Shown here: positions 1-64,000 of the stretch, piece after piece | How positions within the stretch are numbered: the stretch's first letter is position 1 | How the letters are laid out: each line of letters opens with the position of its first letter | Assembly (NCBI RefSeq): GCF_004010195.1 | Contig: NC_057725.1 | Coordinates: 30,165,871-30,229,870 of the forward strand | DNA: 64,000 nt | Direction: 5' to 3' | From: Chiloscyllium plagiosum | Taxonomy: Eukaryota | Translations under genes and position numbers: made by a program | Notes under the pieces: generated by a model | What the model was told of the DNA's origin: nothing | The model's database searches: none | What the model saw: the letters and a program-made list of their open reading frames with translations, nothing else

Positions 1-270
1 GTGCGGGGTTGTGGGACTATGAGGTTGGAGGTGGTGGATGGGAGATCCCCCGAGGTGATGAGGTTATGGACGGTCTGGGAGATAATGGTTTGTTTGTAGT
101 ACCTATCACATTTCCGACGCCCCTCCCCCAAGTCCCTCCTCCCTACCTTTTATCTTAGCCTGCTGGACAAACTTTCCTCATTCCTGAAGAAGGGCTTATG
201 CCCGAAACGTCGATTCTCCTGTTCCCTGGATGCTGCCTGACCTTCTGCGCTTTTCCAGCAACACATTTTC
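1..270. mobile_element. Penelope-like element fragment: inverted RT piece plus 3' terminal repeat with hammerhead core
   Basis: 1-92 on - reads QTIISQTVHNLITSGDLPSTTSNLIVPQPR (PLE RT N-terminal-like); 184-211 on + is CTGAAGA-A-GGGC-TTAT-GCCC-GAAAC-GTC followed by the GATGCTGCCTGACC..TTTTCCAGCA tail. Confidence 0.7.
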
Positions 271-969
271 GGCCCCAATACCATGCGCCCTAATTTTGCT
301 CACTAAATTAGGGCACAAGGTGCCACAGAAGAGGCTGCTGCATAAGATAAAGATGCATGGCATTACAGGCAAAATATTATTATGTATAGAAGATTGGTTG
401 ACTAACAGGAAGCAAAGAGTGGGAATAAATGAGTGTTACTCTGGTTGGCAAATCAGTAACTAGTGGTGTGCCTCAGGGATCAGTATTGCGACTGCAATTA
501 TTCACAATTTATATAGATGATTTGGAGTTGGGGACCACATGCAGTGTGTCAAAATTTGCAGATGACACTAAGCTGAGTGGCAGAGCAAAGTGTGCAGAGG
601 ACTGTGAAACGTTTGCAGAGGAACACCGATACATCGAGAGTGTGGGCAAAAGTCTGGCAGATAGAATATAATGTTAATAAATGTGAAGTCATCCATTTTG
701 GTAGGACTAACAGTAAAAAGGGCTATTACTTGAATGGTTAAAAAGTTGCAGCACTCTGCTGTGCAGAGGCACCTGGGTGTCCTTTTGCATGAATCAAAGG
801 GTTGGCATGAGGTACAAGTAATTAGGAAGGCAAATGGAATTTTGTCCTTCATTGCCAAAGGATTGAGTTTAAAAACAGGGAGGTGACGTTGGAGCTGTAC
901 AGGGTGCTGGTGAGGCCGTACCTGGAGAACTGCATGCAGTTTTGGTCTCTTTACTTGAGAAAGGATGTA

Positions 970-1630
970 CAGGGGAATCTCGATTATCCGAACGAGATGG
1001 GCGGGCACTATTTCGCTCGGATAATTGATTTTTCGGTTAATTGATTAAATGCCTTTCCTTGGGGGCTCGGAGTTTTTAAAGTCTGCTCCCAGTTTAGGAG
1101 ACTGCAGAAGCACACAGCGCATGAGGCCCCACCCCACCGCTCGCAAAACCTGTCCAAAACCATCCCCTAACCCAGTGCAACACCGCACCCCCGCCCACCC
1201 CCAACACCGTACACACCCGCCCCCTCTCCAGGGCAGCTGGACTGGACACCAACAAGACTGCTGCTGCAGCTGCTTTTGTGGGGTAAGTCTCCAAATAGCG
1301 CACGCACAGACAGACACACACAACTTTTTACTGCAACTTATTGACAGGTTCCACCTTTGCCCTGTATAGGACAATGTTGGAGAGATTATGTGGGGGGGGC
1401 GGGGGTGTTTAGGGTACACCCCTTGTAGAATTCCAGGGGAAGTGTGGGGGAAAGAGAGAGGGCGGGCAGACAGTCATTTGGAGACGGTGCCTGTTTAATC
1501 ACTGTAAACAAAAGACACGATCACTGTTGGAAACAAGTCTTTGATGTAATGTTTCTATCGGGACCTCGAGATATCCTTCGAATAATCCGATTTTTGGATA
1601 ATTGGTATTCAGATAATCGAGGTTCCTCTG
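970..1630. mobile_element. Non-autonomous Tc1/mariner (Tigger/pogo-like) MITE
   Basis: TA duplicated at 968-969 and 1631-1632; TIR CAGGGGAATCTCGATTATCCGAA vs rc CAGAGGAACCTCGATTATCTGAA; removing it restores the CR1 sequence aaggatgTActgg. Confidence 0.9.
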
Positions 1631-1821
1631 TACTGGAACTAGAGGGGGTACAGAGGAGGTTCACTAGGTTGAATCTGGAGTTGAGGGGATTAACTTATGA
1701 GGAGAGACTGTGTCGACTGGGATTACATTCATTGGAATTAAGAATTTGGGGGTGGGGGGAAAAAAAAAGTCTTATAGGAACATTTAAAATTATGAAGGGA
1801 ATATAGAAGATAGAAATAAAG

Positions 1822-2467
1822 AAGTCCTAATGGTCGTAGTAGTCTGGCTGTCAGTTCAGAAATGTTCTTGACGTATGGTAATGCGTCATGTCCTCATTCC
1901 GTTGTCTTTCCCTTAGGACTCATAACAGCACACAAACCAACAGCCACTCTCAGACAACAACTCACCAGGACAAAGGACCCGATACCCAACATGAGCAAAA
2001 CCAATGTAGTGTACAAAATCCCATGGAAGGACTGCACAAAACACTACAGGACAAACAGGAAGACAGCTAATGATCCGTATCCATGAACACCAACTAGCCA
2101 CGAAACGACACGACCAGCTATCCTTAGTAGCCCCACACGCAGATGACAAGCAACATGAATTCGACTGGGACAACACTACTATTATAGGACAAGCCAAACA
2201 GATAACAGCCAGGGAATTCCTGGAGGCATGTCACTCATGCACAGATTCTATCAACAAACACATCCGACCTGGACCCAATATACCAGCCACTGCAACGGAC
2301 AGTTGGAACTGATAACCGGAAGCGGCAGAGACAAACCACTATAAATGCTGGAGGAAACAACACAGAAGCGCTTCACAGGAGGCACCCAAACACTGAGGAT
2401 GTCACCTAGACAGGGGCGAAATGTCTGCAACACAAATTCCCGGCTCGGCGAACAGAACCACAACAAC
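1822..2467 (+). mobile_element. Penelope-like element 3' part (GIY-YIG endonuclease, frameshifted) with inverted 5' piece
   Basis: KTNVVYKIP.KDC.KHY.GQTGRQL.IRIHEH GIY-YIG motif; hammerhead-like core at 2393-2425; 1822-1883 reads LPYVKNISELTARLLRPLG on -. Confidence 0.85.
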
Positions 2468-2648
2468 TTCAGTAAACGTTTTTAAAGTAAAGATAGACTG
2501 TTTTTTGAACAATAAAGGAATTAAGGGATACTATGAGAGGGTGGGTAAGTGGAGCCGAGTCCACAAAAAGACAAGCTATGAACTTATTTAATGGCGGAGC
2601 AGGCTCAAAGGGCCAGATAGCCTACTCCTGCTCCTAGTTCTTATGTTG

Positions 2649-2736
2649 ACAGGCAGGAGGCTGGAGGAACACAGCAAGCCAGGCAGCATCAGGAGGTGCA
2701 GAGGTCGACGCTCTGGGTATAATCATTCTTCAGACA
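2649..2736 (-). mobile_element. Short Penelope-type terminal-repeat insertion
   Basis: Perfect 16-bp TSD cctagttcttatgttg (2633-2648, 2737-2752) around a GATGCTGCCTGG..tail sequence. Confidence 0.75.
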
Positions 2737-3649
2737 CCTAGTTCTTATGTTGGCAGTATGTGTAAACTAACTTAATGGTACACCAACGGGGAGGGGAGCG
2801 AAAAATGGTTTCAGCTCTCCAGGTCATCAGTAAACCTACTGACTTGGCTTACTGCCCAAAACTAATGAGCAACCAACAGTGGAGATATAGCACTTCAGTT
2901 GAATGTCTTACGCAGCAGATTACAAGATTCTCTACCAATACAAGCCATCACCCTGAAAACGAGTCGTTTGTGGCCGTCGAGACCAAAACCAAATTACCTC
3001 ATACATCCTGACTTGTTCATATACAAATTAAACTTTCCATATTTCAATGTCAACTAACCACTCATCATTGAAAGCATAATCTTATCCTAGGGTTTTCAGG
3101 AATTTGGATGCTCATCTCCATAAAAAGCCATCTCTGCCAAACATCAGGCACACAGATAAAAACATATTTACACACCAAGAAAAGGGGTAATTCAAAGAGG
3201 TGTTTTGCATCTGTATGTAAAATGTACTACCACTTAAAAAGCACCCCTATTTAAAATTGGCCATTAAAAACCACTACCATGGATACAAAATAATTTTAAA
3301 TTTCTTAAGTGAATTCTTCAATTTTGTTGACTTAGCAGAGGAAGATAATGGGTCCTCTGCTAATTTATTGAAAAATAAAGGCAGGGGAAAAAAGGCCAAT
3401 TTCTTTAAATCTGACCATCCCAAGCAAACTCCAGAAAATAATTTTGCTTTATTTCAGTTATCCACATAGAAATTTTTAAGGGAACTGATTATTCACTGGC
3501 CATTCCACATCTCAAAAAAAAAATTAGGAAATTGGATCATACCCACCCACAGAAGAAAACTAACATTTAACTGTGTTTTAAAGGTCAGATACTATGGCCA
3601 TAAATATCAAAAGCAAAAAGTGAATGAGCACATTTCATTGAAGCATGCA

Positions 3650-4830
3650 GAAAGAAAGGACATTGAAAATATGAGTAGCCATTAAGGCTCTTCAGCCTGT
3701 TCCACCATTCATTACATTCATGACTGACCATTCAACTCATCAGCCTGCTCCTGCTTTTCCCACATATCCTCAATTCCAAGTGCAACATCCAACACCTTCT
3801 TTAAATCATACAAAGTTTTGCCCTTAACTGTTTTCTGTGGTAGTGAATCTTGCAGGCTCACCACTCATCTCAGCCCTAAATTACCCCATATTCTTAGACT
3901 ATGACCCCAGTTCTGGATTTGAATATCTGGATGTTTCTCATTCCTTTTGGCTTTGTTTCCTTTATTTCTGTTTTTTTTTCAATTCCAGTTTCGTAATCAA
4001 GTATGTAACCAAGATGACATTAGTTATATCGCTGGAGGTGAGATGGTGCCAAAGATTGGCAGCTTTTGGTCCAGCAGCAATGACTTGGCAAAAGGGATTC
4101 AGGCCTGGCCATCACGCCCACAATGGAACACTTAACAAGAAAGACTGCAAAGCTGGACATTTTATTTATTCATTTTTCTTCCTTTATATTCTGTGTTTTG
4201 ATTATTTTGTTTTATGAACTGGCTCCAGAGTGGCAACACTATACAACATTTTCACTGTATTTTCTAACAAGGTACATGTGACAGTAAATATATCAAATAA
4301 TTTCCCGTCTTTGGGAAATCCTTCCTGCATTTGTCCTGTCTAGTCCTGTTAAAATTTTTGTAGGTTTCTATGAGAATCCCTCATTCTTAACTCCAGTGAG
4401 TATAATCCTAACTGATTCAACATCCCCTTATATGACAGTCCTGCCAACAGTCTGGCAAACCTTTGCTGCATTCCCTCAATAGCTGCTACATTCTCCCTCA
4501 GATGAGGAGACTAAGACTGCACATAATACTCCAGATGTGGCCTAATTGACGCCCTGTACAGTTGCAGCAAGGCATCCTTGCTCACTTTCACAAATCCTCT
4601 TGCTATGAAAACCAACATACCATTAAACCTTCTTTATCACCTGCTGCACCTACACGCTTGCCTTCAACGACTGGTGTACAAAGAAACAGGTCCTGTTGCA
4701 CATTTCCCCCTCTCAATTTATAGTTAATCATCTGCCGCCTTGCTTTTGCTACCAGAATTAATAAACTAATTTATCCATATGATACTGCATCTACCATGAA
4801 TATGTCCACTCAGTTTGTTCAAATCATAAA
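3650..4830 (-). mobile_element. Degraded CR1 LINE 3' part, with an internal insertion at ~3918-4300
   Basis: Reverse complement of CR1 RT C-terminus and 3' UTR (actgcacataatactccagatgtgg; cctgttccaccattc). Confidence 0.7.
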
Positions 4831-5034
4831 TACATTGGTTAGATGATGTAGCACTTTCCTACAACAGCTGTCAGGATTGTCTGTGATTCATTTTTAATAA
4901 GTTTTGTTTGATTAACACATTCAACAGGCTTTCAAATGACACTTCTTTAGCATTTACCAAGGCAAAATATTCTAATCACTTCAATTTTACATTTATCACA
5001 AAGTTATTAGGACAAGATGACTTAAAGCTTACCA

Positions 5035-5530
5035 AAGAGATAGGTTTTTTGAGTCATACAGCATGGAAACAGACCCTTCAGTCCAACCAGTCTATGCCGA
5101 ACATAATCCCAAACTAATCTAGTCCTATGCCTCCTCTTGACCCATAACCCTTCAAACCTTTCCTATTCATGTATCTACCCAAATGTCTTTTAAATGCTGT
5201 AAGGTTATCTGCATCCACCACTTCTTCAGGAAGTTCATTCCAGATGCAAACCACCCTTGTAAAAGGTTTGCCTCATTTCTTATTAAATCTCTCTCCTCAC
5301 TTTAAAATGTGCTCCCTAATCTTGAAATTCCTCATCTTAGGGAAAAGATTACTACCATTAGCTTTATTTATACCTCATTATTTTATGAACTTCTATCAGG
5401 TTGTTTCTAAACCTCCTACGCTCCAGTGAAAAAAAAACCCAGATTTTATTAATAATTCAAAACTTCTTTGCCGGGCAACATCCTGGTAAAGGATGAACCC
5501 TCTCCAGCTTGATACTATCCTTCCTATAAC
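5035..5530 (-). mobile_element. CR1 3' fragment
   Basis: catacagcatggaaacagacccttc 3' end signature; reverse complement of the 6500-6960 sequence. Confidence 0.8.
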
Positions 5531-5989
5531 TTAAGGAGCATTTTAAAGGAGGGAGAGGAATAGAAAGCTAACCTCATCACAATCACTATAGTTACCATCA
5601 ACCATGAGGTCAAGAGCAGCAGAAATATGGGAACACCACCAGCAAGTTACCCTTCAAGGCACTCATCATCCTGACTTGGAAATATATTACTGTTCATCCA
5701 GTGCTGTTAGATCATAATCATTGAATTCCCTAATAGCACTGTGAGTCTACCTGCACCATTTGGACGACAGCAGTTCAAAAAGGCAGCTCATTACCACTTT
5801 CTCAAGGTCAACTAGAGACGAGCTATAAATGCTGGCCCAGCATTGTGAAGTAAGAACGAAGAAAAACATCTAAATAACAATTTTCATTTGTATTTTGACA
5901 GGATCACAGCATAAAACAAGGAAGCTGTAGTAAACTTTTACAAAACATTAGGTTAAATTCCAACTGTAGTTTTGTGTTCAATTCTGGGA

Positions 5990-6970
5990 ACAAGAGGGTT
6001 TCTTTTCAAACTGCAGGCCTGTGAGCAGCAGTGTGCCACAAGAATCACTGCTTTTTGTCATTTATATAAATGATTTGGATGTGAACATAGGAGGTATGGT
6101 TAGTACATTTCCAGGTGACACCAAAAGGAGGTTACCTCGGATTACAACGGGATCTTGATCAGATGGGCCAATGAGAACAGGAGAGGCTGATGGAGTTTAA
6201 TTTAGATAAATGCAAAGTGCTGCATTTTGGAAAGGCAAATTAGAGCAGAACTACACACTTAATGATAACATACTGGGGAGTGCTGCTGAACAAAGAGACC
6301 TTGGAGTGCAGGTTCATAGTTCCTTGAACTCTCAGGTAGATAGGATAGTGAAGGCGGTGTTTGGTATGTTTGCCTTTATTGGTCAGAGTAAAGAAGTTGG
6401 AGGGTCATGTTGCAGATGTACAGGACATTGGCTCGACCACTTTTGGAATACTGCGTGCAATTTGGTCTTCCTCCTATAGGAAGGATGTTGTGAAACTTTA
6501 AAGGGTTCAGAAAAGATTTCCAAAGATGTTGCCAGGGTTGGAGGGTTTGAGCTGTAGGGAGAGACTGAATAGGCTGGGGTTATTTTCCCTGGAGTATTGG
6601 AGGCTGAGGAGTGACCGCATAAAGGTTTATAAAATCATGAGGGACATGGACAGGGTAAATATATAAGGTCTTTTCCTTGGGGTTGGGAGTCCAAAACTAG
6701 ACTGCATAGGTTTAAGGTGAGAAGGGAAAGATATAAAAGGCACCTAAGGGGCAACTTTTTCACAGAGGGTGGTGCACGTTTGGAATGAGCTGCCTCCGAA
6801 AAAGTGATGGAGGCTGGTATGATTACAACATTTAAAAGGAAATAGGAAAGGTTTAGAGGGATTATGTGCCAAATTCTGGGAAATGGGACTAGATTTATAG
6901 AGGATATCTGGTCAACATGGACAAGTTGGATCGAAAGGTCTGTTTCCATATTGTATATCACTATGACGCT
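5990..6970 (+). mobile_element. CR1 LINE 3' fragment
   Basis: Degenerate GVPQ..FVIYINDL; AEQRDLGVQVH; 3' end gggtctgtttcca..tatatcactatgac. Confidence 0.85.
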
Positions 6971-7174
6971 AATACAAGAGTTTAGGATCTAGGCAACTGC
7001 CAGAACAGAGCTGAAAACTGGTGATATGTAAGTGGCATACTTATCACGTTACTAATATGTAAAATTTCCATATTAAGGAATCAAATATTACATTTTAATG
7101 TAATCTTACAACCCGATAGAGAATATCAACAACTCTGGATGCAGTGATGCTAACATGCTAAATGACAACCTAAT

Positions 7175-7494
7175 AGCACGGCACAGTGGTTAGCACTGCT
7201 GCCTCACAGCGCCAGAGACCCGGGTCCAATTCCCGCCTCAGGCGACTGACTTTGTGGAGTTTGCACGTTCTCCCCGTGTCTGCGTGGGTTTCCTCCGGGT
7301 GCTCCGGTTTCCTGCCACAGTCCAAAAGATGTGCAGGTCAGGTGAACTGGCCGTGCTAAATTGCCCATAGTGTTAGGTAAGGGGTAGATGTAGGGGTATG
7401 GGTGGGTTACGCTTTGGCGGGTCGGTGTGGACTTGTTGGCCCGAAGGGCCTGTTTCCACACTGTAATGTAATCTAATCTAATCTAATCTAATCT
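7175..7494 (+). mobile_element. tRNA-derived shark V-SINE (HE1-like)
   Basis: A/B boxes (ggcacagtggttagcactg..gggtccaattccc), V-domain tgtggagtttgcacgttctcccc, CR1-like tail and (TAATC)n. Confidence 0.9.
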
Positions 7495-10481
7495 AGCACC
7501 TATCCAACAGTTTGCATCAAACATTTCCATCTTGTCAGTTTATGAAAGAAAACAATTTTTTACAATAAATTTCTACAACATGGGAACGGAAATTATGTTC
7601 CAATAAGCTTTGACATGTTAGAAAATACTAGGAACTTAGAAATGGCTGTACACCAGGCAAATTTCAGTGTCCTATCACTAATCCCAGCTTGAGGAAACAT
7701 CTACAGAATAAATATAGCATTGACCAGATTTGAGCTACTTACTGGACCTTTTTTCCAGCCGCAACATGAAATTTGCAGCTTAAAAACTGAAATGCATTTA
7801 TATAGTGCCTATCATATCTGCAAAGTCCCAAAATGCTGTAATATTTAAAATATAATCAGTGCTGCTATACCACAGTACTTTCTCACAAACAGTATAGAGA
7901 TATTATCAGCAGACCTGTTTCTCTTGGCATTGAATGTCAGACAAATGCTGGTCAGTTTACTAAGAGCATTGCCAGGTTGCTTCCAGTGGTACTAAAGGAA
8001 CTTTTACAACCAACTGAATTGTCAAACTGATCATCGGAAAGCCAGCAACTCAAACAATACACAACTTGCTCAGAACTATACTGCAATACCATCCTAGATG
8101 GAGTCTTCAAATTCATCAAGTGAGCTTGACCCAAAATTTAATTTAGACAAGTGTTAAGCTCCAACACTTCCACTAATTGATGGGTTGAGCTTTTCTTAAT
8201 TTTGGGAGGGGGGGGGGGGGAGCGCAAGAGGGAGATAGAGGGACAAGTAAGCAAGAATGAAAGAATGAGGCAAATGATCTGTATTGAACATGTAGCAATG
8301 CCAACTTCACATCAAAATTAAGAACATAAGAAAAACGTAGTCATTCAGCCATCAAACTTGGCTGTGTTACTCATAAGATAATGTCTCACATAATTGTGAC
8401 CTTAACTTGAGTTTCCAATCATTCTTAATTTTTGATTCCCTTATACTGTAAATCAAAAATACAATTCAGCATTAAATATATTCAAGAGCCCAATCCCCAT
8501 CGCTCTATCAGGTCGTGAACTCCAGGGATGAACAATCTCAAAAATGAGTTCTTCTTCTTCACTGTCTTAAATGACAAACATTTTAATACTAAAATTACTT
8601 TTCCTAGTTTCAAATTCCTCCAGAAGGGAAAATATCCTGTCAGCATCTGTTAAGCTACCTCAGAATCTTGTGTTCTAATAAAATTACCACCAATCCTTCT
8701 AAATTGTAATGAATGCTGGCAAATCTCTGTTCAACCTTAACTTAAAGAACTCCTTCATCTGAAGAACCGAAGTATATTGTTCAGTAATCTTACTTTTACA
8801 TCTTAACTACAGGCTCGGTGCAAGAATGGGGGAGAAAAAAAAAGAGAAAATGTATATTGGAAACAATTTGTAAAGCATGAATAGGAATATGGCCACATAA
8901 CATAACCTGAAAATGAAGTTGCAGGTTTTTTGACTCAAGAATATTGCTACAATGTCACTGAGGCTCAAGTGTGAGGCAATAAATAATTTGCTGATAGTAT
9001 TGATAAGAAATATTACAAATGGTGCAATGAGTTTCAGAGAGACATTTTGATTTGGGTGACAGAGCAGAATCAAGGATTATATGTACATTATATGATAAAT
9101 TCAAAAGACAATTCATCAGAATAACCCAGAGTGGTCAGAATGTGGAACGTGCCACCACAGAGAGCAATTCAAGTGAATAGCAGAAATGCATTTAAGGGAA
9201 AATTACATAAATACAAAAGAGAAATGAATAAAATAGCATTCTGATAGGCAGAGGAAGAAGGGTGATGAGAAAATTTGTGTGGAACATAAACACTAGAATG
9301 GATTGGTTGGAAACATCCATAAACATGCATTTGATGAAAACATAACCCTGGCATGTCAAACCTCATGGCAAAATTATTTTCATTGTCAAATCTTCCATAA
9401 AAATGACCTTCCCCATTCTCCATCATACTTTTGTGTTCTTTCTCCAGTTTTCAGATCAAACATGAAGTTCTTTCTGAGCCCAATCATTACATCATTTTTA
9501 AAATGGGGAAGCCAAAACTGCATGAAATCCAACAGTATGTGGAAATCATCATCTTTCACACAGCTTAGTATATGCTACCTTATTGTTTTATTCCAAGCTG
9601 TCAACAGCTGATCCCTGCTATACAGATTCATATACTTAGCCATTTATTTCCTTAGTATCTCTTTACAGTTTTTGGATGATCTTACATTTATACTGCACAC
9701 GAAAATATCTTCACAGTAAGATGGCAATGGCATTGCACCTAAATCTTTACTGTAAAAGCAGCTTTGACCCCAAAATACTGAAAGATCAGAAATTATCTAC
9801 ATTAATTATTACATAAAGTTACATTTTGCTTCTGCAAAATATTAGCAAATATTTTGAGGGGTACTTTTTCTAATGTCACTATTTTCCTTCAGATAACTTC
9901 CCGCTTGGCAGCAAATGGAATAGAGTGTCAAATAGAAGATCATATTTCACTTACTCTCATAACTCCTCAATATTAACAATATTTTCACAACTAGCACACA
10001 CCACTATGAATGTTATCATTTCTAATCAACATAAACAACAGCAGAAATATGATCAAATGTTAACTGCCCTGGTTCTGCAAGACTTTGCTATCATATTCTC
10101 AATGTGTTACTGATAGCTAATAAATGGAACAAGTTATAGTATCTGTTAAATATACAGTTTGCGGCACATTTCTTTTCCACTGCAACTATCACCAACAGAA
10201 TTTATATAATTAAACTCCACCTTCACATAGCTTGTTACAGACAGTCTTTTCCCAGTGGATTACAACATCAGTGCATCAAAAGTTTGTATCTACACAGCAT
10301 CTTTTTTTGCTTTTGTGCACTATTTTGCTTATTTCCCCATACTTCTGGACAGCAGCATTACGCAAAAAGCCAAATGACTTTAGCTCTCTGCACAAAGTGT
10401 CTCCAGCAGTTATGTACTGTGCCTCCTGGTGACAACATCTGGAACTCTAAACAGTTTTTAGCCCCCTTATTTAAAGGAAGA

Positions 10482-11070
10482 TACCCAGGTAGTTCTCCTA
10501 TAATGCCGTAGTTGCATTCCAGCGAAACCTCACTTAATAGAAAACCATTGGGCCTGTGGGAAAAGTGGGGTTAGGGACCGACCAGTTTTTTAAATATCGC
10601 CTATTTTCGATCAAAAATCAACTAAAGGTCTCATGCAAAGTACAGCACAGCCTGAATGAAGGTTCAAAACATACTTATTAATGAAACAAAAGTAAATTTA
10701 ACACAGTACGTTTAAAAAATGTAAGAAAGCTGCTCTCTATATGGCATCTCTCTCAGAAAGCTGTTCTGTCGGCAGCTGACATCGGTGCATGTGCAGAACG
10801 ACACAAAGTTTGATGCTGATATCGCAGATGCACAGAAAGGGGCAGAGACTTGAAACAGACATCGCGCACGCACAGAACTACGCAGAGACTTTGAGGCATG
10901 CGCAGAACTGCACAATAACTGTCACCAATGTTGCACATGCACAGTACAGTAAGAACATCAGCGCATGTGCAAAACGGTACAGAGATATCGGCGTACACAT
11001 TGGCCAACTATAGAACCCAATTCCCGCTGAAATCGCACTATTGCCAACAGCGGTAAGCGTTATCCAAAAC
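10482..11070. mobile_element. Probable degenerate Tigger-like MITE containing a GCGCATGCGC repeat array
   Basis: Left end caggtagttctcctataatgc resembles rc of right end gcgttatccaaaacactact; repeat array at 10775-11000. Confidence 0.5.
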
Positions 11071-11139
11071 ACTACTCCCTAATTCTTCAGTGACATTATA
11101 GTCAAATCGCACTGCCAAAACGTGCGTTAGCCCAGATCG

Positions 11140-11580
11140 CGACTTAATTGGAGGTAGTTCAGGGGAGGTTCACTAGGAGGATCGTCGGTAACTGTCTCAC
11201 GAGCACAGGTTAAACAGGTTAAGACTCTACCCACTAAAGTTGACTTCATTAAAAATTCTATGTTTTAAGGGATCTGACAGAGTAAATGCTAACATGCTTT
11301 CCCTCATGGGAAAATATAGAATAAGAGGGCATAGTCACAGAATAAAGGGGTGCCAATTTAAGATTGAAATGAGGAATTGCTTCTTGCAGAGGGTTGAGTG
11401 GCTTTGGAATTCCCTCCCAGAGACAGCAGTGGGGCAGAGTCCTTGTTTATATTTAAGGTTAAGACAGGTTCTTGATCAGTAAGGAAACAGGCAGGAAAGT
11501 GAATGTGAGGAATGTCGGTTCAGCCACGATCCCACCGAATGGCTGAGCAGACTTGACGGGCAGAACAGCCTACTCCGTTC
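11140..11580 (+). mobile_element. CR1 3' fragment
   Basis: RIRGHSHRIKG..FKIEMRNCFLQRV..WNSLP CR1 C-terminal motif. Confidence 0.8.
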
Positions 11581-12559
11581 GGCCTCTGGATATGCAGTGA
11601 TTCAGATTCACAATGTTACGTGGTCATATCTCTGTTCATGTGGGCACATCCTATTCAATCAAACTTCCAGCCGTGACAATAACTCCACTGTATTGTGGAT
11701 ATATCAGAAAATGTGAAGGTTAAAGGAGTAAACCTTGTCAAAAAATCTGAAGCAGAGGTCAAAATTAAACTGATTTCTAAGTACATAATTTTTCTGTCAA
11801 TTTCTGTAAAGCTACCACCCTTTCCACTGGCTTCTTTGTATCCCAAGGACTCATCAAGTCAAGAGGAGGAACCTAATGCTTGAGCAGCCCAGGGTCTGCA
11901 CAAATCACACCAGACAAGCTACTCCACTCAACATAGGGGACAAGAGCTAAGTGTTTAAGCCAATCAACTTGGGTTTGAGAACAGAGACTTCGTTCTCTGG
12001 GAGTGGGAGGGATCCCCACATCCTACTAGTTAGTCAGCACCCAACCCAAGGGACTTGTAAGGTGCTAATGTGCCACAGTCCACCTGCTTCAATAGGTGAT
12101 TGCAATTTAGAGTTACAATCTGCTCAACATGTCATCAGAATTCATTGCACCAGATAAACAAACAAACAAGGTAGATGGTAATTCTTCAATGAGAAACTAG
12201 TACGTGAGGACCATATGCGCAGGATTGGTAGAAAATTTGAATCTATGTGGTTTTTGAGCAAAGATGTGGTTTTAGATCAATATCATTGTACAATAATTGT
12301 CGTCAACATAAAACTTGATAGGCTGAACTTCCACACAATATTCTTACATGAGATCCCACTACCAAAAAAAATTGTTTTGGCAGGGTAAAGTTAATTGTAA
12401 ATGTTTAACAAGCATTGATCTTCACTAAAAAAATTGTTTCTCTTTACGATACAATTCCTCATTCATATGGTTCAGATCACATTGCATGCATCTGCCTCTC
12501 AACTTAAAAAGGGTCAGATAATCTCCTGATTGTATATGCTTAACACCGTGCTTGACTCT

Positions 12560-13960
12560 AGAGATAAAAGACCATCCTTTGAAGAACTTGACGGTGCTAT
12601 TAGCAGAATTCCAAGTGGGATATTTCAGAACTAGAGTTGGCATGGACAAACAGAAAAGTCTCAAAAAAACTCTTGCCTCAGGTATCATGTCCTGGGAAAA
12701 ATAAATAGTAATAGACTGAGTCCTTTTGACCTTTGCTTCTACCAGAATGAACATATACTTTCGGAACAAACCACACCAAGAGGTATTATAGACACACCCA
12801 GGATTAAGGCATTGGCACCAGCCAGATATGATCATCACCAGGTCTGACTCTCTAAACAGCATTCTCAACACATATACAGCTACCACAGTACTGACTGCGA
12901 AATAATTGACTCCCTGATATGTACTCAGGTGAAATATTGTTAACATATCGATGTAAGGACATCAAAACCTTTTGAGATTCGCAATAGAGTGAAACAGAGC
13001 TGTGTTGTAGCATCAACACACTTTGGCATATTCTTTCCTTGCTGTTGTCATATGCCTTGAAATCACGACAGAGGGTATAACTATGTAGCAGAACAGATGG
13101 AAGGCTTTTCAGCCTTGCTCATCTAAGGTTCAAGCCAAATCTGTACTATGTGATCATCAGAAAGTTCTTCAAGTTGATGGTGCTGCACTAGCATTCAGAG
13201 GAACACATGCAGCAACAAATGCAGAGGTTCATAGGAGCTTTTCAAATAGCATCAGCATAACAAATGTCATGATCAAAGGTTCAGCCATATTATCATCTAT
13301 CAGTATTGAAAATGTGACATTAAAAGTTGCTGATATGTCAGCTTCACAATCACTAGCAATCTGTGACTCGTTTATTGAAAAAGCTGCAGTTGTTATGTCC
13401 AATCCAAGTAAAAGTGTGGAACACAGCAACTGGACTGAACACCAAACGGTGAATCTACCAAGCCTGCATCCTCAGAGTACTCCTTCATAGTAATAAGGAC
13501 TGGATAACATTTGCTGGGCAGGAGAAAGGATTATAGTTTCCATCTACACCTGTCTTGGACATATACACACCATCTCTAGGTCATGATCACCAACTCAGAG
13601 GTTTTGCAGTGCAATAATTCAATAATGTACAGCTGTTACTAAGTCAAACACATCTTCACCGGCTCACCCATGCTCATCAGATGAATGACAACCATATACC
13701 CAGACACCACCTGTATAGTGCATTGATAAATGGGTCAAAACCTTCTAGGCATCCATAACTCTATTACAAGATCATCTACAAGTGAGTTATGTAAATGCAG
13801 AAGACACTGACAACTGGGAGACATTCATTGATGGCTGTGACATCTGGAGGCTAACTGGAAGGGCACTGGAAGAGGCGAGCAGAAACTAAAACCTCAGCTG
13901 GTTGTGAAGATGGCCAGAGAAGAGATGCCAGTGAAATATCAATCGCCTGAGTCTAGGGTC
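12560..13960 (+). mobile_element. Highly degraded RTE-clade LINE (RT region)
   Basis: ~12985-13130 reads VKQSCVVASTL(F)GIFF(S)LLLSYA..TEG..RTDGRLFSLAHLR across frameshifts, matching the RTE VKQGCVLAPTLF..RTDG.LFNL.RL pattern. Confidence 0.65.
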
Positions 13961-15329
13961 TTCCATTGCAATTAATACAGGGACTGCTACAAAAATGGGG
14001 TCCCTAGCAAAATTAGTAGACCACAACAGGGAAAGCTTTTATCTTACAAGGTGGAAGGTTGCCACCACAAAAATAATTAACCTGAACTTGAAAACTGAAC
14101 TAATAAAACAAAACAACTGGGAGAATGCGTGGACATAAAATAACCGGTCCGAGTCTAAAATTAACTTTCAACATCACTACTAGCGTCCCAGCAATAAGCA
14201 GAATTGGGTTGAATTACATCAAAAGAAAAATCAATTGAGTTTTCAAACAGAGATGGTTACTTATTAAATTGACCCACAGTCACTGTTAAGGGTTTCTAGT
14301 CTATTAACTAGCTTATGCAGTCAATACTAAATGCTGCATATTAACCAAGCACAAAGAGAAATAGTGCAATAATGTAAAACATTTCAATCTTTTGCTCAGA
14401 ATGAAGCTGAGGCAGCAAACATTAACAGGTTGATAAACTGAGATAACTTTTATAAGTGCATAAACTTAATAAAGGAAAAGTTAGATAAGCATATAAAAGA
14501 GAAATAGACTTGTGAAATCTCACAAGGAACATCCAGACAATACAATCCTTTGTACTTTGAAACACCTAAAGGCAGAAGTATAATTAAAACTATTAGAGGC
14601 AGAATTTTAATCGATAGATTGATTATTCCAAACTGCCTTAAAATCCAAATGTCACGAATAACATCAACACAAACAGCATGCTGGCATGGAATGCAATGCA
14701 TTAATTAAAAAAGGACAGCATGTTAAATCACATTGAGAGCTTCTTCTATTCAAAATGTTGAATCTATAAATAAGGCATTATAGTACACAAATCATTCAGC
14801 AATAAACCCAATTAATTTGCTCATTAAGCTTCAAGGATACAAAAGTTTAATCAATATACAAAAGGGGTGAAATTTAGAAATTGAGAGATTTAATCAACAC
14901 ACAATGCACATTGGGAATTTCAGACTTGAAGCATAAAAATGTAAATAGTTTATCCTTATGCTAACCTCAAAAAACATTTGCGGTTGTCAAGATTTATTTG
15001 GAATGACAAATATGTTTGAACTTTAGCTACAATTTCAGTTTAACAGCAGGCTAAAGCAACAGTATGAGCATTAATCTCTCCAAAGGATGCATTTTCCAGC
15101 TAATATTAGAGAAAAATGTGATAGTTCCCCAAGAAAACAAAATCAGAAATTACTGGAGAAACTCAGCAAGTCTGACAGTATCCAGACAGAAAAGAGTTAA
15201 CATTTCAAGTCCAGTGACCCTTAGCATACAAGGTGTCATGAGGAGATGGCCGACTGGCTCCTTCCGACACAGACTGTATTTCAGATTTTGTATTAGCAAC
15301 ATCTTGCTTTAACTGTTAACTACAATCTA

Positions 15330-15857
15330 CGGAGGAACCTCGATTATCTGAATGTCAATTATCTGAACATCGGATTATCCGAAGGGGATCTCAAGGTCCC
15401 AATAGAAACATTACGTCAAAGAACTGTTTCAACCCTGATCGCATCTTTTGTTTGCCGGTACAATGATTAGAAATGGACTTGGCTCACTGAAATGCTGCCG
15501 AGAACAGTCCAGGCACCGTCTCTAAATGATTTACCTCCCACCCTCTCTCTCTCTCTCTACACTTTCCCTGGAGTTCTACACCAGGGTGAAGACGAGGATG
15601 GACGGGGAGGTGTGGGGTTGGGGCCAGACGGGTGTTGGAGGCAGGTGGTGGTGGGTGGATAGGAGCGGACAGGCCGGGAAGGAGGAGGTTGGGGGGAGGG
15701 GGGGTCTCACGTGAAGTGTGCTTTTACCTAGTTTCCTGAACAGGCAGCAAACTCCATAGAAAACTCCCAGCCCCAGAGGAAATCAATTAACCGAATAATC
15801 AAGTATCCAAACAAAATAGTGCCCACCCATCTCTTTTGGATAATTGAGGTTCCTCTG
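15330..15857. mobile_element. Second copy of the Tigger/pogo-like MITE, opposite orientation
   Basis: TA-flanked; TIR CGGAGGAACCTCGATTATC / GATAATTGAGGTTCCTCTG; subterminal sequence matches rc of 970-1630. Confidence 0.9.
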
Positions 15858-17759
15858 TACACAGAAGATGGATAATTGCCCAACTCCCCAAAGCAGGCAA
15901 AAAAGTATTAACTGCAAGTCCACAATGTAATCACATTCTGATGGGTTAGTTCTATCTAATCAACATATTCCCAGAGTTGGGATTGAGTTTACAGACGGTG
16001 AACAACAACTTTTCTTACACAATCATAAGTATAAACTGCTTCTGATTCAAATATTTGGGGATAGGGAAACAGCATTCACAGTGGGCCAAATAGCCTATAT
16101 TTGCATAACTTCAGACGAGCTATAAATAGCTCAAACAGAATGCTGCTTTATGTCATTTGTTCATGCAGCCAGATTCCTATTTACTGACAGGCTATAGCAT
16201 ATAGAATGGTGAGTTGCTATTTTATCTGTTATCCGTGGTGACCAGGAGGGAACAGAAATCACCAGATGGGGAGTGATAGATCAATATACCATATGTTGTA
16301 ACGTAGTGAGAGGATGCTGGTTTTATTAGGACAGTATCCCTTCTAGGTCTTCTCAATCTCAAAAATTAGCAAAATGTATCAGCAGAACACAAAATCAATA
16401 AATGAAAATGGAGTAAATGTGGATGCAGCTGGTGACAAAGAATTCTTGGCACATGTATTTTCAATGATGATTCAGCAGGGAGCTGCAGTTGTTGTCCTTG
16501 ATTTGAAGTCTTGCAAAATGAAAAAATACATTTGACTAAGAAAGTGGAAGTCTGCATGTAAGAATTAGTATTTAATTCTGAAGTTATGAAGCAAATATCT
16601 GCAAACAGTACACAATGGAACAAGTGATTTGTGCAGATAAAGAATGAGGCTGCTGATTAACACGAAACATCAAGTGTTTGAACACCACACAGCTTGCACC
16701 ACATTATCTGTTATAGTGTCAATATGACAAGAAATAAACTATACTAGAATTTTTAATCAACAGCACTTTACACCATTCTAAGGAATACAATTCAGGAGCA
16801 TTAGCAATGGCTCAACAAGTAGCACAACAAGAAAAGCATGTGGTAAACTCACATATACACCAATAACATCACAAACCAATGGGAATGAAAATGAAACACA
16901 CTGCAGTTGAATTCAAGCAAATGCATCCAAAGCTGCTAACAGACAATCATCATTTGACATAAGGGCTCCCTGATATGTCAAGAGCCTGTGCTGCCTCAAC
17001 ACCCCTCAGAACAAAGTACACTGAGGAATGCAAGTTGCATCAGACTCCACTCTCTTGGCTTTAGATATAAACACACATACCCATAGGGAGAAACAGATAC
17101 AGTAACATTCCACTTTGTAACAGTGCTTATCGCAGCACAATAGTCACATTCCACATGTGGAGAAAGTCCGGTTACCCTTAAAATTTGTGTCTTCAAAAGA
17201 ATAGAGTAACTCAGCTCATGAATACCAATACCTTGGGCTATAGCATAGCCCTCAACTGTCCAAGGTAGTCAGCCCACCAGACACTCAAGGAGAGCAGCGT
17301 AACAACCTCAATAACCAAGACAGCAACAGAGCCGCCACCCCCACCTCTTAGAGAACCCCTGTAATTCTGAGGGGCAACTGTAGAGAAACCCCCAACTAAT
17401 TGGAAGCAGCACAGCCACTACTCTATACCAAAATGTCACAGCACAGCTTTTCTCCCTTCAAACAATTAGGAGTAGTACATCCAAATAGGAGAGAAACCTA
17501 TCCCCCATCCAAAATATAAACAACAGATACAGGGTAACTACTTCTAGTCATCTGAGAGAACGATGGAGCCCATCTCACATCTGGAGTGAACAAGGAAGTT
17601 CCACTCATGGGCAACAGTTTCGCTCTCAAGGAGAATGGCATAACCCGACAAAGAGCAGTATTTAAATACAGGCAGAAGCAGCAAAGACTACCCCACAACA
17701 TTACACCCACAAGACGAGGGAGCAGTATAGGACCCAACACATCGGCAGGGGAGTAATTT

Positions 17760-17922
17760 TTTTAGATTAGATTACTTACAGTGTGGAAACAAGCCCTTCG
17801 GCCTAACAAGTCCACACCGACCTGCCGAAGCGCAACCCACCCAGACCCATTCCCCTACATTTACCCCTTCACCTAACACCACGAGCAATTTAGCACAGGC
17901 AATTTAGCATGGCCAATTCACC
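17760..17922 (-). mobile_element. HE1-like SINE 3' fragment
   Basis: ttagattagattacttacagtgtggaaac is rc of the 7340-7494 tail. Confidence 0.85.
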
Positions 17923-18557
17923 AGTAATGGTACACAACAGCAGAGACCCAGCCTATAACAGTAGACAGCAGCAATAGACATACCCCGACATTGAGGCAAA
18001 GCAATGTAACTATTACAATTCTAGAAGTAGCAACATCAGCTCCAACTACCTCCATCCCTAAATCAAGGGGACCAGCATCAGGACACTATCGCTCCAAATC
18101 AGTCAGAAATGTCAACTGCCCTTCCCAACCAAATCCACGAGAATGAGCATCAGCTCCTACACCCTAAAGCATTACTGAACTCCTATTCTAAATCCACAGG
18201 AAGCAATGTCAGCAATTTCTGCCTCCCACAGTCACCCCAGATCGAAAAGTCCCCATCCCACTCTAACAAGAGGCAGCGTTGATTCACCCTTCCACCCAAA
18301 CGTAGGTATCTTTACTCTAATTTTTGCGGACAACAGAAACTCTCTCCCCGACCCAGAAGGTGGTGGGTGACATTTGCGACCTACGCTGCCCGACTTCCAA
18401 GCCAGCTAAGGCGCTGGGTGGTGGAAGAATAGCAGCAGGTGCGAGACATCTCCCCTCGCCAACACAAGCCTTCAGCATTTATATAGTGCCTTGAAGACAG
18501 TGAAACATCACCCACTCCCCGCCGCAAGCTGCTTTGCAACAGCTGTCAGGGCCTCAC

Positions 18558-18596
18558 CTCTGTGGGTAGCAGTTGGTTCTCCTCACTGGGCACCAT
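18558..18596 (-). CDS. USP47: First coding exon of a ubiquitin-specific peptidase 47-like gene (MVPSEENQLLPTE); remaining exons not found in window
   Basis: ATGGTGCCCAGTGAGGAGAACCAACTGCTACCCACAGAG then GTGAGG donor (phase 0); matches recalled USP47 N-terminus MVPGEENQLVPKE; lies in a CpG island. Confidence 0.75.
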
Positions 18597-18659
18597 GTCT
18601 TGGAAAAGGAGAAGAGGTTTGAGGGGGAAGGGGTGAGGGAGGGGAAGGGAGGGTAGAAG

Positions 18660-19020
18660 GGGGAGAACAGGCAGGGGAGAGGGGCGGCCGAGCCGCGCTT
18701 CTCAGGACGGACACATCATTTCGGAACTCAGGCTGCTGGCAGAGGTGGGGTTTAAACTGAACCAAAACGCACCAAGTGTCCCTCACGATGGGATACGAGA
18801 GAGCAGTGGGCCCGTCCTGCTTCCTTCCTTCACTAACTCACTCTTAGTCAGTCAGGGCGCCCGGGCAACAACCAAAATGGCGGATGCGGGCCTCTACGCG
18901 CAGCGTCCGCCGCTAGGCATCACCAACGTCATCACGCTCCCACACGCCCCGCCCTCTACGCACGCTCCAGTCTTCACAGCCACTTCCAGTGCCAGGTGGC
19001 AGCAGAGGCGCAGTCTCTAC
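18660..19020 (-). promoter_or_regulatory. CpG-island promoter/5' UTR of the USP47-like gene
   Basis: CpG-rich; YY1 motif AAAATGGCGG (18874-18883), CRE half-site ACGTCA (~18926), GC box GCCCCGCC (~18947), partial CTCF-like CCAGGTGGCAGCA (~18992). Confidence 0.7.
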
Positions 19021-20571
19021 AGGGTTCACTGTCAGGAAGCATGACTTTGCAAATGGGGAAATGTGCAGTGGTGGTAGGAGTGGACGCAAGTTGTTGCGCA
19101 GAGGGAAATGCATCAATGGTGAATGGTAGCACTCCTGGTGCCAGGTTCTTTTACATTTTGGGTAATGACACTCAGCTGTGCCACACCAGACCCCAGCAGA
19201 CCCTCTAGTACTGGGCAAACAGAAATTGCCTCCAATTAAATACTGGGAAGGCCCATCTTACAAATACTGTTTTCGTGTCATCAACTTTGGTATTATGCCA
19301 TTAAATATTAATTCCCTCAAGCTTTCTCAGTAATTCTATGAGACCATGATGAAATTAATTGTAACCTCAAAGTGATATTCTCGCTCAATATCCTATAACA
19401 CTTTGCTTAATAAAAATTAACTCAAGTTTGCCTTAAAAATATTCAAGGAATCTCTTCCTGAAAGGATGGTGGAAGCAGAATTTCCAAGGCTCATGAACTT
19501 CAGAGGGAAAGTTTCACTTAATCCATGTTTAGGTGGGTTATCCCCTGATTTTTTTAAACAGAGACCCCTAATTCTACATTCTCTCATTAAAAAAAATACG
19601 TCCTCTCCACATTTACCCTATCAAGGCCCCTCGGCATTGTATTTCAATCAAGAACATAATAGAAATAGGAGCAGGAGTAAGCCACCTGGCCCGATGAGCC
19701 TGCTTTACTAAGTCAGTTTTACACTGCTAAACTCCAGCAAGATAAGCCTTTCCTAACAAAGCAACCATCCATTCCAGGTATTAGTCTGGTAACCCTCCTC
19801 TGAACTGTTTCCACATGTTTAGATCATTTGTAAAGTACCGAATGTTGTGTACAATATTTCAGATGCAATCTCACTAATGCCCTGTATAATTGAAGTATAA
19901 CCTCCCAACTTTTGCATTCAGTTTTCATTGTGTCCGGTGACTCTTCATCAGAACATTAGGTCAGTTCCGATGAAGAGAGTTGCCAGACTCAAAACATTAA
20001 CTATGCTTTCTTCCCACACATATTGCCAGACCTGCTAAGTTTCAACAGCAATTTCTGTGTTTGTTTCAGATCTCCAGCATCCACAGTTCTTTGTTTTACT
20101 TTATTTGTTTGAAAATAGCTCATGAAGCATCTTATGAATATAAAGTCATTTTCTAAATATAAACTACTGTTTTATTGTTTGTGTTAGTGGAGGGTGCAGT
20201 GTTGACTAACATACTGATATATAGAACATACTCTCATGGTCTCACGTTTAACAGATCATTCGTAAAAACTGCAGCACTTTGTTCCTACTGCAATAAAGTT
20301 TTGATCAATCCTTGAAGTAGAGCTTCAAACCTACAGACATGATGATAAGCCACGATAGCACATAATGGAATATGAATTGTATAATTTACTACATTTATCA
20401 ATTTTGGAATTTGGATTTCAATATAGATGCAGGTGCGTGTTAGTTTCTTTTGTGAAAGGTTTAAACAGGTCAGAGTATTATTCTGAAATAGTGGTTTCAA
20501 TCCAATGTTTTGTCAAATTTAGTGTTAATGAGAAAATGTTTATATTAATAGGTTTTAAAAAGCAGAGTAAA

Positions 20572-21027
20572 TATCACTAGCAGTCTTTTTCCAAGATATC
20601 ATAATGGACAACTAATAAAGGCAGATCCCTAGTACGGGGACTGATCCATGCTGTCAACATTAAAAACCAGTTCCAACCAACTGATCTACCTCTGCAGTCC
20701 AATTTATACAATGACAACCTACAAGTCCCAGTCTGTCCATTAAGTTGTTTATTTTTTAAAGTTTTGAGCATAGGGAGTGATGTTGCAAGCTGGCAAAGCA
20801 TTCTGATCATTTACTGGGCACTCCATTTCATCCCATCATCATTCTCCCTTCATACTGTTACACTGGGATGGTGGCACGTTTATAATTGGGAGAGTTGGAG
20901 TGAATTAAACAATGGACAGCTGGCACTTGCATGTTGAGCTACAGACAGAACTAGGTAGGTTCAGTCGTCCTATAAGGGATCTTTATTAATTGCCCATTAT
21001 GATATCTTGGAAAGCTTACAGTGACAT
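20572..21027. repeat. Fold-back element (long imperfect inverted repeat)
   Basis: 20588-20620 matches rc of 20981-21013 at 31/33; similarity continues inward. Confidence 0.8.
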
Positions 21028-21674
21028 CAAAGTGTTCAGTAAAAACATGTTTAGCAACCCTCAGAAAACGAGGGCACTGCACAAGGGACAGAATGATACA
21101 CTGTCTGCAGGTGGGAGATAATCATTTGGATACTATGGAAGGTGAACTTCCTTTAAACTACTGAGCTATTGTTTTTGATAAATTATTTTTATTATTGAGT
21201 AATGAGTTGGTTAGTAATACTAACATCTCAATTTATTTCCACTCTCCCCTGTTGAAATATTTCACGGGTTGCTCCTGTTAAAGTTATTTTTGTTTGAGTT
21301 GTTTGCTAATCAGCAATTAACAAATGTGAAAACTACCTCAATGTAATTTGCATATTGGGATGATTTCTCTCAAATAAAAGCAATAATTGTATTAAAAGTA
21401 CAGGGAACAAGCAGAAGTCCAAAAATAAATCACATCATCGGAAATCTTCATTAAGGTACCTTGCAATAATCTTAAAATCTGTAAGAACTGTAGGTGCTGT
21501 AAATCAGCAACTAAAAGGAAAGATCACAACCCAAAATGTTAACTCTGATTCTCTCAACAGATGCAGCCAGACATGCTGAACTTATCCAACAATTTCTGTT
21601 TTTGTGTATGCAGGAATCTTTATGGTTAACTTCTGAAAACTTTCTCCAGTTATACAATCTTTCAAGGCCCTTCA

Positions 21675-22450
21675 GACTGGAGGCCTGTGACCAGTAGAGT
21701 GCCACAAGGATCTGTGCTGGGCCCTCTATTTTTTGTCATCTACATAAATGATTTGGATGCGAGCATAAGAGGTACAGTTAGTAAGTTTGCAGATGACACC
21801 AAAATTGGAGATGTAGTGGACAGCGAAGAGGGTTACCTCAGATTACAACAGAATCTGGAGCAGATGGGCCAATGGGCTGAGGAGTGGCAGATGGAGTTTA
21901 ATTCAGATATTGGAACATTGCGTGCAATTCTGGTCTCCTTCCTATCAGAAAGATGTTGTGAAACATGAAAGGGTTCAGAAAATATTTGCCAGGGTTGGAG
22001 GATTTGAGCTATAGGGAGAGACTGAACAGGCTGGGGCTGTTTTCCCTGGAGCGTTGGAGGCTGAGGGGTGACCTTATAGAGGTTTACAAAATTATGAGGG
22101 GCAGGAATAGGATAAATAGGCAAAGTCTTTCCCCTGGGGCCGGGGAATCCAGAACTAGAGGGCATAGGTTTAGGGTGAGAGGAGAAAGATATAAAAGAGA
22201 CCTAAGGGGCAACTTTTTCACGCAGAGCATGGTACGTGTATGGAATGAGCTGTCAGAGGATGTGGTGGAGGCTGGTATAATTGCAACATTTAAGAGGCAT
22301 TTAGATGGGTATATGAATAGGAAGGGTTTGGAGGGAAATGGGCCAAGTGCTGGCAGGTTGGACTAGATTGGGTTGGGATATCTGGTCGGCGTGGACAGGT
22401 TGGACCGAAGGGTCTGTTTCCATGCTGTACATCTCTATGACTCTATGATT
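21675..22450 (+). mobile_element. Relatively young CR1 3' fragment with internal deletion
   Basis: VPQGSVLGPLFFVIYINDLD..SKFADDTKIG; LSYRERLNRLGLFSLE..RLRGDLIEVYKIM; tail ctctatgactctatga. Confidence 0.92.
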
Positions 22451-24946
22451 CTGCAATGCTCCAATTCTGACTTTTTGTCTATCCCCATTCTAATCACTGG
22501 GGTTTTACCTTCACCTCAGCCCCAAGTTCTCGACTTCCCTCCCTAAAATTCTGCCATCTACCTTGACATGGCAGGAAGTAGCTACTCAGTAAAAACCTCA
22601 GTTTGGGTTCTTTCAGGGTTACTCAACTGCGGACTTTATAGCAACATTGGGGCAGCATAAATTCAAAGAAGTAAGTCCTAGCGGTAACACCAAGGCAGTG
22701 ATTGTATAGTGGAGCACCAAGGAAACCTAGAAAAAGTCAACTGGGAAAAATTGTCACTAATTGAAATCCAACTTAGTTCCAAGACATCACTGCAGATTTT
22801 TATCTGGACAGTCTTCTAGGCTTAAAAATCTTCAGCTATTTCACCAGTTATCTTTCCTCCAATATATGGTTAGAAGCAGGATATTTGCTGATTAAAGCAC
22901 AATGATTGGGACCACTTGCAACCATTCAAACATCAAAGCTATTCCATGCTTAACTCAGGCTAGAGGTATGCGATGTGTAATATTCATGCCACACAAGCAC
23001 CCAATCAATGGCCACCTCCCACTATAAAAAAAGTCTAATCAGCTCCCAGTGACACTCAACATTACCATCATGAATTCTTCAGCATTAACTTCCTGGGGGT
23101 TACTACTGATCAGAAACTGAACTGGACCAGTCATAAATACTACGATTACTAAAGCAGATCAGAGGCTGGAAATTATGCAGTGACTAACTCACCTCCTGAC
23201 TCTCTAAAATCTGTCCACCAACAAGGTACAGGAACACTCTCCACTTGCAGCTACAATGTCACAAGAAGCTTTACACTAACCAGAATTGCTTGATTGACAC
23301 TGCAGACACCACCTTAAACAATTGCTCCCTCTACCATTGGTAGCATCATGTATCATTTTTTTTAAAAAAGCTGCTATTATTGTCATTGCAACTGCAGAGG
23401 GAACATTCACCAGCATTGCAGTAGCAGTGCCTGTGATGTCACTGCTAGTGACTCTGCATTTAGCTTCATCCATAAGCTAAATGCATTTAGCTTCATCGAG
23501 CAACACAAATAGAATTTAACATCAACTGTGTTATTTCCCCCACCGCACCAGCCAAATTATTTCAAATCAATTCAATTCAATTCAAATCCTGGAACTGTGA
23601 ATTGCTTGCATTGTATGTTCAGGACTGGTTGGCCCATTTGATACCTCCTTGACCATCTCCTTCATGACATCCTGACTGCTCACCTCACCCATTCTGTTCC
23701 ATTTGAGCATGGGTACAGGACTGCATGTGAGGGGATTGCAACAAGCGGTAAAGACTGGGTTGGTGAGTGGATGGCAAGCTTATTGCCAAGTAGAGTGGCA
23801 AGCAAAGGTGTTGAGTGTTCATTAGGCACAGCAGCATTCTGCATTCTCCTATAAGCAGACTGGATGCCAGCTTCCAGAGCCAGGCACACATTAGCATCAG
23901 TTGCACTGACTTTCTGCTGCAATGTGGTAGCACATGATTTGATTTGAATTGAATGGAATGATTTACTGTCACTCTTCTTTAACAAATAAATAGTGAAAAG
24001 TGTAATGTGTTACCACATTCCAGTATCATTGCGTTACTGAAGACATTAAGATAAAAACAAAATATAACTAAAAACAGGGATTTTTCTCCTTTATTGTACT
24101 CCACTTGCCACTGGGAATAGAGAGGGTCTCCACAATGGGCTCCATAGCCACCAAAGCCCCCACATAACAGTCCATTCCAGGAGTCCCACTCCTGGCTACC
24201 ATCACCACTACCACTCTGCTACTAGGAGCACCACACCAGGCCTACCACATCACTGCCAATGCAACTGCCACTACCATCAAATCACCAGGAGTACTAATTT
24301 GGGCCTAATGCATTGCCGCAGCTGACCGGCACCAGTCATAGATGCCACTTTCTCTGTTGACCACAGAGGCCACCCTGCCATTGCCACCATCTTGAAAACC
24401 ACTGCCATCCCTGAGTCCTGCACTGAGCCCACCAAGTTCAAAGTCACCATGCTCTAGTGCCATCTCTCAGCGCTGGACCCATACTCACTGCCATTGCAAG
24501 CTCTCCTCGGGCTTACTCTTCCCAAGGAGCTGACTTTGCCAACACTGTCCCACATGCTCAGGAGGCTGGGCCCACTTTCCCCCGGCCAAATATGCCAAAA
24601 AAGGCCTCCAAAAAGCGGGACAAAATAGAGAGCAACGTAAAAAGAAAACAAAAGGCAGACAGAAGCAGGTGAGTGCCGAGCCAGGAGCTCAGACACAAGA
24701 CCAATATTCCACTGTCATCTTGGTTAATTAGATTATTTTTAGAATTTACAGCAAAAAAACCATGAGTCCCAACTGGTCAATGTCAGTGCTCATGCTGCAC
24801 GTAAACACTTTTCCATCCTATGAACATATCCTTCTATTCAATTCTCCTTTCTCATATCTATCTAGTTTCTAGAAATTAGCAATTTGATAAAGTACCTAAA
24901 ATTGTTTCCCTTTGCCTTATTGGCCAATTCTATCACCTCTCTTGTC

Positions 24947-25027
24947 GGCCTGGATGCTGCCTGACCTGCTGTGCTGTTCCAGCAATAAAGTTTCAACTTT
25001 GATCTCCAGCATCTGCAGACCTCACTT
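24947..25027 (+). mobile_element. 81-bp Penelope-type 3' tail insertion
   Basis: Perfect 14-bp TSD tcacctctcttgtc (24933-24946, 25028-25041). Confidence 0.8.
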
Positions 25028-25899
25028 TCACCTCTCTTGTCACTCATCTTTGGAATAATTGTATTGCCCTTAGTCAGACTGTGAAGGTAAATTAGTCAGT
25101 TGAAAAACATAGGTGATTTACAGGGTGGTGGCTAATGGGTAAACAAAAAGTGATTTAGTGATGGAAAAAAATGTTCAGTTATGTCTAAGAACACTTCTGG
25201 ATACAAAAAGTAAAAAAGAACACAGGAGCAGGAATATGCTGTTCAGTCCATCAAGCTCATTCCACCATCAACAAGATCCTCTGTCTCAATGCTTCACTCC
25301 AACTGTTTCCCCATACCCCTTGGCCCCTCTATTTTCTACATCTGTATTTATTTCTTAAATATATTCAGTAACTTCATCTCCATAGCCTGATAGAAAATTC
25401 CACACATTCACTCAATTAAACAAAAACTCATCTCAGTCCAAAATAGACTACCACATACCTTAAGATTGAACCAGCTTGTCTTAACCTCTCTGACAGAGAA
25501 GGATCATCCTTTCACCCTGTCTGTTCAGCCCTCCCAGAATTGTATACACTTCAATAAAATTCCTTCAGTCTTCTAAATTCCAGTGCATACAGATTCAATC
25601 AACCCAATCTCACTTCATACAGCAAATCTTGCCATCCCAGGAATCAGCGTGGTGACCTTCACTGCCTTTCCTCTATAACAAATATATATTTTGTCAAGTA
25701 AGGAACACTACACAAAATACTCCAGGTTGCGTCAACCGCGGTTTCAGACAGAAAATCTTTCCGTTCCCTAGGTTAGTGAAGAGTACTGGCAATTTCAATG
25801 AGAAGAGCATCTTTACAACAGCTTACACCTGTAGTTACCCAGCAACTTGCACCCATAAGTTTCCAAATGTAAAAAAGGTCTACACTTAGTACGGTGTTT

Positions 25900-26360
25900 G
25901 CATGACCAATAACTATCGGCACAATATAATGTTCCCAGCAGCAACTGCTACTACTACGTGGCTAGTCCTCAGCTATAAACTACCTGCACTCCTACGTAAT
26001 TCCCATTATATGGACGACATCTCGCACCTATTGGGTGTTCCCAGTGAGAACAAAAACTTGCGTCCATAAGTGACCCAAGTTATAATGACGACTTACACCA
26101 CAGATAGTCCCTCAACAACAAGAATAATTCATACCTTTTCAGTGTGCACAATGACACCAAGGGCAGGTAAAGGGCTCTCAATTGCACTTGCACCCGGACT
26201 CCTCCTTTGGGCATGCGTAGTGTGGGCTGCGAGTGTCCGCGTGATCCGGGGTGGGTTTTGGCGGGAGTTCCTGGGCTACGTTGTATCGCCTGTCGTGCGT
26301 TGGATGCAGTAATCTGGGGAGTGTGGACTCGAGAGCGGTGGTGTATCAAACAATAATGGT
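25900..26360 (+). promoter_or_regulatory. CpG-rich candidate promoter, probably of the 555-aa gene
   Basis: Local CpG enrichment; E2F motif TTTGGCGGGA (26257-26266); GCATGCG; ZNF143-like TTCCCA.. motifs at 25932 and ~26000. Confidence 0.5.
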
Positions 26361-29300
26361 AGGGAACAAGATAAGTTGTAGCAATAAAATGTTATTTTCT
26401 CCCGACTTGGGAGAAAATGCTTTGTAGACTTTCTGTAGTTAGCTATGTGCTGCTAAATTGATGGTCAGCCTGGATTCTCTTGCGATGCGAAGAACAGTTC
26501 TGCTGTTTACAAGATAAATCATTCGATTCGGAAGTTATAAACTAATCATTGTGATGTAATTCCCAGAGTAAATTGGCTAGAGTCTTTTTAACGTAAATTT
26601 GACTCTGTGTTTAAACAATAATGGTTTCGTGCACGACTGGTACGTACTTATTGTGTGTATATGCACGTCTTTATTAAAAATGCCAGTTGTGTTTGAGTTT
26701 CTACCTTTTTTGTGTGTTGGACGTTTGTGTTGTCCCATCAGTTCGTGAGATCATGGCGGACCTATGTCTCCCTGCTTTGCTTCCCGACTATTTAGATTGT
26801 TGTTGAGTAGGAGACCTATCATTCTGATGTATTTAAATTGTAAATTGATCCCTAGCATCAGCAACATTTAGAGTAGTAGAGAATTCCAGACTTCTTCTTC
26901 CCTTTGACTAAAGAAGTGTTTCTTGTCAACAACCCTGAAAAGCTTAGCTCAAATTTCAATGGTCCTTTGTTCTAGACCCCACCAGAGAAAATATTTTCTT
27001 GACATATCTTTTAAACCAGTGGGGTATTCCTTTCTGTATTGTGCACTTAATTTGTACACAGCAAGGTCAAATATTGTACTAAGAGGAATGCCAAACCTTT
27101 TTAGTTTTGGTTGAGAAATAAAAAAAAAGCCAAAGGACTCTGAGACCTCACCTGCTGTTCTCTGGAGAGTTGCATTTATGTCCATCAGCATGTGCAAACG
27201 TGGCTTTAGTTAACATCCTATTCAAAAGTGTAAAGTAGAAAGGTAGTTAGCTCAGTTGACCAGACAACTGGCTTTCAATGCGGATATGCCAATAGTGCAG
27301 GTTCAATTCCCACTGGCTGAGGTCATTATGAAGGTTTTGACTTTGCCTCTCGCCTGAGGCATGTTGACCTTCGGGTTAAATTAACCACCAATTGTCTGTC
27401 TCTAATGAGAGACTGGACTTATGATCCTCCAAAGTAGAGCTAACCACTGCTATTCAAAAAGAAGAATGAAAAAGATGTAATGAAAGTACGTGGAGGTAGG
27501 ATTAGAATAGGAAGTTCTAGTAGAAAAACTTGCAATGTCACTAGCTTAAATAGTTTATTTCTGATTTACATTGTAGCTGAAGAAAAATCACTTTGCTAAT
27601 TATTTCCCAATTTTTCATTCCATGTGCCACATATTTTCTTTGGCTCAGAATTACTGCCTCTGGAACACCCTCAGATGTCAGTCTGTGACCTCTTCCTGAA
27701 CTCAGTGTTGTACCTTGGTGATTACTCTATTGGACCAGTAATCCAGAGTTCTGAATTAATAATCAGTTAGATTGTGAGTTCACATAACTGTCACAATTTG
27801 AACAAAACTCATTCAGCTAAAGAGACCTTGAAACTGTTCGACTATTCTAAAAATCATTTGGATTTACTGCACTCTTACTGGATCTATAGTGACTCCAGAA
27901 AGGCTTTGTAGTGCAATGGTATTTTCCCTACCTCTGAGCCAGGAGGTCCTGGTTCACATCCCACCTTCTCCAGAGGTATATGAAGACCTGCAGCAAGAGT
28001 TATTGGCTCTGTAGTAGCCTTTGAAGTGGGACAACACATTCTTCAATCAGGTTTGTTTTAGGTTAACATTAAATGCTGGTCTTGTCAATAATGCCTCATC
28101 CCAAAGATCTTCCAAAAACATTGAGGAAAACCAGTTCTATCTCCACCAGCTCACTTCTGTCCTTCTCTTGCATTCTCCGTTGTAGTGAAATGAGGAGCTG
28201 AATTTTACCAAAAATGTATTAAATGTCATTTCAGCGAGTTTCATGGAGGACTTCCTTCTCTGAACTCCAGTGAGTTTTCTTACACAATTTGACACTGCTC
28301 ACCTTACTCTGTATGCACCATATCACTATGGCACCATGTTCACAGTGTTGTGAGCTCACCAGTGACAGAAATAGTCACCACTGTTGGAACCTTCCTTGAT
28401 TTCCAATATAATATTTGAAAGACTAGCTGTCCAGCAGATGCTTTTCCCAAGACATGTTATGAGAGGGAAATGGAAAAGGAATGCCTCTGAGAATAGATAG
28501 GTTACACAGGTGAAACCTCATTGCAAATGCAAATTCACATTTGTAAATGTCTTGTTATTTTACATCATCACCTGTCTGATTGACAGTTATTGTAACTGCA
28601 CTACGAGAATCAAACTATACAGGCTACATCCTTAGCACGGTATTGTGGTCAAATCCAGCCTAGAGGAATTGATTTCCCTTACACCCAAAGTAAAATAACA
28701 TTGTGTCTTATTCATGTTGAGTATCACATGCTGAAGAGCCTTGATAAGTGAAAATGTTTGCTTTTGCTATTGTTCAATTAAAGTTAAGAAAATAAACTAT
28801 AATTGCTTCTGGGAACAATCAGGGACCACTTGACCTTTCAGCAACAAAGTTACTGCACCATCTCATATCTATTGGAAATGAGTGTCAATGAAGTCCTGCC
28901 TGTCTTGTTGCACCTGATGCTCTAGCATTCTATTAAGCTCAAGGTAATAATTCTCTTGCTCAATATGCACATTTTCCTCCTTGGATGACTCTACCAACCC
29001 TCCATCTTCCCACAGTTGACTTCACAGCCTTTCTATGACAGCAATGAGACCTGATAGCCCTCCTTGATTTAAGCGAGCAGGCTTTCAGGAATAACCATGA
29101 TCCTCCCCCGAAATGAGTTGGATACACAGGCCCAGCTGAAGAGCTGACTAGATCCCTGACTGATCTCTGTGCAGCCCTCTGGATTATGTTCCATGGATTC
29201 CCAGCTGGTTGTAGTGGACTGGATCTGCAGGACTGACTGTGGTCCACTCCTTGGATAATAGTGATATGGAAGCCCTGACCCTGACTGCACCAACCAGCGG

Positions 29301-32300
29301 ACTGACAGTGAGATCAGATTCTGCCCTTCACTAACTGTGTTGGAACCACTTGACCGATGGCAGTGTCCCATGATTTGCCCAAGGACTGCTCTCTTACACG
29401 CTGGCCAAGCCATAAATTGTTCGGTGCATTTGTTGCTGGCACATACAGTAGGTGTGACATTGTAGCATGTTGCTGTACACGAACATGTTCATTTCTTTCA
29501 CTGACTGTTACTGATAACCATTGTAAGCAGCCTGGCTTTCTGTCTGTGCTAAATAACAAGGCAAGACAGATGCTGCGAACATCCAAGTAGTGAGTGAGAA
29601 CCAAGATATCAAGTAAAATGTCCTTAGGTACACTCTGCTCTGATGCATGAGATGGATATCTTTCCCTGTGACCAAAGTGACTTAGTAGCAGCATTAAAAT
29701 TCAAGATGTTCAAATGTACTGTTGGAAAATTGAGTCCCTTTATAGCTACATATTGATTTTGTAACACAAGATTTCATTAAGTTGCTGTTGAAAAACGTTT
29801 TTTTCAAATCTTCATATAAAAACAAAAGGAAAGGTCACGAGAAGCATCAGGATCACTGAGGTCATGTTGCTCCATTGAAATGATGCCCACAATTTACCAA
29901 GCGGCATTTGTATCCTACTTTTAGTACAGTTTTGAGAAAATAGGAAATTTTGATTTCAGATGAGAAAATGGTGAAGGTTGGCAAAGAGAAAACAGTTGAC
30001 CTGGCATCACGTGTAGCTGCCCATTGTCATTGGCTGAAAGACAGGTGAATGACACAGCATTCCCCCCACCCCACCCAAAATAAGGTTTATTAATAGGGGT
30101 AGGTGATATATAAGATAGAGAAGGAGCGCTCAGGTGAATGAACCATCACATTCTTGAAGAATATCACGAATTCCAGGGAAGAACAAAGTGTACCACCAAA
30201 GATGGAAAGATCACACCACTATTCCAAACAGTAAGGCTGCATCACCTCTGCTTCATCATTCTTTAGGATGGCTCCAGAATCATTAAAACGTTCTTCCCTG
30301 TCATAAGACATACAAATCTTTTCTTTGTCTGATTAAATAATATACTGTACCTAGACTGCTGCTCCTTAAACACAGCATATATTCTAAATGGGTCAGAGAT
30401 GTACCCTAATGTGGTGAAGCTGATACATGTTTGATTCCAACTACTTCTGGATGGAGTTGGGGTTGGGGGGCAGTGGTTGGTGTGTATTGTTCACTGTTGT
30501 CTAACTTGTCAGCCCAGAGGTGTATGCAAAAGCTGGAGTCAGAGCATCTGCTCGAAACGTAGACTCACCTGCTCCTCAAATGCTGCCTGACCGGCTGTGC
30601 TTTTCCAGCATGACACTCTTTGATTCTGGAGTCACCACGTGCCTACTCCAACTTTCAGGTTGGGAATTGTTGTTGTATAGTTTCTCTCTGGTACATGGGA
30701 GAATATAAAATTGTATATATATCAATCAAGATTTAGTATTAATGAGCAGTGAGTAGGAGGAAATTGGATCACATGAAGGTTGGAGAAGGTGAATAGATCT
30801 TTCATTATTCACTCATGAAATTCACTTTCGCCATTCAAATCTTGGATGGAAAATTGAGCTTAACACTCAACATCAGGGATCTCATCTTTCTGATCTTCCC
30901 GTGTTTTCTCAGCCATTCCCCGCTTCAATTTGGCTGGGAATATTCAGTCCTGTTTATTTGATATAAAGTCTTAATTTCCTTCCACCAATTGTTGCAGATG
31001 GCTCCAGTCTGCTTCCTCAGGCCACTCTCTCAGGCTGAATCACAGTTCATAATCTCAGTGATCAGTTTGACCCATGAGCTGAACTTCTGAACCTGCATTT
31101 TCTTCTGCACAAAGACATTTGTCTCCATCTAGATATCATCACCTGTTTCTGCTCATCAGTCATTTGGACACATGAAATGAATGAAAAGATTTGATTAATG
31201 CACTGCTTTTCAGACAGGCCTTTCAACCTAACTCTTCCCCCCCCCCGAAGTTTCAGCTTATCCTGCTGCTCATATACTTTCCTTACCAAATGCCTTTCAC
31301 CCATCGCTTTCAGATCTCACTGTTGTACATTGGCTCCAAACCTTCTAGTGCTTCATATTTAAAATTCTCGTCATTGTTTGCAAATCCCTTCATGACCTCA
31401 ATACTCCATAACCTTCTCCAGTCTTCACGTGATCTTGTCATCTCCTACTCACTGCTGGCGGTCTCCTTTATCCATAAAGGGATTCCTTGCATTCCAACTC
31501 CACCCGATGTGGAATCTCCTCTTTAAACCCCTCCACCTCTATCTCCCTCTTTGACTTAAGACTTTCCAAACATCTCACCTCTTTGATCAAACTTTTAGAC
31601 ATCCGACTGCTTCCTATCACTCAAAGTTAGTTTTTCCATACATTGGTAATGTCTGGAAATGTTTTTCCACAATATTCTATCATCTTACAGCATAGGAAGT
31701 CATTCAGCCCATCATATCTGTGACGGTTCCTAGCCAAAAGCTATCCAATAAACCTATTCCACCTTGCCCTTTTCATATAGCCCTGTAAATTTCTCCTTCA
31801 AGTATTTATCCAAGATCCTTTGAAAGTTTAATGCAACCTTCTTCCACTATCCATTCAATGTATTTCTAATCATAACTCATTAGCCAAACACAATGTAATG
31901 TAAATTCACACTATTACAGATTTCATTTTCTTTGATCAGAATATTTGATGACAAAGCTTTAAATTTGAAAATGCTTGAAGTGTACCAAAGGCAGAGAACC
32001 AGATGTCACACCACATCTAACCTTCATCACCCTATGTCAGGCAATGAAAATCCAATGTTCCCTAGGTTTTGAATGTATGAAAAATGTTTAATCATGGGAT
32101 GTGAACGTTGCTGGTAAGGCCACTATTTGTCACCAATCTGTTAAGCAGATTGAATATAATATGCCTTACGAGGCACACTTTGGGGGGTAACTATATTGTT
32201 GTAGGTCTGGAGTCACTAAAGGAATAGACCATTTAAGGGTTGTAGATTTTCATCCCTCAAGGATGTGATTACATTTGTGTTTTAATAACAATTTGGTAGT

Positions 32301-32959
32301 TACATGATTGCAGTTACTGAAACAAATGTTTCTTTTTGGAGACCCACTCGTTGAAAGACAACAAAAAGAGGGAAAAACTGACTTAACCTCATCCTTCCCA
32401 ATCTGCTGGTAGCAGATGCATGATGATATTGGTAAGAGTGATCACTCACTGCACAGTCCTTGTGGAGACAAATTCCTGCCTTTACATAGAGAATACCCTT
32501 CATCATGTTGTGTAGCACCATCACTGTGCTCAATGGGACACACTTTGAACAGATCTAGCAACTCAAGACTGGGCATTCATGAGGCACTGTGGACGATCAC
32601 CAACAGTAGAACTGTACTCCAGCACAATCTGCAACTTCAAACCCATGACTATTTCCATCTAGAAGGACAAGGACAGCAGTTACTCAGGAACACCAGCACC
32701 CTCAAGTTCCCCTCCAAGCTACTCACCATCATGACTTGGAAATATCTCGCTGTTCCTTCACTGTTGCTGGGTCACAATCCCAAATTCCTTCCTTAATGGC
32801 ATTGTCGATAAACCTATAGCACATGGACTGTAACGATGCAAGAAGGCAGCTCACCAACACTTCAAGGGCAACTAGGGACAGGCAATAAATGCTGGCCAGC
32901 CAACGACGCCCACATCCCAAAAAGAAATAAATGGGAAAAATCATGATTAACTGCTTAAT

Positions 32960-34858
32960 CATTATCGTTAAGGCAAGTGATCAACTCTGATTCAGTGGAG
33001 AGTGCAGGAGGACATACCAGGAGCAGCACTAGACATACTTAAAAATGTGATGTCAACCCAGTGAAGCTATCAAATAGGACTACTTGTGCACCATACAGCA
33101 TAAGCAGTAAATGTTAGACCGAAGTAAGCAATGTGCAATCAATGGATCAGATCTAAGCTCTGGAGTCCTGCCACATCCAGTTGTGAATGGTGGTTTTCAA
33201 TTTTAAAAACTCATTGAAAGAGGAGGCTCCACAAATATCCCCATCTCAATGATCGAAGAGCTCAATACATCAATGCAAATGATAAGGCTGAAGTATTCGC
33301 AGCAATTTTCAACCAGAAGTGCTAGTTGGCATCCTCCAGCAGTGCCCAAAACTACAGATGCCAGTCTTCAGCAAATTCAGTTCACTCTTTGTGATATCAA
33401 GAAATGGTTGGAAGCACTGGATACTGCAAAGGCTATGGGCCCTGACAACATTCCGGCAATAGTACTGAAGAGTTGTGCTTCAGAGCTTGCCACTTCCCTC
33501 GCCAAGCTCTTCCAGTACAATTACAACTCTAGTATCTATCCAGCAATGTGGAAAATTGCCCTAGAGGTTTGCTCTTGATCATCAGTAAAGTGATGGAAAA
33601 TACAATTAACGTTGCTATCAAGTAGCTCTGTCATGCCCAGTTTGGGTTCCACCAGGGCTACTCAGTTCCTGACCTCAATACTGCCTTGGTTAAAACATGA
33701 ACAAATGAATTCGAGAGGTGAGGTGAGAGTGACAGCCCTTGACATTAAAACTACTTTCAACCAAATATGGCATCAAGGAGCCCTAGTAAAACTGGCATTA
33801 ATGGGCATTAGTATGCAAACTCTCTACTGGTTGGAGTCATACCTGGCACATAGGAAGATGTTGTGGTTGTTGGAGGTCAATCATCTCAGCTCCAGAACAT
33901 CTCTGCAGGACTTCTTCAGGATAGTGTCCTCAGTCCAACCATCCTTAACTGCTTTATCAATGACCTTCCCTCTACTTTAAGGTCAGAAATGGGTATGTTC
34001 ACCAATGATTGCGCAATGTTCAGAACCATTCGCAACTCATATTGAGACAGTCTATGCCCAATTGCAACAAGATCTAGATGTTATCCAGGGTTCAGCTGAC
34101 AAGTGGCAAGTAAAATTTGTGCCACCCAAATGCCAGGCTATGACCATCACAAATAAGTGACAATCTAATCAGTGCCCCTTGACATTCAATGGTGTTACAA
34201 TCATTGAATTCCCTCACTCTCAACATCCTGGCAGTTACTATTGACCAGAAACTCACTGGGCATGCTACATAAACACAGTGGCTACAAGAACAAGTAAGAA
34301 GTGAGGAATACTGTGATAAGTATCTCACCTCCTGTCTCCCCAAAGCTTGTCCACAAGGCACAAGTTAGTGTGATGGAATACTCCCCACTTGTCTGGATGG
34401 GTGTGGCTCTAACAACACTTAAGAAGTTTGACACCACCCAGGACAAAGCAGCCCACTTGACTGGAACCACATTCTCCACCACCTATTCAGTACCAGCAGT
34501 GTGTACTATCTCCAAGATACTCTGCAGAAATTCACCAAAGATCCTTAGACACTTTCTTCCAAACCCAAAACCACTTCCACCCAGAAGGATAAGCACAGCA
34601 GATACATGGGAAGACCACCACAGCAAATTTCTCGCTAAGCTACACACCATTCTGACTTGGAAATATATTACCATTCCTTCACTGTTGATGGGTCAATGTC
34701 CTGAAATTCCCTCCCTAACAGTATTGTGGGTCAAACTACAGCATGTGGACTGCAGCAGCTCAAGAAAGCAACTCATCAGTATCAAGGGCAACTAGGGACT
34801 GGTAATAAATGCTGGTCAGCTAGGGACAGCCATGTCTCTCAAGTGAATAAAAAAAAAC
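32960..34858 (+). mobile_element. Degraded CR1/L2-group LINE ORF2 (RT) and 3' end
   Basis: KAMGPDNIPAIVLK..ELA..LAKLFQ; ALDIKTTF..WHQG; QDSVLSPTILNCFINDLP; A-rich tail. Confidence 0.85.
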
Positions 34859-35325
34859 TAAGTAACTGAACTTACATTGAAACTGGTGGAAAGTGAACTT
34901 TTCTCTCTCAGTCATTAGTTGAGTGAAAGAACCAATTTATTTTTCTAGGAATGATAATATTAATTTGTTTGATTTTCATCAAAAAGTCAACCGTGGTGCA
35001 GTGGGTAGCCCTGTTTTGTCTGAGTTAGAAGGTTGTAGAATTAAAAGTCCCACTTTAAAAACGTCAGATAATCTACTGTAATTCTGAGGGAGTACAGCAC
35101 TGTTAGAGGAGTTTCCCCTGATGTCCTGGCCCAATAGTTATTCCTCAACCTACACTTCTAAAATAGATTATCTGATCAATTGCTGTGTAATAATTGACTG
35201 TTGCATTTCATTCAGTACAACAGTGCTGATGCTTCAGAAGTACTTTGTTGTCTCTAAGGTGCTTTGAGACTTTCTGAGGTCATAAAAAAAAACTCAATAG
35301 AAAAGTCTGTTCATTTTCCAGCAAT

Positions 35326-35421
35326 ATGAATCCAAGACATTCGAAGAAAAAGCGAAAAGCTAGTTGCACTTCCCTTGTAGCATCTTTATCATGGATTAAG
35401 GAGGAAGCTCAGGAAGACTTG
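35326..35421 (+). CDS. First coding exon of 555-aa phoenix-like protein (MNPRHSKKKRKASCTSLVASLSWIKEEAQEDL)
   Basis: Acceptor ttttccag ends 35321; ATG 35326; GTGAGT donor at 35422; phase 0, joins in frame to 36200. Confidence 0.75.
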
Positions 35422-36199
35422 GTGAGTTATCTTTCATTTCCTTGAATATTTAGAAATATGTATGAATGACTGATAATTATTGTGATACAGCAGGTTGTTT
35501 CTGAAAGAGGGAACCTCCAGCTATCAGCAGATGATAATCCTTAATGATAAATGTTGAGGAATTGTAAAAATATAGTGGCCCAGATTTTGCAGTTGCAATG
35601 ACAGAGAAACTGCCAGTATTTGACATCATTACTCTGAGAAACTGACACACTCACATACTCAATCAAACACAGAGATCTAAAGTTTACTGTTAGTGATTCC
35701 TGGTTTCTTCATAGGATGTTTTGTGATGTATTTCTAAAGTAGGGATCAGGATCCCAAGTCAGAGATTGAGAGTTGCAAGGTAGCAATGGCCACCAATGAG
35801 TTTTCCAACCATTTATCCCACTCACACAGGATTCCCTCCCATCCCCACACACCACTCTCAGTTTTCACCAAGGGATTGTGACAACTTTCAAGCCTCTAAA
35901 TTGGAACACAGTTGGGTAAACATATGGAAACACTTGTTACTGTTAAGGTCTTCGCAGATGCAAATCATGAAAAGTCACAGAATTAATGAAAGTCCTTTAA
36001 TTTCATCAACAATAATTTCTGGGATGTACCAGTCACAAAGGATAAAAATCTGGTGTGGAAAACAGACATTGTGGAATTACATGTTTATATGCATGTGGTA
36101 CAGAGTTGAAGATATATGAAGTTATTACCTATGTCTTGCTAACTTCTGTCTAGCCAACAGTGCAATACTTGAACCTATGATCTTTGATCTCTTTCACAG

Positions 36200-37771
36200 G
36201 GGCTACATTTTGAATCATTGAAACAAATTCCGAATGAGGTGTCTGAGCATGTAAAACTGTTGGACGCTGAGGAGGTTGACTTGGACCAAAGCAACATGAT
36301 GAATACAAAATCTAATAATTGCAAAAGAAGCAGAAACTTAAAGAAGATTCAAATTATATCCCCCAATGAGAAGAAGGAACAATTTGAGAGGGCTGTGATT
36401 CATCTAACTGAAGGGGTCACTGAAGACAACAGAGAAAGCTCACCAAAGAAGAAGCACAAGAAAAACAAGAAGAGTAAGGAAAAATCTAAAAGCAAAGAGA
36501 AGTGCAGCCAAAAGAAAGAACTGCAAAAACTAGAAAAACTTTGGCAGCAGTGGACTCCGAAGCCTCTCCCTGAATCCACTGCATCAGCTAAAGTGAAAAA
36601 GAAAAAATGCCATCTGAAGGATTGCACTTCAGTCAGAGTTAGTGATGCAAATCATCTAGGAATGAAGCACAAGGAACAGAAGGAGAAAGACAAAGCCACT
36701 GAAGCAGTTAATGATCTTCAGGTTAAAAATAAAATGACCTGTAAGTACTTGTGCCTCCCAGCTTCTCAGGAAAATGTTTGCAGCTCAGTAGATGATAAAG
36801 AAGAGCAGCAGGATGAAGGAACTCATAGACACTGGGAAGAAGCTTCATGTATCAAAATGATAGCCCAGGAGACTTCGAGAAAGGGAGGATTACCTGGCAG
36901 CCTTCATTATGGAAGTCGTAACCCTTTTCGTTTATCCTGTGCCAACACTTCCACACCAACAGTACCTCTTGATGCGTCATTGCTCACACATCTTAGGTGC
37001 TTAAAGTCATCTCCTAGCAATCCAACTAGAGTCCATGAAAATAGCGAACCTATTTGCCTGAAGACCAGTAAGGATGACCAGGTGATGAAAACAAGTCCTG
37101 AGTTGATTGAGGATTTTGGCAATAGCCAAGACCTCTTTATTACACAAAAGAAATTCCTACCCTTTGTGCAATCTAACAGTAACAGCAGTTATTCAGTGGA
37201 AGAGATGGCAAGCGAAGAATGTGCCAAGCAGCTGAGGTCTCTGGATGGAAGGCAGTTGCGATTCTGCTCCCCTCCACACACAAAGGTGATTGATTTATGT
37301 TGCTCCGGATTGAAGTCACCCAAAAGCAGATCAGCTGAGAAAGGAACACAAACAGATGACTTCTTCAGCTCACCAGCATTTGCTACTTCTGTTTTATTCT
37401 GCCAAAAGCTGAAAAAGGAGCAGAGCTTTGAAGAGCCACTTGACCTTAGTCTTCCTTCCAGACTAAGAACCAAGAATAGCACTGATTTAAAAAACATACT
37501 TAATGCTTCATATATCCAAGAAAATAGCATCAATCCATCTTACCAACATATTGCATTGCCTCTTTCCTCACCTGAGGGCCAACATGCTTGTCAACTACTG
37601 AGATTCTTACCATATTCAGATGGTAAGAAACACAACAGAAGATACTATGATGGGAAATTTGTGCAAACTTTTCTGAACCAGTCTTACTTTTTTAAGGTCA
37701 AAGGGCAGGGAAAACCCAAAAACCCCCGGATGCCATTGCTTAAAAAAAATGGAAAAAAGCAAAGGAACTGA
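36200..37771 (+). CDS. Large terminal coding exon of a lysine/serine-rich predicted nuclear protein, phoenix-like
   Basis: Acceptor tctttcacAG (36198-36199); 523 sense codons plus stop; NLS-like K clusters, NSQDLFITQK, KGTQTDDFF, PLDLS, VQTFLNQSYFFKVKG; resembles recalled teleost phoenix blocks (identity unverified). Confidence 0.8.
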   Translation, partial: GLHFESLKQIPNEVSEHVKLLDAEEVDLDQSNMMNTKSNNCKRSRNLKKIQIISPNEKKEQFERAVIHLTEGVTEDNRESSPKKKHKKNKKSKEKSKSKEKCSQKKELQKLEKLWQQWTPKPLPESTASAKVKKKKCHLKDCTSVRVSDANHLGMKHKEQKEKDKATEAVNDLQVKNKMTCKYLCLPASQENVCSSVDDKEEQQDEGTHRHWEEASCIKMIAQETSRKGGLPGSLHYGSRNPFRLSCANTSTPTVPLDASLLTHLRCLKSSPSNPTRVHENSEPICLKTSKDDQVMKTSPELIEDFGNSQDLFITQKKFLPFVQSNSNSSYSVEEMASEECAKQLRSLDGRQLRFCSPPHTKVIDLCCSGLKSPKSRSAEKGTQTDDFFSSPAFATSVLFCQKLKKEQSFEEPLDLSLPSRLRTKNSTDLKNILNASYIQENSINPSYQHIALPLSSPEGQHACQLLRFLPYSDGKKHNRRYYDGKFVQTFLNQSYFFKVKGQGKPKNPRMPLLKKNGKKQRN

Positions 37772-39149
37772 AAAGTGATGTAATTGATCACAGCTCGAGT
37801 TCACAATGTCATGAATATTTGATCTGCTTTGTCACAAAGAAGATTAAAGTTTAAATTATGATGAAATATCATCAACCTGAAACATTAACTCTGTTTCTCT
37901 CCACAGATGGTGCCTGATCTGCTGCGGTTTCCAATCGTTTTTTGGTTTTTATTACAAATTTCCAGTATCTACAGTGGTTTAGTTTTTGTTAAAGTTTCTA
38001 TTATTCCTTTGAATCCAAACAGTCAGAATGGAGCAATGCATCTCTTGAAACTAATGGGGGATTTGTGTCACCTTTCAAGCTGGCCAGTCCCTCGGACAAT
38101 TCTTCTTTCACTGCAAGAAGCCCTGAGCTTATATGAAGTATTTTTCTATAGTGATTAATCCGACGGACATGCAGCTCAGTAGAGTACCAATTCATATTGG
38201 CAAAGAGTGTCAGAAGGCTGCAATGAGATTCACATGAAATAATTTGAAACAGTGAGACTCCATTTTATAATCATCAACTTAAGTTAAAAACAGCCTTTAA
38301 TTCACTTTCTGACACATTTTTGAAATGTTTGCAGAGAATATGGAGTTTATACAATTGAATGTTTCATATTTACTTCAATGTTCCAGTACTTTATTTTGTA
38401 TTTGCGAAAGCATACTGGATATTGTACTGATTGCCAGCCACAGTGAGATAGTGTGATGGAGTGATTGTGTCACAGGCAGTCAGATCTAGATGTTGTTGGG
38501 ATGTTACATAATAGTGCACGTGGTATTCCAATTGTACAATGGTTGGCTGATGTTCTTGTTTAAAGTTTAGTGAAAATGAACTGTGGTAGCTGTATTTTGT
38601 TTTCAACGAAGGAGAAACTTGGAATAGTGGCAGTATTCAGTGAGTAGTACGACACTACTGAGTCAGAAGGGCAAGGGTTCAAGCTCCACTACACAGATGT
38701 AAGTAAAAACCCATGCAGACATTCCAGAGGTACTACTGAAGGTATACTGACAGCTGAAGTCAACAGTTTGGAGGCTGCTGTTGTAATTAGAGTTATTTCT
38801 ATAGCATTTCTTAATATATTTAACTTTGCTTGAATGCTTTATTTTACTTTTAAAAAATCAAAGCATCTCCATCAATTATTCCTTTGTAGTGTGACTTGAA
38901 CTAACAACCTTCTGATTTCTTTGTGAGAACTCCATTCCATATACCACAGTATATGTAACAAACAAAATTTCAAAGCAACAGCAATTAAATTATTTAAAAT
39001 TACATTCAGCATCCGGCTTATTTCCTATTAATTAAAAATTGTTTCCAAATAGATGTCACATCTTTTAAGATTGTAACACAATTGCATGACACAGAACACT
39101 AAATTCATGCAAGTATATCTACAAAAGATCCAAGTTGATCAAATTTGAA

Positions 39150-42100
39150 GGAGGCTAAAGGAGCAATGAGTAAACCTTAAACCAGCACCACCTCTCTGGG
39201 TTAAAGGATTCCAAAGATTCAGTCTTTTAAGTAAGGAAATAAAATTCTCATCCACCCCTGATAAAATAATACACTCTGGACTCATCCACAAAAGGAAACA
39301 TCCTTTCTGTGTCCACCTTGACAAGACCATTCAGGATCTCGTAAACTTTAATGAAGTTGCACATCACTCTTCTAACACTAGTGGAAATAAGCCTAACCTG
39401 CTCAAACTATCCACAAATGACAACTCACTCATTCTAGGTATCAATCCAGGAAGCTTTTAAAGCCTTCAACACATGTGTATCATTTATTAAACAAAGAGAC
39501 CAAAACCGCAAATATTATTTGAGATGTTGTCTCACCAATATCTTGTTTAGTTGAAGCATAACATCCATATCTTTATGTTCAATATCTCTTGCAATAAAGG
39601 ATAGCATTCCAGTACACTTCCTGAATACATGCTATACCACATAATATTTTGTGACTAGTACTGCATCCCTCTTCCCCATGGGATTCCACAATTGTTCTTC
39701 ATTTAAGGAATATTGTACTTTTCCATTCTTCCTGCCACAACTGCAAATTATACTCCATCTGTCAGATTGCTGCCCATTCATTCAACATATCTATGTCAAT
39801 CATAGTATACTTTCCTACCTATCTTTGAGCCATCTGCGAATTGAGCCACTATGACTTTAGTCCCCTCATCTAAATCTTCGTAAATTGTAAAAGGTTGAGG
39901 GCCTAGCAAAGGCCCCTGTGATTCTCTGCTCATCACATCCTGCCAATCAGGAAAATGCCCATTTATGCATCCTGATTACTGCTAGCTTACCAATCTGATC
40001 TACACCATGAGCTTTTATTTCCGACAATATCCATTGATGCAGGACCTGATTAAACCTATTCTGGAAATCCAAGTACAGTATGTCTACAGGCTGTCTTTCA
40101 TCCACAACAAAACTCCTTCAAGGAATAAATTTATGAAACTATAATTTCACTTTCACAAAACCATACTGATACTTCCTCATTATTTTGAGTTTTTCTATAT
40201 GCCCAGGTACAACCTCAAACACCTCACCAATGACAGACATAAAACTAACTGGCCTATTGTTTTCTGCTTCCATTCTTTCTTGAATAGAGGGATTACATTT
40301 GCCACTTTCTATCCTGATCGATCCTTTCTTGAACGTGGTGAATTTTTTAAAAAAATTTGATACCATAACATCTACTTCTTCATTAGCCACATCTCTTAAG
40401 ACCCTAGAATGAAATCCATCAAGATTTGGAAACTTGCCAACTTGCAGCTCTATCAGATTGCTTCTTGCAGCTTCTTTAATGATTGTAATTTCCATACATT
40501 CCTCTCCTTTTTACCTGCAAATTTACAGCATTTACTGGTATGTTGTTTGTATCATCTGTGGTGAAGATGGAAGCAATATATTTTTCATTTCATCTGCTAT
40601 TTCCTTATTGTTGACTATTAAGTTCCCATTCTCAGTCTAGAGTGAACTGACACTCACTTTATTTACCTCTTACTCTTAATACCTTTATTACATTGCTGGC
40701 TAGCTTCCTCTCTTATTCTCATTTTTTCCTTCAAATTAATCTTTAAGTTATTATCTGTCATTCTTCATACTCTGACCATTCATCTGACTTCTCATTGATG
40801 TTTGGTTATATGCTTTTTCCTCCATTTTGATGCTTTCCTCAATTTTCCTTAAGGTCGATCCTTAAAAATGTTTCCTTTTTTTGTAGGAATATACACATTA
40901 AATATTCTAAAGTATCTTCTTAAGTGGCAGTCACTGCATCTCTATTGATCTATCCCTTAGGCAAGTATGTCAATTCTCTTCAGCAAGTTCAATATTAACG
41001 CCGATAGAGTTGCCCTTATTTAAAAGACTAGACTTTGAATAAATCTTCTCCTGTCAAATGGGATATAAAATTCAATCACTTTATGGTTGCTGTTGCCTAG
41101 AAGTGCCTAAATCTGAGGTCATTTATTAATTCTGTTCTGAAGAAGAGTCACTGGGACCTGAAACATTGACTCTACTTTGTCTCCACAGATGTTGCCAGAC
41201 CTGTTGACATTCTCCAGCAATTTCCAGCATCCGCGGTTCTTTGTTTCTTCATAATTAATTAATCCTGTGCCATTACACAATACCAAGTCTAGTGTAACCT
41301 GTTCTTTGGTTGGTTCTAGAATATGTTGCTCGAAGAAACTATCTCAGGCACTCTGAGCTCCTCATCATAGCTACTACTGTCATTCTGAGTTCTCCAATTT
41401 ATATGCAGATTAAAGTCACCCATGATTAATGATGTCTCTTTGTCACAAGAACTCAATATTTGTTCTTGTATACTTTGTCCCACTGTGTTTACTGTAGGGG
41501 CCACTAATGACTGATTCTCCCTTCTATTTCTCATCCTCACCCAAACTGATTCAACATGCTGATCCCTTGAACCAAGTTCATTTGTAACCATTGCATAAAT
41601 AAAATCTAGTTTTCCACTCTCCTAGATGTCATTTACATCTCTGTAGTCAGGGCCCATTCCTTGTCATTATCCAACCATATCTCCATAATAGCTATCAGAT
41701 CATACTTATATACTTTGTTCAATATCAATTCATTTATAAACACTATGCGCATTCAGATACAGAGACCTTAGTTTTACATTTTTGTTATCTTTGTAAATTC
41801 TCTTTTGCTTGTGTCTTCTTGAGTTTTATCTGTCTGTCCCTTGCTGCTATTTTTTGAACTTCATTTTCCATTTAATTCTTCTCCTCCTGTATAAACCTTT
41901 GTACATGACATTTTTCCACATTTGATCCTTTGTCCCAACTATTTAGATTAAAATCATCTCTATTTCTCTAATTTATATAGTTTGCAAAAACACTGGTCCC
42001 AGCACAGTTTCAGAGCAGACCGTCCCAATGGTTTAAACCCACATTTTCTGCAGTACTGGTGTCAGTACCCATAAGCTGAACCCATCTCTCCCACACCATT

Positions 42101-42420
42101 CTTTGATTCAGGTATTAATCTCTCATTTTTTTGTATCCTTTTGCCAATTTACAGTGGGTCAGATAATAATCTGGAGGTTATAACTTTTGAGAGTCTGCTT
42201 TTAAATTTTGTTTTTAGTCTCATAATCTCTATGCAGAATCTCTTCCCAGTTCTCCTTTGATGTCAACACCAACATGGACCACCAGAACTAGATCTCCCCT
42301 TCCCATTGTAGGTTCCTCTCCAAACCTGAGCATCGAGGGCCTGTACTGCACTGAAATGTTCTATGTCCCTAACCCTGGTATCAAGCTGGTAACACAACTG
42401 TCTGGACTCTTTGAGCTTTA
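39150..42420 (-). mobile_element. Long, old CR1 LINE (endonuclease and RT remnants)
   Basis: VESVWV..IMGDFNLHINW (41316-41591); DGFHSRVLRDVA..RPVSFMSVIG..QYGFVK (40139-40495). Confidence 0.75.
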
Positions 42421-42899
42421 GCTTTCACCCCAGCTTGATCAGTTTCTTCTGATAGGATCACTTTTGACAAAAGCAAAAACTTGTACTCATGTAGTTTCCA
42501 AAACCTCCAGTAGTGCAGAATAAATGTGCCATAATATTGAAAGCACCAAATCTTGTGTTAAGTGGCACACTTGTATGACATATTTTTGTCACACAAAAAA
42601 AATAATAATTATTAGAGCCATGCTCTTCTGACCTAGAGCCAGAGGTTTCAAATACTTTTTGTATCCAAAAGTGCACTTAAAACTGAACTTTTTTTTTCTC
42701 CATCGCCAAATCACCTATGGTATTTTACCAGCTATGAACCATCACCAGTAAATCAACTGTGTTTTTCATTTGGTGAGTTTACATAAAAAGCCCATCAAGA
42801 ACAATGCAGACCACAAAAGATGAGGGAGAGGGAGGAACTAACTCAAATTGGAAGGGGAAATAGAGCACTCTGCAGTATCCAGCTTTCTCCAAAACCATC

Positions 42900-43035
42900 A
42901 AGAGTATGATTTGGAGATCCTGGTGTTGGACTGGAGTGTACAAAGTTAAAAATCACACAACACCAGGTTATAGTCCAACTGGTTTAATTGGAAGCACTTC
43001 AGCTTTCGGAGCATCGCTCCTTCATCAGGTGATAG
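42900..43035 (-). mobile_element. Penelope-type terminal repeat of a second family, with hammerhead core
   Basis: rc: CACCTGATGAAGGAGCGATGCTCCGAAAGCT..CAATTAAACCAGTTGGACTATAACCTGGTGTTGTGTGATTTTTAAC. Confidence 0.7.
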
Positions 43036-44699
43036 TCAAGATTATTGGTGGATACCTCATGCTCCCTCTCTAAGGACATCCAGGCATGAATGTAGCCATG
43101 GGTACAGTAGATTTTTATTTGATTAACCTATTTTTCAAATCAATCTATTCAGAGATGTTATTACACACCTGTTAAGCAGGTGGAACTTGACCCTAGGCCT
43201 CCTGGTCTAGGATTCAGGATACTACCACTGCACAAGAGGGCTTTAAGGAGTAGGTAGTCGGGTCGGAGATAGCTACAGCTGATTCTGGCCAGATGTAATT
43301 ATTTGGATTTAGTTTGAGGGAAGTGCTTCATTTTGCTGCTAAACGTTACAATCAGGCTGCAGATTATCTGTGAGCAAAAACACAAGACAGCCACTTGTTA
43401 TCCATGATTATTCACCTCCTTCTCAAAGTAATTAGATCTGATCTTGATCCACCAAGGATAATTATCACCCTCTTGTTAGATTTGGTTTCAAGAGAGAAGC
43501 AATGCAAGTGCTCTGGATTTAAAATATTTAATCAAAGCAACATCAAAGAAGAGCCAGATAATTAATTCAAAAGTTAATTAAATTCCCACTTGTCAAGGTA
43601 TTACTTTATCAGTGTCGAAAGTTAAAAATATCATTACAACATAAGTTTAAAAAATATATTAATAGCAAAGTCCCACAGATTCTACATACAAACTTTTTCT
43701 TATTCTTCAAAAGATATCAGCATCATTCGTTGGGACAGAATTTATTACCCATCTCTCTCTTCCCTTGAGAAAGGCATAGCTCACCACTTTCTTAATTACA
43801 ACTGAACTTGCTAGACCCAGTTAATTCAGAACTGCACCTTGAAATGGCAGAGCAAGCTTAGTTATAATTAGAAAGTGGTGACCTTGAAACTACCAGATTG
43901 TCATAAAACACAGCTGGTTTACTAATATCCTTTTGGGATGGAAATCTGCTGTCATTCCCCAGTCCGGCATATATGTGACTCCAGACCCAGACTGGTGAAA
44001 AACAACAAATTTTCATCCCTAAAGTATATTAGTCAGTGGTGTTTTATCTCGTAGTTTCAGGATCACCAGTGCTGAGAGTAGCTTTCTGTTCCAGCTTTAT
44101 CACTTTAACTGAATTCTAATTCTGGCTGCTCTGGTGGGATTTGAACACCTGCTTCTAGCACATCATGTTTGTGGCAGCTCTCTGTAAAAGCAATTTAGCT
44201 ACCCCTACTCCTTTGACCTTTTTATGTAACCCGGCAAATTTCTTCTGTTCAGGTGCTCACTTGATCTCTTTTTTAAAGCTCTGAATGAATCTCCCTCCAC
44301 CATACTTCTAGGCAATGTGTTTTAGATCCTAAGCACTCAAAATGTTAAAAAAGAATTCCTCACGTCATCTTTGATCTTTTAACGATCACTAAGCCTGTGC
44401 CTAATGGTTCTCAGCCATTCCACCAAGAACAACCTCACTCTATAATGAATGTCCCATGATAATAAACTGCTAATTTTGTGTTCTGCAACATGGAATAGAA
44501 TGTAATTTCTTCACTTCTAAATAAACTTGTATTTACAGAACACCTTTCATGGCCTGAAATATTACAAAGTGATTTATGGCCAAAGAAGTGTAGTCACTGT
44601 TGTAATTTAGAAAATGGAGCAGTTGATTTGCCCAGAGTAAGCTCCCACAAACAATGAAGAATGAATGACTTTCTTAAATAACTTATAACCCTGCCAAGA

Positions 44700-45800
44700 A
44701 TTTTACAAAATATTAATTCATGTGATGTGGGCATCAATGACAAGCTTATTGCCCAAGCCTAATTGATCCAGTGCAGTCCTTAGGCGGTAGACACTCCCAC
44801 AGTACTGTTAAGAGGGGGATTCAAGGATTTTAACTGTGTGACAATGAAAGAATGGCAATATACTTCCAAGTCAGGATGTCATGGGGCTTGGTAGACAACT
44901 TACAACTATTGGGTATTCCTATGCATCTGCTGCCACTTTTTTTCCAGCTGGTGGAAACCGTGCATTTCAAAAATGCTGTTAAAGGAGTTGCTGTAGTGCA
45001 TCTTGTATACGCAGATGCCACTATGTGTCAGTGATGAAGAGAATAAGTGTTAAAGATGATAAGTAGGGTGCCTTTTGGACAGATTGTTTTGGCCTGGGTG
45101 GTGCTGACCTTTGAGTGTTGTTAGAATTGAATTCACCCAGGCAAGTGCAGGGTATTCCATCACCCTCCTGACTTGTTGCTTTTAAATGATTGGCAAATTT
45201 TTTTGATTAAGGTTGAAATATTTCTCATAAAATTCCCAGACTCTGACATGTTCTTGTAGCCACAGTAGTCATGTGGCTGGTCCAGTTTAATTTCTGGTCA
45301 ATGGTAGCCCCCAGGATGTTGAGAGTGAAGGAATTCAGAAATGGTTCGGAGGAGATGTTTGGATTCTTACTTGTGGGAGGTGGTCATTGCCTTACATGTG
45401 TGGCATAAAATGTTTCTTGCTACTGATTACCCCAAGTTTGGATTTTGTCCATGTCTTGCTACACATAGATGTGGGCTACTTCAGTATCTGAGGAATTGTA
45501 GATTCTGCTGAACATTGTGTAGTTGTTAATGAACATCCTTTAAGATGGAGGGAAGGTAACTGATGCAGAATCGGAAGATCATATGACGAGGACAATACCT
45601 TGAGGAACTCTTGCAGTCATGTCCTTGGACTAAGATAATTGACTATCAAAAAATACAATGTTTGTGCTGGGTATGATTCCAACCAGTGAATAGTTTGACC
45701 CTAGTTCTCATCAACTTCAGTTTTGTTAGGGCTTCTTGATGCCACACTCAGTCAGGAACAGTCATTCTCACCTCACTTCTGGAGTTCAGATCTTTCATCC
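44700..45800 (-). mobile_element. Degraded CR1/L2-group LINE 3' part
   Basis: Reverse complement of the 33850-34850 family (ILTWKYIA.., ttgaccagaaa). Confidence 0.7.
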
Positions 45801-46134
45801 ATATTTATTCATTTAATGGCGTCATTCTTCCAGAGCACAAGGAGCAAGATAATTCTATAGAATAATTGAATCTCTAAGATCCCATCCAATCCGAGAAAAG
45901 GAACTTGCATTTGAAAATAAATTGGAAATGACAATATTTCTTAGTAGAGTTGCGTAATAGTGGAAAAAAACATTTGTTCTCCTCTCTGGAGTTTTGTGTT
46001 CTGTCTGGGCACTGTTCCTCAGGAAGGATTTTAACTCTTTCTATTGAATGCGGGCATTTATGACAAAAGCTGCATTTTTTTGCTAATCGCTCTTGAACTC
46101 AATGGCTTGTTAAACTAAAGCACAATTAAGAGGA

Positions 46135-46512
46135 GGTCGAGAGTGTGGTGCTGGAAAAGCACAGCTGGTCAGGCAGCATCAGAGCAGCAGGAGAATTGAT
46201 GTTTCGGGCATAAGCCCTTCATCAGGAATGAGGCTTGTGGGTCGGGCCAACTCGGCCCATCCTCCGGACCCGTCCATCACTGCCCCCTCTGACTATCACC
46301 TTCTACCTCACGTATCGCTTTCCCAGCTACCTCCCCCCAACCCCACACTCCTTCATTTATCTCTCAGCCCGAACCCACAAGCCTCATTCCTGATGAAGGG
46401 CTTATGCCCGAAACATCGATTCTCCTGCTCCTCGGATGCTGCCTGACCTGCTGTGCTATTCCAGCACCACACTCTCGACTCTGATTTCAAGCATCTGCAG
46501 TCCTCACTTTCT
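46135..46512. mobile_element. Fold-back Penelope-type terminal-repeat insertion with two hammerhead cores
   Basis: Arms 46136-46247 and 46367-46479 are reverse complements; TSD cacaattaagagga / cacagttaagagga (13/14). Confidence 0.85.
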
Positions 46513-47699
46513 CACAGTTAAGAGGAAGCCATGTTAATGAGATGTAGAAGACACATTGATGGATTTCCATCCCTAAATGGCATTAGTGAACCAAATGGGT
46601 CTTTATGACAATTGATGATTGCATCGTGGTCACCATTGTGGAGGTTAGTTTTCTGTTCCAGATTTATTAATTAAATTTAATTTCCACTAGCTGCTGTTGT
46701 GGGATTTTATCACCTGTGCCCAAAACATTATCCTGGCCATCTGACAGTACAATTACACCACTGTCTCCCCCACTATATTGGCCTTGAAGTAAGTTTATAC
46801 AGATTCATCGGAATGATAACTAGGACATAGAAGGTTCAAGTATGAAATGAGGTTTCCTAGGTTAGTACTGACTAAGTATAGAAAATTAAGGAACTCCTTT
46901 GGCACAGTGTCAGTGAGCCTATAGTCAGGAGGCCTGGGTTTCAGTCCCATCTGTTCCAAGGTGATATCATCAGAATTTGAGGGATGATTAGATTGAAGTC
47001 TTTAAGATGATAAAGGGATCGAACAAACCAAAAATTGTTTCCTCTGGTGATGAGTCTGGAACAAAGTGGCTTTTCTTTGTCTAGAGAGCTGGTTACAACC
47101 TGAATTTGTCAAACAATTTCCTTTTGTAAAACTATGTTGATTCTATATTATGCTATGATTTTCTATTGCTTTGTTAAACATCCTCAACAATAGAGTCCAG
47201 CACACACCCTGTGACCAATGTTGCATTTCAGGCCTATAGTTTTCTCATCTTCCTTTCATTAATAATGCTGTTACATTTACTAATTTGTATCTTGCTGAAC
47301 TGTTCTGGAATTATGGAATTTTGGAAAATCATAACCAATGCATCCACTATCTCTGCACTCACCTCTTTTAGTACTCTAGGATGAAGGTCATCAGATCTTG
47401 GAATGTCATCTTTTAGTCCCTTATATTTCTCCTAATACTTTTTCTGCTGATATTAATTAACTCAGAATCCTTATTAACCTCCTTTTCTGGTATGCAACTT
47501 GTGTTTACTGCTGTGAAGATGGACAAAATATTTGTTGACTATCTTTTAAACATTTCCACAATCAAGGTAGATACGATTGTTTTTGGTCAAGAGTATTACA
47601 AGTCATTGAACCAAGTGGAGATGCAGTGCATATCTTCAACCATCTAATTAAACAACTGAGGGAGTACACTGAAGGTTCACTAGACTTGTTCCTGGGATG

Positions 47700-50110
47700 G
47701 TCAGACTAGCAAGGTTAGATCTCATGGAATACAGGGAGAACTCGCCATTTGGATACAGAAATGGCTTGAAGGTAGAAGCCAGAGGGTGGTGGTGGAGGAT
47801 TGCCTTTCAGACTGGAGGCCTGTGACCAGTGGTGTGCCACAAACATTGGTGCTGGGTCCACTACTTTTCATCATTTATATAAATGACTCAGATCTGAACA
47901 TAGGAGGTATAGATAGTATGTTTGCAGATTACACCAAAATTGGAGGTGTAGTGAACAGAGAAGAAGGTTACCTCAGAGTACCTGAGGAGCTAAGGAGTGG
48001 CAAATGGAGTTTAATTTAGATAAATGTGAGGTGCTACATTTTGGAAAGGCAAATCAGGGCAGGACTTACACACTTAATGGTAAGGTCCTGAGGAGTGTTG
48101 CTGAACAAAGAGACCTTGGAGTACACATTCATAGTTCATAGAAATAGAACATTACAGCGCAGCATATGCTCTTCGGGCCCTGATGTTGCACCGACCTGTG
48201 GAACCAGTCTGAAGCCCATCTATCCTACTCAATTCCATTATCATCTATCTGTTTATCCAGTGACTATTCAAATGCCCTTAAAATTGGCAAGTCTACGACT
48301 GTTGCAGGCAGGGCATTCCACACCTCGACTACTCTGAGTAAAGAGACTACCTCTGAAATCTGTCCTATATTTATCACCCCTCAATTTAAAGCTAAGTCCC
48401 CTTGTGCTAGCCATCACCATCTGAGGAAAAAGGCTCTCACAGTCCACCCTATCTGATTATCTTATATGCCTCAATTAAGTCACCTCTCAACCTTTTCTCT
48501 ACAACAAAATCAGCCTCAAGTCCCTCAGTCTTTCCTCATAAGACCTTCCCTCCATATCAGGCAACATCCTAGTAAATCACATTTGATCCCTTTCTAAAGC
48601 TTCCAGATCGTTCCTATAATGCAGTGACCAGAACTGTATGCAATGCTCCAAGTGAGGCCGCACCACAGTTTTGCACAGCTGCAACACGACGTTGTGGCTT
48701 CGAAACTCAATTCTTCTACCAATAAAAGCTAACACACCGTATGCCTTCTTAACAACCTATCAGCATGGGTGGTAACTTTCAGGGATCCACGTACATGGAC
48801 ACCAAGATCTCTCTGGTCATCCACGCTACCAAGAATCTTACCATTAGCCTAGTACCCTGCATTCCTGTTACTCCTTCCAAAGTGAATCACCTCACACTTT
48901 TCCACATTAAACTCAATTCTCCACCTCTCAGCCCAGTTCTGGAGCTAATCTATGTTCCTCGGTAACCTGCAACATCTTTCGGCACTATCCACAACTCCAC
49001 CGACCTTAGTGTCATCTGCAAATCCACCAATCCATCCTTCTACACCCTCATTCATAAAAATGATGACAACAGCGGACCCAAAACAGATCCCTGTGGCACA
49101 CCACTAGCAACCAAATTCCAGTTGAACATTTCCCATCAATCACCATCCTCTATCCTCCTTCAGCGAGCCAGTTTGATCCAAAACACTAAATCACCCTCAA
49201 TCCCATCTCTCCGTATTTTGTGTGGTACCCTACCGTGGGGAACCCTATCAAACGCCCCACTAAAATCCATATACACTACATCAACCACTTTAGTGAACAG
49301 TGGAGGAGGTTACTTCAGATCAGAACAGAATCTTGATCAGATGGACCAATAGGCTGAGGAGTGGCAGATGAAATTAAGATAAATATGAGATGCTGTGTTT
49401 TGGAAAGGCAGGATTTATACACTTAATGGTAAGGTCCTGTGGAGTGTTGCTGAACAAAGAGACCTTGGAGTGCACGTTCATAGTTGCAGCTTGATTGGAT
49501 AGCTAAGAAGATGTTTGATAAGCTTGCCTTTATCGGTCAGTGTATTGAATATAGGAGTTCGGAGGTCATGTTATGGCTGTACAGGGCATTGGTTAGGCCA
49601 CTTTTGGAATACTGTACAATTTTTGTCTCCCTGCTAAAGGAAGGATGTTGTGAAACTTGAAATGGTTCAGAAAACCTTTACAAGGATGTTGGAGGATTTG
49701 AGTTATAGGGAGAGGCTGAATATGCTAGGGCTATTTTCCCTGGAGCGTCAGAGGCTAAGAGGTGACATTATAGAGATTTATAAAATCATGAGGAGCATGG
49801 AAAGGTGAATAGTCAAGGTCTTTTCCCCAGAGTGGGGAATCCAAAAAGGGGGCATAGGTTTAAGGTGAGAGGAATAAGATTTAAAAGAGACCCAAGGGGC
49901 AACATTTTCTTGCAGAGGGTGGTGTGTGTCTGGAACAAACTTCCAGAAGTAGTGGTGGAAGCTGGTACAACAACAACGTTTAAAAGGTGTCTGGATGAGT
50001 ATATGAATAGGAAGGGTTTAGAGGAAAATGGGTCACATGCTGGCAAATGGGACTAGATTAACTTAGGATGTCTAGTCGGCATGGACGAGTTGGATCAAAA
50101 GGTCTATTTC
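47700..50110. mobile_element. Nested CR1 cluster: + copies (47700-48135, 49290-50110) flanking a - copy (48136-49290)
   Basis: WRPVTSGVPQ..FADYTKIGG; RGHRFKVRG..WNKLPE; internal rc CR1 3' end. Confidence 0.85.
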
Positions 50111-50134
50111 CAACTCTAGACTTTTTTTTTATGG

Positions 50135-50815
50135 CTCAGTTCTCCAGCTGTCAGAATCTCTGCATCTCTCTCTGCCTCATCTCTCCAGATGTCAGACTTT
50201 TTCTATCACTCACCTCTCCAGATATCAGTCTCTCTCACTTATGGCTCAGCTCTCGATAGTAGGAAATTGTGGATGGCACAGTGGTTAGCACCACTTTCAT
50301 TCAAAGATGTGCAGGTCAGGTGAATTGACCATGCTAAATTGCCCGTAGTATTAGGTAAAGGGTTAAACGTAGGGGAAAGGGTGGGTTGCGCGTCAGTGTG
50401 GACTTATTGAGCCGAAGGGCCTGTTTCCACACTGTAAGTAATCTAATCTAATCTTTCTCTTTATCATTCACCTCACAAAGTTTCTGACTCTTTCTCATTG
50501 GCTCACCCCATCCAGATGTCAGTCTCTCATACACTATATATGTCTCCAGTTATCAGACTTTCCCCCTCTCTCATGCATTCCATTGCCCACCTCTCCAGCT
50601 AACTGTCTCTCAATTACCTCTCCACCTAAGAGATTCTCTCCCTTTGTCATTATTCTCCCTAGATTTAATGCTCTTTCACTCTATTGATGAACACTCCAGC
50701 TATCGGTCTCTCACCTCTCCAGATTCCAAGCTCTCTTTGCATCTATCACTCGCCTCTCCAGCTCTCTCTCTCTCTCTATGGCTCACCCTATCAGCTGTCC
50801 ATCTCTCTCTCTCGT
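50135..50815. repeat. Degenerate CT-rich minisatellite (ctcacctctccagatgtcagtct-like) interrupted by an HE1-like SINE (50272-50452)
   Basis: Recurrent cacctctccag units; SINE head ggcacagtggttagcac and (TAATC)n tail. Confidence 0.7.
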
Positions 50816-53800
50816 GTTATAGAATGTAGCACGGTACAGACCCTTCGGCCCTCGATGCTGTGCCACCCTTTTATCCTATACTAAAATCAGACTAATCTAC
50901 ATACCCTTCATTGTTCCAACTTCCATGTGCCTATCGAAAAGTTACTTAAATGTCCCTAATGTATCTGACTCTACTACCTCTACTCTCCGAGTAAAGAACC
51001 TACCTCTGACAACCTCTCCCCCCCCCAAACCTTCCTCCAATTACATTAAAATTATGCCCCCTCATGATAGACATTTCTGCCATGGGAAAAAGTCTCTGGC
51101 TACCCACTCTATATCTGTGCCTGCCAACATCTTATACACCTCTATCAAGTCACCTCTCATCCTTCTTTGCTCCAATGAGAAAAGTCCTAGTTCCCTCAAA
51201 CTTTCTTTATAAGACATCCCGTCCAGTCCAGGCATTATCCTGGTAAATCTCCTCTCTAAAGCTTCCACATCTTTCCTATAACGAGACAACCAGAATTGAA
51301 CACAATACTCCAAGTGTGATCTTACCAGAGATTTATAGAGCTGCAGCATAACCTTGCGGCTCTTAAAACTCAATCCCCCTGCTAATGAAAGCCAACACAC
51401 TATAAGCCTTCTTAACAATCCTATCAACCTGGGGGGCAACTTTGAGGGATCTATGGACATGGATTCCAAGATCCCTCTATTCCTCCACACTGCCAAGAAC
51501 CCTGCCTTTAACCCTGTATTCTGCATTCAAATTCGATCTTCTAAAGTGAATCACTTCATACTTTTCCAGGTTGATCTCCATCTGCCACTTTTCAGTCCAG
51601 TTCTGCATCCTGCCAATGTTTCGTTGCAACCTACCAAAACCCTTCAATACTACCCACAATTCCACCAACATTCGCATCATCAGCAAACTCACCAACCCGA
51701 CCATTCCATTTCCTCATCCAAGTCATCTATAAAAATCACAAAGAACAGAGGTCCCAGTATAGGTCCCTGCAGAACACCACCGGCCACCAAGCTCCAGGCT
51801 AAATACTTTTCATCTACCACCACCCTCTGTTTTCTATGGGCCAGCCAACTCTGTATCCAGACAGACAGGTTTCTTGTATCCCATGCCTCCTTACTTTCTG
51901 AATGAGGCTACCATGGGAAACCTTATCAAACGCATCGCTAAAATCCATATACACCACATCCACTGCTCTATCTTCATCAACGTGTTTTGTCAGATCCTCA
52001 AAGAATTGAATAAAGTTTGTGAGACATGACCTGTCCCTCACAAAGCCATGCTCACTATCTCTGTAATCAAACTATGGTTTTCCAAGTAATCATAAATTCT
52101 GTCTCTCAGAAGCCTCTTCAATACCTTGAGCACCACTGACTGGTCTGTAATTCCCAGGATTATCTCTCTTCCCTTTCTTGAACAAGGGAACAAGATTTGC
52201 CAGCCTCCAATCATCTGGTACTACTCCAGTGGACAGTGAGGATGCAAAGATCATTGCCAAAGGCACAACAATCTCTTCCCTCGCTTCCTGTGGTATTCTT
52301 TACTTTATTAATTCACAAGATGAGGGCATCTCTGGCTAGGCCAGCATTCATTGCCCAGAGAGCAGTTAAGAGTCAACCACATTGCTGTGGGTCTGGATTC
52401 ACATGTAGACCAGACTGGATAAGGATGGCAGTTTACTTCCTTAAAGGACATTAGTGAACCAGATGGGTTTTTTTTCCTGACAATTGATTCATTGTTATTA
52501 TTAGTCTTAATTCCAAGTATTTATTGAATTCAAATTCCATCATCTGCCATGGTGGGATTCAAACTTGGGTCCCCACAACCTTACCTGGATTAATAGTCTA
52601 TCAATAATACCACTAGACCATCGCCTAGCCAAGTAACCTAGGGTTTATCCCATCAGGCCCAGGGAATTTATTTATACTTACGTTTTTCAAAATATTCAGC
52701 ACATCCTCCTTCCTAACATCAGCCTGTTCTTGCATATCAGTCTGTTTCATGCTGTCCTCAAAAATGTCAAGGTCCCTCTCAGTAGTGAATATTGAAGCAA
52801 AGGATTCATTAAGGACCTGCTCTACTTCCTCCAACTCCAGGTGCAAGTTCCCTCCAACTCCAGGTGCAATTTCCCTCCACTATTCCTAACCAGCTCTACC
52901 CTCACATTGGGTATTCTCTTCTTCCTGACATAAATCTAAAACACCTGAGGGTTTTTCTTGATCCTACCTTCTAAAGATTTCTCATACCTCCTTCTAGCTC
53001 TCCTAAGTCCATTCTTCAGTTCGTTCCTGGCCACCTTGTAACCCTCTAAAACCCTGTCTGATCCTTGCCTCTTTAACCTAAAGTAAGCTTTCTTCTTCCT
53101 TTTGACTAGATGTTCCACATCTCTTGTCACCCAAGGTTCTTTCAACCTACCATCCCTTCCTTGCTTCAGTGGGACAAACCTGTCCAGCACTATCAGTAGG
53201 TTTTAGCGAGTTTTGAGATTTGTAGCTCAGGTCGGAGTTTTGGATGTAGGTTTGCTTGCTGAGCTGAAAAGTTCATTTCCAGACGTTTCATTACCCTACT
53301 AGGTAATGTCTTCATGGGCCTCAGGCAAAGCAATGCTGAAAATTCCTGCTTTCAATTTATATGTTTGAGATTCTTTGGTTTGATGATGTCATTTCCTGTG
53401 GTGAAGTCACTTCCGGTTCCTTTTCTCAGGGGGTGGTAGATGGAGTGTAACTCAATGTGTTTGTTGAGAGTGTTCCGGTTGGAATGCCATGCTTCTAGGA
53501 ATTCTCATGCATATCTTCATTTGGCTTGTCCTAGGATGGATGTGTTGTCCCAGTCGAAGTGGTGTCCTTCCTTATCTGTATGTAAGGATACTTGAGAGAG
53601 GGTCATGTCTTTCTGTGGCTAGTTGGTGCTCATGTATCCTGATGGCTAGTTTTCTACCTGTTTCTCCAATGTAGTGTTTGTTACAGTCTTTGCGCAGTAT
53701 TTTGTAAATGATATTAGTTTTGCTCATTGTCTGTATAGGGTCTTTCAAGTTCATTAGCTGCTATTTTAGTGTGTTGGTGGGTATGTGGGCTACCATGATG

Positions 53801-54230
53801 TCAAGGGGTCTGAGTAGTCTGGCAGTCATTTCCGAGATGTCTTTGACATAGGGAAGAGTGGCTAGGGTTTCTAGACGTTTTTTGTCTGCTTGTTTGCAGA
53901 CACATTGAGTTAGACCCCATCTAACACTCCCTGAGAAAAAGGACAGGAAGTGACTTCACCACAGGAAATAACATCACCACAGGAAATTACAGCACCAATC
54001 CAAAGAAACCCAAACATATAAATAGAAGGCAGGAATTTTCAGCATTGCTTCGCCTGAGGCCCACTGAAAATGTTACCTAGTAGGATAACGAAATGTCCGG
54101 AAATGAACCTTCCAGCTCAGCAAGCAAACCTACACCCAAAACTATCAGCAGGTGCTTCCTAAACAACCTCTACATTTCTGTCGTGCATTTCCCTGAGAAT
54201 ATTTGTTCCCAATTTTATGGTTCCTGACCA
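50815..54230 (-). mobile_element. CR1 LINE ORF2 remnant interrupted by a SINE-like insert (~52295-52625) and a Penelope element
   Basis: RSCLTNFIQFFE..AVDVVYMDFSDAFDKV; LQLYKSLVRSHLEYCVQFW; PGPDGINPRLL. Confidence 0.9.
53202..54140 (-). mobile_element. Penelope-like element (GIY-YIG) with inverted terminal copy
   Basis: KTNIIYKI..DCNKHYIGETGRKLAIRIHEH; ~53235-53460 is rc of ~53897-54140; TSD actatcagtaggt / actatcagcaggt (53189-53201, 54141-54153). Confidence 0.9.
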
Positions 54231-54264
54231 TAAAAATAGTCGCAGGTAGACAGGATAATAAAGG

Positions 54265-54600
54265 CTGAAGTGGGTACTGCAGATGCTGGAAATCAGAGTC
54301 TAGAGTGGTGCTGGAAAAGCACAGAAAGTAAGCAGCATCAGAGGAGCAGGAAAATCGACATTTTGGGCAAAAGCCCTTCATCAGGAATGAAGGCAGGGGA
54401 CCTCCAGGGTGGAGAGATAAATGGGAGACGGTGGGGCTGGGGAAAAGGTAGCCAAGAGTACAATAGGTGGATGGAAGTGGGGATGATGGTGATAGGTCAG
54501 AGAGGAGGATGGAGCAGATAAGTGGGAAGATTGGCAGGTAGGACAGTCTTGAGGATGGTGCTGAGCTGGAAGGTTGAAAGTGGGGTAAGGTGGGAGGAGG
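54265..54600 (-). mobile_element. Penelope-type 3' terminal region
   Basis: rc CATTCCTGATGAAGGGCTTTTGCCC..GATGCTGC..TTTTCCAGCACCAC..CAGCATCTGCAG. Confidence 0.75.
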
Positions 54601-54602
54601 GG

Positions 54603-55456
54603 TTCCTTTATTGGTCAGAGCATTGAGTATCGGAGTTGGGAGGTTATGTTGTGCCTGTACAGGACATTGGTTAGGCCACTTTTGGAATATTGTGTGCACT
54701 TCTGATCTCCCTCCAATTGGAAGGATGTTGTGAAACTTGAAAGGGTTCAGAAAAGATTTGCAAGGATGTTGCCAAGATTGGAGGGTTTGGCCTATTGGAA
54801 GAGGCTGACTAGGCTGGGGCTGTTTTCCCTGGAACGTCGGAGGCTGAACGGTGACCTTACAGAGGTTTATAAAATCACGAGGGGCATGGAGAGGGTAAAT
54901 AGACAAGATCTTTGACGAGAAAGTGAGGTCTGCAGATGCTGGAGATCAGAGCTGAAAATGTGTTGCTGGAAAAGCGCAGCAGGTCAGGCAGCATCCAGGG
55001 AACAGGAGAATCGACGTTTCGGGCATAAGCACTTCTTCAGGTTTCCTGAAGGGCTTATGCCCGAAACGTCGATTCTCCTGTTCCCTGGATGCTGCCTGAC
55101 CTGCTGCGCTTTTCCAGCAACACATTTTCAGCTCTAAATATACAAGATCCTTGCCCTGGGATGGGGGGTGGGGAGTCCAGAATTAGAGGCATAGGTTTAG
55201 GGTGAGAGGGGAAAAATTTAAAGGGTCAACTTTTTCATGCAGAGGGTGATGTGTGTATGGAATGAGCTGCCAGAGGAAGTGGTGGAGGCTGGTACAATTA
55301 CAACATTTGAAAGGCAGCTGGATGGGTATATGAATAGGAAGGGTTGAGAGGGATATGGGCCAATGTGCTAGCAAATGGTATTAGATTAGGTCAGAATATC
55401 TGGTTAGCATGACGAGTTGGACCAAAGGCTGTTTCCATGTTGTACATCTCTATGAC
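54603..55456 (+). mobile_element. CR1 3' fragment interrupted by a fold-back insertion
   Basis: KLERVQKRFARMLP..LGLFSLERRRLNGDL; CR1 tail ctctatgact. Confidence 0.88.
54915..55134. mobile_element. 220-bp fold-back Penelope-type insertion
   Basis: Arms 54948-55041 and 55045-55135 are near-perfect reverse complements; TSD taaatagacaagatctttg / taaatatacaagatccttg (17/19). Confidence 0.9.
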
Positions 55457-57485
55457 TAACAAATATTGTGTGTTTGGGAAACAGGACCTGTTTCCAATGA
55501 GAGGTGATCTCACTGAAATCAATAAAATACTTGATTTTTTTTTTAAAAACTCAAAAATGTGCAGAATCTTTGATATACCCTGCCTAGAGAGCTGTGGAAT
55601 TTCAGACAGCGTATAAGTTGAGAGATTTCTAAATACCAATGATATAAAGGATCATGAGGGAACCTTTTTGTTTAAAACAGTGGTTTGTTTGTGAAATGAA
55701 CTGCCAGGGAAAGTGGTGGATGCAGGTACAGTTTCAAGACATTTGGATCAGCTGATTGGAGGATTTGTCATACCTATCAAGGTGTCAGCTGCAGTGTATT
55801 TGACATTTGGCGAGGTTCATGAGTAGAAAAGGTTTGGAAGGATATGGACCAAATGCAACATGGTTGGCATTGAGTGGATATTGAATGGCACAGTACACTG
55901 AATGGGCTGAAGGACCTACTCCTGCTTTTATGTATTCATAGTTTGGCTCAAGGTAATGAATGGTCCACTGTTCCTACGTTAGAGCAGGGAAATGGGGTTG
56001 ACTAGGTTTCATGGAGAGCAAGCATGAACATGATGGGCCAAATAATCTCCTACTTTAACTGACCATGTCACAGCCAATCCATACCTCAACTCTATTTACC
56101 CGACCAGATCAGGTTAAGGTCAGATGTATCTCACTGAAGTAGAATTTGCAATCTCTTGTCAACTTCACCCCACCTCTGAAGTGCAAAAATATCTAGTCCT
56201 ACAGACAGACAGCCAGCCTGGTGAACGAGATGAGGTATTTGCTTCAAACGGCTTTATTTAAATTAACTCAAACTGCATGACACAGTAAATAATCATCATC
56301 CGCTTTAACATGTAGAGGGTACTCGATTTTCTCATTACCAGTAACTTGGTTTACAATGAAGGGTCATTCCATGGCTGTGACAAGTTTGCTGCAACTTCGG
56401 CACCAGAGTGACTCTGGACTACTCTGTGCCGGGTTTCTTCTGATTAGAAGCCAGTAGAAAAACAAGCTACCTCTCCTAACAAAAGCAAAATACTGCAAAT
56501 GCAGGAAGAAGAGTCATACTGTACTTGAAATGTTCACTGTTTCTCCCTCCACAGATGCTGCCAGGCTTTCCCCAGCACTTGTTACTTGCCCTTAAAAGGT
56601 ACTTCATTAATTATACACTTTGGACCATCCAGAGGTACCTTTTGGAAGTGTAGTCATGGTTGAAATGTGACAGCCAACATATGCCTAGTAAGTTACCACA
56701 AATATCAATGCAGTAATTGCCAGATCACTTTCTTTTTAAAATATTGTTGATTGAGGCATAAACATTAGTCAGATAGCCAAGGAGAACCTCCCTGCTTTTC
56801 TTTTACATAGTTTTTACATCTATCCCATGGGATAGACAGGGCTTTGGTTTACCATTTACAAAAACAGCACTTTAGACAATGTGATACTCCGTCAGTACTA
56901 TGCTGGAGTATCAGCTAACATTATGGAACTTGAACTACAACCTTCTGAATCAGGAGATGATTGTGCTATCTACTGAGCCATGTTTAACAGTAATAGAATA
57001 CAGAACAAGGAGTCTCAAACACTGACCACAAGCGTGGCTGAATACCCAGGAAAATAGCAAGGGTCTAAGAATGCTAGATCAAAATTAAGTTATTGTTGAT
57101 AATGAATTTCCATGGCTTATTTGCATCTGACATTGTGGTGGAGTTTGATGTGATTTTGGTTACGGTGTTTCCCTAAGACACAAATCCATATTGAACTGGT
57201 TCAAATGAACTGCCTGTTACATTTCCTGCACTGCAGTCACGAGGAATAAAGCCAATGGAACCAAACATTACTAGATAATGTAACAATGAGACAGAGGTGA
57301 TTGTCCAACACATTTTGTATGTAAAGAATAAGTTAATCAAAATGGTACCAATTTCCACCAATAACACACAAAATTCTTAATGCTTCCAAGCCAATGAAAA
57401 AACCTTGATAATGAAACAAAACTTCACTTGACAGCTTGATGCCATCGGGTCACCAACAGCACATGCAATAGTTTTTAAACTTAAA

Positions 57486-57701
57486 TTAGTTATGCCTGAA
57501 AAGTTTAATCCCCATCCAGCTCCATAGGTGAAAGAATACATAAACTGGGATGGTAATGGGAAGTAGTAGGCTGTAGAAACACAAGCTGGCCATACTAGTA
57601 CAGCCCTGTGGAAAATCCTTGTCAAATGTAGCTGAGTACAACAACCCAGCTAATGAGAACAGGGGAACCAGCACTGTGAGAGTTGACAGGTGGATTGTCA
57701 T
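57486..57701 (-). CDS. PIGY: Phosphatidylinositol N-acetylglucosaminyltransferase subunit Y (71 aa)
   Basis: MTIHLSTLTVLVPLFSLAGLLYSATFDKDFPQGCTSMASLCFYSLLLPITIPVYVFFHLWSWMGIKLFRHN: same length and near-identical C-terminus to recalled human PIGY; two hydrophobic segments; A at -3. Confidence 0.96.
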   Translation of the reverse strand: MTIHLSTLTVLVPLFSLAGLLYSATFDKDFPQGCTSMASLCFYSLLLPITIPVYVFFHLWSWMGIKLFRHN

Positions 57702-57779
57702 TATATCAGTGTACTAGATAAACCCTCTCCCTTAAAAAATCTCAACTTCCAGATATTCCAGGAGCAATGTGTGATCCTT

Positions 57780-57930
57780 TTACTGCTGTGAAAGCTCTTC
57801 CTCCTTGGGTCTGTCTTCATTCTTCCGAATTAACTTTGCATCCTGAGGGATCATGTTGGGAACTCCATCAACAACAGGATAGGCTATTCCCAACTCGTCA
57901 TTGATCAGCTGATTGGAGGATTCGTCGTAC
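57780..57930 (-). CDS. PYURF: PYURF/PreY exon 2 (Trm112-like domain C-terminal half)
   Basis: Acceptor tttatAG; (R)YDESSNQLINDELGIAYPVVDGVPNMIPQDAKLIRKNEDRPKEEELSQQ*. Confidence 0.93.
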
Positions 57931-58799
57931 CTATAAACATGACAGAGAAAGAATATTAAAACTGCAGTTCATTCAAAATGTGTTGGAACTGGAGTCTGCC
58001 CTTTTAATCTGAATGAAAATTATTAAGAGCTGAAAATGAACAGATCAATATTGTTTTTCAAAAGGGATTGATTCTCAAAACATTTCAAATTTTCAGAGAT
58101 GGAAAGACAAGAGAACACTTCTACATTTACAGAGTTTCTTTCACAAGCCGAAGAAACCTGAAACTGTGACATGCATTACACACATGATTATCAAGTGTTG
58201 TGGCTGAGGGACAGTGGAGAACACTACCTGGTTCTTGTTCAAAATTGTGGCTGTGGGATCTTTGTTCATTCACTTCAGAGGACACTTTGATAATTGTTGG
58301 ATTTAAAAGGTGAAACACAGCTAATTAGTCAAGTCAGAAAGAAAATAGCTAAAAATAAATGTGGGGCAATAAAAATATCAATTTTGTTGTTAAATTCAAA
58401 CTCTTTTGGTAGAGATCAGTGTTGACCTACTAAACAAACCAACTTTTCTGGTTGACTTGCTGTTTGACTGTATTTCCATTCTTCTCCCTACACTTCCCTG
58501 AAGATGTTTCACTTTCAATGGGCCTTAGACTTTGTAAGGCAATTTACATGGGTACCTTGAAAGCAAATACCAAAGTATTTGACCAAAGTATTTGAAAGGT
58601 ATTGCAGTCAAGACACTCAGACACTAATTGTTCCAGATGAAGAATCCGTGAATAGTTTCATCCCTCTTTTCTAATCAAATAGCATTTAAGTCAATTGTAT
58701 AATAGTTCCAAACATCTAAAATGCACAAAGAACAACCAGAAAGCCCTTCGTGCCCTGCCTACAGCATTTAACTGCTGCTTTATTGGCAATACTTCCAAA

Positions 58800-59262
58800 G
58801 GAGGATGTTGCCAGGGTTGGAGGGTTTGAACTATAGGATGAGGCTGAATAGGCTGGGGCTGTTTTCCCTAGAGCATCCAAGACTGAGGGTAACCTTATGG
58901 AGGTTTATAAAATCATGAGGGACATGGACATGGTTAAATAGACAATGTCTTTTCCCTTGAGTGGGTGAGCCAAGAATCACATGGTATAGGTTTAGCGAGA
59001 GAGGGGCAAGATTTAAAAGGGACCTAAGGGGCACCTTTTTCAAGCAAAGGGTGGTGCATGTTTGGAATGAGCTGTCAGAGGAAGTGGAGGAGGCGAGTAC
59101 AATTACAGCATTTAAAAGGCATCTGGATGGGTATATGAAGAGGAAAGGTTAGAAGGATATGGGCCAAGTGCTGGCAAATGGAACTAGATTAATTTACAAT
59201 ATCTGGTCAGCATGGACGAGTTGGATCGAAGGGGGTGTTTCCAAGCTGTACACGTCTATGAC
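58800..59262 (+). mobile_element. CR1 3' fragment in the PYURF intron
   Basis: RFKRDLRGTFFKQRVVHVWNEL..FKRHLDGYM. Confidence 0.85.
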
Positions 59263-59951
59263 ATCCGGCTTTCTGTCCATTGATCAGTCTGCTAACAACC
59301 TATAATTTAGGGAGCATACACATCTCAAAATCAGGAAATCACGTGTTTGGAGTTTCACTGCAGAGACCTGAATCTAAAAGTCTAGGCAGATACACTTGCT
59401 ACAGTACAAATGGAACTTGGCACTGTCTGAGGATAGGCAAAAGAGAGGACTGCAGATACTAGAAACCAGAGTTTAGATCAGAGTGGTGCTGGAAAAGCAG
59501 GAGCAGGAAATCATGAGGATAGGAGATCAGTAAGGTAGGAACACTACTTTTTCAAAAAATTGGAGGAGAGTTCTTTGATATTCATCACAAAAAAAGGATT
59601 CTGGTCTGTATCACGTTCATATGTGCATCTTTGTACATCACAGTGAAAATGTATTTCCTCCATTACTTGTAAAACATCTTAATATATCTAGTAGTAATGA
59701 AAGGCACTATATAAATATTAGTTGTTTCCATTATTTTTAGAAAATGTTTTGTGTTTGTATTGAACAGTTGAAACAACATCTAGCTTCAGAAACACAACAA
59801 CCGCACAGAGCTGATGAGGAGAGCATTCAGACGATCCAGAATGTGCTAGCAATTCTGAACAGCAATCTCGTCATTTACAGCGACCGACTTTCCGGTTCCT
59901 AGCCACAGGGTCTCCCCTGCTCTAGTCTCTGACCTTCCCCCGAGGACGAAC

Positions 59952-60124
59952 CTGAGCTGTTTTCTGGACAGGGGACACACCAAGTACGAGAGGAGGGTCG
60001 GGTCCAGATTAGCTTTCCTGTCTCCACCCCCCGTCACCGAGTCTCCTGACAGCCTGACCCGGGAGAGATGCAGCAGCCTCCGGGCCGCTCCCCGGATCTC
60101 GGTCCCGTGTACAACCCGAAACAT
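59952..60124 (-). CDS. PYURF: PYURF/PreY exon 1 (mitochondrial presequence plus Trm112-like start); spliced protein 107 aa
   Basis: MFRVVHGTEIRGAARRLLHLSRVRLS..LDPTLLSYLVCPLSRKQL; donor AG|GTTCGT phase 2 joins exon 2 to give AGG (R). Confidence 0.93.
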
Positions 60125-60149
60125 TCCCACCCGAAATTACAGCCTCACC

Positions 60150-60215
60150 TCCAACACTTCCGCTTCCGCATCCGGGCTACAGCGAAAGCCCCGCCCCTTT
60201 ACCCCCCTCCCCCAT
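60150..60215 (-). promoter_or_regulatory. PYURF-PIGY housekeeping promoter
   Basis: Tandem ETS/GABP motifs CGGAAGCGGAAGT (rc, ~60156-60168) and GC box GCCCCGCCCC (~60188) in a CpG-rich stretch. Confidence 0.7.
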
Positions 60216-61554
60216 TTAAAGGGACAAGCTTTGCTATAATTTTTAAAACTCACTTACCATCTGGAACATGCAGCTCCAGAAATTGAACAAATAAATGCCG
60301 AATCAATTAAAAGTGCCATTAAATACCAAACTGCAGCAAAATCTATGTTGTACAGTCTGTGCTGCAGACATCCTGCTCTCCCTCCTTTCAACTGCATCAG
60401 ATTTGTCACCACCTCTAACACTGAATGATCAGACATTTCTTCCCAAACCACTTTGGAAGGACAGACACCACTATCTTCAATCTGTGTCTCACATTCTGCT
60501 TTCTGATTTTTAAGCCTGTCTGTAGCCAATGCCATTTGATCCCATGATTATCCTCCATCAGCTTGACAACCAAGACTTCATTCACTATGCTCACTGCCAT
60601 CATTGCACCTGTCTCCGTTCTTCTGTTGCACTAATCGTGCCTTTTTATCGAGGCTTGATTATCTCAACACAACCCTGTCTGGTCTGCCAGCTTACACCCT
60701 CAATATAACTAGAGTTCAGCATTCAAAATTCCACTGTTCATATCCTAACTCACATCAATCTTGATAAAATCCCCAACCCTGGTTCCTCCTGACTACATTG
60801 AGCCACAGTCTGGCACACCTCAAACTTATAATGGTCACCCTTGTTTTCAGATTCTCACTCTTCCCTATCTCTTGCAATTTCCTTCAGCCCTAAAATACAT
60901 CAAGAGCTCAGGATTTCTCCAAGTCTGACCTCTTGAGCATCTTTGACTTAAATTGCTACACCATTCATGGCAGAGCCTTTCACTTGCCTGAATCCTAAGG
61001 ACTGGAATTCTCTACTTTTTTGTCTCTTCCACTCTCAGCTTTATAAACTGTTTGAAATGATCTCTTTAACCAAACCTTTGGTCATCTACCCTCATTAGCT
61101 GTGGGTCAACAATGGCTTGGTAGGGACGGACACTTGCTTCAACATCACAAGATCAAATTATCTGGTCATTGACACATTCATTTTTAAGGGATTTTTTCCA
61201 TGATCAAATTTCTGTGTTTGCAATGCTAAAATGGACACTACACAACAAAAATAACTAATTGGCTGTAAAGCAGCACTTTAAGATGTCCCATGCTTGTGAA
61301 AAGAACGATATAAGTACAAATTTATTTTATTAATTCTTGGTCTGTGAGTGTCAGTGGTAAAGCCAGCAATTGTTACCTACTCCTAATTGCCCTTGAACTG
61401 AATGGCTTGCTCAGCCATTTCAGACTGCAGTTAAGAGTAAACCACATCTGGAGTCACATGTAGGTCGGACTACATAATGACAGCAGAATTACCTCTTCAA
61501 AAGGGAATTAATGAATTGAATGGGTTTTACAAGTGAGATGATATCCCCTTCACT

Positions 61555-62052
61555 CCCCTAGATGGATGTAGCTTCAATAAAACACAAAACCTCAACACCA
61601 TCCAGGACAAAGCAATTCGTTTGATTGGCACCTCAATCTCCACCTTCAATATTCATTCCCATCACCATTAATACACAGAGGCAGCAGTGTGCACAATCTG
61701 CAGAATACACTGTAGTGATTCACAAATGGTCCTTTGTCAGCCCCTTCCAAACCTGTGACCATTTCCATCTAGAAGGACAAAGGTAATACATACATGGGAA
61801 CACCACCACCTGCAAGTTCCCCTCGAAGTCACTCACCATCCTGGCTTGGAAATATATTGCCATTCCTTCATCATCGCTGGGTCAATATCCTGGGTCAACC
61901 TCTCTTCCTAGCAGCGCTGTATATTTTGCTACCTGCCAAGGACTGCAGCAGTTTAAGAATGTGACTCAAGACCATCTTCTGCAGGGCAATTAGGGATAGG
62001 CAGTTAATGAAGGCTTAGCCAATGACACCGATATCTCATGAATGAATAAAGA
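61555..62052 (+). mobile_element. CR1/L2-group 3' fragment
   Basis: Same family as 34400-34850 (catccaggacaaagca.., cttggaaatatattgc). Confidence 0.7.
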
Positions 62053-62854
62053 AAGTACATAGTGAGTTGAACATAAAATTATACAAAGGCCCTTCACTTC
62101 AGCATTATAAAACAAAGCATGCTAATGACTCATAGAAGGGGTGGTGATGTAGTGGTGGTACTAAACCAGTGATCCAGAGGTCCAAGCAGTTCTCGGGAAA
62201 TGGGTTTGAATTCCACTGTTGAAAACGATGAGATCTGAATTCAATAGCATCTCAAATTAAAAAGTAATCTAGTGGTGACTATGTAACCATTCTTCTCAAA
62301 ATGAATCTGGTTCACTAATCTCCTTTAGGGAAGGAAATCTGCCATTGTTACCTGGTCTGGCCGATATGTGACTCCAGACCCGCAAAGATGCAAGGGGATG
62401 TAGTTGACACTTAACTATGCTCTGAAATAGCCTAGAAAATCAATCAGTTCAATGGAAACCAAGGATGGGCAGAAACAGTAATACTCACATTCCAGAATTT
62501 AAAAATGGAGATATTAGGTAAAATAACTAAAATCTTCACATAAAAGTGTTTGGGATACATATGTGATACTATAGTATGACCTGGGGGCTTCCATGGCCAT
62601 GTAACTCTACAAGGCAACATGCTTTGCAAGTGTCCATCTTAAAGGCCGAAAAATACATTCAGTATATGAGGCAGACTCTTAATCTATGAGTTTTTAACGT
62701 GGTGTTGGACGGGACTGAGATTAATTTTTGAAGAGCTATATAGAAGTACAGCGACTAAAAGAACATACAAATATTAAGAGCTACTGAATGCCACAGGGTG
62801 AAAAAACAAAAGCAAGATAAATCTGAAAGCCCTGGGTTAGACACAAGGGCTGCA

Positions 62855-63354
62855 NNNNNNNNNNNNNNNNNNNNNNNNNNNNNNNNNNNNNNNNNNNNNN
62901 NNNNNNNNNNNNNNNNNNNNNNNNNNNNNNNNNNNNNNNNNNNNNNNNNNNNNNNNNNNNNNNNNNNNNNNNNNNNNNNNNNNNNNNNNNNNNNNNNNNN
63001 NNNNNNNNNNNNNNNNNNNNNNNNNNNNNNNNNNNNNNNNNNNNNNNNNNNNNNNNNNNNNNNNNNNNNNNNNNNNNNNNNNNNNNNNNNNNNNNNNNNN
63101 NNNNNNNNNNNNNNNNNNNNNNNNNNNNNNNNNNNNNNNNNNNNNNNNNNNNNNNNNNNNNNNNNNNNNNNNNNNNNNNNNNNNNNNNNNNNNNNNNNNN
63201 NNNNNNNNNNNNNNNNNNNNNNNNNNNNNNNNNNNNNNNNNNNNNNNNNNNNNNNNNNNNNNNNNNNNNNNNNNNNNNNNNNNNNNNNNNNNNNNNNNNN
63301 NNNNNNNNNNNNNNNNNNNNNNNNNNNNNNNNNNNNNNNNNNNNNNNNNNNNNN
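62855..63354. other. Assembly gap (500 N)
   Basis: Run of N; round length suggests a scaffolding placeholder. Confidence 0.99.
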
Positions 63355-63399
63355 TATGTGGAGTAGGCACCAAATTCAGAAATAGACCCACAAAGCTCA

Positions 63400-64000
63400 G
63401 AGTCTGTGCATCATCATCTGAATCGCACGCAAACTGTTAGACGCAAATCAGACTACAGAGATAAATGTGGCTTAAAAGCCTTCTGTGGGAGAAGTGAACT
63501 CTGGTTTGTGGGGCTCTGGCATCAGTACTGGGGAAAATGGAATCTATACTGCTGGAACAGTCTTTATCTGAACGATACTGGGGCCAGTGATCTTGCCAAA
63601 TGCCTAACCGGGGAAGTAGAAAGGATTTCAAACTAAATAGTGCGTGCAAGGGATCAAATTGGGAAAGATGGTGGTAAATGGGCGAAGAGTCAATTAGAAA
63701 GGTATTAATATGGGAACAGGAAGGGGTAGGGAGGACAAATCCAAGAGTCAACTGACAGATGAGACTAGAATTTATGAAAAGAGTAAATGGATAAAACTGA
63801 AAGTGTGTATCTAAATGGATGTAGCATTTGAAACTAAAACAGGGAAACTGAGGACATAAATAGAAATTAATATGCTTGATCTGGTTGCCATTGCAGAGTC
63901 AGGGCTGCAGGATGTCATGGATTTGGCCCTGATTTTGAAGGATATAGGACATTAAGGAATGAGAGGAAATCAAGAAAAGGTGGGGAGTGACTATGTTAGT
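63400..64000 (+). mobile_element. CR1 ORF1 esterase C-terminus and start of ORF2 endonuclease, degraded
   Basis: W..YWGKWNLYCWNSLYLNDTG resembles SGNH DGLHLN..G; YLNG.SI..DLVAIAES.L resembles APE N-terminus. Confidence 0.65.

Follow-up and report, generated by a model that had tools for sequence, protein, structure and literature searches.

A 64,000-nt stretch of Chiloscyllium plagiosum DNA, here called the window, carries many short motifs that resemble hammerhead ribozyme cores, and it raises the questions of what these motifs are, how they were scattered and whether they still cut RNA. We identify them as type-I hammerheads of the minimal kind, located in the pLTRs, the terminal repeats of Penelope-like elements. 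As a whole, the best explanation, which we consider probable, is that these pLTR hammerheads were scattered as cDNA stubs of uncut RNA and are now likely inactive fossils.

Hammerhead motifs exceed the chance level

The original prediction listed 13 sites in the window, and all 13 are present, with coordinates that are exact or off by 1-2 bases (the copy given as 54356-54383 lies at 54357-54384). Judged jointly on core, stem II, Watson-Crick palindrome and stem I, the copy at 184-211 alone passes; the majority of copies have suffered damage or are trapped in head-to-head hairpins. Three opposite-strand pairs that had been counted as separate copies are each a single insertion with an 8-9-base target duplication (Table 1). 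The predicted density of about one copy per 5 kb is reached or exceeded, as profile searches recover 19 copies of the families, or about one every 3.3 kb of the window. The listed site at 19923-19951 on the minus strand is absent from these 19 and is the short inverted arm of a family D pair. An Rfam scan of the window gives no match to hammerhead models at E<=10. Weak Rfam miRNA matches correspond to the palindrome at 54948-55135.

Under a strict pattern the window yields 4 matches, whereas shuffled sequence yields 0.03 on average and does not reach 4 in any of 100 shuffles. A 600-kb random genome sample contains 58 minimal motifs, compared with 0-5 in five shuffles, and a further count gives 80 matches against 0-2 in shuffles; strict motifs with stem I number 51 in 964 kb. 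Genome-wide, the exact patterns of families A and C have 79,864 and 16,283 matches, and the reversed patterns have none, so that intact motifs of these two patterns number at least 96,147. Scaled up from 341 copies in 964 kb, the stubs would amount to about 1.2 million genome-wide. The core has only 10-11 fixed bases and loose patterns do yield background matches, but the shuffles, the absence of reversed matches and the linkage to coding sequence described below rule out chance matches to a short RNA pattern for practical purposes.

Table 1. Hammerhead-related features in the window
Feature	Position	Strand	Evidence
Inverted family A (Neptune-like) ORF fragment, adjoins first hammerhead	3-98	-	tblastn, 84% to L094 aa 73-104
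Family A hammerhead, sole fully intact window copy, stem I 3/4 pairs	184-211	+	pattern and pairing analysis
Broken Penelope/Poseidon-like GIY-YIG coding remnant, directly 5' of family B1 hammerhead	1901-2263	+	translation, tblastn
Family B1 hammerhead, damaged (C15.2 to U, one stem I pair gone); stub end near 2467	2393-2425	+	
Decayed A-like stub, not listed originally	2660-2738	-	nhmmer, E 3e-7
Family D stub without 5' core, not listed originally	15140-15222	-	profile search
Family D head-to-head pair; minus arm 19923-19951 short, plus arm from 19968 with U4 to C, G12 to A	19923-20060	.	
Decayed family D stub, not listed originally	21517-21602	+	profile search
Family A stub starting 3' of hammerhead	24949-25034	+	
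Decayed family A stub without 5' core, not listed originally	30541-30624	+	profile search
Decayed family D stub	37856-37948	+	
Family D hammerhead, mismatch in stem II, palindrome broken	41137-41167	+	
ATTAAA poly(A) hexamer of family C stub, then GU-rich tract	42983-42988	-	sequence; use seen at family level, not at this copy
Family C hammerhead, AGCU-type stem III, damaged cleavage triplet (H17 = G); stub to about 42906	43000-43028	-	
Single family A inverted insertion, 9-base target duplication; hammerheads 46198-46225 (-) and 46390-46417 (+), both G16.2 to A	46126-46526	.	
Single family B2 inverted insertion, 8-base target duplication; hammerheads 53282-53315 (-, C3 to A) and 54064-54097 (+, G8 to A)	53189-54148	.	
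Broken thumb and GIY-YIG coding remnant within the B2 insertion, zinc-finger linker not seen	53401-53901	-	translation
Family A hammerhead, G12 to A, C15.2 to U	54357-54384	-	
Single family A palindromic insertion, 88-base arms 99% complementary, 8-base target duplication; minus arm 55013-55040 with stem II mismatch, plus arm missing part of core	54903-55149	.	
Decayed family D stub	56505-56586	+	

Hammerhead structure and covariation between families

The motifs have the core CUGANGA/GAAA/UH with an extra base after A9 and a G10.1-C11.1 pair. The extra base occurs in 56 of the 58 motifs of the 600-kb sample, for which the descriptor permitted zero or one extra base, and 46 of the 58 have a palindromic 15.2-16.2 and no helix III loop. 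The partner of G10.1 is C or U in nearly all copies, although the search patterns largely demanded such pairing. The extra base had been compared with a viroid hammerhead; it is not only a viroid trait but a hallmark that Cervera and De la Pena (2014; PMC4209133) report for Penelope minimal hammerheads, so there is nothing new in the motif.

The cleavage triplet is GUC in families A and B, CUA in C and GUU in D. AUC, predicted to be a second cut triplet beside GUC, turns out to be a CpG decay product of GUC that destroys the palindrome. At 15.2:16.2, families A and B1 have C:G and family C has G:C (40/42), and exceptions to the palindrome are mostly CpG decay. Positions 1-2 of stem I pair in 86-97% of copies, the letters varying between families: the 2.1:1.1 pair is C:G in A and C, A:U in B, and U:A in D and F. 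Pairing is mostly lost by positions 5-6, leaving a short helix I of 3-4 pairs, and the third pair in family A is mostly a U-U mismatch (79/118). Family F has the core variant U3:A8 in all 15 copies examined. The D pattern of this between-family analysis also took in 13 family F copies, and its D and F counts need separating. Compensatory pairs that differ between families are seen in stem I and at 15.2:16.2.

Linkage to Penelope-like coding sequences

The assignment to at least four Penelope-type families holds, as all four predicted families are tied to GIY-YIG coding sequence, family D most weakly, and a Penelope pLTR origin of the motifs is close to certain. A Penelope-type ORF sits upstream, in the same orientation, at 20 of 29 loci for A, 8 of 29 for B1, 10 of 28 for B2, 5 of 17 for C and 7 of 13 for F; the link for D consists of one locus by protein and four more by DNA. 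GIY-YIG sequence is found upstream of B and C, and an A-like ORF upstream of D and F. In family A, the reverse transcriptase (RT) and a GIY-YIG domain at the C terminus lie within one frame, and two such frames, L094 (736 aa) and L100 (510 aa), end beside the hammerhead. Pfam matches on the A frames (RVT_1, E 1.7e-6 and 8.6e-6; GIY-YIG, E 3e-4) are each slightly below the curated cut-off. No PDB relative of the L100 frame was found, and a 527-aa frame has no match in the ESM Atlas. A Pfam scan of 45 window ORFs returns only three RT fragments and one endonuclease fragment, all of LINE type, and a genome search with the Pfam GIY-YIG model returns one weak match only. Among the 20 ORF-bearing loci, all of which are 5'-truncated or gapped, none has a full-length or partial-tandem unit with two direct pLTRs.

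A CX2-5CxxC linker between RT and endonuclease (EN) is described for Neptune and Nematis and as absent in Penelope/Poseidon (PMC8557442, in the part available). This linker is present in the A and C frames and is not seen in the B remnant. Three of the four families appear Neptune-like, and the linker fits Nematis as well.

Insertion ends and decay of the copies

A typical copy is a 90-130-base stub whose 5' end lies 0-12 bases before the core rather than at the cut site. Solo-copy 5' ends fall 0-12 bases before C3 in 38 of 89 A, 11 of 30 C and 35 of 58 D copies (12 of the 38, 3 of the 11 and 3 of the 35 are flagged as possible other subfamilies or missed inversions, and the D reference panel is three copies only), whereas ends within one base of the predicted cut site number 3 in A, 0 in C and at most 2 in D. 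A start of the copies at the cut site was rejected. The commonest D start is -4 (11/58), where stem I pairing stops. Promoter-like boxes lie at -38 (C), -35 to -37 (F), -48 (B2) and -53 (B1), and the family A box is TTTATC or CTTATC, not TATA. The shortest B1 ends, at -23 to -33, are shifted in line with the box at -53; most B copies are long, and the B end shift is based on 5 of 28 B1 and 5 of 26 B2 copies. The 3' ends form two clusters about 35 bases apart, a spacing that agrees with the tail described for PAc in the available text of PMC11167929. Head-to-head pairs with the junction at the core account for 36 pairs in 128 A events and 14 in 46 C events, about half of the copies. The insertions show the hallmarks of EN+ Penelope elements, namely 5' truncation, an inverted 5' arm, an optional 30-40-base tail and target duplication.

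Core and flank had been expected to differ in conservation. Non-CpG mismatches in the core (A 28/854, C 17/370, D 25/282) and in the invariant flank (A 199/3848, C 131/1884, D 129/1192) show that the two decay nearly alike (p 0.02, 0.11 and 0.39, respectively). The family A core is slightly better conserved than its flank, which seed bias may account for. CpG-site mismatch is 24-44%, G12 included. As the proposed refuting test this comparison is mis-specified, because dead genomic copies should decay in both; the one between families is informative. Inserted copies have decayed almost as neutral sequence would, and selection is visible only between families, in the compensatory stems and the U3:A8 core variant.

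RNA reads and predicted folds

In one RNA run, 703 of 2,447 reads on family C bear a non-templated poly(A) tail that lies about 30 bases beyond the predicted cut site. The read depth of the A hammerhead region is about 20 times that of the ORF, on both strands. Depth is flat across the predicted family C cut site, where the library would lose short cut products, and two read mappings show no pile of ends at the start or the cut site, both of which a library of this type would miss. In 5 of 5 copies computed, alternative folds are more stable than the catalytic dimer; for the window copy at 184, the dimer has -9.5 against -24.1 kcal/mol. Possible splice-acceptor-like tracts lie 3' of the A, D and F hammerheads, and a matching joint was not found among those listed.

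Origin of the stubs

Most dispersed copies are very likely inactive. In the mechanism that we propose, source elements would keep the ribozyme under selection, and cutting would require a dimer formed through the ACGU or AGCU palindrome, with protein probably assisting, as the literature suggests. Transcription would start about 30 bases past the pLTR promoter box, just 5' of stem I, and reverse transcription would begin at an internal site 80-130 bases further downstream and proceed back to the first RNA base. Most genomic copies would then likely be complete cDNAs of a short uncleaved RNA stretch, with a head-to-head arm added by fold-back or template switching at the RNA's first base, and would decay nearly neutrally once inserted. 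Judging by the stubs, the RNA that was copied had not been cut and likely started at stem I, which speaks against a template defined by cleavage.

On balance, we favor reading the 5' pile-up as a putative transcription start. The less probable but appreciable alternative is that the integration machinery, with an endonuclease or a fold-back resolving at the front edge of the hammerhead and possibly an antisense template, produced the pile-up. About half of the A and C copies are head-to-head with the junction at the core, and a near-palindrome around the A core is visible at the junctions, a kind of palindrome for which antisense self-priming has been proposed (PMC3846280, in the part available); the anole enzyme is described as favoring ATT and cutting its own pLTR (PMC11167929, available text), and family A has ATT at -4. 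However, this fails to explain why the ends of solo B1 copies lie 30 bases past the TATA box and about 20 bases outside stem I, or why stem I pairing ends after 3-4 bases, at the commonest D start.

It is unlikely that a sizeable share of the intact dispersed copies act as ribozymes on host pre-mRNAs, cutting them once paired, in cis or in trans, with a second copy. The numbers of exact and strict motifs and the read depth at the A hammerhead would suit such activity, but the core decays along with its flank, the catalytic dimer is disfavored in all five copies folded, depth shows no step at the family C cut site (with the loss of short products noted above), and published minimal monomers are reported inactive and dimers weak (PMC4209133, in the part available). 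In addition, the window pairs are head-to-head, so that a transcript carries the motif plus its own antisense. That the stubs form an independent non-autonomous family, SINE-like or retrozyme-like, copying itself through its own short or circular RNA, is quite improbable. Their uniform short length and discrete ends fit this, and a pLTR origin has been proposed for retrozymes (bioRxiv 10.64898/2026.07.22.740005, available text); yet the stubs have sequence variants in common with ORF-bearing copies of their own subfamily, into which they grade, lack an upstream promoter box, form no tandem arrays in the window and start before the core, whereas a circular-RNA unit would start at the cut site.

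Comparison with known systems and meaning

Minimal hammerheads of metazoan Penelope-like elements were described by Cervera and De la Pena (2014; PMC4209133), including those of fish Neptune and Poseidon elements. As far as the available text goes, theirs and ours share a loopless helix III, a palindromic 15.2-16.2, one extra base between 9 and 10.1, the G10.1-C11.1 pair, a short helix I, the U3-A8 variant, many families per genome, and mostly solo copies with some close opposite-strand pairs. Since that 2014 paper already covers the class with all its structural quirks, the present motifs are ordinary as a motif discovery. The available text, including supplement file 2, names no cartilaginous fish and describes neither a 5'-end pile-up nor a poly(A) site, both of which are seen here, and its counts of about 4,000 (coelacanth) and 9,000 (Xenopus) come from a different descriptor than our two exact patterns.

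PAc, the green anole Poseidon element (Frangieh et al., 2024; PMC11167929, available text), also has a hammerhead near the pLTR end and two internal reverse-transcription starts that set a 30-40-base tail; its uncleaved RNA is the insertion template, and no RNA reads end at the cut site. Its ORF start and protein-assisted cleavage were demonstrated in vitro, whereas here the ORF start and such cleavage are putative, and PAc is Poseidon whereas three of our four families appear Neptune-like. EN-bearing insertions (Arkhipova et al., 2013, PMC3846280; Craig et al., 2021, PMC8557442; both in the parts available) share 5' truncation, an adjacent inverted pLTR, a tail, 8-10-base target duplications, and putative pLTR TATA and Inr. 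Unlike the insertions described there, ours are mostly tiny stubs, and their truncation points cluster at the hammerhead's front edge. Non-LTR retrozymes, in a survey that included one chondrichthyan genome (bioRxiv 10.64898/2026.07.22.740005, available text), likewise have type-I hammerheads related to pLTRs but form head-to-tail tandem arrays, whereas the window copies are solo or head-to-head.

A broader model is possible, though doubtful. The pLTR would be a compact unit resembling a retroviral LTR, in which a promoter box is followed by a start at the first stem I base, the hammerhead and a used poly(A) site (family C). RNAs started in the pLTR would bypass this site and stay uncut, and their copying would yield about a million strong-stop-like stubs; the ribozyme would serve as a switch for 5' decapping, and tens of thousands of C stubs would give host transcripts working poly(A) sites.

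The scale, in intact motifs and in extrapolated stubs, is unusual. The stubs also form a fossil record that bears on what hammerheads do for Penelope-like elements, and should host transcripts terminate at family C stubs, these would constitute a large unannotated supply of poly(A) sites.

Hammerhead copies in the window and the genome

The motif sites listed in the original prediction are all present in the window sequence, where a strict pattern gives four matches against 0.03 expected. Profiles from natural copies identify 19 window copies of the Penelope-like element terminal repeats (pLTRs) that bear minimal hammerheads (family A, 9; D, 6; B, 3; C, 1). The family A copy at 184-211 is the sole one in which the entire core and stem II are kept together with a Watson-Crick palindrome and three pairs of stem I; the others are damaged at G12, C3, U4, G8, H17 or in the palindrome. 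In the window, three pairs of copies on opposite strands are each a single insertion, with target duplications of 8-9 bases. Pairs like the inverted repeat in the table make up ~28% of family A events, and their transcription would yield double-stranded RNA. Several 3' pieces of one LINE family also lie in the window, one of them split by the family A palindrome. A 527-codon open frame with a lysine-rich start has no match in Pfam or ESM Atlas and is probably a large host exon.

Coordinates of features in the window and at the family C locus L050
Feature	Sequence	Position	Strand	Detail
Family A motif	window	184-211	+	
Block 3' of hammerhead	window	184-290		common to A, D and F (also in D/F stubs)
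LINE 3' fragments	window	6100-6970, 21600-22450, 49300-50130, 54600-55440, 58800-59270		
LINE RT matches	window	21630, 33594, 47684		
Open frame	window	36188-37771	+	527 codons
Family C poly(A) hexamer	window	42983-42988	-	
B2 copy	window	54064		
Inverted repeat	window	54948-55135		88-base, near-perfect
Low-complexity repeat	window	62755-63440		flanks 500-base N gap; open frames on both strands
ATTAAA	L050	3385-3390		
Poly(A) tail site	L050	3405		399 reads
Poly(A) tail site	L050	3402		304 reads

A genome sample of 100 stretches of 10 kb, taken at round coordinates on the largest 43 contigs and amounting to 964 kb once N is excluded, holds 341 family copies (A 174, D 71, C 64, B 19, F 13). The strict descriptor fits 80 of them, compared to 0-2 in five shuffles, and 51 of the 80 additionally combine a Watson-Crick palindrome with stem I. 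Across the whole genome, one family A pattern has 79,864 exact matches and one family C pattern has 16,283; the reversed control patterns give 0. Extrapolation from the sample gives an estimate of ~1.2 million stubs (short pLTR end-pieces, most of 90-130 bases) genome-wide. Judging by its repeats, the host is probably a cartilaginous fish. The window motifs are real and belong to the already described class of Penelope minimal hammerheads: PMC4209133 reports a minimal motif with the extra base and the palindrome, the U3-A8 variant, and multiple families dispersed as solo copies. A search of a literature mostly without subscription papers found no shark-genome description of such stubs, no 5' pile-up at the hammerhead and no used pLTR poly(A) site.

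Penelope-like origin of the families

In the family A alignment, homology stops sharply downstream of the motif and has a ragged edge upstream, where the translated sequence encodes RT and GIY-YIG motifs of Penelope type. Two natural frames, of 736 and 510 residues, score slightly below the curated Pfam cut-offs for RVT_1 and GIY-YIG, and both B insertions in the window carry GIY-YIG remnants immediately 5' of the hammerhead. An upstream ORF lies on the same strand at 20/29 (A), 8/29 (B1), 10/28 (B2), 5/17 (C) and 7/13 (F) loci, the F ORF being Neptune-like. For family D, locus L138 shows the order ORF, ORF end, hammerhead, and four other loci keep ORF-end and hammerhead segments in that order. 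No full-length tandem element was found among 20 loci searched. A cysteine linker between RT and endonuclease, a mark of Neptune or Nematis according to PMC8557442, was found in A and C, and none was seen in B. In family C (L129, L119, L123), the ORF end and the hammerhead are separated by a long 3' UTR that contains a CA-rich microsatellite.

Stub ends

Solo (unpaired) copies start 0-12 bases before C3 in 38/89 (A), 11/30 (C) and 35/58 (D) cases, of which 12, 3 and 3 were marked in a panel-free check as a possible other subfamily or missed inversion; the next 118 bases upstream hold 11, 7 and 2 starts. The best arm of pairs also ends in this interval (A 26/36, C 12/14). This 5' pile-up probably marks an RNA start site. 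Promoter-like boxes are found at -38 (C, 16/42), -35 to -37 (F, TATAAA), -48 (B2, 10/31) and -53 (B1, 23/30), counted from C3, and in family A the sequence TTTATC or CTTATC lies at -34 to -37. The initiator-like sequences TCATTC (A) and TCAGTT (D) place an A at -4. The majority of B copies are long; the shortest ends lie 23, 23, 27, 29 and 33 bases out in B1 (5/28, plus one inverted copy at 7) and 5-16 bases out in B2 (5/26). The main rival to an RNA start site is that the 5' ends were resolved by endonuclease or fold-back. Starts within 1 base of the cut site are few (A 3, C 0, D at most 2), indicating that the copied RNA was uncut. The 3' ends form two clusters, at about +75-94 and +110-130, resembling the two internal priming sites of an anole element whose template is uncleaved, as described in PMC11167929.

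Pyrimidine tracts ending in AG in the block 3' of the hammerhead resemble splice acceptors, and family A has a short hydrophobic frame whose ATG lies where loop II ends.

RNA reads and a family C poly(A) site

We aligned reads of run X20, one single-cell poly(A) sample of which about 2% was read, to family A and C sequences; its species label is that of the best DNA match, which has only 51% of query words. Family A depth at the hammerhead is ~20x that of the ORF on both strands, as expected of read-through, and no pile of read ends was found in this run. The 2,447 aligned family C reads are strongly one-stranded, and 703 of them carry poly(A) tails at two sites 12-15 bases after ATTAAA and ~30 bases beyond the predicted cut site. 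Because the genomic copies have no A run at the tail position (0 exact matches genome-wide; 0/40 sampled copies), the tails were added to RNA. ATTAAA or AATAAA is present in 41/48 family C copies, and a GU-rich tract accompanies the hexamer 3' of the hammerhead. A further 170 family C reads, which the data do not connect to the tails, carry sequence foreign to the element ahead of position -2, consistent with host transcripts that run into stubs. Read depth in run X20 shows no step across the cut site, which says little about cleavage since such a library would not retain short cleavage products.

Selection between families and decay within them

The hammerhead fold is under selection between families. 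Stem I opens with C:G in A and C, with A:U in B and with U:A in D and F, and the stem III palindrome is AGCU in C and ACGU in A, B, D and F. In family F, the tertiary pair U3:A8 replaces C3:G8 in 15/15 copies seen. This family (L146-L159, also L053, L058, L081, L082 and L099) is absent from the window and has a 4-pair stem I. In B2 (L203-L229), 9/31 copies have A at position 8 with no matching change at position 3, reflecting query bias or else a subfamily whose core was already broken when it spread.

Within families, copies decay almost like flanks. In a 600-kb sample, non-CpG core mismatch is 3.3% (A), 4.6% (C) and 8.9% (D), compared to 5.2%, 7.0% and 10.8% for flank columns that are invariant (p 0.02, 0.11 and 0.39) and 9.8%, 8.9% and 17.2% for the flank columns as a whole. 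Loss at CpG columns is 24-44%, G12 is missing in 21/95 A copies, and the core is intact in 40/69 (A), 14/31 (C) and 6/23 (D) copies. The original prediction held that a core no more conserved than its flanks would count against it; the core of the copies does nearly track the flank, and for that reason the comparison cannot tell a fossil ribozyme apart from the absence of one.

Ribozyme activity

Predicted folds place the catalytic dimer below alternatives in stability in 5/5 natural copies, with tertiary contacts outside the model. This agrees with PMC4209133 and PMC11167929, which report cleavage as weak and as protein-assisted, respectively. The head-to-head pairs would form long hairpins that bury the motif.
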